A stretch of DNA of 64,000 bases. It comes from Verrucomicrobiota bacterium. GTDB lineage: Bacteria; Verrucomicrobiota; Verrucomicrobiia; Verrucomicrobiales; Akkermansiaceae. Positions within the stretch are counted from its first letter, which is position 1, and each line of letters opens with the position of its first letter. Both the position numbers and the translations under genes were made by a program. Below are positions 1 to 64,000 of the stretch, one piece after another. The notes below the pieces were generated by a model that was not told the origin of the DNA, did not search any database, and saw only the letters and a list, made by a program, of their open reading frames with translations. Location: positions 5,181 to 69,180 of the forward strand of contig JBAXLW010000002.1 of the NCBI GenBank assembly GCA_037134575.1. Reading direction: 5' to 3'.

Positions 1-1955
1 TGCAAAGCAGCTCCACGGGAAACCGGGCTGCGTATGTCGGCTCCAATTTGACACTCAACATGGCGACCAAAATAGGAACGTATGGCATCCTGAACCAGAG
101 GGTTCTGGGCACTGCCGCCGATAAAGAGAACCATGTCTAGCTGATCCTTCTGCAGCCCGGCCTTTGCCAGAGCACTCTCAATAGGTTCAAAAAGACAGAT
201 CGCTTCTGACTCATCCGCGACGGCTTTCATGGAGAGAAAAGAATCCATAATATCATAAAATTCCTTTAGACTGATGGAAGGCTCAGCAAGATGCAGGCTG
301 TAGTCGCGAATCTTGATTGTTGGAATAGTGGCCACTTTCACTCTTTCTTCGGAGTTTCGATAGATCGAAACATCGCCCCCTTGAGCACGTGAGGCAATCA
401 GTTTGCTGCATTGGACCTTGAGCTCCTCACCCACGGTTTGCAGACGTGGTAGAATGCCTTGCTCGAACTCTACGGAACGAATGTGATCGTCATCTCCAAG
501 GCTTGCGCGTCGCATGGCCGGCCAGAGTATTTTTCGAGCAATTTGGCGGTCGATATTATCGCCACCCAATGCGCGAAACTGGGAAATCGCGAGATTTCGT
601 GAAACCAATTTTTCGCCGACGCATCCCACATTGAGAATTGAAATATCACAGGTGCCTGCTCCGAAGTCGAATACCAGCGCGTTTCTTTTCTGATCCTGGT
701 AGGACTTCAACACACCATCACCATTGGCAAGGCTATCCAGCAGGTAGCTGATGAAGGCAGCATTTGGTTCGTCGATGATGCTGCTGTCTTCCACATTGAT
801 GCCAGCGCGCTTCATCACACTGCACAGATCCAGTCGCTGATTGGCTTCGAATGAAGCCGGCACGCTGACGGCATAGCGGATTTCCGTGGGTAGTCCTTGG
901 TCCGCAACCCATTGCTCGATGTGCTTTTTCAGGTAATCAAAGAAAGTTGTGGCGACATCCTGAGGTCTCCGGAGATCCGGTGTTCCATCTTTCCCATTGA
1001 GCTTGGAGCGAACATATTTTGGACCTTGGTCGATGCCCAACTCCATCTTGAACGAGAACCAGACATTTTCGTCCCTTGAGCATTCGGGCTTGAGCTCGGC
1101 AGCGCCTTGACCAATCAACAGCCGACCGTCATGCCATGCAATACAGCTTGGAAGAAGGTGATCCTCGATCGTGCGGCCCATTCTGTCCATTTGGGGTATC
1201 GGAATTGGCTCAGTAGCGAGTATGCCCTTAACCGGATCGATAAAGACCCGGCTTGCGATTGTCGTTGATGTTCCAAAATCGATTCCAACGAAAGTCGTAA
1301 GAGAAAGAGCAGCCTCCAACTCCTCTTGAATTTCACCGTCACAGGCAAGAACGCCGAGAGGAATACCAGAGTCCTCGCGCGGAGCGATTGGGCGGTCTTG
1401 GAAACTTCTCTGAGGCGGAGCTTCACTCTCTGGTGTCTTAGGCGGCACGGGTGGCGCATCGCCTCCGGACATGATTCGAGTGATTACCTGCAAGTCTTGA
1501 TCCAGTGATGTGATGAAGTCATCCGTCGTGGCGAGAAGCTGGCTGAGCTTTTTGATGCTGAGTAAGGCCGAAAGAGAATCCTCCAGATTAAGCGTGGTTT
1601 CAGCTCCCAGATGAGAGAGCGTGTTCCGTAAGTTGATCAATGTGTCACACTGGAGCGCTCCTACCCGTTGCTGGTCGTCGATTTCCTTCTTTTCGCAAAT
1701 GGGCCGCCAGTTGTGCTTCAAAACACCGCATAACGAGACCAAATCGAGTTTTCCAAGGTCACGAATGGTGCCGGAACGAATCCGGCTTGACTGCGAGCCT
1801 TTGAGCCTGGGAATGCTCCGGACTAGTAGTGTCCACCAGTCAGAACCCTCCACGCAAATCTTTGGGAGGACTTCACCAAGAAAACCGCATAGGTATCCTT
1901 GAAACTCTTTCAGATGCTTCTCGATGGCGAGGGATGTTGTTTTGTTGTCAGTCAT
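1..1955 (-). CDS. Swt1-like HEPN domain fused to Hsp70/DnaK-like ATPase (3' end runs off the window)
   Basis: Translated by hand; it is absent from the ORF track because there is no stop in the window. Starts MTDNKTTSL at 1955. RNTLSH (HEPN RxxxxH) at 1611-1628. Hsp70 motifs GIDFGTSTT, AVSVPASF, IIDEPNAA, VFDFGAGTCDIS, LGGDNID, LFIGGS and VSRGAAL are all in one frame. Confidence 0.85.
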   Translation of the reverse strand, partial: MTDNKTTSLAIEKHLKEFQGYLCGFLGEVLPKICVEGSDWWTLLVRSIPRLKGSQSSRIRSGTIRDLGKLDLVSLCGVLKHNWRPICEKKEIDDQQRVGALQCDTLINLRNTLSHLGAETTLNLEDSLSALLSIKKLSQLLATTDDFITSLDQDLQVITRIMSGGDAPPVPPKTPESEAPPQRSFQDRPIAPREDSGIPLGVLACDGEIQEELEAALSLTTFVGIDFGTSTTIASRVFIDPVKGILATEPIPIPQMDRMGRTIEDHLLPSCIAWHDGRLLIGQGAAELKPECSRDENVWFSFKMELGIDQGPKYVRSKLNGKDGTPDLRRPQDVATTFFDYLKKHIEQWVADQGLPTEIRYAVSVPASFEANQRLDLCSVMKRAGINVEDSSIIDEPNAAFISYLLDSLANGDGVLKSYQDQKRNALVFDFGAGTCDISILNVGCVGEKLVSRNLAISQFRALGGDNIDRQIARKILWPAMRRASLGDDDHIRSVEFEQGILPRLQTVGEELKVQCSKLIASRAQGGDVSIYRNSEERVKVATIPTIKIRDYSLHLAEPSISLKEFYDIMDSFLSMKAVADESEAICLFEPIESALAKAGLQKDQLDMVLFIGGSAQNPLVQDAIRSYFGRHVECQIGADIRSPVSRGAAL

Positions 1956-1990
1956 GGCGGATAGTGGTTTTAGGTATTTCCGTGTATTTT

Positions 1991-2365
1991 TTAATTGGTT
2001 ATTATTGGAATCACCATCCCAGCGAGAGTAATTCCTTCACGCTCACCTTGTTTAGAACCGACGTGCATGTCTCCCAATCGGCGTCTTCGACTCGGCTGTA
2101 TTTCACGTCGAAGGGATTTCGGGTGGCCGTGGTCCGGTCGATGAGCTGATGGGCGGCTTGTTCTTCGTGAAGGGCGACTTGCGCCCACACATCTTCCATC
2201 GCGGAAGTTATTCTTGTTGATGCGCTTTTTTTGCATCAGCACACCTCCATGGGTCAGGTATTTTGAATCGCGGGGAGCCTTATCCTGAAACTCCCTAAAA
2301 TTTGCATAGACCGCGATGCTTGGCGCATCTGTTGGCTTGTTGACCGTTTTAAGTTGGAATGGCAT
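1991..2365 (-). pseudogene. Small hypothetical gene, probably frameshifted at an A7 tract
   Basis: The N-terminus of ORF 1991..2365 and ORF 2011..2199 look protein-like, while the C-terminus of the long ORF is R/P/S-rich like an off-frame read. T7 run at 2226-2232. Sits between mrr and HEPN-Hsp70 with short gaps. Confidence 0.35.
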
Positions 2366-2389
2366 GGGTGAAATTTTAGTTAAGGACGA

Positions 2390-3412
2390 TTACTCACCAG
2401 CGTCGTCGATCAATTCTGGGACGTAGACACGGCGGAGGGGGAGGACGCTCTTGTAGCGGGAGTCAAATTTTTCGTAGTGCTGAAAGATCAGGTCCACAAG
2501 TTCTTCGCCGTCAATGAGGCGGAGGTTGGCTTTGCTTTGTTCAAAGTTGCGGCACTGGGGCGAATAGGTGCCGAGGGTGAAGAAGAGGCCGTATTCACCG
2601 GCGGAGAGTTTGCCAAAGAGAGCGGAGACGTCCTTGTCGGTGATGGTGCCATCGCCGCTCTTGACCTGAACTTTGATGATCGGCGGTTCGATGCCGAGGT
2701 GGTCTTTGTGGGCGATGACATCGACACTGGGTTCGTTCTTGCGAGCGAGGCGGGCTTGATAGCCCATGCATTCGAGGAGGTGTTTGACGAAGCTCTCCAT
2801 TGGCAGGCCTTTCAATTCTTGGGAGAGACGCTTGAGGACAAAGTCGCGGGTGGTTTCCTCGATGTCGGCCGCGACGTTGGGGATAGTTAGATCTTCGGAA
2901 ACCAGCGGTGCAACTGCCTTGCCTTCGAGCGCTGCCCGGAATTCGTCGGCGTAGGTTTTAACTTGGAAAAAACTAAGGGCACTTCCGATTTCGTAGAGCG
3001 CGCCTTGAGTGAAGAGGGTTCGTTCGACAGTTTTTAGCCATTTCACCTTCCGAACGTGTGGATAGTTTTCGACAGCATCCGGTCGATATTCGTAAGGACC
3101 GCAAATGGTGCCGATGTGGATCTTCCGTTCATGTTTATGTGGGAACACAAGCAAATCACCTTCCTTCATCTCGTGAGCGAATCGGAAAAGCTGTCCGGCA
3201 TTGTTGGGTATCGCTCCCGGTTTCTTGTTGGGATAGGCCTTTGCAACCGCAGCCTTGAAGGCATCACGGTTCGGACCTAGCTTGGAAAGATCACCCATGG
3301 AATGCCAGCCGAGGGCGACACAGTTCTTGGATAGGAACATTGACGCCGCGTCTCCGGTCTTGCCAGCGTGGATGCCCCATATGGGGGTGTTGGAGGTGAT
3401 GGGTAGTTTCAT
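2390..3412 (-). CDS. mrr: Mrr-family type IV restriction endonuclease
   Basis: C-terminal Mrr_cat-like PD-(D/E)XK motif DVIAHKD...IIKVQVKSG and LRLIDGEELVDL. N-terminal IWGIHAG...VALGW sensor-like domain typical of long Mrr homologues. Confidence 0.85.
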   Translation of the reverse strand: MKLPITSNTPIWGIHAGKTGDAASMFLSKNCVALGWHSMGDLSKLGPNRDAFKAAVAKAYPNKKPGAIPNNAGQLFRFAHEMKEGDLLVFPHKHERKIHIGTICGPYEYRPDAVENYPHVRKVKWLKTVERTLFTQGALYEIGSALSFFQVKTYADEFRAALEGKAVAPLVSEDLTIPNVAADIEETTRDFVLKRLSQELKGLPMESFVKHLLECMGYQARLARKNEPSVDVIAHKDHLGIEPPIIKVQVKSGDGTITDKDVSALFGKLSAGEYGLFFTLGTYSPQCRNFEQSKANLRLIDGEELVDLIFQHYEKFDSRYKSVLPLRRVYVPELIDDAGE

Positions 3413-3469
3413 GGCTCTTGCAGATGAAATAGGGGGTGAGCTTCATTGTGGTGGGGACACCTTTAGCAC

Positions 3470-5521
3470 TCAGTCCACCAATGCCTTCAGCAGAGCATCC
3501 CGCGCATCCAAGTAATAGAGGATGGTGATCTTCGCCGCCATGTCGTCTGGCAGGTCGTTCAACTGCCGGCGACTGCTGATGGGCATCAGGATGCTTTGGG
3601 CACCTTTCTCGACGGCGATTTCGACGGCGGATACCGGGTTGAAGATCGTCTCGATGGAGCCGCCCAGATTCAGCCCACCGGTGACCATGAGGCCGCCCTT
3701 GATGCTTTTTTGGAGAAGCGATGAGCACAGAGCCAGCAGCACACCAACGCCGACGCCAGCACCACTTTTGGCACTGTCGAATGCCCGCAGTTGCACGGAG
3801 AACTCGTGCTGCCGGGGGTCGCGATCACCGACGAGTTCCTTGGCGCGGACGTAAAGGTTTTGCTCGGCGCAGCGCACGCTTTCTTTGAAAGACGGCGGAG
3901 CTGGCTGGTTCAAGATCTTCACACCGCTGCCCGGGCCTTCCGTGATATCTACCCGATAGAGACCGGGATTCTCTTCTCCCCCACCTGGCGACATTACCCA
4001 TACCTGCCCGGGCGGCAACGGGTCGGTGCCGATGCTGTCCTCGCTGTAAAGCTCGGGCGTGGATACGAATTTCTCCACACCTTCCTCGCCCAGCGTGTAG
4101 CTGAACTGGGTGTTGCGGAATTCTGCGGAGCCGATGCGCTTCTGCTGCTCCTTGACACGGCGGCGGCACTCCAAGCCAATGCGCAGCGCCCATTCCAAGA
4201 CTTCATCCGAGACCGGAACCTCTGGGTTTGGTGAGACGAGTTTGATGAGGCCGCTTACCGTCTTCATCACGCCGGTCGTATCGCGGCCGCTGAGTGCTCC
4301 ACCGAGATGAACACGCCCTGTTATTACACTCTGGCGGCTCTGGCGTCTCAGCTGATTCCAGCATTCCGACAGGTAGTCGCTGACGAGGCCGAAGCGGTTG
4401 GTCAGCAATTCCCGGCTGACCTTCGGCACGTCCCAGCCGGGGAGGTAGGCGTGAATACGATCCATGAATGCGGTGTCGTCACGCATCTCCGCCGGCATTG
4501 GCCCGAACAAGTGACCGATGCGCTGCTGGTGCTGCACGTCCACATCGAAGTTACCGACCATGACCATTCCGCCATCCGCGCGAATGCTTTCCTTGCCACG
4601 GCTGAACTCACCGGACTCCATATAGCCCTTCATGATGTTCACGCCGTCCTTCTGGTCGAAGGAGACTCCGGAAATCTCGTCGAAGCAGACCACATCGTAT
4701 TGGCAGACCAATCCGCGCTGGCCGTTACCGTTATTGACGAACATCCGTGCCACCGAGGATTTGCCGCCGGAGACGAGGTGCGCATACGGAGAAATTTGTT
4801 GGAAAAGATGGCTCTTGCCGGTGCCCCGAGGCCCCAGTTCCACTACGTTATAGTTCCGCTCTACGAAAGGCACCATGCGAAGAAGGATCATATCGCGGCC
4901 TCGCGGTGTGAGTTTCTCCGGCTCCATGCCGATGCTCCGGATCAGGAAATCCTTCCATTCTTCCGTGGAGAAAGCCTCCCGCCCTGCATAGAGGGTCGGG
5001 AGCACCTCGCGCTTGGAGAGCTGGATCTCGCGCATGGATTCGATGCCAAACGGGCGAGGTGGCTTTTCCTGCGCGATCATCGGGTCGTAGGACAGTTCCA
5101 CTTCTGCATAGAAGCCGCCTGTTAGCATCCGCTCGTTGGCGTGGACCATCGCCTCGCTGATCCTCACATCCTTGAGCTGCAAACTCGGCAGCGTTGCGAG
5201 AAATGAGTCCGTTCCCGAATCAAGCCTGGCCGTGATGATGTCGATCAGTTTCACGTGCCCCTTGTCCTTGGCGCGTGCCTTGAACAGTTCGTGTTCCCCG
5301 GCACGGATGGTCTTTTCGCCCAGCTGCCGCTCTACGATCTTTAGCCCCTCCGCGATTTCCTCCTCGTCCACCGAGGAGCAGTAGCGGCCTAGCAAGAACT
5401 CGGCGACGTAGGTCGGGACGGGATATTGTCCTTTGAATTTCCGCACCAGGTCTTTGCGGACCACATAGCCTTCAAAGGCTTTGGTGGCGATTTGGTCGAT
5501 TGTATCCAGTGGTTCGCTCAT
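3470..5521 (-). CDS. brxL: BREX Lon-like AAA+ protein BrxL
   Basis: Walker A ELGPRGTGKSH, Walker B VCFDEIS, DTAFMDRIH and a C-terminal Lon-like domain in which the Ser/Lys dyad positions appear substituted. Start set at MSEPLD (5521), 4 nt after the pglZ stop. Confidence 0.9.
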   Translation of the reverse strand: MSEPLDTIDQIATKAFEGYVVRKDLVRKFKGQYPVPTYVAEFLLGRYCSSVDEEEIAEGLKIVERQLGEKTIRAGEHELFKARAKDKGHVKLIDIITARLDSGTDSFLATLPSLQLKDVRISEAMVHANERMLTGGFYAEVELSYDPMIAQEKPPRPFGIESMREIQLSKREVLPTLYAGREAFSTEEWKDFLIRSIGMEPEKLTPRGRDMILLRMVPFVERNYNVVELGPRGTGKSHLFQQISPYAHLVSGGKSSVARMFVNNGNGQRGLVCQYDVVCFDEISGVSFDQKDGVNIMKGYMESGEFSRGKESIRADGGMVMVGNFDVDVQHQQRIGHLFGPMPAEMRDDTAFMDRIHAYLPGWDVPKVSRELLTNRFGLVSDYLSECWNQLRRQSRQSVITGRVHLGGALSGRDTTGVMKTVSGLIKLVSPNPEVPVSDEVLEWALRIGLECRRRVKEQQKRIGSAEFRNTQFSYTLGEEGVEKFVSTPELYSEDSIGTDPLPPGQVWVMSPGGGEENPGLYRVDITEGPGSGVKILNQPAPPSFKESVRCAEQNLYVRAKELVGDRDPRQHEFSVQLRAFDSAKSGAGVGVGVLLALCSSLLQKSIKGGLMVTGGLNLGGSIETIFNPVSAVEIAVEKGAQSILMPISSRRQLNDLPDDMAAKITILYYLDARDALLKALVD

Positions 5522-5525
5522 AAAT

Positions 5526-7853
5526 TTATTCTCCAAGGGTAGTGGGTAGGGAATCAATCACCTTTCCTGACGGATCCAACAAAACGATTTCAGCTTGCCT
5601 GCCAATGTCAGCGTCGTCTTCGAGGAAGATGGAAACCTTTCCGTCCGGTTTCACTTTCTGCGCCTGATGATTGGCCAGCAGCGAGGTTTCAGGATCAGCT
5701 TGTAGCGTGCGGACATCCACAGAAAAACCGGCCGCCTGTTCGCTCACGGTGACTCGACAGTTGGCGTTCCCCCATTTTGCGCCCAACAACTTGGCAACAT
5801 TCCCAGACACGCCGCCACTGTTGGAAACGCGTAGAATCGGGGTGACCATTTCCTGGAGCGAGACGCCGCCGTGAGTGTATTCCATAGAGGCACGGAAGCA
5901 GCCGACACCCGGAGGGCTGGCGATGACGACATCCTCGTTCCAGTGCCATTTGAGTGTAGGCACATCGGTCTGTGAATCCGACTTCATCGCGGCGCAGCGT
6001 CCCCAGCGGTGATCCGCCAGACCTGACTTAAGTTCCACCTTGGGAAGACCTCCGGGGAGGAGGAGCCAGCCGTGGTCGGTCACCACGATCAACTCTGTCC
6101 AGCCAGCCTTCAGGAGAGCACCGATGCGGCTCGCTAGATCGCGCACTTCTGATTCCACGCTGCGGGCTAGTTTCCAGCCCTCGTTATGGCCGCGCTTGTC
6201 GAGGGAGCCGGCTTCCGTCCACGCAGAGCCAGATGGTTCACCGGTCTCGCCGGGCTTTAGGAACTGCCATCCACTCTCCCGGAGGGCGGTGATGAACCTG
6301 TCGTGCGTAAGAGGCTTATCGGTGCCGATCAAACGTGTGGTGAACGCATCACCTAAATCCGCACCCTGCACCTTGTCCGCGAGGGGTGAGGCTGCGGGCT
6401 TGGCGGTGGCAGTGACGGAAGGGATCGAGGACCACTCCCAGTCCTGCGCGGAGTCGATGCCGGCGCTTGCCAGTTCCTTTGCCAGGAGTTGGGCGACATC
6501 CATGCGCAGACCGTCGGCAAACAGGAGCAAACGTCCCGGGGCGGTGACATACGGCTTGGTAAGCTTCGAGACCGTCTGCCCGTCGGCGCGGATCAGTTGC
6601 TGGAGTTGTCGGGCGGTGTCTTCCAGCCATGGGAGATAAACAGCCCGCAGCGCGCCCAGCAGGGAGCCGTGCTGCTCCTGGGTTCCGCAGGCTGCCATTG
6701 CGGCGAGAGCAGCGGCGTCCACTTGCCAGCCTACATGAGCGTATTGCTCGGCATAGGCATGGGAGCTTGCCGCTCCGGGGACGGTTTGGCACGCTTTTGC
6801 CAGTTTCGCGAGCGGTTCGAGAGCTGTTGCCAACGGACTCAGGTCGAGTTTCTGCCAAGCATAAGCGCGGCGCTTGCCATGTTGCTGTTCCAGCGCTGCG
6901 ATACCTTTAGCCGCCTCATGCTGGGGCAGATCGACGAGTTTGGTAAGGGCCTGCTGCAGCATCCTCTCCTCCCGTTCGTTGAGATCCGGCCAGACTTCGG
7001 CGGTGTCGAACATCTGCGGGTCTTTTGGTGCCGCGCGCTTCAGCCATTCCACGATCCCGGCATAGTTCGCCGGCGCTTCCACAAAACGCTGCCAGGCCTT
7101 TTTCCAAGAATCCCCTCTACCGGCAAGCAGCTGCGCAGCCTTGAGCGGCCCCTCCTTGACGGGATCAAAACGGAAATCCGTTTTGCACTGTTGGCAGAAG
7201 GCTTTCCACTCCGCCTCCGAACCGCGTTTCTGGAATCCATCCGGATCGCTCAGCCAGCGCAGCAGCAGGCCGGTGGCATCCGGGGCTACAGTGCCGTTGA
7301 AAAACTCCGCATCCAGCCGCCGGCCGCGCAGTTGGGTAATAGGTCCGTCCAACAAGGTGGGCAGCGCTCCGGCCAGCGCGTCGAGCGTCTGCTGGTCCTT
7401 TGCCACATCGAGTTCTAGGCCGCCGTGTTTAGAAACAAGGAACCCATAGGGTGTCCACTCCTTGCCATTCACATGCAGCCACACCACACCGCGATACTGG
7501 AGTTCCACCAGTGCGGCGAGTTCCTGCGGGCAATCCTCCGCCGCACGCAGTTTATCGCGACTGATGCCGGGTAGGTAAAAAATTGGCACCGTGCCTGCGG
7601 GTGGCGCGCCATCCACAGACCGCGCTTCGATGCAGCGCAGCCACAATGCCGGGCCGCTGCGTTTTTCAGCGTCGTAGTCTCCCAGCACGAACAACTCGGG
7701 CACCAGCGCCTGGACTTGTGGCATGATGGATTCCCATAAGCGCTCGGGATCGGGCCAGAGCACGGCGCACGGCGCTACCTGATCACCGGGTGCGAATGCG
7801 TGCGCCATGTTGCGCAAGGCGGCTGTTAGGGTCTGTCCGAGTGTCTGGTTCAT
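5526..7853 (-). CDS. pglZ: BREX PglZ-domain phosphatase/nuclease (type B-like)
   Basis: Alkaline-phosphatase-fold motifs LFADGLRMD, SLDKRGH, VVTDHG, YTHGGVSLQE; BREX gene context. Confidence 0.9.
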   Translation of the reverse strand: MNQTLGQTLTAALRNMAHAFAPGDQVAPCAVLWPDPERLWESIMPQVQALVPELFVLGDYDAEKRSGPALWLRCIEARSVDGAPPAGTVPIFYLPGISRDKLRAAEDCPQELAALVELQYRGVVWLHVNGKEWTPYGFLVSKHGGLELDVAKDQQTLDALAGALPTLLDGPITQLRGRRLDAEFFNGTVAPDATGLLLRWLSDPDGFQKRGSEAEWKAFCQQCKTDFRFDPVKEGPLKAAQLLAGRGDSWKKAWQRFVEAPANYAGIVEWLKRAAPKDPQMFDTAEVWPDLNEREERMLQQALTKLVDLPQHEAAKGIAALEQQHGKRRAYAWQKLDLSPLATALEPLAKLAKACQTVPGAASSHAYAEQYAHVGWQVDAAALAAMAACGTQEQHGSLLGALRAVYLPWLEDTARQLQQLIRADGQTVSKLTKPYVTAPGRLLLFADGLRMDVAQLLAKELASAGIDSAQDWEWSSIPSVTATAKPAASPLADKVQGADLGDAFTTRLIGTDKPLTHDRFITALRESGWQFLKPGETGEPSGSAWTEAGSLDKRGHNEGWKLARSVESEVRDLASRIGALLKAGWTELIVVTDHGWLLLPGGLPKVELKSGLADHRWGRCAAMKSDSQTDVPTLKWHWNEDVVIASPPGVGCFRASMEYTHGGVSLQEMVTPILRVSNSGGVSGNVAKLLGAKWGNANCRVTVSEQAAGFSVDVRTLQADPETSLLANHQAQKVKPDGKVSIFLEDDADIGRQAEIVLLDPSGKVIDSLPTTLGE

Positions 7854-7863
7854 GCTATTTCAG

Positions 7864-10800
7864 TTACTTGCCGCTTAAGTTATGGAGTTGGAATGCATCT
7901 ACCCCTAGCGATTCCCTGCAAAGGTCAACTAGGTGTTCGTGGTGCGTGAAAAGGAAAATCTGCGTGCGTTTGGATAGGTCAGCGAGCTGCGGCAGGATGG
8001 CTTTGGTTCGGTCGTTGTCGAAGGTGATCAAAAGGTCATCCAGAATAAGTGGCATGGGTTCGTGTTCCTCCAAATGCCGGTCCAGTGCTGCCAGACGAAG
8101 AGCAAGGTAGAGTTGGTCACGAGTACCCTCGCTCATACCTTCAACTGCCACGGATGTCCCGCCCGGCCTGCGGCCTGCCAGCACCGGGACATCCTGATCA
8201 TTGAACTCGGCCGCCAAGCCCTCGAAGGCACCTTGTGTGATCTGCCGGAAGACCTCCCCGGACTTCTCCAGTAAAGGTGCCTGATTTTGTTCTCGGAATT
8301 GTTCGATCTGGTTCCTCAAAAACTGCGCGGACAAGCGTAACCGCATGAATTGGGCGGCATCCCGCCCCAAAGTTGCCAACTCGGATTCCGCCTGCTGCCG
8401 CAAATCGGCCGCAGCGTCTCCGGCTTTGGCCATCTCGTCACGTTGCCGGTTCAGCTCGGTCAACCCGGCTTGGACTACTTGGATCTCTGGCCTCTTGTCC
8501 AACAGGTTTACTTCCAGACGCGCTTTGCGTTGAGAGAGGTCATCAGCGTTTTCCGCTTGGACAAGACGAACAAACTCCTCCACTGACTGCCCCCTTGCCA
8601 AGCCTCCCAAGGTGTCCCGGATGTTTTTGAGCCGTTCCTCGATTGCCGCTTTTTTCTCCAGAGCAGCAAGCAATCGCTCCAGTTCCTCAATGGCGCTGAT
8701 TTTCGCAAGGGACATCAACCCGTGCAGGATTTCGGACGCATTGGTTTCTTCCTGTCGCGCGAGCGTCAGGTGAGTTTTTGCATCCTCGATCTGGGAGGAA
8801 ATCTGATCGTGCTCAGTCTGGGCTATCCGCGCTGCCGATACGACCTTCCATAAGGCAGCTTCCCGGGATTCTGTGGTTTCCGCTTCTACCCGCAGGGTGG
8901 TCGCTCGCTCGCTCACCTTATTCTCATAGTTAGCGATCAACTCTTGGGTCTTGTTCGCCTCGCCCGATAATTCCTTCCACTGATCGAATCTTGCGATTAG
9001 TGCCGCCCGTTCCTCAATTAACACTAAGCCGTTAGCAGGGGGAGTGTCGGCAGCCAAACCGGCCGACTTGCTCCGGGCCTGCCAGTTTGCGTTCGCTGCC
9101 TCGATCTCTGAGGAAATCGCAGCCGTTGTCTTGTTCAAACCCTTCAACTCGTCCCGCAGTTTCGCAAGCTGCTCGGTGATCAGCTTGCGTCGTCCAACCG
9201 TCTCCTCACCCTGCTGAAGAGATGTTTTTGCGGCTTCGTGCAGCACGGAATAGGACTTTGCCTCGGAGGTTCCCAATACCGCTTTCAGCGCAACAACGGC
9301 TCGTTGAATCTGTTCGGATTTGGAACGCAAGCCTTCTTCTGCATCGCGCAATTTTCCGAGGGTGTCCCGGAACTGAACCCAGCTTTCACGCCACTCCTCC
9401 ATCTCGTCCGGCGAGCGCGGCTGAAGGTCAGCTGGTGTCCATTCTTGCTGCCATGAAATCAGAGTCTCTGCCTTCGCCGCCTCTAACTGAGAGGCGGCCG
9501 CTTCGGTTTCTGTGATCTGATTCCGGCTGGTTAGAATTTGCATCCGCTTTTCTTCGGCCTGCGCCACTGCGTCCGCATCAAGGCGCAGTTGATCGGCGAT
9601 GTGATCTGCCGCTAAGATCGACAAGGGAAAGGCCTCTTCAAGGGGCAGCTCGGGATCCAGTTGCTCGTCAGCTCCTCCGCCTTTCCAATCCTTGAGCACC
9701 AGATGCCAACCGTGGTCCCGATGATGCCGCGCCTGGCTGAGCGATTCCTCTGTTGGCAACTCACCACGGCGCTCAAGACGTTTCAGATCATTCTCCAGCT
9801 TGGTGATGTTTGCATTCTCGTCGCGAATCTTTTTTGCGGTGGCTTGTAGGTCACGCTCCAGCTCAATGAGGCGGTCACGGAACTTCCGCAGTGTGGCTTT
9901 TGCGGGAACCTGAAGCTGTGATGCGGCTTCAAGATCCTGAGGTGCCCCATGCACCAGGGTGTGCTCGTCCTGAACTTTACGCGTCAGATTGACCACCGTG
10001 GTACGGGCGGCTTCCAGGGTTTTGTCGGCTTCCGTTGCCTCTGCGGCGACCGCCAATGCCGCTCTGAGCGGTTCCAGATCGGTTTCAGTCAGCGACTGCA
10101 ATTCGCTCTCATGCCCGTCGATCGCAGAGGTAGATTCCTCTACCTTCCCCACACTCGCCGCGTAACGTCCTTGTGCGTCGATCAAGGACTGCGCCGCAGC
10201 CTCCAAACCGAGACGGGCTGAGCTTCCCAGTCGCATGCCCTCCAGAACGTTAAAATCCCCCACGATTTCCAAACTCTCCATACCACTCAGCAAGGCCGGT
10301 TCAATGCCGGCCAGTTTGCTTTGCAGATTCGCCAAGGATTCCTTCCGCGTGCGAAAGGCACCCAAGTCCTGATGGAGGGCATCTAGCTCATCTTCGATCG
10401 CCAACACTTCCGGTACCGTCGCGCACTTGCCCAACCGCTCCTGATCTCGGGCGATCTGCGAAGCTAGGTCAGACAACTTGCGTGAAGCCTCAGCAGCCTC
10501 ATCGCGCGCGGTTCTGACGCGTTCCACAAAGTCACTCGCCACCTGCGGAAGCTCGGGCAGCTCGCGGAGCAATCGCAGCTCCTCGTTGAAACGGCTGACG
10601 GATGGCAGCGCATCCTCGCAACGGGTCATCCATCCGATGGCCACTTCGCACTCGGAAATTTCTTCGTCCAACCGGGCTTTCCGCGAGTTGTCCGCGTCAA
10701 GATTTCGGTTCAGCTCGTCCCAAACATCCGCAGCGACCACCGCCTCCCGGCTCTGTTTCAGCAGATCGAGGTAGCGTTTTACTGCCGGGCGGATAGACAC

Positions 10801-11340
10801 GTTGGCAGAGGCTCGTCCTTTGAAAAATCGCTCCGATTCCGCTTCCAAGGCATCCAGCACACGCTGAACCGGAGTGCCGCCAAGGCTCGCGGAGAAAAGC
10901 GCTTTGCCGATGTCTCCATCGCCTCCGAGAATCTGGCGCGCACCTTCGCGCAACTCGCTGCTGCCCAGCCCAAACATGGTGGAGAAAAAGCTCTGCTCAA
11001 CGTTTCCGAGAAACGGCAGAAGCGCATGGTCCGGCAAGGGATTGCCGCTCTCGTCCAGCAGGGTGTTTTTATTTCCCTTGCGCCGCTGGAAGCTCAGACG
11101 CACGCCGGCCCGGTTCGTGATCTCACCCAACAAGCGCATGTTCTTGTATTCATGCAGGAAATTGTCCGGCGACTGGCCGTGAATGCCATACAGCAAGTCC
11201 CGCGTCGCCCGCAAAAGGGAACTCTTGCCCGCTTCGTTTTTGCCGTAAAACACATGCAGGTCGTGTTCCCGGGGCGGAAACATGAGGTCGAGATTGGTGA
11301 AGGGACCGAAGGCCGGTATTTGCAAACGATCAAATCTCAT
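7864..11340 (-). CDS. yhaN: YhaN-family SMC/SbcC-like ATPase (AAA_27)
   Basis: MRFDRLQIPAFGPF start, Walker A YGKNEAGKSS, long coiled coil, signature MSEGTRDQLYLALRLA, Walker B LILDDLLITFD, H-loop FTHHEH. Start at 11340 overlaps the yhaO stop (ATGA). Confidence 0.9.
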   Translation of the reverse strand: MRFDRLQIPAFGPFTNLDLMFPPREHDLHVFYGKNEAGKSSLLRATRDLLYGIHGQSPDNFLHEYKNMRLLGEITNRAGVRLSFQRRKGNKNTLLDESGNPLPDHALLPFLGNVEQSFFSTMFGLGSSELREGARQILGGDGDIGKALFSASLGGTPVQRVLDALEAESERFFKGRASANVSIRPAVKRYLDLLKQSREAVVAADVWDELNRNLDADNSRKARLDEEISECEVAIGWMTRCEDALPSVSRFNEELRLLRELPELPQVASDFVERVRTARDEAAEASRKLSDLASQIARDQERLGKCATVPEVLAIEDELDALHQDLGAFRTRKESLANLQSKLAGIEPALLSGMESLEIVGDFNVLEGMRLGSSARLGLEAAAQSLIDAQGRYAASVGKVEESTSAIDGHESELQSLTETDLEPLRAALAVAAEATEADKTLEAARTTVVNLTRKVQDEHTLVHGAPQDLEAASQLQVPAKATLRKFRDRLIELERDLQATAKKIRDENANITKLENDLKRLERRGELPTEESLSQARHHRDHGWHLVLKDWKGGGADEQLDPELPLEEAFPLSILAADHIADQLRLDADAVAQAEEKRMQILTSRNQITETEAAASQLEAAKAETLISWQQEWTPADLQPRSPDEMEEWRESWVQFRDTLGKLRDAEEGLRSKSEQIQRAVVALKAVLGTSEAKSYSVLHEAAKTSLQQGEETVGRRKLITEQLAKLRDELKGLNKTTAAISSEIEAANANWQARSKSAGLAADTPPANGLVLIEERAALIARFDQWKELSGEANKTQELIANYENKVSERATTLRVEAETTESREAALWKVVSAARIAQTEHDQISSQIEDAKTHLTLARQEETNASEILHGLMSLAKISAIEELERLLAALEKKAAIEERLKNIRDTLGGLARGQSVEEFVRLVQAENADDLSQRKARLEVNLLDKRPEIQVVQAGLTELNRQRDEMAKAGDAAADLRQQAESELATLGRDAAQFMRLRLSAQFLRNQIEQFREQNQAPLLEKSGEVFRQITQGAFEGLAAEFNDQDVPVLAGRRPGGTSVAVEGMSEGTRDQLYLALRLAALDRHLEEHEPMPLILDDLLITFDNDRTKAILPQLADLSKRTQIFLFTHHEHLVDLCRESLGVDAFQLHNLSGK

Positions 11341-12593
11341 GCGGTGGTGTCTCCTTTCGTGCGAAGGGCTTCGAGGATGATGGCGCGCACATCTCCCATG
11401 AGTGCCGGGCGCTGGGCTGCGCTCCAATCGGTCTCGACCTCAGCCCGCAGCTCGGGCGGCAGCACATCGAGCATTTCGGTGATGTCACCGGGGAGGGCTT
11501 CCAGTTGCTGGGTGGCCTGTTCCAAGCTCTCCAGCACGGTCCTGGTCAGTGCGTCCCGCTCTGCCAGTTCACCCAGATCATAAACGGGAGAAGTGGCCAC
11601 TTTAATCTGCTCGATCCAGATGGCGTCCTCACCGAAATCCTGGGCGATGGCCTCGGTCTCCGCCCGGAAGCGCACGGTATCCCGGAGCAGGATTCCATGA
11701 AGCGGACTCGCTCCAGTCAGCACCAGCCGGGCCGCTAGTAAGCGCCCTTCGGCACTATCGATGGCCCGCGACAAGGCATCGCGGATGCGACGCAAGACTT
11801 CCGGTTCCTCTTCCAGCCCTGCGAGATCCACCTCGACCGCCGCCCAGCGCACCACATCCAAGTTGCACCAATCCGCCGACTCGACATCGAGGTGATCGTT
11901 CACGGTCACCAAGTAACATCCACGCGGGCCGGTTTCGCGAGCGTGACGCCCTTGGCAGTTGCCGGCGAAGACGATCCAGGGTTCCTCGCTGATTACCTCG
12001 GGTTGATGGATGTGTCCCAACGCCCAGTAGCCATATCCCTTCGCCTGCAAGTCCTGCACCGAACACGGGGCATAGGTGTCATGGCCGGGGCGTCCGGTTA
12101 GGCTGGTGTGGAGTAGTCCGATATTGAACATGCCTGCAACGGCCGCCGGATAGTCCTGCGCTAAATTCTCTGGCACCGCGCGGTGTGGGAATCCGCGCCC
12201 GTGGACAACGGCAGGGACGTCCGGAACCTCCTTCGTTTCCGCCGTGCGGGTGGAAAACAGCCGCACGTTGTCCGGCAGTGACAACTTTTTAGAAATGACT
12301 GAAGCGGCATCATGGTTGCCAGTGATCAGGAAAACAGGAACGCCCTGATTGTTGAGCCGGACCATCTGGCCACGGAAAAACAAACCCGTATTGTAGTCCT
12401 TCCAATCGCCATCATAGAGATCGCCCGCGATCAGGAGGAAATCGACTTTCTCCTCAATGGCCAAGGTCACCAGATTCTCAAATGCCCGGCGGGTGGCTCC
12501 ACGGAGCAGTTGCGTGGGCGCACCCTCATGCGCCTCCAACCCCCGGAGTGGGCTGTCGAGGTGGGGGTCTGCGGCGTGGATGAAGCGGAACAT
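11337..12593 (-). CDS. yhaO: YhaO-family SbcD/Mre11-like metallophosphoesterase nuclease
   Basis: FIHAADPHLD, IAGDLYD, GNHD, LLHTS, WALGHIH and AGNCQGRH motifs. Confidence 0.92.
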   Translation of the reverse strand: MFRFIHAADPHLDSPLRGLEAHEGAPTQLLRGATRRAFENLVTLAIEEKVDFLLIAGDLYDGDWKDYNTGLFFRGQMVRLNNQGVPVFLITGNHDAASVISKKLSLPDNVRLFSTRTAETKEVPDVPAVVHGRGFPHRAVPENLAQDYPAAVAGMFNIGLLHTSLTGRPGHDTYAPCSVQDLQAKGYGYWALGHIHQPEVISEEPWIVFAGNCQGRHARETGPRGCYLVTVNDHLDVESADWCNLDVVRWAAVEVDLAGLEEEPEVLRRIRDALSRAIDSAEGRLLAARLVLTGASPLHGILLRDTVRFRAETEAIAQDFGEDAIWIEQIKVATSPVYDLGELAERDALTRTVLESLEQATQQLEALPGDITEMLDVLPPELRAEVETDWSAAQRPALMGDVRAIILEALRTKGDTTA

Positions 12594-12598
12594 GGGTG

Positions 12599-13690
12599 TT
12601 AGGAAGTAATCGGAGGGGTTGGGTCTTGCAGGAGTTTCTGTTGTCGGAATCCTTCCAGCTCGCGTTCTAGCTCCTCGCGCAGCTCGGCCTCGCTGGGGAG
12701 GATGAGTTTGTATTTGGTGGCGAATAGCTTTTCGTTGCCATGAAGCACGGAATAGCGAACCACGGTTTCATCCTTGTTGGCGCAGAGGATGATGCCAACA
12801 GTCGGATCGTCCTCCGGTCCCCGCCGCTGGTCGTCGTAGAGGCGCACATACATGTCCATCTGCCCGATGTCCTGATGCGTCAGCTCGTCTGTTTTCAGAT
12901 CGAACAAAACGAAGCACTTGAGCAGGTAGTTGTAAAAAACGAGGTCGATGTAGAAATCCTTGCTCTCCGTGCTGTTGCGCTGCTGGCGGGCGACGAATGC
13001 GAAGCCCTTGCCCAGCTCCAAGAGGAAGGATTGGAGGTTATCGAGGATCGCATCTTCTAGCTTTGATTCCAGCAGGCGGCCTGTTCCCGGTAGACCAAGA
13101 AATTCCAGCATCACCGGATCACGGACGAAATCGCGGGGTGTCGGGTCCACTTCGGCGAGTTTGACATCGGCTTCAGTCAGGACGGCCTTGCGATCTTTGC
13201 TGGCGAGCAGGCGCTCATAATAAAGGGTGCTGATCTGGCGTCCGAGTTGGCGGGTGCTCCAATTTTGCTCCGCTGCTTCCTTGGCATACCACTCGCGGGC
13301 GCGCGGGTCATCAAGGCGCAGAAGAAGGCGGTAGTGGGTCCAGCTCAATTTTAGACGCAGTGCGTCTAAATTCTCAAACAGCCGGTAGAACTGAGTCATC
13401 TTGTAAAGGTTCGACGCATCAAACCCTTTTCCAAACTCCTCCGTAAGCCGCGTGGCCATTTGCACCAGAAGCCCGGCTCCATACTCGGCCCGGGTCTTGC
13501 CGCCTTGCTCGAACTCGACGATGTGCCGTCCCACTTCCCAACAGGTGCGGACTTGGACAAGATCCACCGCCCGCAGCGCTTGTTGCCGCGCTTGGACGAT
13601 GAGAGTGCGCAATTCGCCCAGCAAGGAGTCGAATCCCGGCTTGGCCCGCGGGGAGGATGGGGGTTTTGAAAGAGCGGTTTTCTTCTTCAC
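12599..13690 (-). CDS. yhcG: YhcG/DUF1016 PD-(D/E)XK nuclease
   Basis: WEVGRHIVEFEQGG, LSWTHY, RDPVMLEFLG, FLLELGKGFAFVARQ, FYIDLVFY, FDLK and DIGQMDMY motifs. Confidence 0.92.
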   Translation of the reverse strand: MKKKTALSKPPSSPRAKPGFDSLLGELRTLIVQARQQALRAVDLVQVRTCWEVGRHIVEFEQGGKTRAEYGAGLLVQMATRLTEEFGKGFDASNLYKMTQFYRLFENLDALRLKLSWTHYRLLLRLDDPRAREWYAKEAAEQNWSTRQLGRQISTLYYERLLASKDRKAVLTEADVKLAEVDPTPRDFVRDPVMLEFLGLPGTGRLLESKLEDAILDNLQSFLLELGKGFAFVARQQRNSTESKDFYIDLVFYNYLLKCFVLFDLKTDELTHQDIGQMDMYVRLYDDQRRGPEDDPTVGIILCANKDETVVRYSVLHGNEKLFATKYKLILPSEAELREELERELEGFRQQKLLQDPTPPITS

Positions 13691-16600
13691 CGGGTCGCCT
13701 CCTTCTGTGCCTTCGTTAGATGCACATCATTCACGCGATCTCCGGTGAAGGTGCTGCCTTTCCAGAACCAGGGGGACTCGGATTTTTCGCGTTGGGGTTC
13801 TTTGCCGCGGTCTTTGTCCCATTTGATGTTGGGCTTGGCGCGAAGGAGGCCGGCTCCTTTTTTGCCGCCGGGGAGGTCGGTGGTCATGAAGGGGCGGATG
13901 TTCATGCGGACGCCGTCGTTGAGGTCGGGGAGCCAGCCGATGGCCTGCTTGGAGAGCGGCTTCCAGCGGACGAAGAGGTCGTAGGGTGGTTCGCCTTCGA
14001 GGATGAGCTTGAGGCGGGTTTGGAGTAGCTTGGCGGCTTGCAGCTTGGCGTCACTGCCGGCCTCCTCAGCTTCCACGGCGGCTTGCTGGCGGCGGATCCA
14101 ATCGCCGAGGTAGGCGTAGGTGAGTTTTTCGAGGGTGGCGTGGGTGAGAGTGTGGTAGTTCACCAGCGCGCTGAAGCCGCTCTTGTGGCCGTCCCAGATG
14201 TGCCAGATGAAAGGGCGGTGGTGGAAGAGCGCGCAGTGCTGCTCGAAGAACTCGTCGCGCAGCCAGTCTTCGAGGGTTTCGGATTTACTGCCTTTCTTGC
14301 CGCCCGGGCCGGCGCTGGCGATGAGGGTGGGCAGGTCCAGCTTGCCCATGGCTTGAGCGAGCAGGGCGCGCAGGCGTTCGGCGGCGGGAGCTTCGCCTTT
14401 GGTGGCGGAGAGGCACACGATGCCATCGTCATCCGCCAACGTTTCCAAGCCATCCGGGCCGAGCGCCGGGCAATCGGGAAAACTTGAACCGGACTGGCGA
14501 GGCCACTGGTAGCCGAGCAACCGCGCCACGGCCACGTGCAACGGCTGGTCTGCACCGGCAGGGTGGCCGTTGAACAGCCATTGCGTCGGGTCGCTGGAAA
14601 ACGGCTTCGGCAATCCGTGCGGATATTTCTCCGCCGCCACCTTCTGCCAGTGCGCCAGGTCGAGGGGGACTTTGATCAATGTTGCATTCGTAACCATGAC
14701 CTTTTGATCAAGTGTTCGGACTGCGGTCGAGAAATCTGGTGAAGAGCAAAAGCACCAAAGAGCACACAAATCATCAGGTTCTCCCAGTGTTATCGCACTG
14801 ACGTTGCTGGAAAAAATCTCACCAGTATAAAGGGTGGCGGACAAGTTGCCGATTACTGAAACTGCCACACCTTTCTTTCCCCAACCAAGTTTGCCCCTAA
14901 ATGGGTTCTGTGATATTTCTGCGATTCCGCCACCGCCATCAGTCCAATACAGTATGCTTTGACGCCCACCGTAACAGTCTGTCGGGCACGATTCCTGAAT
15001 GAACTCCCACCCATTTGAGACGATTCCTATTTCCCAGAACCCTCGTCCTAGCCTCGGGTAGTCGCCTGTGGCCAAGCCTTGCCATGCGTCAGCCAACGTA
15101 GAAAGTTGTGGGCTATCTACCGAATTGGCTTGGTGGGTAATCCGACAATCAGGATTTTTTAGCTGCTCAGCCTGCCCCAGTCTTACAACCTCTGCATTCT
15201 GGAGTGCGATTGATTTCTCAATTGGACCTTTTTCATCAGCTACATCAAGTCCTGCGAACTCATGCTCTTGATTCGGCCGCCGACATTCGAGTGTGCAGAG
15301 CAAGATATTAAAGTCCCACATGGGAGTTTGAAATGCCTTTGGTCCTAACCGGGTGACAAAATTCCATGAAATATCACGAAGCAGTGTTTGCCGTAACAGC
15401 TTGTAGCTGCCGAGGGAGAGCCAATTCTGGGGCGTGACGATGGCTGTAATCCCACCGTTTGCGCAGAAGGTGAGGCATCGCTCAACAAAACAGGTAGCTA
15501 AGTCGGTTTTGGCTGTTGGATGGGCGCGTTCACAATAATCCATTAGCGTCGCCTCCTGCTTTGGCCTTCCCAAATATGGCACGTTGGTGGCGACGAGCGT
15601 GAACTGGCCGGCGAGAATTTCCGCCGCCTTGGCCAGGCCGCGCGCGGTCACGGCCATTTCATGCGCGGTGTCGTCCTTGGTCTCCTGCGCCAGCGCCTTT
15701 TCCAGCAGCGGCTGGAGTTCATGGAACGCGGCCACCAGCAAATCGCCCTCGCCGGCGCGCGGGTTGATGAGGCTGCCCAGCACCGCCGCCTTTTGGAACA
15801 GCCGGTAAAGCCGCTCCATGCCGCGCTGGAGCTTCTGGTTGTCGCCGGCAATCGCCAGCCAGTCGGCTTCGCGGGTGTTCGGCGCGAGGCCGGAGCAGGC
15901 CAGGTTCATCGCCGGCAGCTTGCAGTGGCCCACGCGCCGCCACGCGGCCAGCGCCAGGTTGAACGCGCCAATCTGCGTGCAGCGCGGGTCTATCTCCAAG
16001 CCGAAGAGGTTGTCGCGGATGACCGCCGCCACCGCCGCCGCTTCGTCCAGCTTTTCCTCGGCCAGGCGCAAGGCCACCAGCCGCTCGAACATCGCCACGA
16101 CGAAGTGGCCGCTACCCATGCAAGGGTCGAGACACTTGAGTTCCTTTGCCGTTTTCGGCCAGCCGTCAAAGGAGCCGGAGGCGGGTGTCCACTTGCCGTC
16201 CTTCTCGATAAATCGGAGATATTTCCACGGACACCCGGGGAGAGCACAGGATTGGCGGAGTTCGTCCTCGCTGGTGGCACTTTCCGCCAGCTTGGGGTTT
16301 GCGGCGAGGACTTTGCCGGCGTGCCATGCGCCGAGGGTGTTATCCAAGAGGAAGTCCACCATGTAATCCTCGGTGAACAGTTGCGTGACGGACGGCAGTT
16401 CATCCGCGCCGATCTTGTTGCCGGAGGCGTTTGACTCAATTTTTTTATCGGCCTGCCAGAACTGGTAGCACCAGCCGAGGCTGTCACCAGCAGTGAATAC
16501 ATCCCTCGGCAAATCGGTGACGAGAGCGATGAGCGGATTGCGATCCTCGACTGGCAGTTCCACTACGCCGGCCGGGTCGTCGGCGCGGAAGATCTCCGGT

Positions 16601-17025
16601 AGCTCGGCAGCGGCAAAGCGTGCGGCAACGGCCCAGGCATCCTTCAAGCCCTGGGACGGGGCGAGTTCCTCGCAGTCGTCCAGAGAGACAGCCACCCCGT
16701 GCTCCGGGGAGATAAGGAGATCGTTCGCCAGTAGATATTGGGCGAAGAGAATGCGGTGCCACTGGTCGTAGGCGAGCTTCTCCACAAGGTGAGTGATTTC
16801 GTAGCTGCCGCGTTTGGTGTGGCTCTCGCCATCGCCGAGCTGCCGTGCTTGCGCGCGGAGCCTGCGACGCAAGGTGCGCTGAGCCTCATCCATGTGCGGG
16901 TAAGGATCCGGCTCATGGACAGCGAGGGCTTTGAGGGACTTGCGCGCACCACCCGTGGCGATCTTGCGGGCCTGTTTGACGGCGCTTTCTAGCAGGCGGC
17001 GGTGAGCGGTGGTGAGAGAGTTCAT
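13687..17025 (-). CDS. pglX: BREX adenine methyltransferase PglX (Eco57I-like)
   Basis: TQLFTEDYMV, motif I LDPCMGSGHF, motif IV variant ATNVPY; located between brxC and pglZ. Confidence 0.9.
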   Translation of the reverse strand: MNSLTTAHRRLLESAVKQARKIATGGARKSLKALAVHEPDPYPHMDEAQRTLRRRLRAQARQLGDGESHTKRGSYEITHLVEKLAYDQWHRILFAQYLLANDLLISPEHGVAVSLDDCEELAPSQGLKDAWAVAARFAAAELPEIFRADDPAGVVELPVEDRNPLIALVTDLPRDVFTAGDSLGWCYQFWQADKKIESNASGNKIGADELPSVTQLFTEDYMVDFLLDNTLGAWHAGKVLAANPKLAESATSEDELRQSCALPGCPWKYLRFIEKDGKWTPASGSFDGWPKTAKELKCLDPCMGSGHFVVAMFERLVALRLAEEKLDEAAAVAAVIRDNLFGLEIDPRCTQIGAFNLALAAWRRVGHCKLPAMNLACSGLAPNTREADWLAIAGDNQKLQRGMERLYRLFQKAAVLGSLINPRAGEGDLLVAAFHELQPLLEKALAQETKDDTAHEMAVTARGLAKAAEILAGQFTLVATNVPYLGRPKQEATLMDYCERAHPTAKTDLATCFVERCLTFCANGGITAIVTPQNWLSLGSYKLLRQTLLRDISWNFVTRLGPKAFQTPMWDFNILLCTLECRRPNQEHEFAGLDVADEKGPIEKSIALQNAEVVRLGQAEQLKNPDCRITHQANSVDSPQLSTLADAWQGLATGDYPRLGRGFWEIGIVSNGWEFIQESCPTDCYGGRQSILYWTDGGGGIAEISQNPFRGKLGWGKKGVAVSVIGNLSATLYTGEIFSSNVSAITLGEPDDLCALWCFCSSPDFSTAVRTLDQKVMVTNATLIKVPLDLAHWQKVAAEKYPHGLPKPFSSDPTQWLFNGHPAGADQPLHVAVARLLGYQWPRQSGSSFPDCPALGPDGLETLADDDGIVCLSATKGEAPAAERLRALLAQAMGKLDLPTLIASAGPGGKKGSKSETLEDWLRDEFFEQHCALFHHRPFIWHIWDGHKSGFSALVNYHTLTHATLEKLTYAYLGDWIRRQQAAVEAEEAGSDAKLQAAKLLQTRLKLILEGEPPYDLFVRWKPLSKQAIGWLPDLNDGVRMNIRPFMTTDLPGGKKGAGLLRAKPNIKWDKDRGKEPQREKSESPWFWKGSTFTGDRVNDVHLTKAQKEATR

Positions 17026-17810
17026 GAAATTTGTGTCTCGATTATGGCGAGCAATTCGTTACGGGGATTGGTGGGAGATCTGTCGCGGCGGAGGTCTATA
17101 CCGAAGACGAATTGCTCTAATTTATCGGGTGCGACTTCGAGCTGGGCAGCCCAGTCGTTCATCAGCGTGACATACTCCACGTAGGCATTTGACTGGACCT
17201 CCGGATCGTTTTTCAAGCTGATGGCTTTGTATCTCGCCAGGGATGTATGTGAGGGGATCGTGAACAAATCCCGCGCTTCTTTGGTGCCTTTGGATTGGCC
17301 GCGGAGCGCGAAAAACGCGTTCGTCGTCCAACGGTCTAGAATCAAGGGCTTGGGATTCACCCGGGCGTCAGCGGCACCAACGAAGAAGAATATCTTCGTA
17401 AAGAAGCTCATTCCCACGCCCGGAATGGAGTTCTCTCCGCTGCTGCAACAACTGCGGAAAGCTTCTTCGAGCTTCCCACCCTTCACCAAATCCTGAATGC
17501 GATTCAATCGGGTAAGCAATTCAGATTCATCGACAGCGAGCACTTGCTGTAGGCGCATGTCTTTTCTGGTGTCGATGTAGCCCCAGACAAAGGTGGCCAC
17601 CGCAGCAAGAACTGGATCTGTCCATTCGGCGTAAAGTTTCACCAGATCGTCTCGTTGGAGGGAGTTCAATGGGAACGCGTGGTAAAGGCGCTGCATCTGT
17701 GGCTGCTGCCAGCTGAGATAAGCATTGCCAAATTTCGGCAATGTTTGGGCATTCAGTCCGAGAATAGCCTTTGCACGTTTTTTCAGGTATGGTGGGAGGG
17801 TAGATATCAT
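17022..17810 (-). CDS. Putative OGG-fold (HhH) DNA glycosylase-like protein
   Basis: TFVWGY, HhH-like IPGVGMSFFTKIFFF, PLILDRW and Y..YV.LM...A pattern, all resembling OGG-like proteins. 4-nt overlaps with both neighbours. Confidence 0.65.
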   Translation of the reverse strand: MISTLPPYLKKRAKAILGLNAQTLPKFGNAYLSWQQPQMQRLYHAFPLNSLQRDDLVKLYAEWTDPVLAAVATFVWGYIDTRKDMRLQQVLAVDESELLTRLNRIQDLVKGGKLEEAFRSCCSSGENSIPGVGMSFFTKIFFFVGAADARVNPKPLILDRWTTNAFFALRGQSKGTKEARDLFTIPSHTSLARYKAISLKNDPEVQSNAYVEYVTLMNDWAAQLEVAPDKLEQFVFGIDLRRDRSPTNPRNELLAIIETQIS

Positions 17811-20800
17811 AGAATTACGGGGCCGGTTTTGAGTTGTGCTTCCACTTGCTGGCGGACTTGGGCGAACCAGGGGTCGAGGTCGGCTATGGTGTGGAGTGTG
17901 GCGGATGGCAGGGTGATGCGGACGGCCTCGGGTTCGAGCAGGGTGCTGGCTTCTTGCAGGGCGCGGGCGAATCGCTGGGGCACGGCGTCGAGCAGGTTGT
18001 GGCGGTCCGCCAGAGTGCGGGCCTGCAAGGCGGTAAGGATTTCCTCGTCGGTGCCGATGGCAGCCTTCGCCGGTGGCGTGAGCTGGAAGGTGTTCGTGAG
18101 CGTCGTGCGTTGCTCATCGCTGAGGCGCTTCCACAGATCGGAGGCGGCGAGCTTTTCCTCACCGGCCACAAAGGCTGCGGAGAGGTCGCCCTGGAGTTTT
18201 CCAAGTTCGGTGCGCAGGGCGGTGGTGAGCTGTTTGATTAACTCCGGCAGTGGGTCGGGATCAGCAAGCAGGTTCCGGCCACTTGTGATGGCGGCGATGG
18301 AGGTGGCACAGGCCACGCCTTCGGGAAGATCCTTGGCAAAGGCCTGAAAAACCTCCAGGCTCTCCCACTCCGGCCAGCGCTTGGCGATGGCGTCGGCGCT
18401 CTTTTTCCACGTGGTGAGATCGGCGGTGATGGTGTCCTTTTGCTCGTGGAGCTTGAGGAGTTGCGCGTTTCCACTGAGCAACTGGAGATCTTTTACGCTC
18501 CGAGTCGAGGGAGCCTCCGGGCGTGGAGCCTCGCCACCAGCGGAGTCCGCGAGGGCGAGGAGTTTCTGGAGAAAAAGCGCGGCGGCTTCCGGTTCCTTGC
18601 CGTTCTGCGTGGTGACGGCGAGCTTCTGGAAGAGCGCCTTGAGATCGAGCCGCTGCTGCACATTGAGAGGTGGCACATCCACGTAGTAGTGGGCGACACC
18701 CACCTGGTTCTGTGGCAGCGTCTGGGCTTGCACCGGGTTGCCATTCACGGTGGCGCGGAGGTTACCGGCGACAAGCATAACGTAGAGCGCACCGTCAATG
18801 GCATCTTGCGGCCAACCATACGGCGTGGACTTGAAAGCCTCTCGGATGTCCTTGCCCTTCTTCCCGGCACCGATGAGATCGAGAACCCTCCGGCAGACCG
18901 CGTGCTTGGTGACATCACCCTGAAAACTGACCTGGGCGAGTGCGCCCACATCGCCGCCACGCGCCTTGGTGACCACGACACCCCAGTTACCGTGATCCGC
19001 CTCGGAGAACTGCGGGAAGAGACGCGCCATGGCGCTATCTGCCGAGTCCTGCACCTTGTCGGCTAGCTCGATACCGTTGGTTTCCTGACCACCACCAAGG
19101 AAGACCTTGGAGCCGGCAATAACATGCCCGAGCAACTCTTGGATTCGATGACCCGCTACTTGCAGATGGGTCTCGATCGCCTTGCGCGCCTCGATAGCCT
19201 CCGGCGTGTTGGCAGCGCCATGGGAGTTGAGCGTTTCCTGAGCGGCGATCTGGGAGGCGATAGCCTGCTTCAATTCCTCATGATGGAGGCGCGGCAGGAA
19301 GCCGAAGAGCATGGGGCTATCGACCCCGGCGGAGCGTGCGTCGTTTAGAACGGATTTTTCGTCATCGCTCCAACCTTCCCGCAACCAGAGGGTGACCTCG
19401 TCGCTGCTTAGACTTGGTCGGCTGGACGACAGCTCGAAGGCCAGCTTGCGCGGCCAGTTGGAGGCACCCTGCTTCAGGGAAACCGGCTTGAGAGCCTGCT
19501 TGGAGCCGTCCCTAAGAAGTTCCGCACGCTTGGAATTGATGCGTTCGTCGTCGTTCAGGGCAGTGGTGCGGCGGCGATTGAAGTCGTGCGTCCAGACAGC
19601 CCCCTCGCGTGTCTGGAGGCGGAACTCCTTTTCCACGGGCATCAGCTGGCCGTTTTTCACCAGTTCCTCAAGGATCACGGGAACCTGCTGATCCAGCTTG
19701 GGTCTATCCTTTTTTAGGTCGCTCACGAGGAGATCGACCAAGGTCTCGGCATTGGCGCGAACCCCATCGTCGGCACCGGGGGTGCGGGGCAGTTTTCCGA
19801 TTAGGAAGACGAGGGCGCAAATGCTGGAGCGGAGGTCTCCCTCAGGCGTGCCGTCGCGCAACTTACGGATGATCTCGTCGTATTCCCGCTCCAGCTCGCC
19901 GGAGTTGAGGAGATCGGTGGAAATCTGGTCATAGATGAAATCCGCCGGGACGACGGTGCCCACCGATGCGGCGGCTGTCTCCCGGGTGGCCTCGAAGACG
20001 ATCTGCATCTGCGAACGGAGCTGCGCCTTGGTGCCGGAGTGGTCGGTATTGCGCAGGACTTTTTCCCAAAACCGCCTACGGGTGGGGAGAAGCGGGTAGT
20101 CGGCGACGAAGAACTTCTCGTCAGCATGGGTGGCGGCGAGCCGGGAATCCTGGAGGTGGCGGGCAAGCTCGCCTTGGTTGTCTTCCATGCACTTGGCGAT
20201 GGAGGCTTCCTGCTCGGGCTTCTTGCGCAGGACAGTCTTGCGGATGACGTTTTCCACATCAGCGTCGGAAAGGGGGACTTTCACCGTGAAACGGGCTTGG
20301 AGGCGCTGAAGGCTGGGAGTGGTGTTCAGCGCGGACTGGCCGGTGCCGACAATCAGAAGGCGGCTCGCCAAGTCGGTGCTGCAATGCTCGGCAATTTCCT
20401 GGACGTCATTGGCGCGTTGGATTTTCTCGCCGATGAACTGCTGGATTTCGTCCACCACAAGCAAGGTGCAGGGAAGCGTGGTGCCATCGCCATAGACCTG
20501 CTTGAGGAGTTCGAGGGTCTGCTTGATGGTGGGTGAGGTGATCTCGGGCCACCCGGTGCGGATCGCATCCTGGACGTTGGCCAAGGTTCCGTATTTGGGA
20601 TCTGCAGCCAGCAGCGCCTCGGCCAGCGGCACAGAGTAGTTCATGCTCTCGACCTCTTCGAGCAATTCGCAATCGGCCGCTTTGAGGGACTGCGCCACGG
20701 CGGTCTCTAGCCCTGAGGATCGGAGCCACAGCATGAATTTAGCATGGGCGAGATCTTCCGGGAGGCCGGCGGATCGCAGGACAAGCTGGACGAAGGCCAT

Positions 20801-21244
20801 ACGCACATTGTCCATGGAGCCGGCACCGAGTGTGCCTGCGGCCGCACGCAGACCACCCAATGGCTTGCTGCGGGTGCTGAGTTCTTTGAGCAGATCGGAA
20901 ACCTCGCTCGGAAGTTTTACCAAAGAACGGGCGGTGGCACCGTCGGCGAACTGATAGTCCTCCCACAGGTAACGCAGCACTTTGACGAGGTGGGATTTAC
21001 CGCTTCCGAAGAAACCGCTGACCCAGACGGCCTTCTGTTCCGGCTGCGCCAAGCCGTCGAGGTAAGCCTTGAGGATACGCTCCAACCCGCGCGCGTATTC
21101 GCCATCGCAGACGAAAGTTTCCAACTCGAAGCGGAGCGTCTGGATCTGGCGCGTGTCCTCCCCGATTTCGGAGACCTTGGAGACGCCATTATTGAGCAAC
21201 TCCAGGGTGGTGGGGTCACGGAAGTAAAGTTCGCGGTTTGTCAT
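17807..21244 (-). CDS. brxC: BREX P-loop ATPase BrxC
   Basis: VWVSGFFGSGKSH, LLVVDEIQQFIG, YPLLP, PYGWPQDA; 1145 aa. Confidence 0.92.
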   Translation of the reverse strand: MTNRELYFRDPTTLELLNNGVSKVSEIGEDTRQIQTLRFELETFVCDGEYARGLERILKAYLDGLAQPEQKAVWVSGFFGSGKSHLVKVLRYLWEDYQFADGATARSLVKLPSEVSDLLKELSTRSKPLGGLRAAAGTLGAGSMDNVRMAFVQLVLRSAGLPEDLAHAKFMLWLRSSGLETAVAQSLKAADCELLEEVESMNYSVPLAEALLAADPKYGTLANVQDAIRTGWPEITSPTIKQTLELLKQVYGDGTTLPCTLLVVDEIQQFIGEKIQRANDVQEIAEHCSTDLASRLLIVGTGQSALNTTPSLQRLQARFTVKVPLSDADVENVIRKTVLRKKPEQEASIAKCMEDNQGELARHLQDSRLAATHADEKFFVADYPLLPTRRRFWEKVLRNTDHSGTKAQLRSQMQIVFEATRETAAASVGTVVPADFIYDQISTDLLNSGELEREYDEIIRKLRDGTPEGDLRSSICALVFLIGKLPRTPGADDGVRANAETLVDLLVSDLKKDRPKLDQQVPVILEELVKNGQLMPVEKEFRLQTREGAVWTHDFNRRRTTALNDDERINSKRAELLRDGSKQALKPVSLKQGASNWPRKLAFELSSSRPSLSSDEVTLWLREGWSDDEKSVLNDARSAGVDSPMLFGFLPRLHHEELKQAIASQIAAQETLNSHGAANTPEAIEARKAIETHLQVAGHRIQELLGHVIAGSKVFLGGGQETNGIELADKVQDSADSAMARLFPQFSEADHGNWGVVVTKARGGDVGALAQVSFQGDVTKHAVCRRVLDLIGAGKKGKDIREAFKSTPYGWPQDAIDGALYVMLVAGNLRATVNGNPVQAQTLPQNQVGVAHYYVDVPPLNVQQRLDLKALFQKLAVTTQNGKEPEAAALFLQKLLALADSAGGEAPRPEAPSTRSVKDLQLLSGNAQLLKLHEQKDTITADLTTWKKSADAIAKRWPEWESLEVFQAFAKDLPEGVACATSIAAITSGRNLLADPDPLPELIKQLTTALRTELGKLQGDLSAAFVAGEEKLAASDLWKRLSDEQRTTLTNTFQLTPPAKAAIGTDEEILTALQARTLADRHNLLDAVPQRFARALQEASTLLEPEAVRITLPSATLHTIADLDPWFAQVRQQVEAQLKTGPVIL

Positions 21245-21792
21245 GGTGTGAGAAAACTTTCGGTGGTGGTGATCGGGGCGGCCATGTAGTTGAAGCCGTC
21301 GCGGGCGTCCATGAATCGGTAGATGTTCCCCTGGTATTCGCCGGGGAAGAGGACGAGCAGGCGGCCGGTCACGCTGTCTTCGACCCGCTCGATCAGGCTA
21401 GAGACCCGCATGTAGTCGAAGAGCGTGGCGAGGCCGGCAATGGTTACGACGCTGTTCTCATCGGATTGGGAGCAGGCTTCGCTCACGAGTTCCACAGCAC
21501 GGTCTTCCAGTTTGCTCCCGGCCTTTAAATGCTTCGGATCTTTGAAGATGGATTCACGGTATTTGTGGCTCGCGAGGTACTCTGGAAAAAGACCCGTGAG
21601 ATCGACCGTGGACCACTCGTGGCCGGCTCCAAGCGTGAGTTCCTCAAACTGTGGGAGACGGGCGCGGATGCGGCGCTCCTCCACCGGTGGATAGACAGCG
21701 AACCAGACACGCTGTTTCCCGGCGACGTTCCCGGACCACGGCAGGCTGACCTGGCGGGAGTAGTTGGCGAGGAGTCGGTCGATGGCATTCAT
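21241..21792 (-). CDS. brxB: BREX protein BrxB (DUF1788-like)
   Basis: Size, position directly upstream of brxC, and LLVLFPGEY...YRFMDARDGFNYMA C-terminus. Confidence 0.75.
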   Translation of the reverse strand: MNAIDRLLANYSRQVSLPWSGNVAGKQRVWFAVYPPVEERRIRARLPQFEELTLGAGHEWSTVDLTGLFPEYLASHKYRESIFKDPKHLKAGSKLEDRAVELVSEACSQSDENSVVTIAGLATLFDYMRVSSLIERVEDSVTGRLLVLFPGEYQGNIYRFMDARDGFNYMAAPITTTESFLTP

Positions 21793-22598
21793 GCTTGTGG
21801 AACTTGTAGGTCGGAGAACAATGGAAAACTCAAATCCACCACCTCGCCGAGGACACGCAGGTTAAGTCGGCCGGCGCGGTGGGCTTCGAGAGCCAGTGCT
21901 TTGGCGCGCTCGGGGGTGAGATCCAGCAAACGACACCATGGACTGGAAAAGGCCATCTGGCCGTGATGGCCGGTGAGATGGCCCAAAAACAAGGCAAGGG
22001 TTACTGAAACTGGGCTTGCCTGAACCCGGTGACGGGTCTTTTTTGCTCGTCCGACGAGATGCCCAGTTTGAGTCCATGACGAGCCAGCGTTACGGGAAAC
22101 ATTTCCTTTGCTGTTGTCGGAATACTGATTCGGGAAACTGGCCTCCACAGCAGCAGCGACAGCCCCTTGTTCCAATAAATCTCCATCCGAAAGCTCTAAA
22201 ATCGCATCTGCAGTGGCACGGAATAAAGGGTCTCTTGCCCAAGCCAACTGCAGAGCAAGCAGCGGAAGACTCGTCGGGTCTACCTCATATAGCCTGCGCA
22301 GTAATTGGAAAATAGGAACGTTTTCGTCCAGCACGTAGAGTTCCCGCAAGTGGCGTAGCGACTTCTGCCGTGTGCTTACCGTTGTCTTCCCCAGAATATT
22401 TCGCTCGCAAATCGCATCGCGATAATCCGCAGCATTGGAACCCCGTGGCATCGCTTGCAAAAGAACGTCTAGTTCCTGCAGCATGATCGTTCTGCTAATG
22501 TGCGTATTCCCCGCAAAGAATTTCAAACCAAACTCCGCCAAATTTGGAGAATCTTGGGGCAAGTAATGCTGGATGAGCGAATAATGCTGAGTGGACAT
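21789..22598 (-). CDS. BrxA-like first gene of the BREX operon
   Basis: Position upstream of brxB with a 4-nt overlap; helical protein with WARDPLF and SSWTQTGHL motifs. The call rests mainly on context. Confidence 0.6.
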   Translation of the reverse strand: MSTQHYSLIQHYLPQDSPNLAEFGLKFFAGNTHISRTIMLQELDVLLQAMPRGSNAADYRDAICERNILGKTTVSTRQKSLRHLRELYVLDENVPIFQLLRRLYEVDPTSLPLLALQLAWARDPLFRATADAILELSDGDLLEQGAVAAAVEASFPNQYSDNSKGNVSRNAGSSWTQTGHLVGRAKKTRHRVQASPVSVTLALFLGHLTGHHGQMAFSSPWCRLLDLTPERAKALALEAHRAGRLNLRVLGEVVDLSFPLFSDLQVPQA

Positions 22599-22603
22599 GA
22601 AAT

Positions 22604-22894
22604 CTATTTTTCTTGCGCCTCCCAGTTTCCCAGCACTTGGCCGAGGACGACGGTGTAGGTGAGGTTGCCGTGCTCAAGGTCTACATCGGGTAGGAACTCG
22701 TCGTCGAGGGCGGAGAGAAGGGGCTGGACGTTCAATTCATCGAGGCCGGAGCCCTTGAGGATGATGACTGTGCCGGCGATCGTGCCATTGGTGAGGTAGT
22801 GGAGGTCGACGGCCGCGACATCATTCCCGCCGCGCTGGGCGAGAAATCGCTCGGACGAGGGCGTGCGGAGGGTGCGTTTCCAGGTGAGGTTCAT
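22604..22894 (-). CDS. Hypothetical protein (96 aa)
   Basis: Clean ORF coupled to DUF4236 (4-nt overlap) and 5 nt upstream of brxA-like. Confidence 0.7.
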   Translation of the reverse strand: MNLTWKRTLRTPSSERFLAQRGGNDVAAVDLHYLTNGTIAGTVIILKGSGLDELNVQPLLSALDDEFLPDVDLEHGNLTYTVVLGQVLGNWEAQEK

Positions 22895-23139
22895 GATAGA
22901 GAGGTGACGATCCAGTGAGTGAATGCCAGCGAGGCAGGGATGGCGGCGAGCAGAACAAGGCAGCCGCTACCTCGGTAACCGACACCCGTGCCGGGTAGGC
23001 TGAAGGCGGAGTAGCGACGACCACGGGCACTTGTGCCGACGCGGAATCCCTTGCCGCCGACAGAATAGCCGACGCCGGACTTGCTCAGGTTGACCCTGAA
23101 TGGCCCGAAGTTAACTGATTTTCGATAGAAAAAGCCCAT
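22891..23139 (-). CDS. DUF4236 domain small membrane protein
   Basis: MGFFYRKSVNFGPFRVNLSKSGVGYSVG...SLPGTGVGY signature and a C-terminal hydrophobic segment. Confidence 0.85.
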   Translation of the reverse strand: MGFFYRKSVNFGPFRVNLSKSGVGYSVGGKGFRVGTSARGRRYSAFSLPGTGVGYRGSGCLVLLAAIPASLAFTHWIVTSLS

Positions 23140-23280
23140 TTGAAAGAGGTTAGAGGTCAGAATTTGCCCATTTCTACCACGGGGTGTGGGACAAATAGGG
23201 GGATACGCTGCACTTTTTTATGTGTTTTATCGGAAAGTAGAGTCAGGTGATTTGTTGAGATTGATTGATCCAAAATTTGA

Positions 23281-24393
23281 TTATGTTTGACGTACAGAGA
23301 ATCCAGCGATTTCGACCGAATCAATATCGTCCTGATAGGTGAATGGCGAGTTCTCATCGGTGCTATCGGCGATTTCCTCATCTTCAATGATCTTAACCTG
23401 GCGGCGGCCGATCTTGTCGTTGACGGTGAATCTGATCCCCCATCCGTCTTCGAACTCGTGGAAGGGATCTTCATTCAAAGGCAACACGTAGGATTTCAGG
23501 AAAATGCGGACATCGGAAATCGCCTTGCGGTCATTTACGTCGCAGCGCCGTTGAGTCATTCGCTTGCCCATGCCAAGGTCCCCGAGAATCTGGAGTAGCT
23601 TGGATGGGTGTCTGCCGTTCCGCAGTCTAATGTTCATGTCAGACCAGGGCCTGATTCGCTCGTCGCCGTGAATTCGGCAGCGCAGGCCTTCGAGCTCGAT
23701 GGACAGCATGACGTCTGTCCAACTCCAGCCAGCCTTCGGCGTGAACATCGGCGGCACGGTTTTCTTTTCAGTCCCCCGGACTTTTTTTCGGGCGGGAGCA
23801 ATAGACAGTTTGTCCAGTCCCTTGGCAGAGCTTAGAACGTTGATGCGAACATCACACTTGGCGGCGAGTGTGCTCATGTCTTGGGTGAATCCGCCGCGAG
23901 TCGGTAGGAGCAGAATTGATGACTCAATATCGCGGATAGCCGATTTGATCGATTCTTCACGGGAATTGAAGTTAGGAACAAACAAATGAACGGCCAATGG
24001 TTCGCCAGGCCGGATCTCGAATGACCCAATCTCATGGACGGCACTTTGGCTCCATTGCGGGTGCTCCGCAGGCGTAAAACCTAATTTTCTGCCAAGACAC
24101 TCGGCGATTCCCTTCAGATTGGGCACAAGTCTAACGCAGTCTTCACGATTGAATGCGAGTGGTGGTCGGTGTGAGGGAATTTCCTGACTGAATCCCAGAA
24201 AGCTGCCGTCCTCTTGCTCTTCCAGTTCAAGGATTTGCCCCGGCCAATCCGGATCTTCGATGGAAAAGGCCATGTCCGATGCACGCAAAAGCGGCCGGCA
24301 CTCGGCAAACTCATCGCCAAGTTGCTTCTGCCATGACGCTCGGACCGCCCCGAGCCGGCCGAGTCGGTCAAGACATTGTAGAAATTGGATCAT
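23281..24393 (-). CDS. Hypothetical protein
   Basis: Long ORF; start moved to MIQFLQ (24393) to minimise overlap with the upstream gene. Confidence 0.7.
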   Translation of the reverse strand: MIQFLQCLDRLGRLGAVRASWQKQLGDEFAECRPLLRASDMAFSIEDPDWPGQILELEEQEDGSFLGFSQEIPSHRPPLAFNREDCVRLVPNLKGIAECLGRKLGFTPAEHPQWSQSAVHEIGSFEIRPGEPLAVHLFVPNFNSREESIKSAIRDIESSILLLPTRGGFTQDMSTLAAKCDVRINVLSSAKGLDKLSIAPARKKVRGTEKKTVPPMFTPKAGWSWTDVMLSIELEGLRCRIHGDERIRPWSDMNIRLRNGRHPSKLLQILGDLGMGKRMTQRRCDVNDRKAISDVRIFLKSYVLPLNEDPFHEFEDGWGIRFTVNDKIGRRQVKIIEDEEIADSTDENSPFTYQDDIDSVEIAGFSVRQT

Positions 24394-25525
24394 GCTCGGA
24401 ATGGCGGTTGAATTTGCAGATGTCCATCCATTGGCGGACGTTTGGGTCATGGATGTCGCCTTGGATCGTATCGTCCTCGGGGGAGATCATGAGGGCGAGC
24501 ACCCGACGCTCCATGGCGAGGTGGATCGCGAACGAAGCCTTCACCAAATCGAAGTCCTTCATGTATTCGTGCCCACGAATTTCGAGCTCGTGATACACGT
24601 CATGGGACTGATGCATTGTGACGCTGGTCGTCCCTTTCCTGCGAAGTATCAGCCTTTTCAGTCTAGTGGTGGCAACCGTCCCCAGTTCTGGTCGGATCAG
24701 GCAGTCCCTGCCGGTTCGAAGCGGCTCCAAGGTGAAGCGCCTCGATGGCCTGAGGATGTCGCTACCGCCGAAGAGATGCTTTGAAAACACATGACAATAA
24801 GTTTTTTTCACCTCATTGCTGCGACCTGAAACAAGCAGCTCGCCAGTTTGGGCATCAAAGAATCCCACGTCATGCTTTACCGGACGGAGTGCCTTGACGT
24901 CACGGCGATGATCGTCGTCAAAAACCTCTACCCTCTTCACTCTTTCGCCGTGACGAATCAGCAGGGCGTAGCCAGTAGCCTCGGGGAAGGCCATCACGTC
25001 ACAGATCGGCAAATCGAAAAGATCCGAGCAGCCGAATTCAAGCTCCTTGGCGATTGCCTGGCAGACATCGCGTGTCAGTTCCGCGGCTTTCTGCCCTTCG
25101 GCTGAACGGAACGACTTCATCGTCCGATTTCGTTTCAGGCTGAATTTGGTGTAAATCCGCTGGATTGCTTTCGAATCAAGGAACCAGACCTTGAGCACGA
25201 TGTCTCCATTGGTGTCGCCCATCTCATGAACCTTTTGGACCAGCTCTGGCACCACGACGCGAAGCTCGTCGATACCGGGTCCCGATGTGAGCATTTCCAG
25301 CAGGTCCACCGCCGCTAGAAACTCTCCGGGGCATGAGGACGGCGGCGAGACGATGATTGCTGACAGTTGATCTAACTGCACTTCGCTAAGATTGTCTGCC
25401 CTGAGGTTGATTCCCTTGGATTCAAAGAATGCGGCGAACTTGCGCAAGAGACTCATGAGGTTCTTGGACTTGATTTTCCGGAGGAAGCCGGGATTGCCGA
25501 ATCGTCTGAATGCGGGATTGCTCAT
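24368..25525 (-). CDS. Conserved-looking hypothetical protein (385 aa)
   Basis: Long ORF 17 nt downstream of the ImmA-like gene. Confidence 0.75.
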   Translation of the reverse strand: MSNPAFRRFGNPGFLRKIKSKNLMSLLRKFAAFFESKGINLRADNLSEVQLDQLSAIIVSPPSSCPGEFLAAVDLLEMLTSGPGIDELRVVVPELVQKVHEMGDTNGDIVLKVWFLDSKAIQRIYTKFSLKRNRTMKSFRSAEGQKAAELTRDVCQAIAKELEFGCSDLFDLPICDVMAFPEATGYALLIRHGERVKRVEVFDDDHRRDVKALRPVKHDVGFFDAQTGELLVSGRSNEVKKTYCHVFSKHLFGGSDILRPSRRFTLEPLRTGRDCLIRPELGTVATTRLKRLILRRKGTTSVTMHQSHDVYHELEIRGHEYMKDFDLVKASFAIHLAMERRVLALMISPEDDTIQGDIHDPNVRQWMDICKFNRHSEHDPISTMS

Positions 25526-25542
25526 AGTTCACCGTAGGGGAG

Positions 25543-26256
25543 TTAGAAAAGTGAGGGTTGGTTTGATTGTTCAATCCACCATTGGCCGAGTCGGATAGAA
25601 ACCATCCTGCGACTGACGGTGAAAAGCGTGGAAAGTTGACGCTCTGCTTCTGCCACTCGATCCTCGGATGATCCGGGACCGGATAGCACTCGCGGCAGTT
25701 CGGCGCGGGCGGCTTCAATCAAAAGGTGCTTTGGAAGCAACAGCGCGGCCATCGCAAGATTCGCCTGGTATTCCCACCACTCGAATTTGGGCACGCTCTG
25801 CATTCCTCCCTCGGCGCGGCACAGGAAGCCGTCCTTGGTGACGCTATCGAAAATGCCAGCTTCCTCGCCGAACAACTGCCCGGCGGATTCGACGTTGAGT
25901 TTCTCAACAAAAAGATCGGTGTGAAAAAGCCCGTGGCCGGCCTCGTGCGCCAAGGTCGAGCGAACGCGGAACTTACTCACCATGTCATCCTGCTCGGCAA
26001 GCTGCCGGTTGATGATGATGCGCTTGAGTCCCTGCCGCGTGAATTTCGCGCAGCCCATGATTTGCTCGGGTAGGGACTCGAATTCCTCCTCGATGCCGAA
26101 ATGCAGGAAGATGAAGCGTTCGATCCGAATGGGGCCCGGCGATGAAGGCATGAGATCCACCGCAGACAGTGCCGTGCGGCAGACGTCCTCGATGCGGTTT
26201 TCGTGGAGATAAAGTCGCCGACAAAACGGGCCGGCCGCATTCCTAACGCTGCTCAT
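25543..26256 (-). CDS. ImmA/IrrE-family metallopeptidase (anti-repressor)
   Basis: RSTLAHEAGH (HExxH) and EYQANLAMAALLLP; coupled to the XRE gene. Confidence 0.9.
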   Translation of the reverse strand: MSSVRNAAGPFCRRLYLHENRIEDVCRTALSAVDLMPSSPGPIRIERFIFLHFGIEEEFESLPEQIMGCAKFTRQGLKRIIINRQLAEQDDMVSKFRVRSTLAHEAGHGLFHTDLFVEKLNVESAGQLFGEEAGIFDSVTKDGFLCRAEGGMQSVPKFEWWEYQANLAMAALLLPKHLLIEAARAELPRVLSGPGSSEDRVAEAERQLSTLFTVSRRMVSIRLGQWWIEQSNQPSLF

Positions 26257-26618
26257 GGTTCTTCTTTTTTGTTCGGCAGGTTCTCCGAGAGATCGAGAAT
26301 CTCCGACGGCGGGATGTTCTTCTCTCGCACCGCATCGACGAATTTGCGGAAGGCGAGGCTGTAGTGGGTGTCTTGCTCGATGAGTTCCTCCATCTGCCTC
26401 GACGGCGGACGGGTGGAATACTTGAGCAGGTCGTCGAGATCGGTCTCCAGTGCGGCGGCCATTTTCTCGACCAGAGCTTCGGACGGTTGGCGGTTTCCGA
26501 TCTCCACATCGCGGACGTGAGGGGCAGATGCACCGACCTTTTCGCCCAGTTCACGCAACGACAGACCCGCCCCATGACGAAGCTCTGCCAGACGTTCACC
26601 AAGCGATTTTTGAAGCAT
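26253..26618 (-). CDS. XRE-family HTH prophage repressor
   Basis: LGERLAELRHGAGLSLRELGEKVGASAPHVRDVEIGNRQPS; start set at MLQKS (26618); divergent from the replication genes. Confidence 0.9.
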   Translation of the reverse strand: MLQKSLGERLAELRHGAGLSLRELGEKVGASAPHVRDVEIGNRQPSEALVEKMAAALETDLDDLLKYSTRPPSRQMEELIEQDTHYSLAFRKFVDAVREKNIPPSEILDLSENLPNKKEEP

Positions 26619-26697
26619 GTAAGCAGACTTGCTAACTTGAAGGGGTGCGTCAACTCGAATAATGACTAGAAATAACATTTTTTTCGCTGGGGTTATC

Positions 26698-26847
26698 GGA
26701 ATTTCACACCTCGAAATTGGCATGTGTGAAAATTTCACACCACCCCGAGTCATCCCCAAAGGATTACTAAACCATTGGTAATCAATGGTTATTTGGAATG
26801 CCGATGGCCATGTGTGAAAAAATTCGGTCTCGTTGTGAACGTTCACA
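26698..26847. promoter_or_regulatory. Operator-like palindromes in the divergent switch region
   Basis: TGTGTGAAA-A-TTTCACACA (26724-26742), TGTGAACGTTCACA (26834-26847), half sites at 26702 and 26811, and AACCATTG-N5-CAATGGTT (26770-26790). Confidence 0.7.
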
Positions 26848-26895
26848 CAGAAGCGAAGCGACGGCGGTCAATTGACACCCCGCCGCATTCGCCAG

Positions 26896-27915
26896 ATGCA
26901 AACCAATACCAAATCAACCAATACCCTGGCCATTCGCCGGGGCAAAATCACCCGACCTCAGAAGGTCGTCATCTATGGACCCGAAGGCGTCGGAAAATCG
27001 ACGCTCGCCGGCCAGACACCCGAACCCGTCTTCCTCGATACGGAGGGTGGCACTCACCACCTCGACGTCGCCCGCCTCGATGCGGCCGCGACTTGGGAGG
27101 AAATCACAGCCACCGTCACCCAGCTCGCCAAGGCGGATCACCCGTTCAAGACGCTGGTGATCGACACCGCCGACTGGCTGGAGAAGCGGCTGGCCGAGCA
27201 CTTGTGCCGGAAGTCGAACAAGGACTCCATCGAGGACTTTGGCTACGGCAAAGGCTGGGTGCTTCTCACCGAGGAGTTCGCCCGCTTCCTGAACTCGCTT
27301 GATGCCCTGCTGGCCCGCGGCATCCACGTTGTTTTCCTGGCACACGCCACGGTGAAGAAATTCGAAGCTCCTGACCAGGCAGGCAGCTACGACCGCTTTG
27401 AGCTGAAGCTGAGCAAGCAGGTCGCCCCGCTGGTCAAGGAATGGGCGGACGTCGTGCTCTTCGCCAACTACGTCACCAAGGTCGCAGAAAAGGACAACGG
27501 CAAGATGCGAGGCATCGGCGGCAAGGAGCGTGTGCTCTTCGCCACCCACACGGCGGCCTACGACGCAAAAAACCGTCATGGACTTTCCGACAAACTTCCG
27601 TTCGCTATCGATGCGTTGGCTCCCGTGTTCGGCGTTGCAGCGACGGTGCCGGGCGGCGCTGTCGCTGCCAGAACGGAGCCTGAGCCGTCACTCACCGACC
27701 GGATCTTCGCCGCGTTCCAGCAGAAAGCGGACATGGCCAACGTGGTGGATTTCTTGGTCGCCCGCGGCCAGCTTTCCTACACCGAGGAAGGTCCGCTGGA
27801 GTCCATCGACAATTTGGATCCTGCCTACGCCGCCCGGATGCTTGCGGATCCCGATCGATTCGTCGCCACCGTCAAAGAATGGGCCGCAGCCAACAGCCCG
27901 GAGGGAACGGTATGA
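26896..27915 (+). CDS. Phage AAA_24 (Sak4-like) ATPase / recombination protein
   Basis: VIYGPEGVGKST, FLDTEGG, LVIDTADWLE, FGYGKG; start set at MQTNT. Confidence 0.88.
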   Translation: MQTNTKSTNTLAIRRGKITRPQKVVIYGPEGVGKSTLAGQTPEPVFLDTEGGTHHLDVARLDAAATWEEITATVTQLAKADHPFKTLVIDTADWLEKRLAEHLCRKSNKDSIEDFGYGKGWVLLTEEFARFLNSLDALLARGIHVVFLAHATVKKFEAPDQAGSYDRFELKLSKQVAPLVKEWADVVLFANYVTKVAEKDNGKMRGIGGKERVLFATHTAAYDAKNRHGLSDKLPFAIDALAPVFGVAATVPGGAVAARTEPEPSLTDRIFAAFQQKADMANVVDFLVARGQLSYTEEGPLESIDNLDPAYAARMLADPDRFVATVKEWAAANSPEGTV

Positions 27916-28913
27916 GCGCACTTCGCCCTTCCAACCTGCCGAAGCTGGCGGTGTGCCCGTGCTACGAGAGCAATCCCGTGGCCGGCCCAGCCGCCGAGCG
28001 CGGCACGCTGCTTGATACCGCGTTCCGCGCCGAGCTGCTCGGTCTTGAAGAACGCCTCGTGATCGCCAACAAGCTGACGGGCGACGAGATCGCCGCTGTT
28101 GCGTGGTCAGTCTCGATGGTCCGGGCAATCTCCGGCCGCGAGCGAGTGCTTGCCCGGGAGGACGACTGCCGGGTGAAGATGCTCAACCTCACCGGCACGG
28201 CGGATGCCATCGTGCCGAGCAGGCTCACCCACTTCGACCTAAAGACCGGGGCGAGGCGCAATTACCGCGAGCAAATGGCAGCCTACGCCCTCGGCCTGAT
28301 GGGTGCGCACTTTGCCGGCGAGTGGACGGCGCACCTGTTGTTCTGCGACCAGCGGGAAATCGAGACGATCAAGTTCACCTACGAGGAGGCGCACGACATC
28401 GTCGATCAGGTCGTCAAGTCGTTCAACGATCCGGCGAAGAAGCCGAACCCCTGCGAATACTGCGGCTGGTGCGCCAAGGCGGATACCTGTCCGGCACGGC
28501 TCGCGATGGTCGGTGAGACACTGACGGTCACTGATCCGAGCTTCGATTTCGACGTGGTGCTCGCCGACCCGGAAAAGCTCGGACGATTCCTGACAGCTTG
28601 TGCATTTATCGAGGGCTTGCACGACCGAGCCAAGAAGATTGCCACCGAGCGAATCAAGACCGGCGGCAACGTCCCCGGCTGGAAGCTCGTCACCCGCAAG
28701 GGCAGCGAATTCGTCGATTGCGAAACCGTCGGCCACCACATCCAGCGCATGGGCTTTGGTCCGGTGCTCGCGGCCTACGGAAACCTACCAGCCAGCAAGT
28801 TCCGCGATTTGTGGAGCGAGCGGATGTCCAGCGAAAAGCCATTTCCGGAGGAGTCGGTGAAGCACGCCGCGCCCTCCGTCTATCTCAAACAAACCAAGAC
28901 CAAACCAAACTAA
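27912..28913 (+). CDS. DUF2800-like PD-(D/E)XK exonuclease
   Basis: GTADAI...FDLKTG, QMAAYALG, CEYCGWC..ADTCP metal-binding motif. Confidence 0.8.
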   Translation: MSALRPSNLPKLAVCPCYESNPVAGPAAERGTLLDTAFRAELLGLEERLVIANKLTGDEIAAVAWSVSMVRAISGRERVLAREDDCRVKMLNLTGTADAIVPSRLTHFDLKTGARRNYREQMAAYALGLMGAHFAGEWTAHLLFCDQREIETIKFTYEEAHDIVDQVVKSFNDPAKKPNPCEYCGWCAKADTCPARLAMVGETLTVTDPSFDFDVVLADPEKLGRFLTACAFIEGLHDRAKKIATERIKTGGNVPGWKLVTRKGSEFVDCETVGHHIQRMGFGPVLAAYGNLPASKFRDLWSERMSSEKPFPEESVKHAAPSVYLKQTKTKPN

Positions 28914-28917
28914 TACC

Positions 28918-29331
28918 ATGCCATCCTATACCTCATCCACTCCAAGCGAACGCCCTGAATTTGTTGAACCGGGCGACTACCAAGTCGAAATCATCGACGC
29001 GATCGAAACGATCAGCAAAGGCGGCCACGACATGATCGAGCTCAAGCTCAAAACGTCCGCTGGCAGCTATCTTTACGACTTCCTCGTCTTCATCCCGACC
29101 GCATTCTGGAAGATCGATTCCTTCCGCGCCGCCACTGGCGAGGATGTGAAACCCGATCAGGATGTCGAAATCAGTGCTGATCACGTCATCGGTCGCACCG
29201 GCACCGCTCGCCTCACCGTTGAGGAATACAACGGCAAGAAGCGCAACAAGGTCGTCGCCTGGATTGTCGGCACCGCGAAGCCCTCCGCTCAACCCCAACC
29301 CGCACGCCGTAGTGACAACGAACCCTTCTGA
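28918..29331 (+). CDS. DUF669 phage ssDNA-binding-like protein
   Basis: PGDYQVEIIDA, SKGGHDMIELKL, EEYNGKKRNKV and an acidic/aromatic C-terminal tip DNEPF. Confidence 0.8.
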   Translation: MPSYTSSTPSERPEFVEPGDYQVEIIDAIETISKGGHDMIELKLKTSAGSYLYDFLVFIPTAFWKIDSFRAATGEDVKPDQDVEISADHVIGRTGTARLTVEEYNGKKRNKVVAWIVGTAKPSAQPQPARRSDNEPF

Positions 29332-29335
29332 AAAA

Positions 29336-30838
29336 ATGGGCCTTCGTGCCTACCAAATGAAAGCCCGGATGGACATCCACAAAGGCTTTGAAGATTTCGA
29401 CCGCCAGCTCGGCGTGCTGCCAACGGGTGCGGGTAAGACCATCTTGTTCAGCCGACTGGCGCAAGATTACCAACCTCGGCGCACGTTGATTCTCGCACAC
29501 CGCGAGGAACTCATCACCCAGGCAGTGGACAAGCTCCGTGTCTCGACCGGCATCGAGGCGCAGGTCGAGATGGGCAGTGAGCGAGCGTCACTCGACGCAC
29601 CGGTCGTCGTCGCCTCCATCCAAACGCTTATGCGCGAAAAACGCCGTGAGCGGTGGCCGCGGGATCACTTCGGCCTCGTGGTCGTCGATGAAGCGCATCA
29701 TGCGCTAGCGGACAGCTACCTCAGCACGCTCGGATATTTCCACGATCATGCGAAAGTGTTAGGGGTGAGTGCTACGCCAGACCGTGGTGACAAAAAGAAT
29801 CTCGGAAAATACTTCGAGAACATCGCCTGCGAGGTATCTTTGCTGGATCTCATCAACCAAGGATGGCTCGCACCGATCAAGGTTAAGACCGTTCCGCTGG
29901 GGATAAACTTGCGCGGCGTTCGGACGAGCCATGGCGACTTCAGCGCCGATGATCTCGGTCACGCGCTGGAACCATACCTCGAACAAATCGCCGACGTGTT
30001 AGTCGAACACCGGCACCGCAAGACGCTCGTCTTCCTGCCGCTCATCGCCGTGTCGAAACGCTTCGCAGAAATCTGCCGCGAGCGTGGCTTGTTAGCCGAG
30101 CACGTCGACGGGCAGACGAAAGAGCGAAAGGCAACGCTGGAGCGATTCAAGCGGGACGAGACGCGCATCCTCTGCAATGCGATGCTGCTCACCGAAGGAT
30201 ATGACGAGCCATCGATTGATTGCATCGTCTGCCTGCGCCCAACCAAGGTGCGTGCGCTGTATTCGCAGATCATCGGTCGTGGCACGCGGATGCATGGCGG
30301 CAAGGACCACTTGCTTGTGCTCGATTTCCTCTGGCAGTCGGAGGAACACAGCCTGATGCGGCCGGCCAACTTGATCGCCGAAGATGATGTGGACGCGAAG
30401 GCACTCACGGAAAAGATCGGGGCCGAGGGCGACCTCGAAGAGGCACGCGAGGAAGTGAATGCGGATCGCACTCGATCACTCACCGACCGGCTACGGGCTA
30501 ACCAAATGCGGAGCGGCAGTGTGCTTGATCCCATTGAGCTTGCCATCTCGCTCAAAGAAGCCGCGCTCGCCGACTATGTTCCGACCATGGCATGGCAGGC
30601 CGCCGAGCCCACGTACAAGCAGCTCGATGTGCTGCAGAAGTTCGGACTGGATATCATCAACATAAAGACCAAAGGGCACGCGTCGTTGATTCTCAACCGT
30701 CTCATCACTCGTCGCAAGCTCGGTCTAGCGACGCCAAAACAAGTCCGCGTGATGCGCCTCCACGGCCATCAACGTCCGGAGATCGCCACCTTTGAGGACG
30801 CCAAGGCATTCCTCGACACCAAGTTCTCTAAACGCTGA
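29336..30838 (+). CDS. Superfamily 2 DEAD/DEAH helicase
   Basis: LRAYQ, LPTGAGKT, VVVDEAHH, SATP, LTEGYD, QIIGRGTR; start at MGLRAYQ. Confidence 0.92.
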   Translation: MGLRAYQMKARMDIHKGFEDFDRQLGVLPTGAGKTILFSRLAQDYQPRRTLILAHREELITQAVDKLRVSTGIEAQVEMGSERASLDAPVVVASIQTLMREKRRERWPRDHFGLVVVDEAHHALADSYLSTLGYFHDHAKVLGVSATPDRGDKKNLGKYFENIACEVSLLDLINQGWLAPIKVKTVPLGINLRGVRTSHGDFSADDLGHALEPYLEQIADVLVEHRHRKTLVFLPLIAVSKRFAEICRERGLLAEHVDGQTKERKATLERFKRDETRILCNAMLLTEGYDEPSIDCIVCLRPTKVRALYSQIIGRGTRMHGGKDHLLVLDFLWQSEEHSLMRPANLIAEDDVDAKALTEKIGAEGDLEEAREEVNADRTRSLTDRLRANQMRSGSVLDPIELAISLKEAALADYVPTMAWQAAEPTYKQLDVLQKFGLDIINIKTKGHASLILNRLITRRKLGLATPKQVRVMRLHGHQRPEIATFEDAKAFLDTKFSKR

Positions 30839-30843
30839 CCCTT

Positions 30844-32874
30844 ATGGCAAGATACCGATCATCTGGGCTAACCATGACCTTGCCGCGTCGCACGCTGGAA
30901 TACCTTCAGCGCGGCGCTAGCGAGGGGATGCGCAATGCCGAACTCTTTGATGCATCCTGTCAGTTCCGCGATGCCGGCCACCCGCTGGAGGAAACGGAAA
31001 GTCAGTTGTTAGCCCGCGCACTGGCCGACGGACTAACTGAATCCGAAGCGCGGACGACCATCCGGTCTGTCTATGCCCGCAACTCACGGGAGCCACTCGG
31101 AACTGGCATGGCCCCGACTCCGAAAATGTCATCGCCCGCGATGCCACGACGGCCGTCACCGGTTCCAGTCCACCACAAGCGATCCACGATGGCGCTGCCT
31201 AACACGATTGACGACGGCTTCGTCCGTCTGCTCGACGCGTGTTTTCAGCCCGATGAATTCGTCTCCATTGCACCTGCTGCGGAGTCCGATGAAGGTGGCA
31301 TCGTGCCGCGCCGTGGGGTGACGCTCACGGCCTCCGAATGGAAATCCAAGGTCGCGGCCAAGGGCGGCATTGATCGCGTCTTCAGCACGAAGCTCGGGCT
31401 ATTCCTGCGGATCAACCCGATGACCAAGGGCGGCGCAAAGAACGACGACGTGACTGCCTTCCGCCATGTGCTCGTCGAGTTCGACCGCGACGAGGCCGGC
31501 AAGGAGATCCCGAAAGAAGAACAATACCACGCGGTTGTCGCCAGCGGCATGCCGGTCGCAGCCTTGATCGATTCGGGCAACAAAAGCCTGCACGCGTGGA
31601 TCCGGGTCGATGCGCCGGACGAGGCAGAATACAAGCGGCGCGTCGAAGTTATCTGGGGCTGGTTTTCCGGCATCAACCTGGACAAGCAGAACAGGAATGC
31701 TTCGCGCCTGTCTCGCTGTCCTGACGGCTGGCGCACGGTGGACGACAATGTCCGTCGCCAGTGCTTATTGGCCGTCGAATTCGGCGCGGAATCGTGGACG
31801 GCATGGGAGGCGGCGCACTCAAATTCCGACCTGCCGCCAATCTTACCCGGTGACGGATTCATGGGCCAGCCGGAGCCTGAACCGCCGCAGCTCGTCGATG
31901 GAGTGCTCCACCAGGGTGCCAAGATGGTGTTAGGTGGCCCTTCGAAGGCGCGCAAAAGCTGGTCGTTGATCGACCTGATGCTCTCAGTGTCCACAGGCAC
32001 GCCGTGGTGGGGGTTTCCGACGCGTCGTGGTCGTGCCCTCTATCTGAACTTCGAACTTCCTCCATTCGCGCTGCAATACCGCATTAACCGGATTGCGGCG
32101 GCCAAGGATATCTCCGACTTCACTGGCTTCGACATCTGGAACTTGCGCGGCCATGCCACCGACTTCTCAGCGCTCATCCCGAAGATCCTCGGCCGGATCC
32201 GCGACACCGGGTATTCGCTCATCTTGATCGACCCGATCTACAAAGGGCTTGGTTCACGCAATGAAAACGACGCCGGCGACATCGCAAGCCTGCTCAATGA
32301 AGTCGAGCAACTGGCATTGAAATCTGGTGCGGCCGCCGTCTTTGGTGCTCACTTCTCGAAGGGCAATCAAGCGGGCAAGGAATCGATCGATCGTATCGGC
32401 GGCTCGGGTGTCTTCGCTCGTGACCCCGACGTGATTCTAACGATGACGCCACACGAGGAAGACGACGCCCATGTCATCGACCTCACACTGCGTGCCCTAG
32501 CGCCCGTGAAGCCGTTTGTCGTCCGTTGGTGTGAGTCGATCTTCATCGCCGACCGCAACGCCGATCCTGCCGCCCTAAAGGCTCTGCAGGGCAATTTAAA
32601 GAGCGAGAAGGCAAAGACAACCTACAAGATGGGCAGCACGGCTGACCGCTTCGGCAAAGCAGTCGAAACCATGCCACCGATGCCCAATGGTCGCGTCCCT
32701 CAAGAGTCCGGCGTTCTGGCTTACATCTCCGACCGGATCGCCGAGATTGATGGCGACTGCACGCTCAAGGAAGCCCAGCGCGTCTTCTACTGCCTTGCTA
32801 ACATGAAGAGCGGTTCACCGCTTGTTTTCGACAAAGCAACTCGCCTGTGGAGGGGGCGTCGTCATGGAATTTGA
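30844..32874 (+). CDS. Primase-helicase (PriCT-like + AEP/RepB-like primase + AAA_25)
   Basis: RNAELF helical domain, VLVEFD...DSGNKSLHAW primase motifs, GGPSKARKS Walker A, ILIDP, HFSKG. Confidence 0.85.
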   Translation: MARYRSSGLTMTLPRRTLEYLQRGASEGMRNAELFDASCQFRDAGHPLEETESQLLARALADGLTESEARTTIRSVYARNSREPLGTGMAPTPKMSSPAMPRRPSPVPVHHKRSTMALPNTIDDGFVRLLDACFQPDEFVSIAPAAESDEGGIVPRRGVTLTASEWKSKVAAKGGIDRVFSTKLGLFLRINPMTKGGAKNDDVTAFRHVLVEFDRDEAGKEIPKEEQYHAVVASGMPVAALIDSGNKSLHAWIRVDAPDEAEYKRRVEVIWGWFSGINLDKQNRNASRLSRCPDGWRTVDDNVRRQCLLAVEFGAESWTAWEAAHSNSDLPPILPGDGFMGQPEPEPPQLVDGVLHQGAKMVLGGPSKARKSWSLIDLMLSVSTGTPWWGFPTRRGRALYLNFELPPFALQYRINRIAAAKDISDFTGFDIWNLRGHATDFSALIPKILGRIRDTGYSLILIDPIYKGLGSRNENDAGDIASLLNEVEQLALKSGAAAVFGAHFSKGNQAGKESIDRIGGSGVFARDPDVILTMTPHEEDDAHVIDLTLRALAPVKPFVVRWCESIFIADRNADPAALKALQGNLKSEKAKTTYKMGSTADRFGKAVETMPPMPNGRVPQESGVLAYISDRIAEIDGDCTLKEAQRVFYCLANMKSGSPLVFDKATRLWRGRRHGI

Positions 32875-32992
32875 ACCCGTCAATTTAGGTGGGTTTGAAC
32901 CTCGGGTTCGAATTGGTTTGAACCCGTTTGAACCTGCCATCTCAACAGGGTTTGAACCTCGGGTGCAAATTGGTTTGAACCCATTTAAACCC
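32870..32992 (+). repeat. Iteron-like tandem repeat (putative replication origin)
   Basis: TTTGAACC at 32870, 32894, 32917, 32927, 32951 and 32974, plus TTTAAACC at 32984. A 44-bp unit repeats with a 57-bp period (32891-32934, 32948-32991). Confidence 0.75.
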
Positions 32993-33162
32993 GCGTTTTC
33001 TAACAGTCCGCTGCGATGTATAGTAAGTCACCTTACTGTCGATCTGACAGTTATACTATGTATAACAGCGCGAACTGGTGAACCAGGATTCGCGTGCGCT
33101 GTTACGCTTAGGAAAGCGACAGCCATCATTCTGCATAAGTTGACGCCGAGAGGAGGTGGCAA

Positions 33163-33447
33163 ATGAAATTCAGAAAAAGACCTCTGAAAAAAATACAAAA
33201 GCCAAGGGTCTCAAAATACATCCACCTTTGGCCTGAGTTGGAATTCATGCCGAACCTCGACCACTGGCCAAATCGTCCCGACATCTATCAGCCGGAATGC
33301 AGCGAGGTCCTACGATTCCTGATTGAGAGCTTTGAGACAACCCTGGAAGATGCTGACAGGATTTTCCACGCAGCTGCAACCAAGGGCGTGATCAAGTTTA
33401 ATCCGGTTACTCGACTCTGGTGCGGACGCAAAGGAGGTCGACCATGA
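33163..33447 (+). CDS. Hypothetical protein (94 aa)
   Basis: ORF preceded by AGGAGG and coupled to the next gene by ATGA. Confidence 0.65.
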   Translation: MKFRKRPLKKIQKPRVSKYIHLWPELEFMPNLDHWPNRPDIYQPECSEVLRFLIESFETTLEDADRIFHAAATKGVIKFNPVTRLWCGRKGGRP

Positions 33448-34001
33448 ACTCCGACGACTACGCAAAAAAGCAGACGAAGCGAGACGCTCACTACGAACGC
33501 GAATACGAGGCATGGGTGAAGTCGATGACTCTAGCAGAACGACGTGAGGCTGAGAAGCTTGGCTTGCTGAAGCCATGCATCCAGCGCCACGGCAATGGGG
33601 CTGCGGATCACGACATGGCCGAGTCATCGCGAGCCAGCCACACGCCTGACATCGCGGCCTTGGTCGATCACGAGGATGAGGCGCAGGAGGAAGTCATTGC
33701 GGCCGGCATGGCCGAGGCGAATCGAATCCTGAGGCACCTTGTTGCCGACCTCATCGACGCGGAAAACATGCGACTCACCATCGAATGCTTGGCGGCATCT
33801 CTGGGGCTCAGCGCCTACAACGGCGACAGCATGACCTCCATCGCCAAACGCTGCGGCGTCACCCGTGCGGCGGTCAGCAAGCGCTGCGTTGACATCACCA
33901 AACGGTTGAAGGTTCTGCCTTCAAGGGCAATGCGCAGCGAAAATGCCCGCAAGATCTACCAGAAAGCTCAAATCAAACAGCACCTCAAAAACAATCCATG
34001 A
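33444..34001 (+). CDS. Hypothetical protein with C-terminal HTH
   Basis: SMTSIAKRCGVTRAAVSKR helix-turn-helix pattern; start at MNSDDY. Confidence 0.7.
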   Translation: MNSDDYAKKQTKRDAHYEREYEAWVKSMTLAERREAEKLGLLKPCIQRHGNGAADHDMAESSRASHTPDIAALVDHEDEAQEEVIAAGMAEANRILRHLVADLIDAENMRLTIECLAASLGLSAYNGDSMTSIAKRCGVTRAAVSKRCVDITKRLKVLPSRAMRSENARKIYQKAQIKQHLKNNP

Positions 34002-34603
34002 ACACCCTTGCCATCAGCGACCCGAAGTTTGCTATCACTCCCACCGGCATCGAATTTAGCGAAGAACTCAGCTTCGACGAATGGGACGCACTCGGTCAGA
34101 AGCTCGCACCTGTCGGGAAATCCATCGGCTTCATCATCGGTGATTGGATCAACTACGGCGAAAACCATTGGGGTGAGAGATACAAAGACGCCTTAGAGAG
34201 AACCGGACTCGCCTACCAGACGCTGGCTCAATACTCGTATGTCGCTCGGAAGGTTCAATTTTCTTGCCGGCAAGAAAAACTCGGATTCGAACACCACCTC
34301 GTAGTCGCAAAAATCAAGGATTCTGAGGAGCAGCGTTACTGGCTCGATATGGCTGTGAAACACAAGCTCGGCAAGCGCAGGCTCCGCAAGTCGATTAACT
34401 TCGGACGCCTTGCTACCGAGCAGGAGGTTGCGGGCGATCCACACGACAAACGTCACACGACCTACCTATCGCTTCTGAACAAGATCCGCCGTTGGTGGCA
34501 GGAGCAGACTGAGACAGCCCCAGTCGATGACTGGGACGATGAACGTCGGCAAGCGCTCAAGGACGACTTCGAATTCGTGAAGGACATCTACGAGGCGCTC
34601 TAA
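33998..34603 (+). CDS. Hypothetical phage protein (LmbU/DUF3102-like N-terminus)
   Basis: FIIGDWINYGE...YQTLAQYSYVARKV...LGFEHHLVVA pattern. Confidence 0.65.
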   Translation: MNTLAISDPKFAITPTGIEFSEELSFDEWDALGQKLAPVGKSIGFIIGDWINYGENHWGERYKDALERTGLAYQTLAQYSYVARKVQFSCRQEKLGFEHHLVVAKIKDSEEQRYWLDMAVKHKLGKRRLRKSINFGRLATEQEVAGDPHDKRHTTYLSLLNKIRRWWQEQTETAPVDDWDDERRQALKDDFEFVKDIYEAL

Positions 34604-34608
34604 CCAAT

Positions 34609-34680
34609 CGCAGGGAGGGACGGTCCCAGGCGAGCCTCATACACTCGCCTCTGTGGGTTCAATTCCCGCCCCTGCAACCA
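34609..34680 (+). tRNA. tRNA-Met(CAT)-like element with shortened D-arm (possibly pseudo-tRNA)
   Basis: Acceptor CGCAGGG/CCCTGCA with a C1:A72 mismatch, discriminator A and encoded CCA. T-arm GTGGG-TTCAATT-CCCGC. Anticodon loop CT-CAT-AC. D region only 15 nt; 72 nt total. Confidence 0.6.
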
Positions 34681-34694
34681 CTCATCCAATCATC

Positions 34695-34910
34695 ATGACC
34701 ACTCCAGTTCAACGAATCTCCCGACTCCTCAACGAAGGCGCGAGGTTCATGGTTCAAATCCCCGGACAAGTCTCCATCGACCTAACACCCGATGTGATCG
34801 CCGCGATGGCGGGGGTTCAAATGGGTTCAAATACCCATGAGGAATCAAGGAATCTATTAACGATCAACGACTTACGCAGGGATTCTAGCACCGGTGTCCA
34901 TTTCCCGTGA
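34695..34910 (+). CDS. Small hypothetical protein
   Basis: 71-aa ORF with an A/C-rich leader; overlaps GGTTCAAA repeats. Confidence 0.4.
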   Translation: MTTPVQRISRLLNEGARFMVQIPGQVSIDLTPDVIAAMAGVQMGSNTHEESRNLLTINDLRRDSSTGVHFP

Positions 34911-34973
34911 AATGTGCCATCGCGACTTCCCACATAACGGGGCGTCGGGACGTTGACTCCAAGTGCTAGAGAA

Positions 34974-35321
34974 ATGGCTGCATCCATGTTAGAATCAAGG
35001 TTTCTGCTACTCTGGAGGGTGGCGCAAGGTCCGCCTCTGGAGCGGGAAGTGAGGTTCCATGCTTCCCGTCGGTGGCGCGCCGACTTCGCACACATCGAAA
35101 GCCGGACGTTGATCGAGATCGAAGGTGGAATCTTCATCCCAGGCGGTGGCCGACACAACCGGGGCGGGGGATACGCGAAGGACGCCGAGAAGTATCTCGA
35201 AGCCGTGCTCGCAGGCTGGACGGTGATCCGACTAACAGCTCACCAGCTAGAAGTGGATTTCATCGAGCGGATTGTGGATTTTTTGTCGTCGTGTGGCGTC
35301 CGCGACCATGCCAAAAAATAG
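34974..35321 (+). CDS. Vsr/DUF559-like PD-(D/E)XK endonuclease
   Basis: EREVRFH..RRWRADF, LIEIEGG, KDAEKY...GWTVIRLT. Confidence 0.8.
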   Translation: MAASMLESRFLLLWRVAQGPPLEREVRFHASRRWRADFAHIESRTLIEIEGGIFIPGGGRHNRGGGYAKDAEKYLEAVLAGWTVIRLTAHQLEVDFIERIVDFLSSCGVRDHAKK

Positions 35322-35360
35322 GTCTCGTCGTGAAGTATTCTGCCAGCTATCAGATTCCAT

Positions 35361-36098
35361 ATGCTTCGCTGCTTCATAATTCTTCTGATGATGGGGTGCC
35401 AACCTCTGGCTGCTCGCGCTTGGCTATATAAATTCACAGGACATTTTGGCGGGAAAAACGCCTTCGACATGACCCTTCAATTCGAAAACACCAAGGTGGA
35501 CGGTGTGTATTTTTATCACAAACACATGAGGGACATCCGGCTATCGGGTGAAATCAAGAATCAAGGATCCACTCTCGAACTCCATGAGCACGGCGAGGAC
35601 GGCAAAGTGGTGGCCGAATTCAAATTTCGCATCCATTCCCCGATCGGGAAAGACCAGGATGCCGATGGGCCGAGCTTCAAAACCGAACCTATCGAAGGCA
35701 GTTGGAGCAAAATAGACGGTTCCAGCAGCCTCAAGGTGACTCTCGATCATACCGGGAGCTGCGCCGGAGAATTGGGCAACCTCTATGGGCAAGGAGCAGA
35801 TGAAAAGACGCACAAACGCATGAAATTGTTCTGGGATTCCCTGAAAAATGGGGACAAGGAAGCAGTTGCTTCATGCATTTCGTTCCCCATTCGGGTTTCG
35901 ATAAAGGGGAAAATGCAGACGCTGCAGAACAAGCGGCAGCTTCTGGCCACCTATCCGGATGTTTTCCTCCGGGATTTTGTGACAGAAGTCTCCGGTTACC
36001 CGCCCAGAAATCTCTGGAATAATTATCGAGGGTTGATGCTCGGCAATGGGCTCATATGGTTCAATAGTGATGGTACAGTAGTCTGCATCAATAACTGA
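35361..36098 (+). CDS. Exported hypothetical protein (moron)
   Basis: N-terminal signal-like peptide MLRCFIILLMMGCQPLAARA; AT-richer than the flanks; convergent with the next operon. Confidence 0.75.
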   Translation: MLRCFIILLMMGCQPLAARAWLYKFTGHFGGKNAFDMTLQFENTKVDGVYFYHKHMRDIRLSGEIKNQGSTLELHEHGEDGKVVAEFKFRIHSPIGKDQDADGPSFKTEPIEGSWSKIDGSSSLKVTLDHTGSCAGELGNLYGQGADEKTHKRMKLFWDSLKNGDKEAVASCISFPIRVSIKGKMQTLQNKRQLLATYPDVFLRDFVTEVSGYPPRNLWNNYRGLMLGNGLIWFNSDGTVVCINN

Positions 36099-36106
36099 AC
36101 TGATCA

Positions 36107-36385
36107 TCAATACTCTTCCGGGAACATCACACACGTCGAACTGCGATCCGCCTCGGTGATGATGTAAATGCGTCTGCCACCACCGACTTGGTAGCAGCTC
36201 AGGATGCGGTCGCTGTTGGTTAGAGCCTCCTCGTTCGCCTGCTTGTCCTCGTCACCAAGGTCTCCCCAGTCGCCGCAGTGGTGGCGGTGCATGTAGGATG
36301 CGAGGTCGATGCTGAGTGCCATCACGGTGGGAGTCGCCACGGTTCTTCCTAGTGGGAAGCGTGGTTGCATGATTCGGTACGCCAT
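36107..36385 (-). CDS. Conserved plasmid/phage-related small protein
   Basis: FPLGRTVATP...RHHCGDWGDL..EDKQANE...IYIITEADRSSTCVMFPEEY pattern. Confidence 0.8.
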   Translation of the reverse strand: MAYRIMQPRFPLGRTVATPTVMALSIDLASYMHRHHCGDWGDLGDEDKQANEEALTNSDRILSCYQVGGGRRIYIITEADRSSTCVMFPEEY

Positions 36386-36391
36386 GGCCGT

Positions 36392-36670
36392 TCAGTCGTT
36401 AGAGGTTCCCCATTCCGGATGGCGCTTGCCAGTGGCGATGAGTCCAGAGGCAAGCATGTCTTCGACCAGCACCTTGGGCGGCCAAGCTCGGTGTGGTTTT
36501 CCGGTCTGCATCTTGGACGCACGTGCAGTGGCACGGCAGTAGGATGGCAGGTCGGCTTCCGGGTTGAAGCTGTCCCGACGAAGCTTGGTCATCAGGTCGG
36601 TCGGGTCGGCGGCGGAGAACGTCGCTCCGTCGATGGTGTGGTATTCGGTGTTCATGGTTTCGTTTGGCAT
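36392..36670 (-). CDS. Hypothetical protein
   Basis: ORF between amidoligase and the next gene; start set at MPNETM. Confidence 0.6.
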   Translation of the reverse strand: MPNETMNTEYHTIDGATFSAADPTDLMTKLRRDSFNPEADLPSYCRATARASKMQTGKPHRAWPPKVLVEDMLASGLIATGKRHPEWGTSND

Positions 36671-36678
36671 AGTGGAAA

Positions 36679-37485
36679 TCAGGCGGCGAGTTTTTTGGCG
36701 CGGGCGGCGTAGAATTTCGTGAGTCCCTTGGCCTCGATTGCTTGGAAGAACCACTTCATACGGGGCATTCCGACTCCGTTGTCCTCGGGGCGGTTGCGAA
36801 CGGTGGCGGCGGATTCGGCGGCGTCAAACAGGCGGGCCATCAACCGCACCCAGTTGGTGATCTTGTCGGGATCGGTGGTCCCTGAATGGTGGCGGACTTC
36901 GAGCGTTTGATGGCGGAAGTATGAATGGATGTTGAGCTTCCGGTAGCGGCAGGGGTATAGCTGCTTCATCTGATCCATGTTTCGGCAGGCGTCGATCTTA
37001 CGGAACATCTGGGAGCATTGGTTTCGATGATTCCCGGCGTCGGTGATGATGTCATCAAGGTTGGTGCGGCAGTAGGTGTTGTTATTGCCCCGGCGTGACT
37101 GCGGTTGAAACGTATCGAGCACGTCCTCGAATTTGAGCCAGAGTTTGAAGAGGTTCTTGACCGCTTTGAGATTCATCGAGCGGGCATCGAAATGGACGTG
37201 AAGTCCGCAGCGCTTATCCACCGTGGCTCCGGCGGCTTCCAGTGCGGCGGCGGCGATTCTAACTTCCTCGATACCGGCCTCGCCTTCGAGAACCGGCGAG
37301 ACGAGTTCTAAACCGCAGGAGCCATCCACCACGATCTTCCAATAGGGGGTGGTGTCGTGGGTGTAGTAGGAAGATTCAACTCGGATGCCGGCGGCTCTCA
37401 GACTCGCGGCGGCTTGCTCTTTGGTGATGGTGGAGAGGAATTCAATCTCAACTCCGAAGCGGCGGGACATAGTTTGCGTTGTCAT
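36679..37485 (-). CDS. Amidoligase_2 family (COOH-NH2 ligase type 2) protein
   Basis: FGVEIEF, WKIVVDGS, LELVSPVL, CGLHVH, RYRKLN, TLEVRHHSGT; start set at MTTQT (37485). Confidence 0.85.
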   Translation of the reverse strand: MTTQTMSRRFGVEIEFLSTITKEQAAASLRAAGIRVESSYYTHDTTPYWKIVVDGSCGLELVSPVLEGEAGIEEVRIAAAALEAAGATVDKRCGLHVHFDARSMNLKAVKNLFKLWLKFEDVLDTFQPQSRRGNNNTYCRTNLDDIITDAGNHRNQCSQMFRKIDACRNMDQMKQLYPCRYRKLNIHSYFRHQTLEVRHHSGTTDPDKITNWVRLMARLFDAAESAATVRNRPEDNGVGMPRMKWFFQAIEAKGLTKFYAARAKKLAA

Positions 37486-37492
37486 GGTTAAT

Positions 37493-37521
37493 ATCTGCCA
37501 GAGTGCCACCTCACGTCCATG
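37493..37521 (-). promoter_or_regulatory. Copy of CATGGAC-N9-CAnnCnGGCAGAT motif upstream of amidoligase
   Basis: Reverse complement reads CATGGACGTGAGGTGGCACTCTGGCAGAT, ending 7 nt before the ATG. Confidence 0.55.
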
Positions 37522-37637
37522 GCTAAGTGGAGTTAGATGAAAAAAGACAGAAGTTGAATCGCTCCGAATGCCCTGGAATTGGCACGCATCGTGAGGGTCA
37601 AGAGGCATGCCAATCGCGAGTCTAACATGCCGCAAAA

Positions 37638-37691
37638 AGAAAGACGAAAAATGACATGGACTCAAGTTGTCAGACTGGCAGATGAGGGATG
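37638..37691 (+). repeat. 54-bp dispersed repeat, copy A (promoter/operator-like)
   Basis: 44/54 identical to 38754-38807, with mismatches concentrated in an 8-nt spacer. Confidence 0.75.
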
Positions 37692-37729
37692 ATGAAAGCG
37701 ACATAGCGCTGATTCTAACACACAACACC

Positions 37730-38020
37730 ATGGACATTGAATATATCAAACAGCATCGCCTCCTGACCCTTGAATACGGACGCGGTGAAACCTATCGATC
37801 TAACATGCCAACGCTCTACGGTCACTCGACCTACGAACGCAGCTCGGTTCTCGCCGGTCGTCCGCGTCGGGTCTTCCTCGAATGCTGGGACGACCTCGAC
37901 ACCGCCCGAGGCGAACTCAAGGCCGCGAAGATCCGCTACGTCGACCTCTGCGACACTCGCGGCTCCACCCACGTCCCGGTGGATGTCATCACCGCAGGCC
38001 TGCCCGACGAGGACACCTAA
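37730..38020 (+). CDS. Hypothetical protein
   Basis: Start MDIEY after an A/C-rich leader. Confidence 0.7.
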   Translation: MDIEYIKQHRLLTLEYGRGETYRSNMPTLYGHSTYERSSVLAGRPRRVFLECWDDLDTARGELKAAKIRYVDLCDTRGSTHVPVDVITAGLPDEDT

Positions 38021-38039
38021 CCCCAACCCCTGAGATCCC

Positions 38040-38741
38040 ATGAAATCCGAATCCGAAATCCTCGAAAAAATCCGCAAGCTCCTCCGACTGGCCGACCGCT
38101 CCCGTGGCTCCACCGAGAACGAAGCGAAAGTGGCGCTGGCCAAGGCGCAGGAACTAATGACTCGCCATAACATCGACTCGGCGCTGCTCCGCATGGAACG
38201 CGGCGAGTCGGGCGGCGGATCGTTCACCGTCAACAAGGGCAAGGTCGATCTGCCGAAGACGCTTAACCCGGCAGACCTGATGATCCTCTCGATCCTGCAG
38301 TCGCACTTCAACGTGAAGACCATCTTGATGCCGAGCGGGAAGGGGACTCCGGTGGACATCATCGGTGCCGCCGCCGACATCGACTTCGCCATCTTTGCCT
38401 TCAACTACCTGCGGCAGACCTTCTTCCGCTGTTGGAACGAGTTCAAGCGGATGCATGCCAATCCGGACAAGGCATCCTACTACCGGGGGCTGCGTGACGG
38501 GCTCAATGCCGAACTCAAAGCGGCCAAGCAACGGGCCGAGCAATCCTACGCCACCGAACAACGGCAAGCATACGGACTCGTCGTCGTGGACCAGCAGGCG
38601 GTGATCACCCGCTACGTCGAGGACAATTACGGCAAGCTCCTCAACCGCAATACCCGATCACGCCGCCTGCATTCGGGCAGCTACACCGCCGGTGAAACCA
38701 AAGGCCGCACCATCCAAATCAACCGCCCACTTCCGTCATGA
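38040..38741 (+). CDS. DUF2786 domain protein
   Basis: ILEKIRKLLRLA...NEAKVALAKAQELMTRHNID N-terminal signature. Confidence 0.85.
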   Translation: MKSESEILEKIRKLLRLADRSRGSTENEAKVALAKAQELMTRHNIDSALLRMERGESGGGSFTVNKGKVDLPKTLNPADLMILSILQSHFNVKTILMPSGKGTPVDIIGAAADIDFAIFAFNYLRQTFFRCWNEFKRMHANPDKASYYRGLRDGLNAELKAAKQRAEQSYATEQRQAYGLVVVDQQAVITRYVEDNYGKLLNRNTRSRRLHSGSYTAGETKGRTIQINRPLPS

Positions 38742-38753
38742 AAGTTCTCCAAC

Positions 38754-38807
38754 AGAAAGACGAAAAAAGACATGGACGTGCCCGATCAGACGGGCAGATG
38801 AGGGATG
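38754..38807 (+). repeat. 54-bp dispersed repeat, copy B
   Basis: See copy A; ends 2 nt before the ATG at 38810. Confidence 0.75.
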
Positions 38808-38809
38808 CT

Positions 38810-39040
38810 ATGACAACAGTATCCATTCCTAACAACTACCTGACCAATGCGATGCAACAAGGCATTCGTGGATTTGAGAATAACGGCTTCACCGTCCGGC
38901 GCATCCTGCCAGTCGATTTGATGGCCGGCATTCATGCCCGCGAGTTCCGCGCTGACTTCGCCAAGCCAACCAAATTCGGACTGCTGGTGTTCAGCGTCCG
39001 GATCGACACCGACGGCAACGTCACCAACCCCAACCATTGA
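38810..39040 (+). CDS. Hypothetical protein
   Basis: Start MTTVS directly after repeat copy B. Confidence 0.6.
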   Translation: MTTVSIPNNYLTNAMQQGIRGFENNGFTVRRILPVDLMAGIHAREFRADFAKPTKFGLLVFSVRIDTDGNVTNPNH

Positions 39041-39052
39041 ACTAACACCACG

Positions 39053-39550
39053 ATGAACAAACTGTATTGGATCGTCTGCGACGACAAGGACACCAACGTA
39101 TTCGAAGGCCGCTTTCAAGGTCGCACACGCGGCGAAGCCTTGAAGTTCCTCAAGCAGTCCATCGGGCGCAAGACGCTCAACGGACTGGTCTTCACCATCA
39201 CCGAAATACCGGTGCTACTGATCCGCGAGATCGTCGCGGAAATCCTCGCCGAGGGCAGCAACGCCACGCCTGCCGTGAATATCGTGCCGCTCATCAGACC
39301 AGACCCCGAGGCTAGCCCGGGACGTTACGACGCGTTTGCCGACGCGGTTGAGCCCGAACCAACGCCCGCAGAAGCCACGCCGCCCAAGCCCGCCAAGAAG
39401 GTCGGCAATCCCGGTCACGGCGACGACCACTGGTCGCAGGTGAAAGCCTACTGGCTCGAATGCCGCAGCGTGAAACAGACCGCCGAGCATTTCAACCTCT
39501 CACCTAACACGCTCAAAACTCGCAGTCGGAGAGAGGGGTGGGGCAAATGA
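39053..39550 (+). CDS. Hypothetical protein with possible C-terminal HTH
   Basis: SVKQTAEHFNLSPNTLKTRSRREGW pattern. Confidence 0.7.
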   Translation: MNKLYWIVCDDKDTNVFEGRFQGRTRGEALKFLKQSIGRKTLNGLVFTITEIPVLLIREIVAEILAEGSNATPAVNIVPLIRPDPEASPGRYDAFADAVEPEPTPAEATPPKPAKKVGNPGHGDDHWSQVKAYWLECRSVKQTAEHFNLSPNTLKTRSRREGWGK

Positions 39551-39882
39551 GTGTCTCCGACTGGAAACCGACCACCGTCGATGGCGCGACCGTCTGCCAC
39601 TACTCTGACCGAACCGCCTGCACGGTGATTCGCGTCAGCCCCAGCGGCAAGACCGTCTGGATGCAGGAAGACACCGCCACGCTCGACGGCTGGAAACCCA
39701 AGTTCATCCCTGGCGGATTCGCCGGCCACTGCGTGAACAACGCCGAACAGCGGTATGTCTATCAGCCGAATCCGCAAGGTGTGATTCATCGCGCCAGCCT
39801 GCGCAAGGACGGCAACTTCCGCACCACCAACGGCGAGGCGGTCATCCCAGGCCGTTACCACTTCCACGACTACAACTTCTGA
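39547..39882 (+). CDS. Hypothetical phage protein
   Basis: Coupled (ATGA) ORF starting MSVSDW. Confidence 0.7.
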   Translation: MSVSDWKPTTVDGATVCHYSDRTACTVIRVSPSGKTVWMQEDTATLDGWKPKFIPGGFAGHCVNNAEQRYVYQPNPQGVIHRASLRKDGNFRTTNGEAVIPGRYHFHDYNF

Positions 39883-40121
39883 TGAGAGTCGCAGTCGAAA
39901 AATACCGCAAACTCGATGGCTACGCCACGCGCTACTGGTCGGTGACGGTGAATGGCGAACTGCTCGCCGTCACCGTCTACCGCAAGGGCGCGAAGGCCGT
40001 CGCTCAAGCCATCACTAACCAAAACCAAGATCCCCATGTCACAACCCTTCAAGATTCTACCAACACCGTCACCATGTCCCACAAGTCCACCGCTGGCGTG
40101 GCGACCTATCAGACCCGATGA
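39882..40121 (+). CDS. Hypothetical protein (79 aa)
   Basis: Coupled TGATG start; its 3' end overlaps the next gene. Confidence 0.55.
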   Translation: MRVAVEKYRKLDGYATRYWSVTVNGELLAVTVYRKGAKAVAQAITNQNQDPHVTTLQDSTNTVTMSHKSTAGVATYQTR

Positions 40122-40701
40122 CCTTTGCGGCCCAGCCGCCACGGTCGCACGCCGACTTGTCACCAAGGCGCAAAAGCTTCACGATGATCCAAGCGTTCCA
40201 GTAAAGATCCTGCTCTACGGTCCGCCCGGTGTCGGCAAGACCAGCATCGCGGACATGGTGGCCGACACGCTGTCGGGCACGCGCTTCGCCATCGAGGAAT
40301 TCAACGGCAAGCTCGTCACGGTCGAAACCGTGAAACAGTGGATGTCCAGCCTCGGCACCTGCTCGCTCTTCGGAGTCTACTCAGTGAAAATCATCAACGA
40401 GATGGACCGCTGCACGCGGGATGCTCAGGACCTGCTCCTGAGCTACCTCGACCGAATGCCATCAGGGCGGGCTGTTATCGGCACGAGTAACCTGCAACTC
40501 GACCTTCTAACGGAGCGGTTCCAAACACGCTTCCAGTCGATCAAGCTCGCCGCCCCATCCACCGAGGACATCGCCACCATGCTCCGCTGCCACTGGCCGG
40601 TCGATGAAGCGACCTCACTACGGATCGCGGTGGGTTCTGGCGGATGCGTACGGGCCGCACTGGCCGATCTGGAATCCTGGCTAGATGCCAGCGACTGTTG
40701 A
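40036..40701 (+). CDS. Small AAA+ ATPase (clamp-loader/RarA-like clade)
   Basis: LLYGPPGVGKTS, IINEMD (Walker B variant), ERFQTRF; start set at MSQPF. Confidence 0.8.
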   Translation: MSQPFKILPTPSPCPTSPPLAWRPIRPDDLCGPAATVARRLVTKAQKLHDDPSVPVKILLYGPPGVGKTSIADMVADTLSGTRFAIEEFNGKLVTVETVKQWMSSLGTCSLFGVYSVKIINEMDRCTRDAQDLLLSYLDRMPSGRAVIGTSNLQLDLLTERFQTRFQSIKLAAPSTEDIATMLRCHWPVDEATSLRIAVGSGGCVRAALADLESWLDASDC

Positions 40702-40718
40702 CAGCCGCATCCACGGCG

Positions 40719-41375
40719 ATGACTGATCATTCTCCCAAAGCTCGTACACTCGCCAATGGCATCGAAGTCTGGTGCAGCTTCGACAAGCTCGTGCCGGTGG
40801 GCGAACTCAAGCCCAACCCGCGCAATCCTAACACCCACCCGCAGCGGCAGATCGAACTGCTCGCCAAGAACATCCGCTATTTCGGCTGGCGGCAGACGAT
40901 CACGATTTCAAAGCTCACCGGTCTGATCGTCTCCGGCCACGGACGCCTGATGGCAGCCAAGCACCTCGGCGTTGAAGTCGTGCCCGTGGACTATCAGGAC
41001 TTTGCCAGCGAGAACGATGAACTCGCCGTGCTGGTGGCAGACAACCGTTTGGCCGAACTATCCACGGTCGATCTTAACGAACTTGAAAAGATTGCCAGTG
41101 AATGGAAGTCCATCGACTTCGACACGATCCTCGCAGGTTTCGAGCCTGCCGACATCGAGGGACTGCTCAATCCCAGTGGCAACGACGGTGACGAGGATGA
41201 CGACGACCGCCATGACAAGGAGCTCGACAAGAGCGATGTCACCGTTGCGGTCGGTCTCTATCGGTTCCGCATCACTCAGGAAGAATTCATCGCGTGGTGC
41301 GACCGCGTGAAACAGGACGCCGGTTTCGACAAGGAATCCGTGCTCAACGAAATCCGCAGCCGCCTCGTACTATGA
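40719..41375 (+). CDS. ParB/Srx N-terminal domain protein
   Basis: LKPNPRNPNTH, NIRYFGWRQTI, IVSGHGRLMAA, ADNRLAE; start MTDHS. Confidence 0.88.
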   Translation: MTDHSPKARTLANGIEVWCSFDKLVPVGELKPNPRNPNTHPQRQIELLAKNIRYFGWRQTITISKLTGLIVSGHGRLMAAKHLGVEVVPVDYQDFASENDELAVLVADNRLAELSTVDLNELEKIASEWKSIDFDTILAGFEPADIEGLLNPSGNDGDEDDDDRHDKELDKSDVTVAVGLYRFRITQEEFIAWCDRVKQDAGFDKESVLNEIRSRLVL

Positions 41376-42886
41376 ACATCGTACTCGAATCCATCGACGA
41401 CGTAAGACCTAGTTCTTACAACCCACGGTCGGCGGTTGCCGAGCGTCTTGACCTCATCAAACTGTCGCTGCGCAAGCTCGGCTTCATCGCGCCGATCTTT
41501 GCTGACTCGGACGGCGAGATTCTTTCTGGTCACCAGCGCCACCTCGTCGCCAGCCGCATGGGTGCCACGCACGTCCCGGTGTCCCGCACCAAGGCACTCG
41601 AACTTGAACAGCGCAAGGCACTCAACATCGTCTTCAACCGAGCGACCAACGATTTCGATTTCAACAGCACGCCCGGCAGAGTTACCAGCGAGTTACAATC
41701 GCTGGACATTCAGGCACTCGCCGCTCTGATTCCCGACAAGGAGGTCGGCAGCGATGGATTCCTGCGCTGCCTCAAGCCTGCGGAGGTAAGCGTGAAAGAT
41801 CTCTGCCGGGTGAACTCAGGCCGCTGGATCCAGTATGCCCGCAACCTCGCCCGCACTCTGCATCGCCACGGCATCCTCATGCCAATCGTCTGCCGCGAGG
41901 ATCTCACGGTCATCAACGGCATCGGTCGGTTAGAAATGCTCGCGGAAAAAGGATTCGCGTTTGCACCCGTCGTGTTCGTGACCGACGAAGAAGCGGAGTT
42001 CGCTCGGGCGATGATGAATTTACTGTCGATGGATTTCGACATCCATACGCGCTATGCCGACATGCTGCGCTTCAATTCGTTCCGCCGGGCACGCCGCGTG
42101 AGGCGCGAGCTTGGTAACGGCTTCATCTTCGCCACGCACGGCGCGAAGCCATGCAAGGATTTCGACATCGGCAAGGCATCCGACCGCACCCGCTGGACCA
42201 AAGAGCACGGCACGACGATCCTCGACTTCGGGGCCGGCCACCTGACCGAAACTTTCCTCCTGCGTCAGGCCGGGATCGACTGCACGCCGTTCGAGCCGTA
42301 TCGCCTTGGATCAGGGGGCATCAACAAGACGGAGAGCGTGGAACTGGCACGCACGTTTCTCGCCGAAGTGGCGGCAGACAAGGAATGGACGAGCATCTTC
42401 ATTGCAAGCGTGCTGAATTCAGTGCCGTTCCGCGAGGACCGCGAGCACATCGCCTGCCTCTGCGCCGCATTGTGCAAGCCCTTCACCAAAGTCTATGCCT
42501 GCGCGTCATCGGCAGGTGAGTCCGGCTGGCGGCAAGTGAATGGCAAGGCGTTCATGAACGAGAGCAACGCCGGCAACATCGCGTTCCGCCTCGACTACGA
42601 ACCAGGCATCCGCATCGGTGATTTTCAGGACAAGCCCAAGGTCCAAAAGTATCACACCGAGTCAGAGTTTCGCGACTTGTTCGGCCCATTCTTCCGCTCG
42701 GTAAAGGTCGATGACTTTTCCAACAACATCAACGCGGCCTGCGCGTCAGCCCTGCCAGTTGATCCTAACAAACTGCGTGCAGCTATCGAGTTTGAGTTCA
42801 ACCTGCCCTATCCAGATGGCACCCGAATGGATCTCGTGAAATGCGCCATGGACTCTTTCTCCCAACGTCTTCAGATTACCCTATGA
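41372..42886 (+). CDS. Tandem ParB-like domains fused to class I SAM-dependent methyltransferase-like domain
   Basis: SYNPR...LGFIAPI...ILSGHQR (ParB 1), HGILMPIV...VINGIGR (ParB 2), ILDFGAG and IASVLNSV (MTase motif I and a motif IV-like segment); start MNIVL. Confidence 0.75.
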   Translation: MNIVLESIDDVRPSSYNPRSAVAERLDLIKLSLRKLGFIAPIFADSDGEILSGHQRHLVASRMGATHVPVSRTKALELEQRKALNIVFNRATNDFDFNSTPGRVTSELQSLDIQALAALIPDKEVGSDGFLRCLKPAEVSVKDLCRVNSGRWIQYARNLARTLHRHGILMPIVCREDLTVINGIGRLEMLAEKGFAFAPVVFVTDEEAEFARAMMNLLSMDFDIHTRYADMLRFNSFRRARRVRRELGNGFIFATHGAKPCKDFDIGKASDRTRWTKEHGTTILDFGAGHLTETFLLRQAGIDCTPFEPYRLGSGGINKTESVELARTFLAEVAADKEWTSIFIASVLNSVPFREDREHIACLCAALCKPFTKVYACASSAGESGWRQVNGKAFMNESNAGNIAFRLDYEPGIRIGDFQDKPKVQKYHTESEFRDLFGPFFRSVKVDDFSNNINAACASALPVDPNKLRAAIEFEFNLPYPDGTRMDLVKCAMDSFSQRLQITL

Positions 42887-43335
42887 TCATCCTGCTAGAC
42901 CTCAACTTTACGCTCGTGGCGAACAACCCAGCACGAGGCACCACGCCCGTCCGTATGGACAAGCGACTGGCCAACGAGCAATACCGCCAGTGGCTGGTGG
43001 AACTGGTGCGGCCTCACACGGTTGTCCTCATCACCGCCCGCCCGGACACCTGGACGGTTAGAACTCTCGACCGTATCGAGGAGCAAACCGGATGGCGGCC
43101 GCAGGATGCATGCTTCGCGCCGAAGGGCTGGTGGAATCCACCTACGATCAAAGAGCATCTACTCAAGAAGGACGTGTTCCCAACCCACGGCGATGACGCA
43201 CGCTATCTCGCGATCGAAAGCAACCCGAGGACCCGCGAGATGTACGCGAAATTTTCCATCCCGTGCTTATGGGTGACCCCTAAAGGTGACCGACTAACGG
43301 ATGGCGCACGGATCGTGAAAAGCCTGCCGTGTTGA
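42883..43335 (+). CDS. HAD-superfamily (PNKP-phosphatase-like) protein
   Basis: ILLDLNFTL (DxD to DxN variant), LITARP, IKEHLLK, AIESN; start MIILL. Confidence 0.7.
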   Translation: MIILLDLNFTLVANNPARGTTPVRMDKRLANEQYRQWLVELVRPHTVVLITARPDTWTVRTLDRIEEQTGWRPQDACFAPKGWWNPPTIKEHLLKKDVFPTHGDDARYLAIESNPRTREMYAKFSIPCLWVTPKGDRLTDGARIVKSLPC

Positions 43336-43351
43336 CATCTGTCACGCGGGC

Positions 43352-44074
43352 ATGAGTGAAGCACAACGTGACGAGGTGATCCCACGCGGAGCCTGGCAGT
43401 TCGATCAGGAAGTAACTGCGGTGTTCGACGACATGCTCCAGCGGAGCATCCCGCAATACAACGCGATGCGCATGGTCACCTTCGAGGTTGGGCGGCGCTT
43501 CGTGCAACCGGGCACCGCCATCATCGACATGGGATGCTCACGCGGCCAGGCGCTGCTGCCATTCGTTTCTAACTTCGGAACTGCCAACGATTACATCGGC
43601 ATGGAAATCAGCGAGCCGATGATCGAGGCGGCACGTCAGAACTTTTCCTACCATCCGCACGGTGAGCGCGTCAGCATCCAGTCTGCCGACCTGCGCCACG
43701 AGTTCCCTCGTGTGACATCCAGCCTCGTGCTCTCGGTGCTCACCCTGCAATTCACGCCCATCGAATACCGCCAGCAAATCATCCGCCGCGTGTTCGAATC
43801 ACTGGCTCCGGGCGGTGCATTCATTCTCGTTGAGAAGGTGCTGGGTGCCACGGCGAAGCTCGACGAGGCATTCGTGAATCTCTTCCTCAACATCAAGCGG
43901 GAGAACGGGTATTCCGACAGTCAGATCGACCGCAAGCGGCTGTCGCTCGAAGGCGTGCTGGTCCCCGTCACCGCCAAATGGAACGAGGAGTTGCTCTATC
44001 AGGAAGGCTTCACGTCGGTCGATTGCTTCTGGCGGCATCTAAACTTCGCCGGGTGGGTGGCCGTGAAGCCATGA
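43352..44074 (+). CDS. cmoA: CmoA-like carboxy-S-adenosylmethionine synthase
   Basis: End-to-end resemblance to E. coli CmoA as recalled: WQFDQEVTAVFDDMLQRSIPQY, RFVQPGT, DMGCSRG, TLQF, GGAFILVEK, KRENGYS and RKRLSLE (R196, equivalent to R199). Confidence 0.85.
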   Translation: MSEAQRDEVIPRGAWQFDQEVTAVFDDMLQRSIPQYNAMRMVTFEVGRRFVQPGTAIIDMGCSRGQALLPFVSNFGTANDYIGMEISEPMIEAARQNFSYHPHGERVSIQSADLRHEFPRVTSSLVLSVLTLQFTPIEYRQQIIRRVFESLAPGGAFILVEKVLGATAKLDEAFVNLFLNIKRENGYSDSQIDRKRLSLEGVLVPVTAKWNEELLYQEGFTSVDCFWRHLNFAGWVAVKP

Positions 44075-44095
44075 GTTGACGGGGAGTCACCTCGT

Positions 44096-44773
44096 GTGAG
44101 CGGAAAATTTGCAAAAAAGTGGACCAAGGAACGCCAAGCCGAATACATGGCAAATTATCGCGAAGAGAACCGCGAGCGACTCAAGATTCTATACCGTGAG
44201 AACTACGCTGAAAATCGCGAGGCTCGACTTGCGACTAGGCGGCTTTACTACCAGAAAAACAAGAAAGTTCACGCTGAGGCAGGCAAGAGGTGGTTAGAGG
44301 CAAATCGGGATAAGGTTCGCGCCTATCAGGCAAATTACCGGAAGCGCAACATCCTTCGGATAAAAGCTTACGAGCAGAAATACTATCAAGAGAACAGAGA
44401 AAGATGTATTAGGCGCCAGCTCGTTCTGGAAAAGTCCACCCCAAACAGGCGCATTGCATCGACGCTAAGAAAGCAACTCAACCGGTGGGTCAAAAAATCG
44501 TCGGGCAGACACTCGACCCAGGAACTTCTCGGTTGCTCGTTTTCCGAATTCCGTGAGTGGATCGAGTTGAAATTCAAGAGGGGGATGAAGTGGGACAACT
44601 ACGGCCGGGTATGGCACATCGACCACGTCATGCCCTGCTGCGCGTTTGATCTGACGCGGCCGGGGCAGGTGAAGATTTGCTTTCACTTCACAAATCTCCG
44701 GCCGATGTCGGCACGAGCCAATCTGAGCAAAAACAGAAAGATCACTGAGCCACAACTGCGTCTTCCACTTTGA
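44096..44773 (+). CDS. HNH endonuclease with repetitive basic N-terminus
   Basis: WHIDHVMP..FDL...CFHFTNLRPM.ARANLSK; repeated Y/W.xNRE/D units. Confidence 0.85.
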   Translation: MSGKFAKKWTKERQAEYMANYREENRERLKILYRENYAENREARLATRRLYYQKNKKVHAEAGKRWLEANRDKVRAYQANYRKRNILRIKAYEQKYYQENRERCIRRQLVLEKSTPNRRIASTLRKQLNRWVKKSSGRHSTQELLGCSFSEFREWIELKFKRGMKWDNYGRVWHIDHVMPCCAFDLTRPGQVKICFHFTNLRPMSARANLSKNRKITEPQLRLPL

Positions 44774-45375
44774 AATCGAATCCCACAGACGGAATCTCAA
44801 CCCAGGCGGCCGAGAAGATCCTTCAGGCAGATCTGCAAAACGTAATCCGCAAGGTCGCTGCGGGAAAACCTCTCACCGTGGTTGAGCGGGCGCGTATCGA
44901 ATCGCGGGCGGCGGGCAGCGAGGAATCGCTCGCTTATGCGAAAACCTTGGTCGAACTCTCAGCGGTGTTAGGCGTGACCCGCCGCACGCTCACCACTTGG
45001 CAGAAGATGGAGGGATCTCCGAAGCCGCTGTCCAATGGCTTGTGGCCGGTGGCCGACTGGCGCGAGTTTGTCCGTCTGCGGGGACTCAAGGCAGGCAAAA
45101 CTCCGATCGGAAACGAGGAGGCACTCAAGGCCCGCAAGTTGCTCGCTGAGGTCGAGGAGCGCGAACTCCGCATCGCGGTGAAAAAGGGCGAATACGTTCC
45201 GATCTATCAGGTGCAAAGTGAATGGATCGGCCTCGTCGCCCAAGCGACGTCCATCTTGCGCGCGAAGTTCGAGTCGGAGTTACCGCCGATTCTGTCAGGT
45301 CTCGACGCCACCGGCATTCAGCGGGAATGCCGCAAGGCAATCGATGAGGTGCTTCGCTGCCTCCACGAATCATGA
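44770..45375 (+). CDS. terS: Terminase small subunit (Nu1-like)
   Basis: HTH ELSAVLGVTRRTLTTW, coiled coil ARKLLAEVEERELRIAVKKGEYV; immediately upstream of terL. TTG start. Confidence 0.75.
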   Translation: MKSNPTDGISTQAAEKILQADLQNVIRKVAAGKPLTVVERARIESRAAGSEESLAYAKTLVELSAVLGVTRRTLTTWQKMEGSPKPLSNGLWPVADWREFVRLRGLKAGKTPIGNEEALKARKLLAEVEERELRIAVKKGEYVPIYQVQSEWIGLVAQATSILRAKFESELPPILSGLDATGIQRECRKAIDEVLRCLHES

Positions 45376-47192
45376 AGGTGCTCCACGACATCTGGCGCGA
45401 AGCGTGGCAACCGCCCGACCGCAGGCCGCCGTGGGAATGGTGTGAGGATCACATCGATGCCATCCCGTATTCGCCGAACCCGGGACGCTTCCGGTCGGAA
45501 AACTCGCCGTGGATTCGCGAGGTCATGGAATCGTTGGTCGACCCGCGCATCCGTCTTGTCTCGATCATCGCATCGGTTCAGTCGTCCAAGACCACGGCTC
45601 CGGAGCTAACGCTTTGCTACATCATCACCAATCTTCCCGGGCCGACGCTCTGGCTCGACCAAACCGACGAGGATGCCCGCGATTATTCCGAGGCGCGGCT
45701 CCAAAAACTCTTCGACCAATGCCAGCCAGTGGCACGGCTCATGCCCACCGGCATCCATCGCCACAAGCGCAAGAACAACGCCATCCACTTCAACAACGGC
45801 ATGGTGCTGTGGATTCTAGGGGCGCACAACAAGACCAACCTGCAACGCCGCTCGATCCGCTGGTTGGTCGGCGACGAAACATGGCGCTGGCCGACCGGAC
45901 ACATGGCGGAAGCCGAAGCACGCGTCACCGCATTCGGCTGGCTCGGCAAGTGCATCTTCATGAGCCAAGGCGGCGAGGAGGATGACGACACTCACCGGAA
46001 ATTTCTCACCACCGACCAGCGCGAGTGGACGTTTGCCTGCCCGAAATGCGACCACCGCCAAGCGTTCAAGTGGGAATGCGTCGAGTGGAGCAAATCGGCC
46101 AGGGATGAATTCGGCGAGTGGGATTTCGACGAAGTCCGGCGTACCACCGCCATGCGCTGCGAGTCGTGCAACCACTACTTCAACGACGGCGAGCGGACGC
46201 GGCGCGAACTCAATGCCACCGGTGCTTTCGTATCGAAGAATCCGAAGGCGTCGAAGGAAAACGTCGGCTTCCATTGGAATGCCCTGTGCGCGATGAGCTG
46301 GGGCCAGTTGGCGGAACTCTACCTGCGGGCGAAGACGGCGGCGCGTAAGGGTGACGTGTCGTTGCTCCAACAGTTCTATCAGAAGAGGCTCGGTCTGCCG
46401 TGGCGCGAATACGTCGAGGACTACAAGTTAGAGATCGTCAAATCCGGCTACAAGCGCGGCGAGACGTGGGAAGAAGAAGGCGCGATCGATCCGAAATCAG
46501 GCAAGATTCTCGCCGCCCCGCTACCCGAGCGCACCGGCCTGATCCCGCTGCGATTCATCACGGTGGACTGCCAGATGGATCACTTGTTCTTGGTGGTTCG
46601 CTCGTGGTCGGCGGAGGGATCAAGCCGTCTGATGTGGAACGAACGGATTCTAACATTCACCGACATCGACGTGTTGCAGGAACGCTTCGATGTTCACCCA
46701 AGCCTCGTGTTTCTCGACGCTGGCTATGCGACCTACGACGTCTATCGGGAATGTGCCAAGCGAGGATGGGTCGCACTCATCGGCGACCGCCGCCCAGTCT
46801 ATGCGCACAAGGGTCGCGATGGCAAAACCGTCCAGCGATTTTACTCACCCCGGCGCAAGGTCGTGCTTTCGCATCGCCAGTCCTGCCACGTCCACTACTG
46901 GAGCAACCTCAACATCAAGGACACGCTGGCCCGTCTCCGTCGCAACCAAGATGCGTCCCAAGGCCCGACGTGGGAAGTGCCTGACGACATCGACGACGAC
47001 TACCTCGCCCAGTTGGAAAGCGAGCAGCGCATCAAGGAAAAAGGTCAGTGGATGTGGAAGCAAATCGGCTCGCGACCGAATCACTTTTTTGATTGTGAGT
47101 CCATGCAGGCGACAGCGGCGACCATGCTCAAGATCGTCGGTCGGGAATCCATTGCCGCCGCCCCGGTTGACACTCCGGACGAGGGAGCATGA
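45372..47192 (+). CDS. terL: Terminase large subunit (lambda gpA family)
   Basis: PWIREVM, ASVQSSKT, LVGDETW, CPKC..C..C zinc finger, ITVDCQ, NHFFDCE. Confidence 0.92.
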   Translation: MKVLHDIWREAWQPPDRRPPWEWCEDHIDAIPYSPNPGRFRSENSPWIREVMESLVDPRIRLVSIIASVQSSKTTAPELTLCYIITNLPGPTLWLDQTDEDARDYSEARLQKLFDQCQPVARLMPTGIHRHKRKNNAIHFNNGMVLWILGAHNKTNLQRRSIRWLVGDETWRWPTGHMAEAEARVTAFGWLGKCIFMSQGGEEDDDTHRKFLTTDQREWTFACPKCDHRQAFKWECVEWSKSARDEFGEWDFDEVRRTTAMRCESCNHYFNDGERTRRELNATGAFVSKNPKASKENVGFHWNALCAMSWGQLAELYLRAKTAARKGDVSLLQQFYQKRLGLPWREYVEDYKLEIVKSGYKRGETWEEEGAIDPKSGKILAAPLPERTGLIPLRFITVDCQMDHLFLVVRSWSAEGSSRLMWNERILTFTDIDVLQERFDVHPSLVFLDAGYATYDVYRECAKRGWVALIGDRRPVYAHKGRDGKTVQRFYSPRRKVVLSHRQSCHVHYWSNLNIKDTLARLRRNQDASQGPTWEVPDDIDDDYLAQLESEQRIKEKGQWMWKQIGSRPNHFFDCESMQATAATMLKIVGRESIAAAPVDTPDEGA

Positions 47193-47566
47193 AGACCGTC
47201 ACCATCCTCCGCTTCCTCACGTTCCTTGGTTCTGGAATGTCCACGCTCGCCGCACTGGATCTGGCGGGTATCGCCCAGCTCTTCGATCCGACGATGGCAA
47301 AATACCTGCTTGCCGCCGGTCCCGCCGCGCTCGCCGTGAAAGAACTGGTGGTCGTGCTTGGCGATCTGTTTGACGACGGCAAGCCAAACCAATCGTTCAA
47401 GGTTGGACTGTTCTGTTTGGCAATGGGTGTTCTGACCTTCCCGTTTCTCGCCTCATGCGCCACGCCACCTGCCATCACCGGCGAGTTCATCAGCAAGGAC
47501 GGCGTGATCAAGGTTTACCCTGATGGTCGCCTTGAAATCGTCGTCGAAACCCGCACCTCCAAGTAA
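47189..47566 (+). CDS. Putative holin-like membrane protein with internal lipobox
   Basis: Three hydrophobic segments and LASC; directly upstream of the peptidase. Confidence 0.55.
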   Translation: MKTVTILRFLTFLGSGMSTLAALDLAGIAQLFDPTMAKYLLAAGPAALAVKELVVVLGDLFDDGKPNQSFKVGLFCLAMGVLTFPFLASCATPPAITGEFISKDGVIKVYPDGRLEIVVETRTSK

Positions 47567-47569
47567 GCC

Positions 47570-48004
47570 ATGAACACGTTCAGTGATTGGTTTGCTTCCC
47601 AGGGATTTCGTAACTTCGGCGCGGGTGAGTTCACCAACTACTTTGCCCGTGAGCGCAAGGGCGTGAAAAACAGCCTGCCGTCGCGGCTGCTCTGGAAAAA
47701 CATCGTGCCCGCTCTTCGCATCGTGGACGAACTCCGCGATTCGTTCGGCAAGTCATGCACCATCCTGAGTTCCTACCGATCGTCCGACTACAACAAGGCG
47801 GTAGGTGGAGCATCATCCAGTCAGCATCTTGAGTTTACCGCTCTCGACATCGCATTCGACGGCATCAGCCCACAGCGCGTCTATGACCGGCTGATCGAAT
47901 GGCGCAAGGCCGGCAAGTTCACCGGAGGTCTCGGCATCTACCCATCATCGGGCTTCGTCCACATCGACACGCGGGGCCGCAACGCCACCTGGAAAGGCAA
48001 ATAA
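47570..48004 (+). CDS. Peptidase M15 family endolysin
   Basis: SSYRS..YNKAVGGASSSQH...ALDI, FVHIDTR. Confidence 0.88.
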   Translation: MNTFSDWFASQGFRNFGAGEFTNYFARERKGVKNSLPSRLLWKNIVPALRIVDELRDSFGKSCTILSSYRSSDYNKAVGGASSSQHLEFTALDIAFDGISPQRVYDRLIEWRKAGKFTGGLGIYPSSGFVHIDTRGRNATWKGK

Positions 48005-48007
48005 GTC

Positions 48008-48268
48008 ATGGCACGCGGACTCTTCATCACCGGCTTCACGATTTCCGAGGTGCTCGCCATCCAATCGCGGGCTAAGGAATTTCTCATCGAGGGCAAAACT
48101 CTCATGACTTGGAACGAGGCGGGCAGCTCTGCCACCAAGCAGTTCACCATGCCCATCGATCAGGTGCTTGAGGAATGTGCCCACGCCCTGCGGATTCTCG
48201 ACCCTGCCACCTACGGCAAAGCCCGCAACGTGGCAACTTCACACATCATCGGCCACCTCCCGAAATGA
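48008..48268 (+). CDS. Head-completion (gpW-like) protein
   Basis: 86 aa, positioned immediately before the portal as in lambda. Confidence 0.55.
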   Translation: MARGLFITGFTISEVLAIQSRAKEFLIEGKTLMTWNEAGSSATKQFTMPIDQVLEECAHALRILDPATYGKARNVATSHIIGHLPK

Positions 48269-49656
48269 TCCGCCTCAAGCACATCGCACACCTGCTCCTG
48301 CCTCCTGTCCTCGTCCCCAAGGCATGGGGCTCACCTTACGAATCGGCCAACTGGTCGCCGCGTCGGGGGCACGTGCCTGGAGCATCCCCTACCGACGCCC
48401 GAAATGAACTCACGTCGGGAGTGCGCGCCGAGCTGGTTCGCAAGTCCCGCTACATGCACAAGAACAGCGGCTTCGTGCGCGAACTGGTCGCGAACATGGC
48501 GATCTACTCGACGGGCGACGGCATCCGTGTCCAAGCACAATCACCCGACCAAGCATGGAACCGCGCCGCCGAAGCCTACTTCGCGATGTGGTCGTCCCGC
48601 TGCGAGGTGACACGCCGTTTTTCCTTCGAGGAATGCCAAGCACTCGTCTGCCGGGGCATGGACATCGACGGCGAGTATTTCATCCACAAGACCCGCGACT
48701 CCCAAGGCGAACCGCGCATCCAGTTGATCGAATCCCACCGCGTCGGCGATAAGTTCGGCTCACAGGAAACCATCGACGGAGTGGGTCTCGATTCTTGGGG
48801 CGCACCGATGTTCTATCGGATGCTGGAAGACGATGGCATCCACAACGATCTACCCGCCACCTCCATCCTGCATATCCACGAACCTGAATGGGCAGGCGGG
48901 GTGCGTTCTCATCCGACCATCCAACACTCGATCAACCACGTGCTCGATGAAATGGAATTGCTCGCCCTCGAAAAACACGCGGTCAAAGACAATGCCGACG
49001 TCTCTCGCATCCTCAAAACAGCACGCGGGGAAATCGACGACAGCGGCGACTTCATGGTCGGCGGCGCGGCTATCGGCACTGAAAACAGCGACCCGGTTTC
49101 GCTCCAACGCATCGTCGGCGGCAAGTTGATCGCCCTCAAACCCGACGAGTCACTAGACAGCTTTCAATCGAATCGCCCATCGCCCACCTTCACCGGCTTC
49201 CTTGAACACTTAAGACGTGACTCCGCCCTCGGGATGATCCCCTTCGAGTTCGCAGCGGATTCAAGCAAGGTGGGCGGCGCGGGCGTTAGGTTGGTCGTAG
49301 CCAAAGCCGACCGTCGCTTCTCGTTCCGCCAAATGATCCTCGAAAGCCGCCTCATCAAACCGGTTTGGGCGTATGTGATCGGCGACGCGATTTCCCGTGG
49401 ATCGCTCCCCCCGATACCAGGGTGGTGGAAAATCAGCACAGTGCCACCAAAGCGTGTTACCGTCGATGCCGGACGCGAGGCTCAACAGAATCGCGCTGAT
49501 GTGGAGATGGGCCTGAAAACACTATCGGATCACTTCAACGAACAGGGTGCCGACTTTGGCGAGGAAATCGAACGCCGCGCCAGCGATGCCAAGCTCATTC
49601 TTGAGACGGCGGCAAAACACGGCGTGCCGGTCGAGATGCTGTGGAAGCCAGTCTAA
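48265..49656 (+). CDS. Portal protein (lambda family)
   Basis: VRKSRYMHKNSGF, DIDGEYF, IQLIESHRV, GMIPFEF, VDAGRE; start MIRLK. Confidence 0.9.
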   Translation: MIRLKHIAHLLLPPVLVPKAWGSPYESANWSPRRGHVPGASPTDARNELTSGVRAELVRKSRYMHKNSGFVRELVANMAIYSTGDGIRVQAQSPDQAWNRAAEAYFAMWSSRCEVTRRFSFEECQALVCRGMDIDGEYFIHKTRDSQGEPRIQLIESHRVGDKFGSQETIDGVGLDSWGAPMFYRMLEDDGIHNDLPATSILHIHEPEWAGGVRSHPTIQHSINHVLDEMELLALEKHAVKDNADVSRILKTARGEIDDSGDFMVGGAAIGTENSDPVSLQRIVGGKLIALKPDESLDSFQSNRPSPTFTGFLEHLRRDSALGMIPFEFAADSSKVGGAGVRLVVAKADRRFSFRQMILESRLIKPVWAYVIGDAISRGSLPPIPGWWKISTVPPKRVTVDAGREAQQNRADVEMGLKTLSDHFNEQGADFGEEIERRASDAKLILETAAKHGVPVEMLWKPV

Positions 49657-49712
49657 AAAAGGGTTGCAAAAGCCTTGACTACAACAGGTGCCGAATAGCA
49701 CGATAACTGGAA

Positions 49713-50663
49713 ATGAGCTATGATATTAACAATTATGTTTTCAAGGGGGTTCCGCTTAGCGAATTTGTCGCGAATCTCAGCAAGCATCCGGCAGGCACCT
49801 TGGTTCATTTTACCAGCGAAGACAACACCAAGAATTTTCTCAGAGTCGATGATGCTCTCGTGGCAAGTCTCCACGAGACCCAAAAGTCGTTAAATTATGA
49901 AATCAACGGAAGACCGATTGAAGTCTCCAAAATTGCTGCAGCCGTAGCTCAAGAGCAGAGCAGCTTTAGTTTCGAAGGACCCAAGGTTCTTCTTCTGCTG
50001 ACGATCTTGAGAGCATGCGGGATCGCAGTTAGTGATCTCCTGGCAGTCAAGGAAGAGTCAGATCCCAATCTCCAAGCCGACATAAAGGGCCCCTTTAACT
50101 TATTTGGCGTTAAAGGCCTCCCTCTTGTCGAAATGCATGGAGAGACGCTTCCTATGGGCTTGATTGAAATACCCTATGAACTGCAAGGTCTTGTCTGCGT
50201 GGCCAGCAAAAAGGAGAATTGGAACTTGCTTCGAGATCCTAGAACTGACCCAGAATCTCACGAAACTTTGGAGCCGGCGCTAACTCTTGATCTCGAAAAG
50301 AATATCGAGTGGGCTCTGAATTCACCAACTTCCAATGAATGGGACACATGGAGGGAAGACTACTGCGCCATGCTCATCAATTGGTTCATTAAGCCTGGCG
50401 AGCAATATGTCGAAGAAGACGACTGCTGGACAAGCGATGTCGGTGTTCAGTCTACACGCTACGGCACCGTGCACCAATTTGGGGGAATGGGGGATGGTGA
50501 GATGTATTTGATCGTATCTGGAACTGAGATGTCTGGCTACGATGAAGACGGTTGGAGTGATCCGGAAAAAGAAACGCCAACGGCTTACAGGAAACTTAAG
50601 GAACTGCTCTTCGGAGATCTCGACTACCCGACAGAGAAATACACTCCTCAATTCGGGGGCTGA
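49713..50663 (+). CDS. Hypothetical protein (moron)
   Basis: 316-aa AT-richer ORF between portal and protease, with its own upstream TTGACT (49675). Confidence 0.75.
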   Translation: MSYDINNYVFKGVPLSEFVANLSKHPAGTLVHFTSEDNTKNFLRVDDALVASLHETQKSLNYEINGRPIEVSKIAAAVAQEQSSFSFEGPKVLLLLTILRACGIAVSDLLAVKEESDPNLQADIKGPFNLFGVKGLPLVEMHGETLPMGLIEIPYELQGLVCVASKKENWNLLRDPRTDPESHETLEPALTLDLEKNIEWALNSPTSNEWDTWREDYCAMLINWFIKPGEQYVEEDDCWTSDVGVQSTRYGTVHQFGGMGDGEMYLIVSGTEMSGYDEDGWSDPEKETPTAYRKLKELLFGDLDYPTEKYTPQFGG

Positions 50664-50719
50664 TTTGAGCCGTCACTCTGGCTGTCTTCTCCCAGCTCCG
50701 TTGACACAACCGACCGGGC

Positions 50720-52033
50720 GTGAGCCCGGTAATTCAAAATCGCGAATGGTTGATTCAGCCTGATGCACTTCGGTCGATGATCGCTGCTGCGGATTCTTTC
50801 CGTGCGCTCGGCAATCCAGTCGTCCGTGACCAAGCATCCAGCTCTCTGCTATCCGTTGAAGATGGAGTGGCCACGGTATCAATCAGCGGCCCCATCATCC
50901 GCAAGCCCGACATCTTCGCCCGGGTGCTGATGGGCGCGACCGACTCCGAGGAAATCGGATCTGCGATTCAAGAAGCCGCCTCGCGTCCCGACATCAAAGC
51001 GGTGTTTTTGGACATCGATTCTCCAGGTGGAACCGTGGCCGGCACTCCCGAGCTAGCCGCTGCGGTTTCCGCCCTCGATAAGAAGAAGCCAGTCTATGCC
51101 TTCTCATCCGGCCTGATGGCGTCCGCCGCCTACTGGATTGCCAGCCAAGCGCGTGCGATTTACGCCACGCCCTCCGCACAAGTCGGGTCCATCGGTGTCG
51201 TGCAAGCGGTGGTCGATCGTTCGGCAGCCATCAATGCGGCAGGCATCAAGGTGGAGGTTTTCTCGGTCGGCAAATACAAGGCGATGGGCGCTCCAGGCAC
51301 TCCGCTCACCGATGACCAGCGTGAACTCATCCAATCAAACCTCGCAGAAATCGCCGCCGAGTTCCACGATGCGGTGCTTTCCCGTGGTCGTGCGATTCCC
51401 GCCGAGGCCATGGAAGGCCAGACTTTTAGCGGCAAGCAGGCCCAGCGCCACAACCTCGCAGGCATGGTTCCCGACCGCGCAGAAGCCATGCGCCGACTCA
51501 AAATTTATCACACCTCGGTTGACACGAAATCACGGGTGATGACTACCGCACTCGAAGACCAACTCCTCGAAGCCCGCACGCAGGTCGATGACCTCACACG
51601 GGACCACCAAGCCCAAACCGAACTGCTCAACGAAGCATCGACTCAAGTCGAATCGCTGCGCGGTGAAGTGGAGCTACTTGCCGCTGAAATCGACACGCTC
51701 AAGGCAGAGTGCGACGAGGCGAAAATCGAATCTACCAACCTGATCGCGCAACGAGATTCCGCAACCGGCCAAGTCGCCACTCTGCAATCCCGCTGCACCG
51801 AGCTGGAGGCGTCCCAAACGGATTTCGACCGCAAGCTGCAACTCGAAGTCGCCCGCGTCGTTGCCAGCACCGGCACCACGATGCCCGCCCGCGTCACCCC
51901 AGCTGGTGACACCAACCTAGCCGCCGATCTCCATTCGCGCTTTGCCGCCATCACCGATCCCACCGAGCAGACCGCCTTCTGGCGCAAGCTCACCCCCGAC
52001 CAACAATCTCTCATTCTCAAACACCAAGCCTAA
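50720..52033 (+). CDS. S49 (gpC-like) prohead protease with C-terminal coiled-coil scaffold
   Basis: DIDSPGG, MASAAYWIAS, GSIGV, GKYKAMG; coiled coil after about residue 274. Confidence 0.9.
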   Translation: MSPVIQNREWLIQPDALRSMIAAADSFRALGNPVVRDQASSSLLSVEDGVATVSISGPIIRKPDIFARVLMGATDSEEIGSAIQEAASRPDIKAVFLDIDSPGGTVAGTPELAAAVSALDKKKPVYAFSSGLMASAAYWIASQARAIYATPSAQVGSIGVVQAVVDRSAAINAAGIKVEVFSVGKYKAMGAPGTPLTDDQRELIQSNLAEIAAEFHDAVLSRGRAIPAEAMEGQTFSGKQAQRHNLAGMVPDRAEAMRRLKIYHTSVDTKSRVMTTALEDQLLEARTQVDDLTRDHQAQTELLNEASTQVESLRGEVELLAAEIDTLKAECDEAKIESTNLIAQRDSATGQVATLQSRCTELEASQTDFDRKLQLEVARVVASTGTTMPARVTPAGDTNLAADLHSRFAAITDPTEQTAFWRKLTPDQQSLILKHQA

Positions 52034-52042
52034 TAACTCGCC

Positions 52043-52939
52043 ATGCCAAACACACTCACCAACGTCAAAGACATCAAGGTGGCGCAACGTGCGCTCATGC
52101 CCTTCATGTCGAACCTCCTGCCGGTCACGGCATTCTCCACCGACTTCAGCCCGCTGCCCGCTGAGAAACTCGACACCATCCGCGTCCCACTCGTTGGTGC
52201 GCCCAGCGTGTCGAGCGACTTCACCGGAGACTACTCGTCGAATGCAGATGCCACGGTCACGGTGGTTCCTGTCACGCTCAGCCGTCACAAATACAAGACC
52301 GTCCACGTCACCGCCAAGGAATCCGCCGAGGTCTCCTTGAACGTGCTGGAAACCCTAGTAGAAGCGGCCGCCCAGCAACTCGCCCAAGACGTGTTGGTGG
52401 ACATTTTTAGCTGCATCACCGCCGCCAACTTCGGTGCTCCTGGTATCGCTGCCCTGGCACCAACCGCCTTCGATTACAAGAAGGTGCTCGGCCTGCGGGA
52501 AGCCTGCGGCAATGCCAAGATGCCGCCGAACCCACGCTCGCTGGTGCTCGATTCCGGCTACTACACCAACATGCTCGCCGACGACGTGGTGGCCAAGAGT
52601 TTCAACCTGAACCTCAACGCCCCGGCCGTCACCGAAGGCATGGTCAAACGAATCGCCGGATTCAACCTCCACGAAACGACCCTCATCCCGTCGGATCACC
52701 CGGAAAAGCTCATCGGTTTCGCCGCCCACTCCAGTGCGGTCGCCGTGGCCATGCGCTACCTCCAACCGGTCGCTGATTACCAACAAGCCGGTGCCGTCAC
52801 CGATCCAACCACGGGCATGACCTTCGGCTACCTCCGCTTCACCGACACCCGCTCCAACAAGATCTTTGTCACCCTGGAATGCCTCTACGGCTTCGCGGCT
52901 GCCAAGACCGACGGACTCAAGCGCATCGTCAAACCCTGA
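52043..52939 (+). CDS. Major capsid protein
   Basis: 298 aa after the protease, followed by a strong terminator; HK97-fold-like C-terminus (LECLYGF). Confidence 0.8.
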   Translation: MPNTLTNVKDIKVAQRALMPFMSNLLPVTAFSTDFSPLPAEKLDTIRVPLVGAPSVSSDFTGDYSSNADATVTVVPVTLSRHKYKTVHVTAKESAEVSLNVLETLVEAAAQQLAQDVLVDIFSCITAANFGAPGIAALAPTAFDYKKVLGLREACGNAKMPPNPRSLVLDSGYYTNMLADDVVAKSFNLNLNAPAVTEGMVKRIAGFNLHETTLIPSDHPEKLIGFAAHSSAVAVAMRYLQPVADYQQAGAVTDPTTGMTFGYLRFTDTRSNKIFVTLECLYGFAAAKTDGLKRIVKP

Positions 52940-52970
52940 GCCACTCTCCTGCAAATGTGGATCATGGGAA

Positions 52971-53007
52971 ACGCCCTCTCCGGGAAACTGGAGGGGGTGT
53001 TTTGTTT
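52971..53007 (+). terminator. Rho-independent terminator
   Basis: 13-bp stem ACGCCCTCTCCGG-GAAA-CTGGAGGGGGTGT (with G:U pairs) followed by TTTGTTT. Confidence 0.8.
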
Positions 53008-53033
53008 GAGGTGATTGACACCATGCGCAGTGA

Positions 53034-53342
53034 GTGAACTCTCTCCAAGTCGCCGCCGCAGAGGCATTCGTTGAAATCCTGCGTGACGCAGGCGTGCCAG
53101 TGACCATCGGTGGCAAGGACTATCAGGTCATGGTCTCGCCAAGCGGTCTTGCCATCGATCTTGAGGAAGGCGGTTTTACCCAAGACGGCGCACTCACGGT
53201 GAGGTTGCTCGTGGCACAACTGCCAGTTCCGCAGCCCGCCCACAACGACACGATCCTGATCGGCGGCGACCGCTACAAGATCGACGAGATCAACGGCAAA
53301 CCCGGCGCAGGCATCATCGAATACCGCGTGGCTCGTCGCTAA
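53034..53342 (+). CDS. Head-tail joining protein
   Basis: Position after the capsid; beta-rich gpFII-like pattern (ILIGGDRYKIDEI). Confidence 0.65.
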   Translation: MNSLQVAAAEAFVEILRDAGVPVTIGGKDYQVMVSPSGLAIDLEEGGFTQDGALTVRLLVAQLPVPQPAHNDTILIGGDRYKIDEINGKPGAGIIEYRVARR

Positions 53343-53353
53343 ACATCACCACC

Positions 53354-53755
53354 ATGAATCAAGCGATCGAAGACTATCTGGCCGAACTGATCACCTCCGT
53401 GCCGTTCGTTCCCGCGCTTGCGATTTTCACAGGGACTTCCTCTAACATCCGCCCGCCTGAATCCCATGCGGTTCTGGTTCTAGCAGATTCGATTGAAAAC
53501 GTGGTCGGCCCACTGCATCGAGCGACGGTCAAGATTCTCGTCTCGTCACCCACCGACAACCGGACCCAGCACGCTGCGCTCGCCCATGCGGTCAAGGGCA
53601 TCATGGAAGGTGTGCTGCCTGCGGCGAGCGAGTTCACGGTCGGTGGATTCCGCACCAAATCCCACGCCACTGCAGTGAGTGACGACGACCGCTGGCTCAC
53701 CACCATCGAGGGGATTCTCGGTGTGGATTGGACACCGGTTGACAACCCGCCGTAA
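53354..53755 (+). CDS. Putative tail terminator/neck protein
   Basis: Position and size. Confidence 0.55.
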   Translation: MNQAIEDYLAELITSVPFVPALAIFTGTSSNIRPPESHAVLVLADSIENVVGPLHRATVKILVSSPTDNRTQHAALAHAVKGIMEGVLPAASEFTVGGFRTKSHATAVSDDDRWLTTIEGILGVDWTPVDNPP

Positions 53756-53760
53756 GAGTC

Positions 53761-54075
53761 ATGCCCGCCACCTTCGGAGTCACCAACCTGCACGGACTCG
53801 CACCCGCCACCGGCCACGCTCAGGAATCGTCTGCCGACGCGTCCATCGAGGTTGCCACGCTGCGTGACTCGCTCGGCGTGACGGTGGTGGCCGTGCCGAA
53901 GAAGCTCATCACCCGCAGCATTACCCTATCGGGCAAAGGCACCGTGAATTTTGGCGACGTGGTCGCCGGTGCCATCACCAAAGGAGCAGCGTTCGTGACA
54001 TCGGTCAAGGTGACGGAAAGCAACGATGAATTTCCATCCTTCGAGATCCAAGCAACCGCCTACGACGACGCCTAA
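53761..54075 (+). CDS. Small structural protein (tail-tube-like?)
   Basis: Beta-rich, 104 aa; resembles the next gene. Confidence 0.55.
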   Translation: MPATFGVTNLHGLAPATGHAQESSADASIEVATLRDSLGVTVVAVPKKLITRSITLSGKGTVNFGDVVAGAITKGAAFVTSVKVTESNDEFPSFEIQATAYDDA

Positions 54076-54090
54076 TACCTACCCACTTCC

Positions 54091-54429
54091 ATGCCCGCAG
54101 CATTCAATGAAATCGGAGTCAAGTGCGTCACCGCCGCCCTAGTGGAGAGCGTGGACGTGCAGAAGCAGCTCGAACACAAGATCATCAAGAAAAGCGATGG
54201 TGCGTTCGAAACCGGCAACCGCTACGACCCGTCCTTCAGTTTCTCCATCAAGGGCCGGGGTGTCGTTGAGGAAGATCTTCTAGGTGGAGCCTCCGCCGCC
54301 TATGTGCCTGAGCAGATCACGGGTGGAACCACCATCATCACCACCGTCAAAAACTCCCAGACCAACGAGGACTACGACTCGTTTGAACTATCGGGAGTGA
54401 ACCATCCAGCCGCAGACGGCACTGCCTAA
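54091..54429 (+). CDS. Small structural protein (tail-tube-like?)
   Basis: Beta-rich, 112 aa; resembles the previous gene. Confidence 0.55.
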   Translation: MPAAFNEIGVKCVTAALVESVDVQKQLEHKIIKKSDGAFETGNRYDPSFSFSIKGRGVVEEDLLGGASAAYVPEQITGGTTIITTVKNSQTNEDYDSFELSGVNHPAADGTA

Positions 54430-54464
54430 CTATTAGCAGAACAAGATCACCTGAAAATCACTCC

Positions 54465-54932
54465 ATGAAAGAAGGAACCACCCTGAGCATCGTGCGCGAC
54501 CACGACACCAAACCCACCGAAAGCCGCAACACTCGATTGGTCGCAGCGGCACTCTCCAGCGGCGGCATGTTCGCCACTGAAGCCGCCTATTCCGACACGG
54601 TCGAACAGACGCCCAACGGCGCGAAGCGAACCGTCACCTGGCTGATGGACGGCGCGGCCAAACTCAGCTTTGAACCCATCGAGGGCGCGGAAAGCATCAC
54701 CTTCGATGAGTTCCGCAAGCGCTATGAATCACTCGACTGGTGCGAAGCCAACGCCAACCACCCGATTGCCTATCTGCGGGCGATGAATGACCAGCACAAC
54801 CGGCTGCTCGACAAGGTGAAGACGATGCGCCCGATGCTGCTGATCCGCAAAGGCAAGCGCATTGCCATCGTGCCGAGCGGTTCCGACGAAGCCTCGAAAG
54901 CCACCCGCGAGCAAATCCTTTCCGAATTCTGA
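54465..54932 (+). CDS. Hypothetical protein in tail module
   Basis: Clean ORF with an A/C-rich leader. Confidence 0.65.
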   Translation: MKEGTTLSIVRDHDTKPTESRNTRLVAAALSSGGMFATEAAYSDTVEQTPNGAKRTVTWLMDGAAKLSFEPIEGAESITFDEFRKRYESLDWCEANANHPIAYLRAMNDQHNRLLDKVKTMRPMLLIRKGKRIAIVPSGSDEASKATREQILSEF

Positions 54933-54936
54933 CATC

Positions 54937-55356
54937 ATGAACGACCGCGAACTACAACTGGCCACTGGCATGATCGACAGCGGGGAACGCCGAATCGGCA
55001 ACCTCAAGCTGCGTCCTTATACGATGGGGTCGATGCAGCTGGCCTATCTGCTCAAGCTCACCATGTTCACTCGTGGCAAGGATGATCCACCGTTGGAGCT
55101 TGATGATTTGGAAGAGCAGCGGCAGATCATGGCCTTTGCATGGATGCAGTCGGCGGATGAAGATGACATCGCGGACGCAGTCCGTGACGACACCGTGGAC
55201 CGCTGCGTGCTCAAGTTCTCTCTCAACGTCACCTTCGACATGCTCCCGGGACTGATGGCGGAAATCAACCGGATCAACGCGATGCTTGCCGCATCCAGCG
55301 TCCGCGTCGAAAGCAAGTATCCGTCCAGCAATGACGATGCGCCGGGAAAGTCCTGA
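54937..55356 (+). CDS. Tail assembly chaperone (gpG-like)
   Basis: Upstream of the tape measure gene; ends PGKS* on a GGGAAAG slippery site; start MNDRE. Confidence 0.8.
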   Translation: MNDRELQLATGMIDSGERRIGNLKLRPYTMGSMQLAYLLKLTMFTRGKDDPPLELDDLEEQRQIMAFAWMQSADEDDIADAVRDDTVDRCVLKFSLNVTFDMLPGLMAEINRINAMLAASSVRVESKYPSSNDDAPGKS

Positions 55357-55598
55357 ATCCCGGCTGGCTGGCGAGCGCGGTGTTCACCATCGCCAAGGAC
55401 ACCGGTTGGAGCGAGGACTTCATCATCTGGCAGCTGCCGATGGCGCGTGCCCTCCAGTATTACCACTGCTCGCTCCAAGCGGCCAATCTCTGGACGCTTG
55501 AACCACCCACCGAAGAGACGATGCAGGCACTCGCACCGGACGCGTTGATCGGACTCATCGACCGCATGATTGACGAAACCGAAAGTGACGATGGGTGA
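55344..55598 (+). CDS. -1 frameshift extension (gpT-like part of gpGT)
   Basis: GGGAAAG at 55344-55350; the -1 frame is open (KVLNPGWLASAVFTIAKDTGW...) to 55598. Confidence 0.8.
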   Translation, partial: GKVLNPGWLASAVFTIAKDTGWSEDFIIWQLPMARALQYYHCSLQAANLWTLEPPTEETMQALAPDALIGLIDRMIDETESDDG

Positions 55599-56265
55599 CG
55601 AAGTGAAATTCAAACTGCATGTCGATGAGTTCCAGCGGGCCGCCGACCGGCTCGCCCATTATTCGAAGCGCGACGGCGAGACCTTCATGAAGGAACAGGT
55701 TCGTGGCTTCATCCGGCACCTGTTGGACTTCACACCTCCGAGCCGGGGCAGCACACGCGGTGTGAAGGCAAAGAAGCTGGGTGAACAGGCGATCACCGGC
55801 GACATCCGCGCCGTGTTCCGCGGAGTGTCTGACCCGAAGCGGGCGGATGTTGATTCGGTCGCCCAAATGCGCTCGGTTCTCAAGTCTCGGCGGAAGAGCG
55901 GCAGCATGCGTGTGGCCAAAGGCGGCACCAAGCTCAAGGCACCGAAGGCGCTGATTGCCGAGCTGATCAAGGCGAAGAAGGCGCGGGTCGGCTATCTGGC
56001 ATCGGCGTGGGCCACGGCGGCGCAGAGCGTTGGGAAAATCCGAGTGCCCGCGTGGGTGTCGCGCCACGCCGCGCCCGGTAGCACCGACATCAAGGTGAAC
56101 GGTGGTGAAATTAGCGCGTCGATCACCAACGCGGTGGAGTGGGCGGCGAAGGTCAATGGACTTCGTGCGCGGGTGAATGCCGCGCTCCGGGTGCAGACCC
56201 GTTCCATGGAAAAACGGCTGCTCTATTTCTTCGCCAACGTGAAGGGGAAGTCCGGCTTCGATTGA
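55591..56265 (+). CDS. Hypothetical basic virion/neck protein
   Basis: ORF between the chaperone and tape measure genes; start MGDEV chosen. Confidence 0.6.
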   Translation: MGDEVKFKLHVDEFQRAADRLAHYSKRDGETFMKEQVRGFIRHLLDFTPPSRGSTRGVKAKKLGEQAITGDIRAVFRGVSDPKRADVDSVAQMRSVLKSRRKSGSMRVAKGGTKLKAPKALIAELIKAKKARVGYLASAWATAAQSVGKIRVPAWVSRHAAPGSTDIKVNGGEISASITNAVEWAAKVNGLRARVNAALRVQTRSMEKRLLYFFANVKGKSGFD

Positions 56266-56283
56266 CAAGTCACCCAGTGCTAG

Positions 56284-57975
56284 ATGGCCAAGCTCACCGC
56301 ACTGCTGACACTCAACACGGCTGGATTCCAGTCCGCGTTGAAGGGAGCGAAGGCATCAACCGGCGCGTTGAAAAACTCGATGTCCACCATGTCGTCGGGC
56401 GCTTCCAAGGGTATCACATCGATGGGCAGCGCCATGAAATTCGTGGCAAAGGGAACTGCGGTTGTAGCCGCCGCTGTGGCCGCCGCAGGCGCTGCAATTG
56501 GCGCGTTGACCTACAAGCTGATCTTGTCGGGTGAGGCAGCGAACTCTGCCGACGCCCGCGTCCGCAACATCGCAAAGTCGATGGGCCTGTTCGGCGACCA
56601 ATCCGACGCGGTGGCCGAGCGACTCAACAACCTCGCGGACAAGATCGAGTTGCAAACCGGAGTGGATGGCAATGCGATTCAAATGACCCAGGCGAAGCTG
56701 CTCACCTTCAAGGAACTCGCCAACACCGCCGACGAGCTTGGCGGCAATTTTGATCGGGCCACCCAAGCGGCCGTGGACATGGCAGCAGCTGGTTTCGGTG
56801 CTGCCGAACAGAACGCCGTCCAGCTCGGCAAGGCACTCAACGATCCGGTCAATGGGCTCGCGGCGTTGCGGCGCTCGGGGATCACCTTCACCGAAGATGA
56901 GAAGGCAAAGATCAAGACTCTGGCCGAATCCAACCGGATGCACGAGGCACAGGCGTTGGTTCTCGCCGCCATTGAAAAGCAGGTCGGCGGCACAGCAGCG
57001 GCAACTGCGGACGCGTCAGTTCAGATCAAGGCCGCGCTGAATCAGGGCTTCGAGGAAGTGGGCAAACCGCTTGCCTCCGCCCTCGCATCCATCACTCCGC
57101 AGTTCCTTGAATTTGTGGAAATGGCCAAGCCTAAGCTGGCGGAAGCCGGACAGTTTCTCGTGGCGATCTTCCGCAGCGGCGAGGCACTCAACCTCGTCTG
57201 GTCATCGCTCAAGCTGGCGTTCGCACAGAGCGTGAATTTCCTGTGGGCCACCCTGCGAGCGACCATCGCCGCCGCCGGCCAATACATCGTCGAGTATTTC
57301 AAAACGGCGGTCACCTTCTTCCAAGTCCTAACCACGCCCGAGTTCTGGAGCGGAATGGGCAATGCCATCATCGGGATTTTTCTATCAGCCATCAGCTTCT
57401 TGCAGAAGGGTTTCGCGGAGATCATCGAGGTCGCCCGTCCGCTGCTTGAAATCTTCGGCAAGGATGCCGCGCTTGATGGCATCCAGAAAACGATCCGAGA
57501 AAGCGCGGCGATCCTCGACGAAGATGCGGCGGCGCGATTCTCGAAGGCGGGTGATCTGTTGGAGCCTGCCGCCCAGAAGATCGCCCAACGCCTGGCCGAG
57601 GCCGGGGAGAACGTGAAGACCCGATTCAGCGAGACATTCGCCAACACGGCGGTAGCTATCGACACGTCCGGCATGAAGCGCGAGTTCGGCGAAACCGTGC
57701 AGCGCATCAAAGCGGCCATTCCACCAGCCAAGGCGGGCAAGCAAATCGGAATGGCGGCAGCGGAAGAAAAGCCGACGGCTCCGGTAGTCATCGCGGGCGG
57801 ATCAGGTCAGCTCGGTTCCTTTGCGCAATCCATGAACATGCTTTTCGGCCGCAGCGCGAATGCCGGGCTCCTTGAGGAAAACAAGCGGCAGACCGACCTA
57901 CTCAAGAAGATTCAAGACAATACCAAAGGCAAAGGCACCACCACCACGACACCGGGGGAGGCGGTTTTCGCGTAA
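56284..57975 (+). CDS. Tape measure protein
   Basis: Ala-rich helical protein with AVQLGKALNDPVNGLAALRRSGITFT motif; follows G/GT. Confidence 0.88.
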   Translation: MAKLTALLTLNTAGFQSALKGAKASTGALKNSMSTMSSGASKGITSMGSAMKFVAKGTAVVAAAVAAAGAAIGALTYKLILSGEAANSADARVRNIAKSMGLFGDQSDAVAERLNNLADKIELQTGVDGNAIQMTQAKLLTFKELANTADELGGNFDRATQAAVDMAAAGFGAAEQNAVQLGKALNDPVNGLAALRRSGITFTEDEKAKIKTLAESNRMHEAQALVLAAIEKQVGGTAAATADASVQIKAALNQGFEEVGKPLASALASITPQFLEFVEMAKPKLAEAGQFLVAIFRSGEALNLVWSSLKLAFAQSVNFLWATLRATIAAAGQYIVEYFKTAVTFFQVLTTPEFWSGMGNAIIGIFLSAISFLQKGFAEIIEVARPLLEIFGKDAALDGIQKTIRESAAILDEDAAARFSKAGDLLEPAAQKIAQRLAEAGENVKTRFSETFANTAVAIDTSGMKREFGETVQRIKAAIPPAKAGKQIGMAAAEEKPTAPVVIAGGSGQLGSFAQSMNMLFGRSANAGLLEENKRQTDLLKKIQDNTKGKGTTTTTPGEAVFA

Positions 57976-57978
57976 GCC

Positions 57979-58710
57979 ATGGCTGAGAACACTATTCTCG
58001 AAGGCGCGAGCGGCGGCAGGGACGAAAACATGATTTCGTCATTCGGCGTTTCGTATCACGCCAAAAGCATCGCGGAGGTCACGACGGTCGGACATGCGCG
58101 GTTTCACGGGCTGGTCGAACAGGGCCGGACCTGGCAGGCGCTCAACGACGGCACCGACGGATGGATCGTCACCGTCACCTACAAGGGATACGCCGGTGAC
58201 GAGGAGCCCGAACCTGCGGAAACCGAACAGTGGAACCTCGGCTTTGATTTTTCCGAGGAGCCGCTTGAGTCGCATCCGAACCTCAAGGACATCAAGGCGG
58301 CCTACGGCGGCTATTACGAGGAACCGGGTGGCCCGCTCAAGTTCCCAGAATTCATGCCCAAGGAGGCCAAGGGCAAGGGCGGACTCGGCGGCAAGGGCAA
58401 AGCCAAACCCGGCGAGAAAAACCCGATGTTCGGCACCTCGACCTATGCAGTGATGACCGCGCGCGTCACCCGTATCTGGTCGGCGAAGAAGATCCCGAAG
58501 AACGCGATCAACGACATCGGCAAGGTCTATTCCAGCATCCCGGACGCGCCAGACGCGATTGCCGAGGTTGATTTCGGCAGCCGCACCTGGATGGCGATGC
58601 CGCCGAAGATTTCACAGAACGGCGATGTGTGGCGCATCGAAAACGAATGGCTGCTTTCACCGCCGAGCGGTTGGGTTGAGGAGATCTATGAGAAGGCCAG
58701 CAAGCAATGA
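57979..58710 (+). CDS. Putative distal tail protein
   Basis: Position after the tape measure gene. Confidence 0.6.
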   Translation: MAENTILEGASGGRDENMISSFGVSYHAKSIAEVTTVGHARFHGLVEQGRTWQALNDGTDGWIVTVTYKGYAGDEEPEPAETEQWNLGFDFSEEPLESHPNLKDIKAAYGGYYEEPGGPLKFPEFMPKEAKGKGGLGGKGKAKPGEKNPMFGTSTYAVMTARVTRIWSAKKIPKNAINDIGKVYSSIPDAPDAIAEVDFGSRTWMAMPPKISQNGDVWRIENEWLLSPPSGWVEEIYEKASKQ

Positions 58711-59387
58711 CGACGCGGGAACTCAAAGTGCGGAAAGGCGAGAAAGTGCGCGATGCTTGGGAACGACTCGTGCGCTGGGTGGATTCGCTTAAAATCGTTC
58801 CGGATGACGGCATTGATGTGCGTGTCACGCCCCACGGGACCATCGTGCGAGTTCGCGATCAACAGATGTTCCGGCATCCGTTCCGTGTGATGGTGAGCGG
58901 ATCGTCGGTGCGCGTTTCACCGGGAACCGTGAATGACCTGATTCCTGTCATCACCGAGAGCGGGCAGAAACGCCGAATCGACAACCGCGACAAGGATGGC
59001 AACCGCGAAACCGGCAAGGACTATCCGGCGCTCAAGCTGGATCCAAAGAAGGCATCCAAGGACGGGCAGATCTACATTTCGCTGCGCATCAAACAATCCG
59101 TGAGCGGCGGGATTTCTGGCGTGGAGGAAAACAAGGCCGGTGAACAGTTAAGCGAGAACGTCGAAATCGTGCAGACAGACTCTGCCAAGGGACCGCTCGA
59201 TGGCTTCGGCTACTACCCGCTCGCGTTCCTGCGGGCATCGGCAGATGGCGGCTCCATCGAGGAGGTGTTCCAGATCGTCCATCACAACATCCGCTACGAG
59301 TTTCAAGAGCGCCGACCGAGCGAAGCCGACCTCAAGAAAGACCCGGACGCGAAATCCACAGGTCGCCACCTGTTCATCCCGACATGA
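58707..59387 (+). CDS. Putative tail protein
   Basis: Coupled ORF in the tail module. Confidence 0.6.
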   Translation: MTTRELKVRKGEKVRDAWERLVRWVDSLKIVPDDGIDVRVTPHGTIVRVRDQQMFRHPFRVMVSGSSVRVSPGTVNDLIPVITESGQKRRIDNRDKDGNRETGKDYPALKLDPKKASKDGQIYISLRIKQSVSGGISGVEENKAGEQLSENVEIVQTDSAKGPLDGFGYYPLAFLRASADGGSIEEVFQIVHHNIRYEFQERRPSEADLKKDPDAKSTGRHLFIPT

Positions 59388-60436
59388 AGCGCAAGGTTCC
59401 CATCATCAATCACCAGACATGGAACGCCATGATAGACGAGGTGTCGCGGCGGCTACCGCTTCGGTTCGTCAGAACGTCACGCCGCTGGGTGCATCCGTGG
59501 ACCATCGTGCCGGAATGGAGCGATGCCGCCGGACAGTGGGTATTCCGCATCCGGCCCGGCTTCGTCAACGGGCTGGAGCCGGAAATCTCCACCATGGCCA
59601 TGCTCGCCACCGAGCGCACGCTCGACCGGATCGAGGAGGAAACCGGCACTCGCCCCGAGAAGGATCAATCGGCGGACGCGCTCATCACCGAGTCACCACA
59701 AATCCCCGTCTCTGGAACCCGAATCATCGGTAAGGGAGCGAATCCGGATTCAGTGTCAATTTCGACGTCGGGTAACATCGCCGTGGAGTTCGAGTCAGTG
59801 CCCGAGTTCTTCATCCAGTTCGGTGTGACGGATGAAAAGGTGGTGTTTCAAGGCAACCTCAATTCCGGCATCCAAGAGGTGCAATACGAATCGGCCGACG
59901 ATCCGCCACTACTACGCGCCTGTGACGTGGTGCTATACGTGGATCGTGCGGCGGCTAAGCTGGATGTCATCCAGGGAAACCCCTTCCTCGATAGCTTCAG
60001 TGCGCTTCTCGTCATCAACTACGGCAGATCCACACCAGCGCGAAAACGCCCTTGGCTGGACGTGACCGCCAAATACAAACCCATCGTAGAGGCGGACATG
60101 GGCAACCTGCTGGAAGGAACCGCCGACCCCGAGTTCGACGCGATCAAGGTCGCCACCATCTATTTCCTGTCGCCGCCGAAGTTCTCGCCCGAACTGCCGA
60201 TGGACGACACCTGGACCACCTTCGTCAAACACGACCAGTTCTGGAACCTTTGCCACGCGCCACAGAAAATACCAGACCCCACACCCATCGAGCCCATCAC
60301 ACTCCAAACCGGCCTCGTGGGTGGCATCGCTGATTCAATTTTCAGCAGCCTTCTCGCCCCCGAAAACGACGCCTACAACACCGCGCTCCAAGTGCTCCGC
60401 AACCGCAACCTAGCAGGGAGGTTCTGGTCGCTATGA
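59384..60436 (+). CDS. Putative tail protein
   Basis: Coupled ORF in the tail module. Confidence 0.6.
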   Translation: MKRKVPIINHQTWNAMIDEVSRRLPLRFVRTSRRWVHPWTIVPEWSDAAGQWVFRIRPGFVNGLEPEISTMAMLATERTLDRIEEETGTRPEKDQSADALITESPQIPVSGTRIIGKGANPDSVSISTSGNIAVEFESVPEFFIQFGVTDEKVVFQGNLNSGIQEVQYESADDPPLLRACDVVLYVDRAAAKLDVIQGNPFLDSFSALLVINYGRSTPARKRPWLDVTAKYKPIVEADMGNLLEGTADPEFDAIKVATIYFLSPPKFSPELPMDDTWTTFVKHDQFWNLCHAPQKIPDPTPIEPITLQTGLVGGIADSIFSSLLAPENDAYNTALQVLRNRNLAGRFWSL

Positions 60437-60594
60437 ATGATGAACCCAAAGACGGCTTCGGCCTCGACAAGGCACAGCGGCTGCTCGCCAAGCGTCTGGG
60501 CAAGGAAGAGGAGGAGGCTGAGCAAGCCGCCGGGTTGGAGCCGCCGTTTCCTTACGTCATGGCGAGGTTTGACGCGGAGTTTTTCGAGCTGTGA
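60433..60594 (+). CDS. Small hypothetical protein (53 aa)
   Basis: Hand-translated MNDEPKDGFGLDKAQRLLAKRLGKEEEE...FFEL*; ATGA overlap with the upstream gene; below the ORF-track cutoff. Confidence 0.55.
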   Translation: MNDEPKDGFGLDKAQRLLAKRLGKEEEEAEQAAGLEPPFPYVMARFDAEFFEL

Positions 60595-60686
60595 GTTGAC
60601 GCGGCGGGCGGGTGCTTTCCCATGCTTTTTGCCCACGAACGTAGGCGCGATTGTAAAATCGCGTTCGATGGGCCATGAGGTGGTAA

Positions 60687-61394
60687 CTATGGGGCGATCT
60701 CGCGGCCGGCGACGATGAAGTCGATGGGATGGATCATTCCTGTTGCCTCGGCGACAAGCGCATTTTCCGGCCGGACATCAGTGGCAAGAAAGGAGTCTTT
60801 TTTCCAGGTGAGCAGTTCGAGGGTTTCTCCGCTACATGGTTCCCGATGGGGAATCCAGCCGAGGGATTGCATGTAGTCACTGAGTTCGGCAACGGTGGGA
60901 TGGCGACCGACGATGAAGGGCTGACGGAAGGCAAGAAACGCGTCATTTTCTCCGATGCAGTCGATGGAGATTCCTGAAGGAAAAAGAGCCTCAAAAAGAG
61001 AAAGTCGGTCGAGAATCTCATCGAGGTCACCGGGGGCGAGAGTCAGAATCCCGCTCGGAGCGCGTCGGATCACCCAGCCGAAATGGCATCGTGCGGGCGG
61101 GCCACAAAGTTTAATGACCTGTTGGTTCGCAGGGTCACCAAACACCGCCGCCTCGCCACCAGCTCCGATCAATGTGAGAGCGCCCGATTCGTAGATTTCT
61201 AAAAACGGCGAGAGCCTGTGCGCCAGATTGCGTCCGAACTCCGGACTTTCCCGGAAGATCGCGTCTAGCTCGCCTTCGACTTGGCGGGTATCAAGACGGG
61301 AGCGGAAATCCGCAAGTCTAACGGAAGGGGTTCGATTTCGTAAGTGCGATCCCGGTTTTCCAGAATCCGGGCTTCCTGGCGGTTGCGGCGACAT
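60687..61394 (-). CDS. Protein-kinase-like protein (polyvalent-protein kinase type)
   Basis: IGAGGEAAVF (G-loop), VIKL, FRQPFI, ATDVRPENAL (catalytic loop), IHPIDF. Start uncertain. Confidence 0.7.
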   Translation of the reverse strand: MSPQPPGSPDSGKPGSHLRNRTPSVRLADFRSRLDTRQVEGELDAIFRESPEFGRNLAHRLSPFLEIYESGALTLIGAGGEAAVFGDPANQQVIKLCGPPARCHFGWVIRRAPSGILTLAPGDLDEILDRLSLFEALFPSGISIDCIGENDAFLAFRQPFIVGRHPTVAELSDYMQSLGWIPHREPCSGETLELLTWKKDSFLATDVRPENALVAEATGMIHPIDFIVAGREIAP

Positions 61395-61537
61395 TGTTCT
61401 AGCATTTCTTCCGCAGTGACCTTGCGGTTGTTTTTCGGAATCATGCTAAAACCATAAAGCGCATTCGCGGGGATGTCGAGCGGTTTCAACCAAGCTGCTA
61501 CGCCATCTGGGACTGAGAGGATTTCGCGCTTTTTCAT
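61265..61537 (-). CDS. Small hypothetical protein upstream of the kinase
   Basis: MKKREILSVPDG... is the C-terminal part of track ORF 61265..62002; overlaps the kinase 5' end. Confidence 0.4.
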   Translation of the reverse strand: MKKREILSVPDGVAAWLKPLDIPANALYGFSMIPKNNRKVTAEEMLEQCRRNRQEARILENRDRTYEIEPLPLDLRISAPVLIPAKSKAS

Positions 61538-61612
61538 TGGAGATCCATGCACTCGCCAAGTTTGGTTCAGCAAATGGTAAGTTGACGCGGCGGACACGGG
61601 CAGAACATCCCC

Positions 61613-63964
61613 ATGCAGGCCACCGTTTACGCTAATCTCACCACTCGCAGGCTGACCACGACGCTTGGCGGCAGCGCGATTTCGTTCCCTGCGTTCGTCC
61701 AGGGCGACAAGGTGCGCATCGGACTGCGCTTCGCGGAATCGATCGAAGGTTCGCCCATCGAGGTGCAGAGGATTGTGACGCACATCCGCGCCTCCATTGG
61801 ATTTGTCGATGCCCGCCCGACGACTGGCTTTTTTGTGCTGCGAGTGGACGGTCAAAACACCGCACCGATTCCCCACGATGCCACGGCGGGCGCTGTGCAA
61901 GCAGCTCTTGCCGCCATCGGATTGGATGACGCAGTGGTGAGCAAGCAGGATGGCTCTTGGATCATTTCCACTGGCGCGCAGGAAATCTCGCTGTCCGGAC
62001 ACTCTGCCGTTGGTCTGTTATCCGAATTGCGACCCGTCTCTTTCGTGCGGGTGCGATCAACGGAGATAGCGGGGCAGTACCGCCACGAGGTCCGGCTCGT
62101 GCAGGCACCACTGGCATCGACCGCGAGCTTTGAATTGATCGTGCCGCCAGCCCCAACCGTAAGCGAGGTGCAAGCAGGCGGATCATCGGCCACCACAATC
62201 TGGCCAGAAATCCAGGCGCTCAAGATTCAGCCAACGTTCAAAGGAACCTACCAGTTGCGCCGTGGATACAAGAAAACCCGCGAACTATCGGCGGACGATG
62301 GACCGGATGAAATTCAGGACGCACTTTCCTCGCTGGCAGACGATGAAGGATCGTTCTCTGTCACCAACCCAGCGACCAACATCGCCCACATCACCTTCAA
62401 CGGCTCGATGGCCGGCATTGACCAGGAGCTGATCGAAGTCGCCGTGTTTTCCGCGCCGCCCGGTGATCCGACCATCATCCTCGATCTGAACACGGCAGAA
62501 ATTGCCGCAGCACTTCGCGGCGCAGCAGAGTTAAAGCCAGAGTTGGAAATCGAAGTCACTTTCCGCGACGAAAACGATCCGACGAAGTCTTACACGCTCA
62601 CCCCGTTCCGCGCACCGATCTTGTTGATCCGCGAACTCAACTGGGAGGGACTGGAAACCGCCGCCAACATCGACTGGTTGCGCCCGCCCTACGGCAGAAC
62701 CTATGTGCCGTTCACGCCCGACCAGATCATCACCGGGTCGCAGCACTACGTTGCGCCCATCGGTGACGGTGAAAACTCGGACTTCACGATCAGCCACAAC
62801 CTCGGCACCCGCGACTTGCACGTGACGGTGCGGGAAAATGGCGGCCAGTTTGCCGTCGTGGAACCGCTGGCCGTGACCTTCGACGGCGAGGACGATCTGA
62901 GCATTGCCTTCGAGGATTCCCCAGCGCTGAACGGCTATGTCATCACCATTTCCACGGCAGGTCCGGTTTCTGTCTTCCAAACACACGGCCACACGATCCC
63001 GCAAATCGAAGGGCTGCAACTGATCCTCGATGACTTGGGCGAACGCGTTGAAGTGCTTGAAACCTTCATCCCAACATCGAATCCATCCGTAAGTGCATCC
63101 ACGCAAACCGTGATCGCCGCGTGGGAACTGCCGGAACTCTTCGAAGTCTTTCCGACGCGCCAGAAGATAGAAGCGGAGGACGTGCCCTCGATCAAAACCG
63201 CCGACCTCCCTCGTGTTGGTGGACTCTTGCCAGCCGTGTATGTCGATCCGCTGGTCTTTACCACAGTGACCCAACTTCCAACCTCACCGGCAAGCGGCGT
63301 GATCTATCGTTACACCAACACCACCGCGCCACTGGTGATTCCCGGCTATCTCGGCCGCCGCTCGACCAAGCTCAGCGCACCGGGATTCTTCGCATGGGAC
63401 GGGCGCGGGTTCTACCAGGTGGAGCAAGTCATCGCGGGCGAAAAGGTGTTCTATCCATCCGACTTTTCCCGCGAGCTGTTCCGCATCCACGTCAACGGCA
63501 AGCAACTGCGGCTCGGCAAGCGGCTCTCGCTCGACTTCTCATTCGTCGCCGCCGTCTTCAACTCGAACACCCTGGTGCATTGGGGCGTAGCCATCGACAT
63601 CGGCCTGCCGTCTGGCAACCCAGCAAACCCCAGCAACATCGCGGATGTCACGTTCCTGCCGCCTTCTCTCGATCACAGCTTCATGCTCACGAGCATCCCG
63701 TCCTCCCACGGCTTTGGGCTGCGCGTGGTCCGCAAGATCGTCGATGCGGTCGATACCTGCGTCGTTGACCGCGTGATCTACGGAGCCACGGAAGCCACCA
63801 CCACCGCGCTGACCACCGCCAACTTCATCGTCCGGGGGCGGCTCATCCGCTTCGACACCGGCGACAACCAGACCGATCCGCGCGGACTCGTCGCGTTCAA
63901 CGGCCTCAAGGCAACCCTCACCGGCGAAGAACCAGAAAGTCTCGGCAAAGCAACCATCCAATAA
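61613..63964 (+). CDS. Large tail/baseplate or receptor-binding protein
   Basis: 783 aa, beta-rich, ISHNLGTRD motif typical of tail fibre modules. Confidence 0.7.
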   Translation: MQATVYANLTTRRLTTTLGGSAISFPAFVQGDKVRIGLRFAESIEGSPIEVQRIVTHIRASIGFVDARPTTGFFVLRVDGQNTAPIPHDATAGAVQAALAAIGLDDAVVSKQDGSWIISTGAQEISLSGHSAVGLLSELRPVSFVRVRSTEIAGQYRHEVRLVQAPLASTASFELIVPPAPTVSEVQAGGSSATTIWPEIQALKIQPTFKGTYQLRRGYKKTRELSADDGPDEIQDALSSLADDEGSFSVTNPATNIAHITFNGSMAGIDQELIEVAVFSAPPGDPTIILDLNTAEIAAALRGAAELKPELEIEVTFRDENDPTKSYTLTPFRAPILLIRELNWEGLETAANIDWLRPPYGRTYVPFTPDQIITGSQHYVAPIGDGENSDFTISHNLGTRDLHVTVRENGGQFAVVEPLAVTFDGEDDLSIAFEDSPALNGYVITISTAGPVSVFQTHGHTIPQIEGLQLILDDLGERVEVLETFIPTSNPSVSASTQTVIAAWELPELFEVFPTRQKIEAEDVPSIKTADLPRVGGLLPAVYVDPLVFTTVTQLPTSPASGVIYRYTNTTAPLVIPGYLGRRSTKLSAPGFFAWDGRGFYQVEQVIAGEKVFYPSDFSRELFRIHVNGKQLRLGKRLSLDFSFVAAVFNSNTLVHWGVAIDIGLPSGNPANPSNIADVTFLPPSLDHSFMLTSIPSSHGFGLRVVRKIVDAVDTCVVDRVIYGATEATTTALTTANFIVRGRLIRFDTGDNQTDPRGLVAFNGLKATLTGEEPESLGKATIQ

Positions 63965-63973
63965 CACATCACC

Positions 63974-64000
63974 ATGGCCATCCCCGTCATTTCCACCACC
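63974..64000 (+). CDS. 5' end of next virion gene (partial)
   Basis: MAIPVISTT after an A/C-rich leader; truncated by the window. Confidence 0.45.

Follow-up and report, generated by a model that had tools for sequence, protein, structure and literature searches.

BREX stops phages with no obvious breakdown of their DNA, and in a recent view PglZ nicks DNA while optional embedded nucleases provide a second layer. PglZ has been reported as a metal-dependent nuclease of the nickase type (PMC12205998). A 2026 survey describes several auxiliary nucleases embedded in BREX (GmrSD/BrxU, OLD-ABC with TOPRIM of PARIS-like type, PD-(D/E)XK, Schlafen and HEPN) and contains the proposal that nicks signal to auxiliary effectors (PMC12839542). 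An Mre11/Rad50-type module, that is, a calcineurin-like phosphoesterase with an SMC-like ATPase, is not mentioned in that survey's text or accessible supplements, and our literature search on BREX with YhaN and on Mre11/Rad50-like anti-phage systems found nothing specific. In Bacillus subtilis, SbcE and SbcF (YhaN and YhaO) act in double-strand-break repair and in transformation/competence (PMC2811018).

The window analysed here, a 64,000-nucleotide stretch of a contig from a Verrucomicrobiota bacterium, contains a complete type 1 BREX operon on the minus strand (brxA-B-C, pglX, type B pglZ and brxL; Table 1), in which six core genes with strong PADLOC matches form one operon on one strand (3470-22598). 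Four extra genes are tightly coupled into it. One, which is OGG-like, separates brxC from pglX, and the other three, yhcG, a yhaO-like and a yhaN-like gene (yhaO and yhaN below), occupy a cargo slot bordered by pglX upstream and pglZ downstream. The sequence-only reading had placed a YhaO-YhaN pair within BREX between pglX and pglZ, and these gene identities hold in PADLOC, Pfam and NCBIfam (cut-off of BREX_PglZ_1_B, 400 bits). It had also given the yhcG-yhaO-yhaN-pglZ junctions as a 5-nt gap, a 4-nt overlap and a 10-nt gap, which reading of the minus strand confirmed: between the TAA that ends yhcG and the ATG of yhaO at 12593 there are 5 nt (caccc), yhaO and yhaN share the 4 nt ATGA (11340-11337) as stop and start, and the yhaN stop TAA (7866-7864) is separated by 10 nt from the pglZ ATG at 7853. 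Positions 7864-12593 are exactly yhaN plus yhaO. The pglX stop likewise overlaps the GTG start of yhcG by 4 nt (GTGA, 13690-13687), and the OGG-like gene, a second cargo insertion, has 4-nt overlaps at both ends. A longer yhaN with a TTG start at 11427 was rejected, as Pfam AAA_27 and every homologue start from the ATG at 11340. The start of brxL is uncertain, the family match beginning at residue 17 of a TTG-started open reading frame.

Table 1. Genes of the BREX operon, with coordinates as positions in the window.
Gene	Position	Strand	Length (aa)	Assignment and matches
brxL	3470..5557	-		Lon-like ATPase/protease; last BREX core gene
pglZ	5526..7853	-	775	PADLOC PglZ 901 bits; NCBIfam BREX_PglZ_1_B 858 bits
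yhaN-like	7864..11340	-	1158	Predicted SbcE-type SMC/Rad50-like ABC ATPase; Pfam AAA_27 4.3e-65
yhaO-like	11337..12593	-	418	Predicted Mre11/SbcD-fold metallophosphoesterase, nuclease subunit; Pfam Metallophos
yhcG	12599..13690	-	363	DUF1016_N and YhcG PD-(D/E)XK nuclease domain; PADLOC candidate PDC-S02
pglX	13687..17025	-	1112	BREX methyltransferase; PADLOC PglX 1475 bits; Pfam Eco57I, N6_Mtase
OGG-like	17022..17810	-	262	Glycosylase fold; Pfam PF21790 OGG 1.5e-30
brxC	17807..21244	-	1145	PADLOC BrxC 1309 bits
brxB	21241..21792	-	183	Pfam and PADLOC matches
brxA	21789..22598	-	269	PADLOC BrxA 3.6e-81

Scans of the locus for internal promoters and terminators returned sites no more numerous than in shuffled sequence, and a lone 10/12 promoter-like site inside yhcG (13377-13348) carries no evidential weight. 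The genes yhaO and yhaN are probably transcribed and translated together with BREX. An assembly chimera was rejected because the same gene order, brxB-brxC-OGG-pglX-yhcG-yhaO-yhaN-pglZ-brxL and thus including the OGG-like gene, is found in two independent assemblies of a 92%-identical relative; a third, shorter contig has the matching order from the gene upstream of yhaN through yhaN, pglZ and brxL.

YhaO carries the calcineurin-like phosphoesterase motifs I-V with their metal ligands, and its metal-binding motifs are complete (DPH9-11 (D9xH11), GD57-58, GNHD92-95, H162 and GHIH193-196), with GNH[DE], GHxH and DxH conserved in 71 of 71 pairs. The AlphaFold2 model (mean pLDDT 84.8) has the Mre11 fold of nuclease plus capping domain, and the best 50 Foldseek matches in the PDB are all Mre11/SbcD structures (E 5e-15 to 1e-10; target-normalised TM up to 0.73). 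Matches to SbcD/Mre11 by sequence are weak in both NCBIfam and the PDB: YhaO scores 45.6 bits against the SbcD orthologue model TIGR00619, below its cut-off of 77.65, and 35-45 bits against Mre11 equivalogs with cut-offs of 500-600. As it falls below these curated cut-offs, YhaO is a distant relative and not a canonical SbcD; on the evidence of its model it is predicted to be an Mre11/SbcD-fold nuclease subunit.

YhaN has a split head (Walker A G33KNEAGKS, signature S1070EGTRDQ, Walker B LILDD1102, H-loop FLFTHH1134) with about 850 helical residues between its halves, the helices running from about 183 to 1034 in the AlphaFold2 model. This model consists of two head lobes and long helices, and its Foldseek matches are SMC, MukB, JetC and Rad50, while the family profile matched the C-terminal lobe of Rad50 in the PDB (E 4e-5). 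No CxxC zinc hook occurs in YhaN, whose cysteines are at 231, 241, 306 and 1141 only, and a CxxC of any sort was seen in just one of 71 YhaN homologues; the family alignment has a conserved central block at approximately residues 538-556. Close relatives are named 'YhaN family protein' by NCBI. From motifs and model, YhaN is predicted to be an SMC/Rad50-like ABC ATPase without a zinc hook, and the proposal of the sequence-only reading that the pair is Mre11/SbcD-like and Rad50/SMC-like is supported by profile matches and structure models.

The arrangement is not unique to this genome. No fewer than 17 BREX loci, the one in the window and at least 16 others, have the pair just upstream of pglZ, and they span Verrucomicrobiota, Chromatiaceae and Thermodesulfobacteriota; the pair has this position in our loci L002, L007, L018, L021, L034, L070, L081, L105 and L122 and in the loci of P0001, P0002, P0005, P0007, P0008, P0011 and probably P0004, and in one variant, from a Bacteroidota genome, it directly follows brxC. 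In all full-length loci yhaO adjoins yhaN, and the two genes are coupled at every locus. About 9 of the 80 species-level loci of the pair are inside a BREX operon. The pglX-pglZ junction itself carries cargo in 26 of 54 related BREX loci, with inserts of 0.7-6.6 kb that include YhcG/PDC-S02, PDC-M61A/B, Schlafen-type proteins, GmrSD, PDC-S13 and Ppl-like ATPases as well as DUF932 and Bro-N proteins. Most of this cargo consists of known or candidate defence genes. YhcG is the commonest item and, inside BREX, usually adjoins the pair, and YhaO-YhaN is a rare occupant, present in 2 of 80 metagenomic loci of related BREX. At some loci the pair has OLD-TOPRIM, patatin and TIR genes beside it. As is expected of an auxiliary nuclease embedded in BREX, the pair is located inside the core locus, is flanked by the core genes pglX and pglZ both in the window and at 16 or more further loci, and recurs across taxa.

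The BREX label needs six changes on the YhaO-YhaN tree, at least five of them forced by well-supported branches, and the carrier label needs six changes on the PglZ tree, at least four of them forced. BREX carriers are polyphyletic on both trees, and on both the pair has been gained and lost repeatedly. BREX-embedded and stand-alone pairs are interleaved on short branches (e.g. L007 with L048 and L012), so that no BREX-specific adaptation is visible. In the window's own YhaO-YhaN subclade (at least 66% identity) the pair is BREX-resident in 8-9 of 11 cases, and the surrounding cargo varies. A separate BREX subtype, as the sequence-only reading had proposed, was therefore rejected: the junction is a general cargo slot, the pair is rare in it and mostly found standing alone, and its carriers are polyphyletic. 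The variety of genes that the slot accepts, DUF932 and Bro-N among them, and the mostly stand-alone habit of the family would also suit a neutral hitch-hiker, i.e. an ordinary accessory repair pair lodged in a recombination-prone slot with no part in defence or BREX. We hold this to be very unlikely, given at least four to five independent captures at the same slot, catalytic motifs that are all intact and tight coupling in every embedded copy, persistence across a diverged BREX-resident subclade, and an enrichment in BREX of several hundred-fold over the random-position expectation of about 0.02-0.03% (both figures being our own rough estimates).

Outside BREX, where approximately 85% of the species-level loci of the pair stand alone, the neighbours are genes for efflux pumps, glycosidases, regulators and metabolism, and defence-like helicases adjoin only 3-4 of 36 stand-alone pairs. 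Judged by guilt by association in these gene neighbourhoods, the family taken as a whole does not count as a defence family. This stand-alone majority, together with the repair function of SbcEF, its only studied relative, and the lack of a PADLOC v2 match, is a counterweight to a defence reading. The pair is accessory in this lineage, being absent from 16 listed same-genus genomes, in which no YhaN was found, and having a homologue in only 15 of 151 family genomes (27-34% identity). Canonical SbcD was not found in this genome, so the pair could double as a repair enzyme. It might even be a host-protective repair module, which would mend double-strand breaks or collapsed forks that PglZ, YhcG, the OGG-like glycosylase or further cargo cause in the host chromosome. 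One such occasion would be the time soon after horizontal transfer, when methylation is still incomplete, and with this help the island would be less toxic and would spread more readily. Besides the missing SbcD, this possibility draws on the role of SbcE/SbcF in double-strand-break repair in B. subtilis (PMC2811018), on the many family members among housekeeping genes, which are the majority, and on the PD-(D/E)XK nuclease (YhcG or PDDEXK_4) that often lies beside the BREX-embedded pair (11 of 13 informative pair loci vs 9 of 52 pair-less BREX loci, these loci not being phylogenetically independent). However, all other occupants identified in the slot are defence genes of offensive type, the same-genus genomes manage without any YhaN, and where the pair stands alone there is no nuclease partner whose damage it would offset, which makes a repair module distinctly unlikely in our view.

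BREX-1B was present in 7 of 50 genomes with a stand-alone pair vs 7 of 400 background genomes, and other PglZ systems in 15 of 50 vs 26 of 401, against a background unmatched for genome size and phylum; the similar excess of the two may reflect general defence richness more than a specific link. The same excess bears on the idea, essentially that of the sequence-only reading, that the pair is a BREX-coupled effector. YhaO-YhaN would then dock physically or functionally on PglZ, BrxB or BrxC and, on phage DNA that lacks methylation, turn PglZ nicks or stalled replication forks into double-strand breaks followed by resection, and BREX in these loci would act by DNA destruction. Tight coupling of yhaN to pglZ across only 10 nt, the constant position of the pair immediately or nearly upstream of pglZ in the BREX orientation, and its long-term retention in BREX throughout a subclade (66-92% identity) in which the other cargo varies are all consistent with such coupling, as are the reported metal-dependent nuclease activity of PglZ (PMC12205998) and the nick-to-auxiliary signalling proposed in the 2026 survey. 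Against it stand the interleaving of embedded and stand-alone copies on short branches with no BREX-specific adaptation, the close BREX relatives without the pair and its occurrence in so few metagenomic BREX loci, the many unrelated autonomous systems housed in the same slot, and a genome co-occurrence excess that is not specific to BREX-1B (again relative to the unmatched background). We regard both the docking and the consequent mode of BREX action as unlikely. Of the effector or back-up role put forward in the sequence-only reading, the back-up idea fits the auxiliary-nuclease framework of PMC12839542, whereas mechanistic coupling to BREX did not advance beyond conjecture.

On balance we lean towards an autonomous SbcEF-type nuclease that has been repeatedly captured as BREX cargo and probably serves as an auxiliary nuclease. 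The folds and intact catalytic motifs, recurrence in the slot across phyla, the defence genes that fill this slot and the precedent of embedded nucleases in BREX all support it, and the interleaving of embedded and stand-alone copies without BREX-specific adaptation argues for an autonomous module rather than a BREX subunit. We infer a role of the pair in defence. Under this preferred explanation yhaO-yhaN would encode a self-contained complex of the Mre11-Rad50 class and the SbcF/SbcE (YhaO/YhaN) type, in which YhaN would be the ATP-driven SMC-like protein carrying the Mre11-fold nuclease YhaO, and a type 1 (PglZ type B) BREX operon would have captured this two-gene unit in its accessory slot, which pglX and pglZ border. 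The complex may bind DNA ends, hairpins and blocked or nicked intermediates and cut them in an ATP-dependent manner. Inside BREX it could act as an auxiliary or second-line nuclease, either by destroying phage DNA once BREX has recognised and stalled it, PglZ being of the nickase type (PMC12205998), or by attacking linear phage DNA independently of BREX; an autonomous pair would gain from co-expression and co-transfer with BREX. A bolder version, which we think improbable, would make SbcEF-type complexes nucleases dedicated to attacking foreign DNA. Their part in BREX would be that of the missing 'executioner', which would resect phage DNA after PglZ nicking or fork stalling and form a three-part unit for cutting and resection with a PD-(D/E)XK nuclease such as YhcG. 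The main task of stand-alone copies, and perhaps also of Bacillus SbcEF at the competence pole, would be to police linear DNA that enters the cell and not to repair the chromosome.

An Mre11-Rad50-class end-processing machine repeatedly recruited to the side of pglZ is a concrete and testable candidate for the second layer of BREX. If this is true, bacterial immunity would gain a new protein class besides the SMC-based Lamassu and Wadjet, and the poorly understood YhaN/SbcE family would have its first functional context outside Firmicutes; if the pair is repair cargo instead, the defence island would come with its own damage control. Embedded BREX nucleases are already described in PMC12839542, and this pair was not found in its text or accessible supplements.

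Assignment to a known defence system (Lamassu, PARIS, Septu, Gabija, Pbe and others) was rejected, as there is no real PADLOC v2 match and there are no partner genes: YhaN has short matches to PbeC, PtuA and AriA on the Walker A region, YhaO matches 'Effector' at 24.7 bits only, and LmuB models match YhaN weakly (36 bits) over the coiled coil only, with no significant stretch. YhaN shares with LmuB of Lamassu and JetC of Wadjet the plan of a nuclease-coupled ABC ATPase with a long coiled coil, which could sense DNA ends or topology, but LmuA/LmuC or JetA/B/D partners are missing and the nuclease is Mre11-like, not Cap4, Mrr or Toprim. With E. coli SbcCD and archaeal and eukaryotic Mre11-Rad50, YhaO shares the Mre11/SbcD fold and all metal ligands, and YhaN the split ABC head, the long coiled coil and a C-terminal lobe matching Rad50; unlike in these complexes, YhaN has no zinc hook and a different central region, and YhaO is far below the curated cut-offs. 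The likeness to Bacillus SbcE/SbcF, drawn from their published description (PMC2811018), extends to the family features given there. As in B. subtilis SbcF-SbcE, an SbcD-like metallophosphoesterase gene lies directly upstream of a long SMC-like ATPase gene, and both ATPases have an AAA_27-type N-terminal head, heptads around a conserved central block or domain, and no CxxC. Whereas Bacillus SbcEF is chromosomal housekeeping in Firmicutes, the pair described here is a sporadic accessory unit of Gram-negative phyla inside a phage-defence operon. The pair resembles the BREX cargo described in PMC12839542: it lies within the core operon on the same strand, combines an ATPase with a nuclease, is optional and patchily distributed, and shares its slot with the very nuclease families described there.

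The BREX operon of the window lies in a single unbroken gene array on the minus strand (2390-22598), in which the yhaO-like and yhaN-like genes are embedded between pglX and pglZ. All six BREX-1 core proteins gave very strong full-length matches in PADLOC, and PglZ is of type B. Reading of the sequence bore out the junctions proposed for the pair, namely a 5-nt gap between yhcG and yhaO, a 4-nt overlap (ATGA) between yhaO and yhaN and a 10-nt gap between yhaN and pglZ, and pglX and yhcG also overlap by 4 nt. An upstream TTG was rejected as the start of yhaN, as the AAA_27 profile and all homologues start at the ATG at 11340. Promoter-like and terminator-like sites were no commoner across the pair region than in shuffled sequence. 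The OGG-like gene overlaps its neighbours by 4 nt on each side, is kept in a 92%-identical relative (L166, L167) and is absent from more distant pair-bearing BREX loci (e.g., L081); wedged between brxC and pglX, it shows that the operon has another site for cargo besides the pglX-pglZ slot. With the Mrr_cat and HEPN/Hsp70-type genes downstream of brxL, the defence island extends past BREX.

Coordinates of the genes of the BREX region in the window and of features in other surveyed loci
Sequence	Feature	Coordinates	Strand	Remarks
Window	brxA	21789-22598	-	PADLOC
Window	brxB	21241-21792	-	PADLOC
Window	brxC	17807-21244	-	PADLOC
Window	OGG-like glycosylase-fold gene	17022-17810	-	Pfam PF21790, 1.5e-30
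Window	pglX	13687-17025	-	PADLOC
Window	yhcG	12599-13690	-	
Window	yhaO-like gene	11337-12593	-	418 aa
Window	yhaN-like gene	7864-11340	-	1158 aa
Window	pglZ	5526-7853	-	PADLOC; NCBIfam 'BREX-1 type B'
Window	brxL	3470-5557	-	PADLOC
Window	Mrr-type endonuclease gene	2390-3412	-	Mrr_cat, N-terminal domain unannotated; directly downstream of brxL
Window	Weak Swt1-like HEPN match fused to Hsp70-type ATPase	3-1955	-	Beyond the Mrr_cat gene
L002	596-aa protein	969-2759		Directly after pglX
L168	596-aa protein	4984-6774		Directly after pglX
L168	OLD-family ABC ATPase-TOPRIM nuclease	6814-8733		Immediately upstream of yhaO
L171	OLD-family ABC ATPase-TOPRIM nuclease	1562-3508		Immediately upstream of yhaO
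L172	OLD-family ABC ATPase-TOPRIM nuclease	240-2408		Immediately upstream of yhaO
L169	Two tandem full-length pglX-type methyltransferase genes	1-4637		1149 and 1155 aa; ahead of cargo array
L090	Second, distant YhaO/YhaN-type pair	14568-18619		Immediately downstream of brxL
L038	Separated yhaO and yhaN	8276-10001		Desulfobacterales
L041	Separated yhaO and yhaN	7678-10001		Desulfobacterales

The Mre11-Rad50-like nature claimed for the pair in the sequence-only reading is upheld, as folds, catalytic motifs and structural matches agree. YhaO is a calcineurin-like phosphoesterase with the full Mre11 metal-binding motif set (DPH, GD, GNHD, H, GHIH). By sequence, SbcD and Mre11 are only distant relatives, with scores under the curated cut-offs; the top 50 PDB matches of its AlphaFold2 model (mean pLDDT 84.8) are exclusively Mre11/SbcD structures (E down to 5e-15). 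YhaN carries a strong AAA_27 head (Pfam, 4e-65) in which the Walker A, signature, Walker B and H-loop motifs are all intact, and its family profile matches the Rad50 C-terminal lobe (E 4e-5). The YhaN model consists of two head lobes with about 850 residues of long helices between them, matching structures of SMC, Smc5/6, MukB, Wadjet JetC and Rad50, and YhaN has no CxxC zinc hook. Canonical SbcCD was rejected as the identity of the pair, given the YhaO scores and the missing hook.

A species-level scan (one genome per species) found 80 yhaO-yhaN loci, and pairing is obligate in that the two genes are adjacent throughout, the sole exceptions being L038 and L041, where they lie about 1.7-2.3 kb apart. 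Nine of the 80 have the pair within a BREX-1B operon: directly or nearly upstream of pglZ in seven (L002, L007, L018, L021, L034, L070, L081), after brxC in a Bacteroidota variant (L024), and in a decaying BREX locus (L069). A reverse scan starting from PglZ yielded two further loci (L122, L105), and close metagenomic relatives of the window YhaN mostly occupy the same slot. The nearest (P0001, 92% identity) has an operon identical to that of the window, OGG-like gene and yhcG included, in two independent assemblies, with yhaN-pglZ-brxL on a third, shorter contig. At 84% (P0002) the order is pglX, 596-aa protein, OLD/TOPRIM, yhaO, yhaN, 378-aa protein, yhcG, pglZ, and at 76% (P0004) it is OLD/TOPRIM, yhaO, yhaN, probably in the slot, where the contig ends. 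Three relatives at 72% read yhaO, yhaN, pglZ (P0005), patatin, AEP-like, DUF8426, yhaO, yhaN, yhcG, pglZ (P0007) and a pair flanked by yhcG on each side (P0008); two at 70% (P0009, P0010) are stand-alone, and one at 66% (P0011) reads OLD/TOPRIM, yhaO, yhaN, yhcG, pglZ. The window subclade has stayed BREX-resident over 66-92% identity, and its adjoining cargo has turned over. In total at least 17 BREX loci carry the pair, the named genomes belonging to Verrucomicrobiota, Chromatiaceae, Thermodesulfobacteriota and the Bacteroidota variant, so the arrangement is not unique to this genome; uniqueness, one part of the refutation named in the sequence-only reading, does not hold. About 11% of the species-level pair loci lie inside BREX versus roughly 0.02-0.03% expected at a random position by our own rough estimate, and the pair is clearly not placed at random. 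Beside these figures it seems improbable that the pair is a neutral hitch-hiker.

In 28 of 54 related BREX-1B loci in which the 3' end of pglX and the 5' end of pglZ are both visible, a gap of no more than 201 nt separates the genes; the other 26 hold cargo of 0.74-6.6 kb there. Most of this cargo consists of known or candidate defence genes. It comprises YhcG/PDC-S02 (9 loci), PDC-M61A/B (a candidate system, 6-7 loci), Schlafen AlbA_2 with HATPase_c_4, GmrSD type IV enzymes and DUF932 (3 loci each), Bro-N/PDC-S13 (2 loci) and a Ppl-like ABC ATPase. PDC-M61A/B, two genes of about 495 and 560 aa that lack Pfam domains, often fills the slot, usually with YhcG after it (L108, L131, L144, L090, L142, L154). 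YhcG lies beside the embedded pair in 11 of 13 informative loci and occurs in 9 of 52 BREX loci lacking the pair, these loci not being phylogenetically independent; in L018 and L034 it is PDDEXK_4 that lies beside the pair, L018 also having a YhcG remnant, and the embedded pair nearly always adjoins a PD-(D/E)XK nuclease. The OLD-TOPRIM genes next to yhaO in three related loci suggest side-by-side accretion of nuclease modules in the slot. The 596-aa protein of two pair-bearing BREX loci had no match in Pfam or PADLOC, and in L168 yhaN and yhcG are separated by a 378-aa gene that is uncharacterised, with a TIR_2 gene lying upstream of pglX. In L090, a BREX-1B locus whose slot holds PDC-M61A/B and YhcG, the Metallophos gene of the distant pair (44% and 35% identity) is broken in two, as ORFs of 270 and 149 aa, and its AAA_27 protein has just 929 aa; this locus adds a further independent case of the wider YhaO/YhaN family being associated with BREX.

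Most pair loci are stand-alone. Metagenome-assembled genomes and short contigs are the source of most loci, and stand-alone calls made on short contigs could in some cases be truncated BREX loci. The neighbours of the pair are highly varied: with simple longest-ORF calls, 121 Pfam families occur in the 136 ORFs directly flanking all 80 loci, and 126 in the 134 ORFs flanking 36 stand-alone pairs. These are mainly metabolic, transport or regulatory genes, the few defence-like ones being a DpdF-like helicase (L030), SNF2 helicases (L044) and WYL with HKD-Snf2 (L064). A homologue occurs in only 15 of 151 genomes of the window's family (27-34% identity) and is absent from all 16 genomes listed for the same genus; the pair is accessory. 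The window genome has one copy of it, and no canonical SbcD was found there. In two genomes with stand-alone pairs (G162, G186), PglZ-1B genes are broken into two or three frames, resembling BREX loci in decay such as L069.

The further claim that the pair defines a BREX subtype was not borne out, its carriers being rare (2 of 80 metagenomic loci have it in the slot) and scattered on both the PglZ and the YhaO+YhaN trees. On these trees, built by a quick method, pair carriers need six gains or losses among PglZ sequences, at least four of them forced by well-supported branches, and BREX-embedded rows fall at six places among YhaO+YhaN sequences, at least five of them forced. Each embedded group falls within stand-alone copies from its own phylum, as with Lamprocystis (BREX), which adjoins Thiorhodococcus and Thiocystis (not BREX). 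Because embedded and stand-alone copies are interleaved in this way, we favour an autonomous module rather than a BREX subunit. BREX-1B was found elsewhere in 7 of 50 genomes with a stand-alone pair versus 7 of 400 in an unmatched phylum background, and this excess is matched by one of other PglZ systems (15 of 50 versus 26 of 401, again unmatched), so that a link specific to BREX does not emerge from this comparison. That the pair is truly coupled to BREX as its effector, as its embedding in the operon might suggest, is rather unlikely in our estimation.

As an autonomous module, a YhaO2-YhaN2 complex would bind DNA ends, hairpins and blocked or nicked intermediates and cut the bound DNA in an ATP-assisted manner. 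When expressed together with BREX, it would probably attack phage DNA in an auxiliary nuclease role, either following BREX recognition of that DNA or acting independently on linear incoming DNA. PglZ is itself a nuclease (PMC12205998), and an auxiliary-effector model has been put forward for BREX (PMC12839542).

One of the closest known systems is the SbcF-SbcE (YhaO-YhaN) complex of B. subtilis, which has been linked to the repair of double-strand breaks and to competence (PMC2811018). The pair shares with it the gene order, the absent hook and a conserved central block; on these three features it is classed as Mre11-Rad50-like of the SbcEF type. A host-protective repair module would fit the role of that complex, and beside the defence character of the slot we consider this unlikely. 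Back-up nucleases embedded in BREX were published as a general phenomenon in January 2026 (PMC12839542), with PD-(D/E)XK, HNH/GmrSD, OLD-ABC with TOPRIM, HKD, HEPN, Schlafen and PIN enzymes. An Mre11/Rad50-type module was not found in that text or the supplements examined, nor in PADLOC v2 or our literature search for such a BREX module, and the pair therefore adds to a known class of BREX-embedded nucleases.

Follow-up and report, generated by a model that had tools for sequence, protein, structure and literature searches.

The gene located between brxC and pglX in the window, the 64,000-nucleotide stretch of DNA that was analyzed, encodes P0001, a stand-alone protein of the Pfam family PF21790. 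We propose that P0001 is a single-gene, modification-dependent anti-phage effector of the HhH-GPD type which occupies a cargo slot of a BREX operon and which, as the best explanation of the gene arrangement, is co-translated with this operon. The probability of this reading as a whole is estimated at about 55%. P0001 is exchangeable cargo and does not belong to the core of BREX type 1. The genomic context is the strongest evidence in the analysis. Family membership, conserved residues, operon position, cargo status and recurrence in BREX are observed, whereas the fold, the catalytic activity, the substrate and the defence phenotype of P0001 are predicted.

Organization of the BREX operon around the P0001 gene

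The genes surrounding P0001 were confirmed by their profile matches as BREX-1 genes encoding BrxC, PglX, BrxA, BrxB, and BrxL (Table 1). The P0001 gene is placed between two core genes of the system, brxC and pglX. The first-pass annotation had described overlaps of four nucleotides on both sides of the gene, and both are present as ATGA sequences shared by a stop and a start codon. The annotation had also pointed to a GC content below that of brxC. This is borne out by the values of 0.520 (GC3 0.608) for the P0001 gene against 0.613 (GC3 0.751) for brxC; the values for pglX are likewise higher, at 0.600 (GC3 0.712).

The slot between pglX and pglZ is filled by a second cargo block, which spans positions 7864..13690 of the minus strand and encodes a YhcG protein, an SbcD-like protein, and an SbcC-like protein. 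In the related loci L007-L009 the OGG-like gene is kept and all three genes of the second block are absent. The YhcG PD-(D/E)xK protein was considered as an obligate partner of P0001, with which it would form an END nuclease in trans. This was rejected, since these loci retain the OGG-like gene without YhcG.

Table 1. Coordinates of the genes and motifs discussed in the text (positions in the window)
Feature	Position	Strand	Evidence and remarks
brxL	3470-5557	minus	BrxL Pfam hits
pglZ, divergent	5526-7853	listed as minus	38-94% identical orthologues carrying PglZ hits
SbcC-like AAA_27, second cargo block	7864-11427	minus	
SbcD-like, second cargo block	11337-12593	minus	
YhcG/DUF1016 PD-(D/E)xK, second cargo block	12599-13690	minus	Pfam/PADLOC
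pglX methyltransferase, downstream neighbor	13687..17025	minus	1112 aa; PADLOC PDLC02528 1476 bits; Pfam Eco57I, N6_Mtase
ATGA overlap, P0001 stop / pglX start	17022..17025	minus	TGA of P0001 overlaps ATG of pglX
P0001, OGG-fold (PF21790) stand-alone protein	17022..17810	minus	ATG start; 262 aa; PF21790 E=1.5e-30
PLILDRW	17328..17348	minus	D159 codon 17334-17336; candidate catalytic Asp
IPGVGMSFFTK, HhH-like hairpin and start of second helix	17394..17426	minus	K139 codon 17394-17396
ATGA overlap, brxC stop / P0001 start	17807..17810	minus	TGA of brxC within ATGA
brxC, upstream neighbor	17807..21244	minus	1145 aa; NCBIfam NF033441 734 bits; PADLOC PDLC02489 1309 bits
brxB	21241-21792	minus	PADLOC BrxB 198 bits
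brxA	21789-22598	minus	PADLOC BrxA 270 bits

Distribution of the gene and content of the brxC-pglX slot

The order brxC, OGG-like gene, pglX is found in the loci L005-L009, L061-62, and L010. The BrxC protein of L010 is only 24% identical, and the arrangement recurs in two BREX lineages. The gene is absent from all five sister BREX loci that carry the same BrxC subtype. The slot of the sister loci contains genes for an SpbK-like TIR protein, PsyrTA, HEC-02 or an AlbA_2 (Schlafen-type) ATPase. The view of the gene as an accessory insert between brxC and pglX, already taken from the sequence at first reading, is upheld by its absence from these five loci and by the other defence cargo found in its place. 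A survey of BREX systems from 2026 lists no such component. A pattern search for related loci in the genome contigs, dominated by degenerate patterns, returned one locus.

OGG-like genes are rare. They were detected in 3 of 401 and in 9 of 401 genomes of two phyla (less than 3%), and they are absent from all 14 control genomes. No homologue was found in 50,697 phage records. Other genes of the PF21790 family adjoin an AbaSI-family restriction endonuclease gene, a type I-E CRISPR system together with a NACHT protein gene, or a gene for a HEPN protein. Linkage to BREX as a property of the whole family was rejected, as in none of 11 other genomes does a BrxC or PglZ gene lie beside the PF21790 gene. 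The Streptomyces members likewise show no conserved partner gene.

Family membership and conservation

In an hmmscan search P0001 scores 106.8 bits (E=1.5e-30) with the Pfam model PF21790 (OGG), whose curated gathering cut-off is 27, and the match covers positions 22-201 of the 201 profile positions. It is by score a member of the family, and its embedding in BREX sets it apart from the family at large. The same model is matched by 119 of 119 relatives. NCBI gives the family the name "8-oxoguanine DNA glycosylase OGG fold protein", and relatives are labelled "OGG fold protein" in NCBI and UniRef. In a collection of 5.8 billion proteins 26 homologues of P0001 were found, and about 980 representative clusters (50% identity) match at E<=1e-3. 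These matches mark the reading frame as more than a chance one. No PADLOC or NCBIfam model, the BREX models included, matches P0001, and the literature searched contained no experimentally characterized stand-alone member of PF21790.

Only four residues, W76, K139, D159, and F236, never vary among 119 diverse representatives with identities down to 22%, and G131 and T138 hardly vary. Compared with PF21790, the clade of P0001 has about 35 additional residues at the N-terminus and 25 at the C-terminus. According to the Pfam scan P0001 is a single-domain protein of 262 amino acids without a nuclease domain. Fusions to nucleases are rare in the family, with GIY-YIG or FokI domains in three of the 119 relatives. 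This rarity, together with the lack of a conserved partner gene, implies that P0001 must act alone.

Fold and candidate catalytic residues

The AlphaFold2 model of P0001 is of high confidence (pLDDT 94.4) and entirely alpha-helical. Both motifs quoted in the first-pass annotation are present in the protein, IPGVGMSFFTK at residues 129-139 and PLILDRW at residues 155-161. In the DSSP assignment a helix (114-120) is followed by a loop containing I-P-G-V-G (residues 129-133) and a second helix (134-147). The loop 148-158 (NPKP) leads to the invariant D159, which caps the N-terminus of the helix 160-174. The h-P-G-h-G hairpin, the Gly/Pro-rich loop and the conserved Asp that characterize HhH-GPD proteins are all found, a correspondence at the motif level only. 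D159 occupies the position of the HhH-GPD catalytic Asp, and local hhalign alignments, which are not significant, match it to the catalytic Asp residues of Nth and MutY and to D147 of MjOgg. The canonical catalytic Lys, located two residues after the G-h-G of the hairpin, is absent. S135 is found there, and the family varies between S, A, P, and V at this position. The invariant K139 lies four residues past the canonical position, one helical turn later.

The assignment of P0001 to the HhH/OGG fold is weak. No match to PF00730 was obtained in P0001 even at E<=10, and the Pfam scans at the same threshold gave no bridging HhH-GPD, AGOG or OGG match in any family member. Comparison by hhalign with alignments of Nth, MutY, and AlkA/OGG1 built from genome loci, and with three PDB-verified OGG2 sequences, gave non-significant probabilities of 0.2-6% (P=0.006-0.27). 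When the PDB sequences were searched with profiles from alignments of 21 and 119 sequences, the only matches were spurious ones to ribosomal proteins. A structure search against OGG enzymes, which had been suggested as a check, led to a divided result. The model of P0001 itself finds no glycosylase in the PDB with Foldseek (best E=0.66, TM<0.2), and the search of viral structures (BFVD) gave no usable match; neither search yielded a match with E<0.3. The model of the Streptomyces relative P0175, on the other hand, matches TmOgg, MjOgg, and mouse OGG1 at the non-significant E-values of 1.6-4.5 (TM 0.31-0.39, rmsd 6.8-7.6 A). These three enzymes are among its top 30 matches and lead that list in TM and rmsd.

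The OGG2-type enzymes (MjOgg, 3KNT/3FHF; TmOgg, 3N0U) are, at a non-significant level of similarity, the solved structures nearest to the P0175 model. A co-linear alignment is seen for the G-x-G hairpin, for the Asp motif (I/L-x-D-[RK]-[HW]) and for the C-terminal helix. P0001 differs from them in its additional N-terminal helices and non-housekeeping context, and the catalytic K129 of MjOgg is replaced by a variable residue. Of the OGG fold proposed at first reading, the Pfam and NCBI classification and the invariant Asp at the catalytic position stand, while significance in structure and profile comparisons and the canonical Lys, replaced by S135, do not.

Proposed function of P0001 and its relation to known defence systems

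We propose that P0001 would flip non-canonical bases of phage DNA, which would be hypermodified and plausibly purines, into a pocket lined by the invariant K139, D159, W76, and F236. D159 would act as the general base in the subsequent cleavage of the glycosidic bond, and K139 might serve as a displaced Schiff-base nucleophile. The abasic sites or nicks left behind would block phage replication. In this way P0001 may cover phages that evade BREX by virtue of their modified DNA. A modified guanine as the substrate is a guess. The association with the cargo slot gives no mechanism by itself.

The same slot in the BREX locus of pEFER is occupied by brxU, which encodes a type IV enzyme of the GmrSD kind (PMC8565348). 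BrxU, encoded between brxC and pglX, is a modification-dependent nuclease and targets modified DNA able to evade BREX (PMC8565348). P0001 shares the position and the proposed logic with BrxU, an NTP-dependent DUF262/DUF1524 nuclease to which it has no fold relationship. The brxC-pglX junction of BREX-1 is a cargo slot for varied autonomous defences, with BrxU, TIR/SpbK-like proteins, PsyrTA, HEC-02, and P0001 among its contents. It offers a practical place for finding new defence genes, and its content bears on the prediction of which modified-DNA phages infect BREX hosts.

Defence by single-gene DNA glycosylases has been described for Brig1, whose homologues often lie near BREX/Pgl genes (PMC11078745). 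Brig1 has an alpha/beta UDG fold and excises alpha-glucosyl-hmC, in contrast to the all-helical model of P0001. The Dag HhH glycosylases (Getz et al., bioRxiv 10.1101/2025.10.29.685425) act on phages with 7-deazaguanine. Like P0001 they are small single-gene proteins of HhH type without detectable sequence similarity to repair enzymes, are mobile or defence-linked, reside in DNA of lower GC content and have Lys, Asp, and Trp residues in the pocket, a likeness by description, with the HhH type and the pocket predicted in the case of P0001. They differ in their origin from Vibrio integrons, and BREX is not mentioned in that report (10.1101/2025.10.29.685425). The idea of base-excision anti-phage defence has been published already in 2024-2025, and P0001 would probably add a BREX-embedded example to it.

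The END nucleases (Yee et al., bioRxiv 10.1101/2025.03.31.646159) target hypermodified phage DNA. PF21790 is the top HHpred match of their C-terminal domain, which was proposed to be a catalytically inactive sensor, and HHpred links this domain, PF21790, and EndoIII (10.1101/2025.03.31.646159). END nucleases and P0001 have a PF21790-like EndoIII/OGG-type domain in common. END nucleases carry this domain, whose catalytic residues are reported to be missing, in fusion with a PLD, PD-DExK or McrB module, whereas P0001 is stand-alone, has no nuclease domain and keeps the invariant Asp and Lys. If P0001 is an active glycosylase, the PF21790 fold would serve two purposes, as a sensor in END nucleases and as an enzyme here, and a widespread family would join the newly recognized base-excision anti-phage effectors. 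The suggestion made at first reading, a base-excision arm directed at hypermodified phage genomes that escape BREX, has direct precedents in brxU, Brig1, and Dag; the missing canonical Lys and the reportedly inactive sensor domains of END count against a catalytic role.

Alternative explanations

P0001 might be a catalytically silent, base-flipping sensor that recognizes DNA as modified or foreign and hands it over to the BREX machinery (BrxC/PglX/PglZ) or to a nuclease in trans. We consider this rather unlikely. The sensor proposed in END, the lack of the canonical Lys, the tight translational coupling to brxC and pglX, the recurrence of the same junction in two BREX lineages, and the few fusions to GIY-YIG or FokI domains are consistent with such a role. 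An invariant D159 and K139 would be unexpected for a mere binder, however, and most of the family is stand-alone, outside BREX, and without a conserved partner. The sister loci carry autonomous defence modules in the slot, and L007-L009 keep the gene without the YhcG nuclease. A functional wiring into BREX, in which P0001 as a base-flipping glycosylase or reader would work with BrxC/PglX to extend recognition to hypermodified DNA or to add a base-excision "restriction" step, seems quite unlikely. It would explain why two clades of the family are translationally coupled in the brxC-pglX junction of systems whose BrxC proteins are only 24% identical. The stricter version, an integral BREX effector acting as a "restriction glycosylase" on unmethylated BREX motifs or in dependence on PglX methylation and thereby providing this BREX with its destructive step, is very unlikely. 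The absence of the gene from all same-subtype sister loci and from the components listed in the 2026 survey, the location of most family members away from BREX, and the GC content differing from that of the neighbors outweigh the ATGA coupling on both sides, the position kept in two divergent BREX lineages and a BREX restriction mechanism that is still to be settled.

It is unlikely that the fold of P0001 is other than HhH-GPD, with a coincidental G-x-G...D motif in a non-glycosylase defence cargo. The failure of the structural and profile searches to give a significant link would fit this explanation. The assignment made by the Pfam curators, the relationship of the END C-terminal domain to PF21790 and EndoIII reported from HHpred, the three OGG enzymes in the Foldseek list of the relative, and the co-linear motif alignments all argue for the HhH-GPD type. 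A function of P0001 in normal base-excision repair, for example of 8-oxoG or alkylated purines, with no part in defence, is highly improbable, even though the Pfam and NCBI name and the weak structural resemblance of the relative to OGG enzymes point in this direction. The rare, defence-linked distribution of the gene argues against a housekeeping 8-oxoG role: it is present in few genomes of either phylum and in none of the controls, and its neighborhoods vary and contain many defence genes. The lower GC content and the lack of the canonical OGG Lys also disagree with a repair function, and Nth and MutY are encoded separately, elsewhere in the host genome.

Genomic context

A type 1 BREX operon interrupted by two inserts occupies part of the window, with the whole gene set on the minus strand; genes for an Mrr-like and a HEPN-Hsp70 protein lie downstream of it. 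The first-pass annotation described the gene between brxC and pglX as overlapping both neighbours, lower in GC than brxC and encoding the peptides IPGVGMSFFTK and PLILDRW. All of these features were recovered. ATGA at 17807-17810 joins the start of the gene to the brxC stop, and ATGA at 17022-17025 joins its stop to the pglX start. The GC and GC3 values are 0.520 and 0.608, versus 0.613/0.751 for brxC and 0.600/0.712 for pglX. The peptides occupy residues 129-139 and 155-161 of the product, P0001.

Genes of the BREX locus in the window
Feature	Position	Strand	Basis
brxA	21789-22598	minus	
brxB	21241-21792	minus	
brxC	17807-21244	minus	
P0001 gene, 262 aa, ATG start	17022..17810	minus	ORF call and translation
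pglX	13687-17025	minus	
YhcG/DUF1016 PD-(D/E)xK protein	12599-13690	minus	
SbcD-like protein	11337-12593	minus	
SbcC-like protein	7864-11427	minus	
divergent pglZ	5526-7853	minus	
brxL	3470-5557	minus	

Family and predicted fold

The product matches Pfam PF21790 'OGG' (106.8 bits, E=1.5e-30), titled "Putative 8-oxoguanine DNA glycosylase OGG-like protein", and no PADLOC or NCBIfam model. Streptomyces members are named "8-oxoguanine DNA glycosylase OGG fold protein" in NCBI and UniRef; P0001 and its close relatives are entered only as "hypothetical protein". PF21790 is a real but small family: ~980 of 1.84 billion 50%-identity representatives match it at E<=1e-3, and tightening the threshold to E<=1e-10 leaves 319. 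Most members stand alone at roughly 260 aa; a nuclease domain (GIY-YIG or FokI) is present in only 3 of 119 representatives. Homologues of ~400-440 aa also occur (P0017-P0025, alignment A1, columns 1-200; L010:10001-11239). In these, a conserved N-terminal region of ~100 aa (MPxVTHQNN...), for which no Pfam match was found, is followed by an acidic Pro-rich low-complexity linker and the PF21790 domain. One of them, P0018, is likewise embedded in BREX.

W76, K139, D159 and F236 are the only invariant positions among the 119 representatives (identity down to ~22%); R53, G77, G131, T138, F143, I157, Y210, E232, G237 and N248-P249-R250 are nearly invariant. The AF2 model is all-helical (pLDDT 94.4, pTM 0.91) and runs from helix 114-120 through a loop ending in I-P-G-V-G, helix 134-147 and a Pro-rich loop to helix 160-174, with D159 as its N-cap. 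This order of helix, G-x-G loop, helix, Pro-rich loop and Asp N-cap is the established signature of HhH-GPD glycosylases. The candidate catalytic residues, D159 and K139, sit around the HhH-like hairpin.

The OGG fold suggested by the first-pass annotation is the least well supported point, and no search matched it at significance. Foldseek with the P0001 model gave no usable match in PDB or BFVD (best E=0.66 and 0.36, TM<0.35). The best-geometry matches of a second model, the Streptomyces member fitting the PF21790 profile best (pLDDT 94.8), are OGG enzymes, all with E within 1.6-4.5: T. maritima Ogg 3n0u (TM 0.37, rmsd 7.6 A), M. jannaschii Ogg 3knt (TM 0.39, rmsd 6.8 A) and mouse OGG1 7z5r. 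Querying PDB sequences with HMMs of the family found no match, and no member matched PF00730 even at E<=10. Against Nth, MutY and AlkA/OGG1 alignments made from genomes of the host's order, hhalign gave probabilities of 1-6% (P=0.006-0.04) and aligned the G-x-G hairpin only, placing D159 on the catalytic Asp. The hhalign comparison with true OGG2 sequences from PDB was likewise non-significant, yet co-linear: GLGPAFFTK...LILDQ pairs with GIGYKEASH...AIIDR; near the C-terminus, the helix containing Y...LE..F pairs with Y...LDLYIW. In this register D159 corresponds to the catalytic D147 of MjOgg and the variable S135 to its canonical Lys, K129; K139, which is invariant, is found one helical turn (four residues) past S135 on the same helix. 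[quoted passage not shown] We put the probability of an HhH-GPD/OGG-type fold for P0001 a little above four in five.

Distribution and the brxC-pglX junction

Of 401 genomes from the host phylum, 3 carry a PF21790 gene; the corresponding count is 9 of 401 for the Streptomyces phylum, and none of 14 control genomes has one. The host genome carries Nth-like and MutY-like genes at separate sites. Since neither BrxC nor PglZ adjoins the PF21790 gene in 11 other genomes with the family, BREX linkage is ruled out as a family-wide trait.

The non-BREX neighbourhoods are often defence-related and lack a conserved partner. One contains a HEPN protein and an RNase_T exonuclease. Another, on the conjugative Vibrio echinoideorum plasmid p1 (L063, NZ_AP025485.1 21168-23217), has WYL and Hsp70-family genes nearby; there 82 bp separate a modification-dependent 'AbaSI family restriction endonuclease' from a downstream PF21790-type 'hypothetical protein' of 399 aa, which may represent a pairing of two modification-dependent defences. 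In Streptomyces olivochromogenes (L075:7001-10741), the gene has type I-E CRISPR-Cas genes on one side and a gene for a NACHT-domain protein on the other, likely an actinomycete defence island. A 56%-identical homologue (L055:1206-6270) adjoins a DnaB_C/Nmad3/Nmad2/WYL/DUF2779 cluster, a putative nucleotide-modification-associated conflict system.

Within BREX, the order brxC, OGG, pglX recurs in relatives 72-84% identical (L005-L009, L061-62), some without the YhcG/SbcCD insert. It also occurs in L010, where the homologue is 39% and BrxC only 24% identical to those of the window, and the following gene encodes a PglX N-terminus (PADLOC E=5e-27). In a tree, the two BREX-embedded groups fall into separate, well-supported clades. 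Five other host-phylum genomes with the window's BrxC subtype (39-41% identity) have no PF21790 gene; four of these have other genes in a brxC-pglX interval of 1-3 kb. The cargo after brxC is an SpbK-like TIR protein in G306 (L071), HEC-02A/B in G008 (L072), a DUF4062-HATPase_c_4 protein and an unknown protein in G117 (L073), and an SpbK-like TIR protein with a Schlafen/AlbA_2-HATPase_c_4 protein in G035 (L074). In G386 (L070), PsyrT/PsyrA and then further genes directly follow brxC, and pglX was not detected in the 8.7 kb downstream. Within this cargo, a 323-aa protein at L073:6229-7200 (minus strand) matched no family. Thus, the junction in this BREX-1 subtype is a variable slot for autonomous defence cargo. 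BrxU provides the exact positional precedent, a modification-dependent cargo in the same slot (2021, PMC8565348).

Proposed function

The protein stands alone, has no conserved partner, occupies an autonomous-effector slot and retains D159 and K139, both invariant, around an HhH-like hairpin. On the most economical reading, P0001 would be an active, modification-dependent DNA glycosylase. The enzyme would be monofunctional, acting through D159, or alternatively bifunctional via the displaced K139. Four other readings were weighed against residue conservation, distribution and the cargo-slot data, and each fits them less well. A silent sensor has been proposed for the END nucleases (10.1101/2025.03.31.646159), which carry PF21790-like domains; for P0001 this role is less consistent with those data, as is a restriction glycosylase coupled to BREX. 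The same holds for a housekeeping repair enzyme and for a fold other than that of a glycosylase.

An anti-phage role of glycosylases was published for Brig1 in 2024 (PMC11078745); in 2025, HhH-type Dag enzymes were reported to act on 7-deazaguanine phages (10.1101/2025.10.29.685425) and END nucleases to sense hypermodified DNA via their PF21790-like domains (10.1101/2025.03.31.646159). A comprehensive 2026 BREX survey mentions no glycosylase, OGG or HhH component, and our literature search turned up no work on a PF21790 protein that stands alone. Given the Brig1, Dag, END and BrxU precedents, P0001 would therefore join, as a new candidate, a kind of defence already published.

Other features of the locus

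The PglZ of this BREX subtype (5526-7853 in the window) gave no Pfam PF08665 match at E<=1e-3 in the protein scan or the whole-genome search and is recognisable only via orthologues with faint PglZ matches; Pfam-based BREX detection would therefore overlook it at this locus. Two genes directly upstream of brxA (22604-23139), one encoding a DUF4236 protein of 82 aa and the other a product of 96 aa, are kept with the operon in relatives (L005, L007); they may form a leader or regulatory pair that has gone unrecognised in this BREX subtype.

Follow-up and report, generated by a model that had tools for sequence, protein, structure and literature searches.

In a prophage carried by a freshwater Verrucomicrobia bacterium the word TTGACA, known as the canonical −35 word of promoters, stands at a short and narrowly defined distance before start codons, and the question raised by this locus is what such a word does in such a place. 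Exact TTGACA (hereafter the box) is found 13–16 bases 5′ of the start codons of about one quarter of the genes, both in the prophage and in more than 100 uncultured relatives, and this arrangement matches neither a promoter nor a ribosome-binding site of any known type. Judged from sequence comparison, the box would most likely be an undescribed compact promoter, the messages of which start on the start codon or immediately beside it. No prior description of a TTGACA start box was found in the literature searched.

Distribution of the box in the prophage and in the carrier genome

The window, i.e., the whole stretch of 64,000 nucleotides that was analysed, contains the features collected in Table 1. 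The original prediction had listed twelve TTGAC(A) hexamers together with their start codons; all twelve pairs of coordinates proved correct when rechecked against the sequence, and nine of the hexamers are exact TTGACA (the rows named TTGACA box). It was also right that several of them overlap the preceding genes, since the TGA of the preceding gene forms part of boxes 40698, 43332, and 56262, and three more are situated within ORFs: 47167 near the 3′ end of that for the large terminase, 51519 in the protease ORF, and 53739 in the upstream ORF. The three listed variants with another last base are weaker, and two sites absent from that list, TTGACG at 55570 and at 61582, were added; the latter is a box with a short leader.

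Table 1. Boxes and neighbouring features of the window (gap: nucleotides between hexamer and start codon)
Feature	Position	Strand	Gap	Start codon	Gene or context	Related instances
XRE repressor gene	26253-26846	−				
Operator-like palindrome TGTGAACGTTCACA	26834..26847	.			Between XRE repressor gene and early box	
TTGACA box	26872..26877	+	18	ATG 26896	Sak4-like gene, first early gene; box in loop of inverted repeat 26853-26892	Retained in ~24/28 relatives having Sak4 directly after the immunity region
TTGACG	33140		17	33163	Classical GGAGG present	No comparative support
TTGACT, possible box variant	34953..34958	+	15	ATG 34974	115-aa protein, phrog_503	TTGACT with ~120-aa ORF in two near-complete relatives
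165-aa protein, candidate trans factor (inferred role)	39053..39550	+			1.1 kb upstream of first box of the dense late series	
TTGACA box	40698..40703	+	15	ATG 40719	ParB-like protein; holds TGA of upstream AAA+ gene	TTGACA at gap 15 in 23/23
TTGACA box	43332..43337	+	14	ATG 43352	Methyltransferase, phrog_4752	TTGACA in 30/30
TTGACG, weakly supported variant	44076..44081	+	14	GTG 44096	Endonuclease VII-like	2
TTGACA box	47167..47172	+	16	ATG 47189	125-aa protein	TTGACA in 34/34, gap 16 throughout
TTGACA box	50701..50706	+	13	GTG 50720	Peptidase_S49 head protease	TTGACA in 153/153
TTGACA box	51519..51524	+	14	ATG 51539	In-frame internal start in protease gene	TTGACA in 147/147
Strong intrinsic terminator	52968..53007	+			3′ of major capsid gene; 16-bp stem, GAAA loop, U-tract	
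TTGACA box	53015..53020	+	13	GTG 53034	Head-tail attachment protein	TTGACA in 94/94
TTGACA box	53739..53744	+	16	ATG 53761	104-aa protein	TTGACA in 67/67
TTGACG box	55570..55575	+	15	ATG 55591	224-aa protein; an ORF call begins at 55570 with the TTG of the box	24, mostly TTGACG
TTGACA box	56262..56267	+	16	ATG 56284	Tape measure protein; holds upstream TGA stop	TTGACA in 16/16
TTGACG-N10-GGGC + 11-nt CA-rich stretch	61582..61587	+	25	ATG 61613	792-aa tail protein	Layout recurs in four related variants

Between 26.8 and 56.3 kb nine of the ten TTGACA on the + strand sit 13–18 nt 5′ of a gene start (binomial P = 2e-18 for ~41 starts × 6 positions in 29.4 kb), and the positional enrichment beyond chance that had been supposed is thus confirmed. 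The window as a whole holds 14 copies of the word against ~30 in shuffles, 13 of them on the + strand. Both strands of the carrier genome together contain 468 copies, 15 of which sit 13–18 nt 5′ of a candidate start by a count based on crude gene calls and the first three candidate starts of each call; the prophage accounts for nine of these 15, and the other 2.4 Mb for ~6 weak cases. The comparison of genome and prophage suggested with the original prediction therefore shows a phage-specific signal and not one of the host lineage.

Conservation and strand bias in related phages

Across 160 related loci the gene strand carries 837 copies of TTGACA and the opposite strand 60, and ~630 copies sit 13–17 nt 5′ of a long ORF. 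The box is kept in at least 15 gene families, down to 41–49% protein identity, and it is common to a large family of Verrucomicrobia phages. Its consensus is G-TTGACA-CC, followed ~9–10 nt downstream by a G-rich, GGGC-like patch. The boxed start codons are ATG or GTG, with TTG in 4 of 586, and the base at −1 is C in more than 90% of the gap-13 instances, which together fit a pyrimidine-purine start context; in 12 of 15 families the TGA of the box is in frame with the start codon (gap 13 or 16).

The antisense copy TGTCAA is strongly avoided in the related loci (60 seen, 153.5 expected), being the most depleted of 3,880 non-palindromic hexamers with an observed-to-expected ratio of 0.48 after dereplication, and only 82 of the 837 sense copies are orphans. 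Both facts indicate selection on both DNA strands, for which a signal acting in mRNA only offers no obvious reason.

The window and two near-complete relatives have an identical layout, namely one early box, ~13 kb nearly free of boxes, and then 8–11 boxes, this dense series beginning 1.1–1.4 kb past the gene of a 165-aa helix-turn-helix (HTH) protein. The boxed genes are mostly late ones (packaging, head, tail, and nested scaffold) plus the first early gene. The nested scaffold is predicted from the internal ATG at 51539, which yields a 164-aa coiled-coil protein of the lambda C/Nu3 kind inside the S49 protease gene. In the protease frame its box reads gTT GAC Acn (Val-Asp-Thr), so that the invariance of the hexamer among the related instances means that two synonymous sites are frozen.

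Promoter geometry

A canonical sigma-70 transcript starts ~29–30 nt 3′ of the −35 word. Among 508 unique boxes no TAnnnT was found 16–18 nt from the hexamer (0/508) or anywhere else inside the spacers, while a promoter scan flagged none of the boxes and detected no canonical promoter on the + strand at 26–45 kb. The start codons are genuine, as Sak4 offers no alternative to its ATG and the protease shows conservation from its N-terminal residue 1-2 onward. The original claim that this geometry rules out a normal sigma-70 promoter consequently stands: the hexamer is present, but the −10 element is missing and the start codons are only 13–18 nt away. The TTGAC peak of the host lies 29–32 nt 5′ of starts, and canonical units of the form TTGACA-N17/18-TAGnnT-N5-7-ATG occur in the related phage loci. 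In Akkermansia muciniphila Cappable-seq revealed ordinary −35/−10 signals and ~10% leaderless start sites (PMC4782308).

Shine-Dalgarno (SD) sequences are absent from host genes and from phage genes without a box, both of which have G-depleted, CA-rich leaders. The fraction of G is 0.33–0.34 in the box spacers versus 0.19–0.20 in the final 13 nt ahead of host starts and of phage starts that have no box (P = 2e-63 against the host), which makes the spacers unlike a translated leader, and in Sak4 orthologues located further down their operon a CA-rich leader replaces the box. Rare variants in three families, site 61582 of the window among them, keep the box and GGG with the ATG 25–30 nt off, behind a G-poor stretch of 11–16 nt, as is predicted by a start point just after GGGC.

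The boxes also stand where promoters are needed, since the early box sits 24 nt past the immunity operator and box 53015 sits 7 nt past the end of the capsid terminator (−48 kcal/mol over a 105-nt stretch, z = −4.9), the U-tract of which abuts the box in relatives. At the operator position relatives carry GGACATGTCC or GTGAGGACTCAC, and the adjacent box is unchanged.

A compact promoter as the favoured reading

According to these data a compact promoter acting at the DNA level and giving leaderless or very short-leader messages is favoured, with confidence that is about even. Of the three suggestions made in the original prediction it is the non-canonical promoter for leaderless mRNAs that is preferred here, the RNA-level signal being less likely. 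The box would be a phage-specific promoter element working without a −10 element and read through the specificity for the −35 hexamer of the lineage. The primary sigma factor of the host would recognize it with its region 4, and a phage factor probably assists in this role or takes it over. Transcription would start ~13–16 nt past the hexamer, at or a few bases 5′ of the ATG or GTG, and such a start would place the boxed genes on leaderless or very short-leader mRNAs, while the remaining phage genes would be carried on polycistronic RNA and translated in the host manner via G-poor, CA-rich leaders.

A candidate for the phage factor is the 165-aa protein, in which a Pro/Ala/Glu linker joins the N-terminal domain to a three-helix HTH at the C-terminus. 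It has 690 homologues, the best 120 of which are 78–96% identical, and its gene has an identical layout in two relatives. Its match to Sigma70_r4_2 is faint (E = 0.11), a fold search with its AlphaFold2 model returned no significant match, and no gene of the phage matched a sigma factor in Pfam or PHROG. A search of 11 distant metagenome-assembled genomes did not find the protein in six, the contigs of which are fragmentary; four of these six are clearly boxed and two have few boxes.

Several facts count against the compact promoter. Host genes do not use the box layout; early and late genes share the box, which therefore cannot set timing alone; and a new box follows after every one to four genes although only one terminator separates them, a density that promoters would not need. 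A translation signal would account equally well for the close link of boxes to start codons, the nested internal start included, and the in-frame preference of the TGA is unexplained by the promoter model.

To our knowledge no sigma-70-family holoenzyme binds a −35 element and starts 13–16 nt downstream without a −10. It is only tentatively proposed, as a stricter version that may well be wrong, that the box represents a new class of bacterial promoter, in which a single −35-type hexamer with no −10 sets the transcription start 13–16 bp downstream, at base one of the start codon. In that case a remodelled host sigma factor, or a phage HTH mimic, would make a contact of the sigma-region-4 type that positions the host RNA polymerase. 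If so, one quarter of the phage genes, the nested scaffold gene included, would have leaderless mRNAs, and the arrangement would be a transcription-translation shortcut adapted to a phylum that dispenses with SD sequences and is able to use leaderless mRNAs.

Alternative explanations

An SD sequence is defined by complementarity to the 16S anti-SD, 5–10 nt 5′ of the start. As UUGACA has no complementarity to the anti-SD (CCUCC), the box is rejected as an SD site, and the earlier idea that it replaces the SD sequence fails since host and box-less phage genes use none anyway. A wider RNA-level signal, in which the ribosome or an RNA-binding protein of host or phage binds UUGACA and drives or gates initiation, is unlikely. 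It would serve genes that have GC-rich upstream sequence and no CA-rich leader of the kind normally required in this SD-less host, internal initiation of the scaffold included, and it agrees with the strict strand specificity, the narrow distance to the start codon, and the spread over at least 15 gene families. The in-frame internal start is boxed where lambda has an internal ribosome-binding site, boxes lie within operons without terminators, the GGGC patch moves with the start codon as the gap goes from 13 to 14, and the UGA of the box is preferentially in frame. The phage family also encodes a conserved initiator-like tRNA(CAT)-like element, and the start-associated sequences of Cluster K mycobacteriophages provide a precedent (PMC3203893). 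However, the word matches the −35 consensus exactly, for which the a priori expectation is 1 in 4096, and the antisense strand is strongly depleted of it. The 16S rRNA of a same-genus relative has a normal anti-SD (end CACCUCCUUU) but neither UGUCAA nor convincing complementarity to the box, and no conserved hairpin presenting the box was found. Moreover, the early box would require an unseen promoter inside the repressor gene, box and GGG are retained in the variants with distant ATG, and upstream genes do not stop systematically at the TGA of the box.

It is improbable that the boxes are stoperator-like, i.e., asymmetric DNA sites of one orientation at which a phage protein blocks early initiation and, at gene junctions, elongation. 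The arrangement of one site at the immunity region and early promoter with about ten gene-junction sites of the same orientation would suit this, as would the very conserved HTH protein, but the gene of the latter lies in the lytic operon, outside the immunity module, and the XRE repressor appears to pair with palindromic operators and not with the box. The box is also invariant beside three different operator palindromes, that is, immunity types, and at 41–49% protein identity, while the stoperator description consulted mentions neither a fixed distance to start codons nor a site at an internal in-frame start (PMC9283540).

Cleavage of polycistronic RNA by an endoribonuclease at a fixed distance past UUGACA, leaving leaderless mRNAs, would account for the fixed spacing, the strand specificity, the location of boxes within operons and within a coding region, and G-rich spacers that are not required to act as leaders; it is nevertheless highly improbable, because no matching nuclease was identified in the analysis, conserved RNA structure was looked for and none was found, the early box and the post-terminator box still require an upstream promoter, and the antisense depletion is left without explanation. 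We know of no nuclease of such specificity.

Finally, an origin by chance, as a by-product of composition, or through shared ancestry of upstream sequences is ruled out with near certainty, for although many instances are orthologous and raw counts overstate the independent events, the P value of the window alone, the invariance of the hexamer inside families where flanks and spacers are free to vary, its retention at the lowest protein identities, the frozen synonymous sites of the internal box, and the number of unrelated gene families (at least 15) all speak against it.

Comparison with known systems

Stoperators co-vary with repressor specificity, that is, with the immunity type, and are not known to keep any fixed spacing to start codons. 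With more than 20 copies per genome, these 13-bp asymmetric, orientation-dependent sites are targets of the immunity repressor in Cluster A mycobacteriophages such as L5, the repressor of which blocks initiation at the early promoter and elongation at the other sites (PMC9283540). The boxes resemble them as many asymmetric sites oriented with transcription, one of them by the early promoter and the others at gene junctions, but differ in that they do not vary with the immunity type and are coupled to start codons.

The start-associated sequences (SAS/ESAS) of Cluster K are short asymmetric repeats of one orientation just 5′ of the start codons of 11–19 genes per phage, conserved across subclusters, practically absent from the host genome, and sometimes including the upstream stop, with no function shown; the SAS is a 13-mer, GGGATAGGAGCCC, that has an SD core, lies 3–7 nt from the start, and is confined to non-structural genes (PMC3203893). 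The box is likewise asymmetric, of one orientation, placed before many starts, and nearly absent from the host, whereas it corresponds to the −35 consensus, stands 13–16 nt from the start, contains no SD in a host that lacks SD sequences, and belongs mainly to packaging, head, and tail genes.

Among the single-element late promoters served by a phage-directed RNA polymerase, those of T4, TATAAATA, are read with gp55/gp33 and the sliding clamp; they have a word of the −10 type, placed at −13 to −6, and the leader length is variable. Common to both systems are one short word that precedes many late genes and frequently lies within the gene before, the absence of a second promoter element, and a layout that the host does not use, while here the word is the −35 consensus, ends 13–16 nt from the start codon, and is accompanied by no detected sigma-like gene.

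In the sigma-70 promoters of leaderless genes of Actinobacteria, Deinococcus, and Akkermansia the −35 word is followed after 17 bp by the −10, with the ATG 5–7 nt further on (PMC4782308). The boxed sites share with them the −35 word and a start codon at a fixed distance from the promoter element, leaderless mRNAs are within the repertoire of the host lineage, and canonical units occur in the related loci, but the boxes have no −10 (0/508) and the hexamer is ~16 bp too near the start codon. This class, which requires a −10 ending 5–8 nt 5′ of the ATG, was therefore rejected for the boxed sites, the spacers of which hold no TAnnnT.

The nested scaffold has its counterpart in lambda C/Nu3, where an in-frame internal start in an S49 protease gene gives a C-terminal scaffold protein. 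The gene organization is the same in both phages, and the difference lies in what precedes the internal start, an internal ribosome-binding site in lambda and the TTGACA box here.

Prophage setting

The source genome (2.45 Mb, 204 contigs, 57.7% G+C; the window is C2:5181-69180) harbors a siphovirus-like prophage, which extends from about 26.2 kb to the end of the window and carries nearly all of its genes on the + strand. Relatives of the phage genes were found almost only in Verrucomicrobia MAGs (Akkermansiaceae, Luteolibacter, Haloferula, Chthoniobacterales, and Terrimicrobiaceae), and INPHARED contained no cultured relatives above 33% identity.

Features of the prophage and their positions in the window
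Feature	Position	Strand	Description
Immunity genes		minus	XRE repressor and IrrE/ImmA-like peptidase
IrrE/ImmA-like M78 peptidase	25543-26256	minus	Adjoins XRE repressor
XRE-type repressor	26253-26846	minus	Immunity module, 25543-26892
Operator palindrome TGTGAACGTTCACA	26834-26847		Immunity module
Genes from Sak4 on			Sak4-like protein, exonuclease, helicase, primase; then accessory genes
tRNA-like element	34609-34680	+	CAT anticodon, C1.A72 mismatch, miniature D-arm, encoded ACCA end
Further genes			165-aa HTH protein, AAA+ protein, ParB-like proteins, methyltransferases
165-aa HTH protein	39053-39550 (region 39053-40701)	+	N-terminal domain, Pro/Ala/Glu linker, C-terminal HTH
114-aa protein, then 249-aa AAA+ protein	after 165-aa HTH gene, to 40701		Directly upstream of dense box series
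Packaging genes			Small and large terminase subunits, portal
Head/tail genes			S49 protease, major capsid protein, head-tail proteins, tape measure protein
Peptidase_S49 protease gene	50720-52033		S49 domain, residues 118-261
Nested scaffold gene	ATG 51539 (box 51519)		In-frame internal start; 164-aa coiled-coil C-terminal protein
ORF with corrected start	55570-56265		Called start TTG 55570 is the leading triplet of a TTGACG box conserved in 24 relatives

The start box in the prophage and the host genome

The hexamer TTGACA and its variants TTGACG and TTGACT, here called the box, typically stand 13–18 nt before phage start codons, the gap being counted from the hexamer end to the start codon. 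In the original prediction 12 hexamers were paired with start codons between 26872 and 56284; all 12 coordinate pairs proved correct, and nine of the hexamers are exact TTGACA. The word is scarce in the window (14 copies versus about 30 in shuffles), 13 of the 14 copies are on the + strand, and of the ten + strand copies between 26.8 and 56.3 kb, nine have a gene start 13–18 nt downstream (binomial P = 2e-18). The placement of the box before phage starts is confirmed as highly non-random.

The motif scan of host versus prophage suggested together with that prediction characterized the signal as phage-specific. In the whole genome, where the first three candidate starts of crude gene calls were used, only 15 TTGACA copies lie 13–18 nt before a candidate start, and since nine of them are the prophage sites the box is a signal of the phage and not of the host. 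Two further sites were identified, namely, TTGACG 55570 before ATG 55591 and TTGACG 61582 before ATG 61613; at the first of them ATG 55591 is most likely the true start of the ORF. In addition, a 14-bp direct repeat AGTTGACGCGGCGG was reported around a minus-strand tail-module cassette (60594-61593; checked over 61560-61660), with the right-hand copy reported to bear the TTGACG box that serves the following tail gene.

The box as a trait of the phage family

Using the protease gene, 160 phage loci from relatives (L001-L160; 1.79 Mb in total, all oriented to the gene strand) were fetched, and TTGACA was present in them 837 times on the gene strand versus 60 times on the opposite strand. The gap to the next long-ORF start was 13 nt in 276 cases, 14 nt in 183, 15 nt in 37, 16 nt in 123, and 17 nt in 11, and clustering of the downstream proteins indicated at least 15 gene families bearing the box. 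For the nine window families with exact TTGACA the hexamer is exact in every related instance, while flanks and spacers are variable, and the box is retained where the protease is only 41–49% identical, in other orders of the phylum. Judging from this conservation, the box characterizes the phage family and is strongly selected.

The most telling case for selection on the hexamer is the scaffold box inside the protease gene, where its codons are gTT GAC Acn and the synonymous-site T and C are kept in 147 of 147 relatives. The nested scaffold gene would be overlooked by ordinary gene calling, and the protease with an in-frame internal scaffold start represents the same arrangement as lambda C/Nu3. 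For 12 of the 15 gene families, start codon and box TGA share one frame (gap 13 or 16); the scaffold start, where an in-frame stop is impossible inside the protease gene, is the main exception.

The ten most under-represented hexamers on the gene strand of L001-L160 (CTCGAG, GTCGAC, GGCGCC, CGATCG, CACGTG, GTGCAC, GGGCCC, CAGCTG, AAGCTT, and ATCGAT; O/E 0.12–0.37) are all palindromes, which points to strong avoidance of restriction sites by this family of phages. Over-representation of TGCTAG as a second motif was rejected, its copies being scattered through coding sequence.

Rejected explanations

A canonical promoter was rejected, because TAnnnT was found at 16–18 nt in none of 508 unique boxes, nor elsewhere in any spacer; a promoter scan of the + strand in 26–45 kb also revealed no canonical promoter. 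Miscalled starts, with the real start about 30 nt downstream, were rejected for Sak4, which has a single possible start ahead of its Walker A motif, and for the protease, whose N-terminus is conserved from residue 1-2, and on these grounds the start codons are genuine. No TGGCAC-like −24 element of a sigma-54 promoter was seen upstream when the matrix was read by eye. Termination-reinitiation at the TGA of the box was rejected, as upstream genes end there in a minority of cases only, according to a noisy upstream-ORF heuristic. A hairpin presenting the box was also rejected: the pair statistics of the flanks gave no nested helix, positions −2/+7 are anti-correlated, and an inverted repeat surrounds the box only at the early (Sak4) site.

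The 16S gene is absent from this MAG; in a same-genus relative the 16S rRNA has a normal anti-SD 3' end (CACCUCCUUU), despite the SD-less host genes, and pairing of the box with it was rejected, since UGUCAA is absent from it and the strongest duplex obtained is a weak match to helix 34. The proposal that the box replaces the Shine-Dalgarno sequence did not hold in any simple sense: 963 host gene starts over the whole genome show no SD signal, with G depleted from −20 to −1 and CC before ATG, and the box-less phage genes resemble them, likewise having CA-rich leaders. The original interpretation is partly supported, the non-canonical promoter geometry for leaderless mRNAs being the part that is favoured.

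Evidence for a proposed promoter and competing readings

The best explanation, to which about even confidence is given, is that the box would be a compact promoter lacking the −10 element, which would yield leaderless or very short-leader mRNAs. Six indirect discriminators favour such a DNA-level promoter element. The box word is the exact −35 consensus, and canonical TTGACA-N17/18-TAGnnT-N5-7-ATG units are present in the related phage loci; the host TTGAC peak lies 29–32 nt upstream of starts, and Cappable-seq of Akkermansia indicated ordinary −35/−10 promoters with about 10% of leaderless transcripts (PMC4782308). The antisense copies are depleted (60 observed versus 153.5 expected; O/E 0.48 after dereplication), being the most depleted non-palindromic hexamer of 3,880, where the ten ranking lower are all palindromes, and 82 of the 837 sense-strand copies are orphans.

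Boxes also occur at places that need a promoter, which favours the DNA level. The Sak4 box (26872) follows the immunity operator by 24 nt and precedes the first early gene, and the box at 53015 is 7 nt past a strong terminator 3' of the capsid gene, the terminator U-tract adjoining the box in relatives. Sak4 orthologues preceded by another gene have a CA-rich leader and no box. In relatives the operator palindrome is replaced by GGACATGTCC or GTGAGGACTCAC with the adjoining GGCGG..CCGCC inverted repeat unchanged, and in three relatives this repeat is present but the box is absent.

The G fraction of box spacers is 0.33–0.34 versus about 0.19–0.20 in the 13 nt directly upstream of host and box-less starts. 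Rare variants in three families retain the box and a G-rich patch at spacer positions 10–12, while the ATG is 25–30 nt away, after a G-poor stretch of 11–16 nt; the site at 61582 is one of these variants. Such short leaders would be predicted if transcription began just after GGGC. The layout in the window and two near-complete relatives, with one box at the first early gene, almost none over about 13 kb, and a run of 8–11 boxes starting 1.1–1.4 kb after the 165-aa HTH gene, agrees with the promoter reading as well.

Against a promoter, we know of no structural precedent among sigma-70-type holoenzymes for a −35 word without a −10 at this geometry; the host genome does not have this layout, one word is common to early and late genes, the boxes are more numerous than promoters require, and the TGA-start frame match has no account in the promoter model. 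An RNA-level start signal, with the box acting on mRNA, is rather unlikely; a translation signal would be expected to be tied to start codons, the nested one included, as the box is, but the variants with a distant ATG are hard to reconcile with a fixed distance to AUG. Improbable to a greater degree are sites like the Cluster A stoperators, which are similarly oriented and dispersed, one of them at the early promoter (PMC9283540), whereas the box is constant across different operator types and locked to start codons. An RNA-processing signal is still less likely.

Candidate trans factors and a tRNA-like element

The 165-aa HTH protein is a candidate factor for the box, but only a lead. It has 690 homologues, the best 120 of which are 78–96% identical, and homologues occur in 5 of 11 distant MAGs with fragmentary contigs. 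A role as a sigma factor gained no support, as there was no significant sequence or fold match (Sigma70_r4_2 gave a faint one, E = 0.11; AlphaFold2 mean pLDDT 65), and in the model its C-terminal three-helix HTH resembles generic Fis/NtrC/LuxR-type domains. The 249-aa protein had only generic AAA+ and clamp-loader matches.

The tRNA-like element was missed by ARAGORN at default settings and called tRNA-Met(cat) at a relaxed score, with Rfam matches below threshold. Two contigs of related phages have it as well, with 92–94% conservation. A phage initiator-like tRNA is one possible identity, and would suit leaderless translation or a translation-level mechanism alike.

Significance and comparison with known systems

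No description of a TTGACA start box was found in the literature searched. If the box is a promoter, RNA polymerase can be made to initiate with no −10 element, at a −35 distance barred by current structural models, and an entire phage lineage would express its late genes from leaderless messages; if it acts on RNA, it would be the first defined start-site signal in a phylum that does without Shine-Dalgarno pairing. Under either reading it provides an exact sequence rule for gene starts of Verrucomicrobia phages (e.g., the scaffold start 51539 and the corrected 55591), a marker to spot these phages in metagenomes, and a compact control element, possibly a tool for engineering Akkermansia-type bacteria.

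T4-type late promoters consist of a single element, one word before many late genes; the box likewise places one word ahead of many late genes, but the two elements differ in type and in position. The closest analogue in concept is the start-associated sequences of Cluster K (PMC3203893), from which the box is set apart by its word, its distance, its SD content, and the class of genes concerned.
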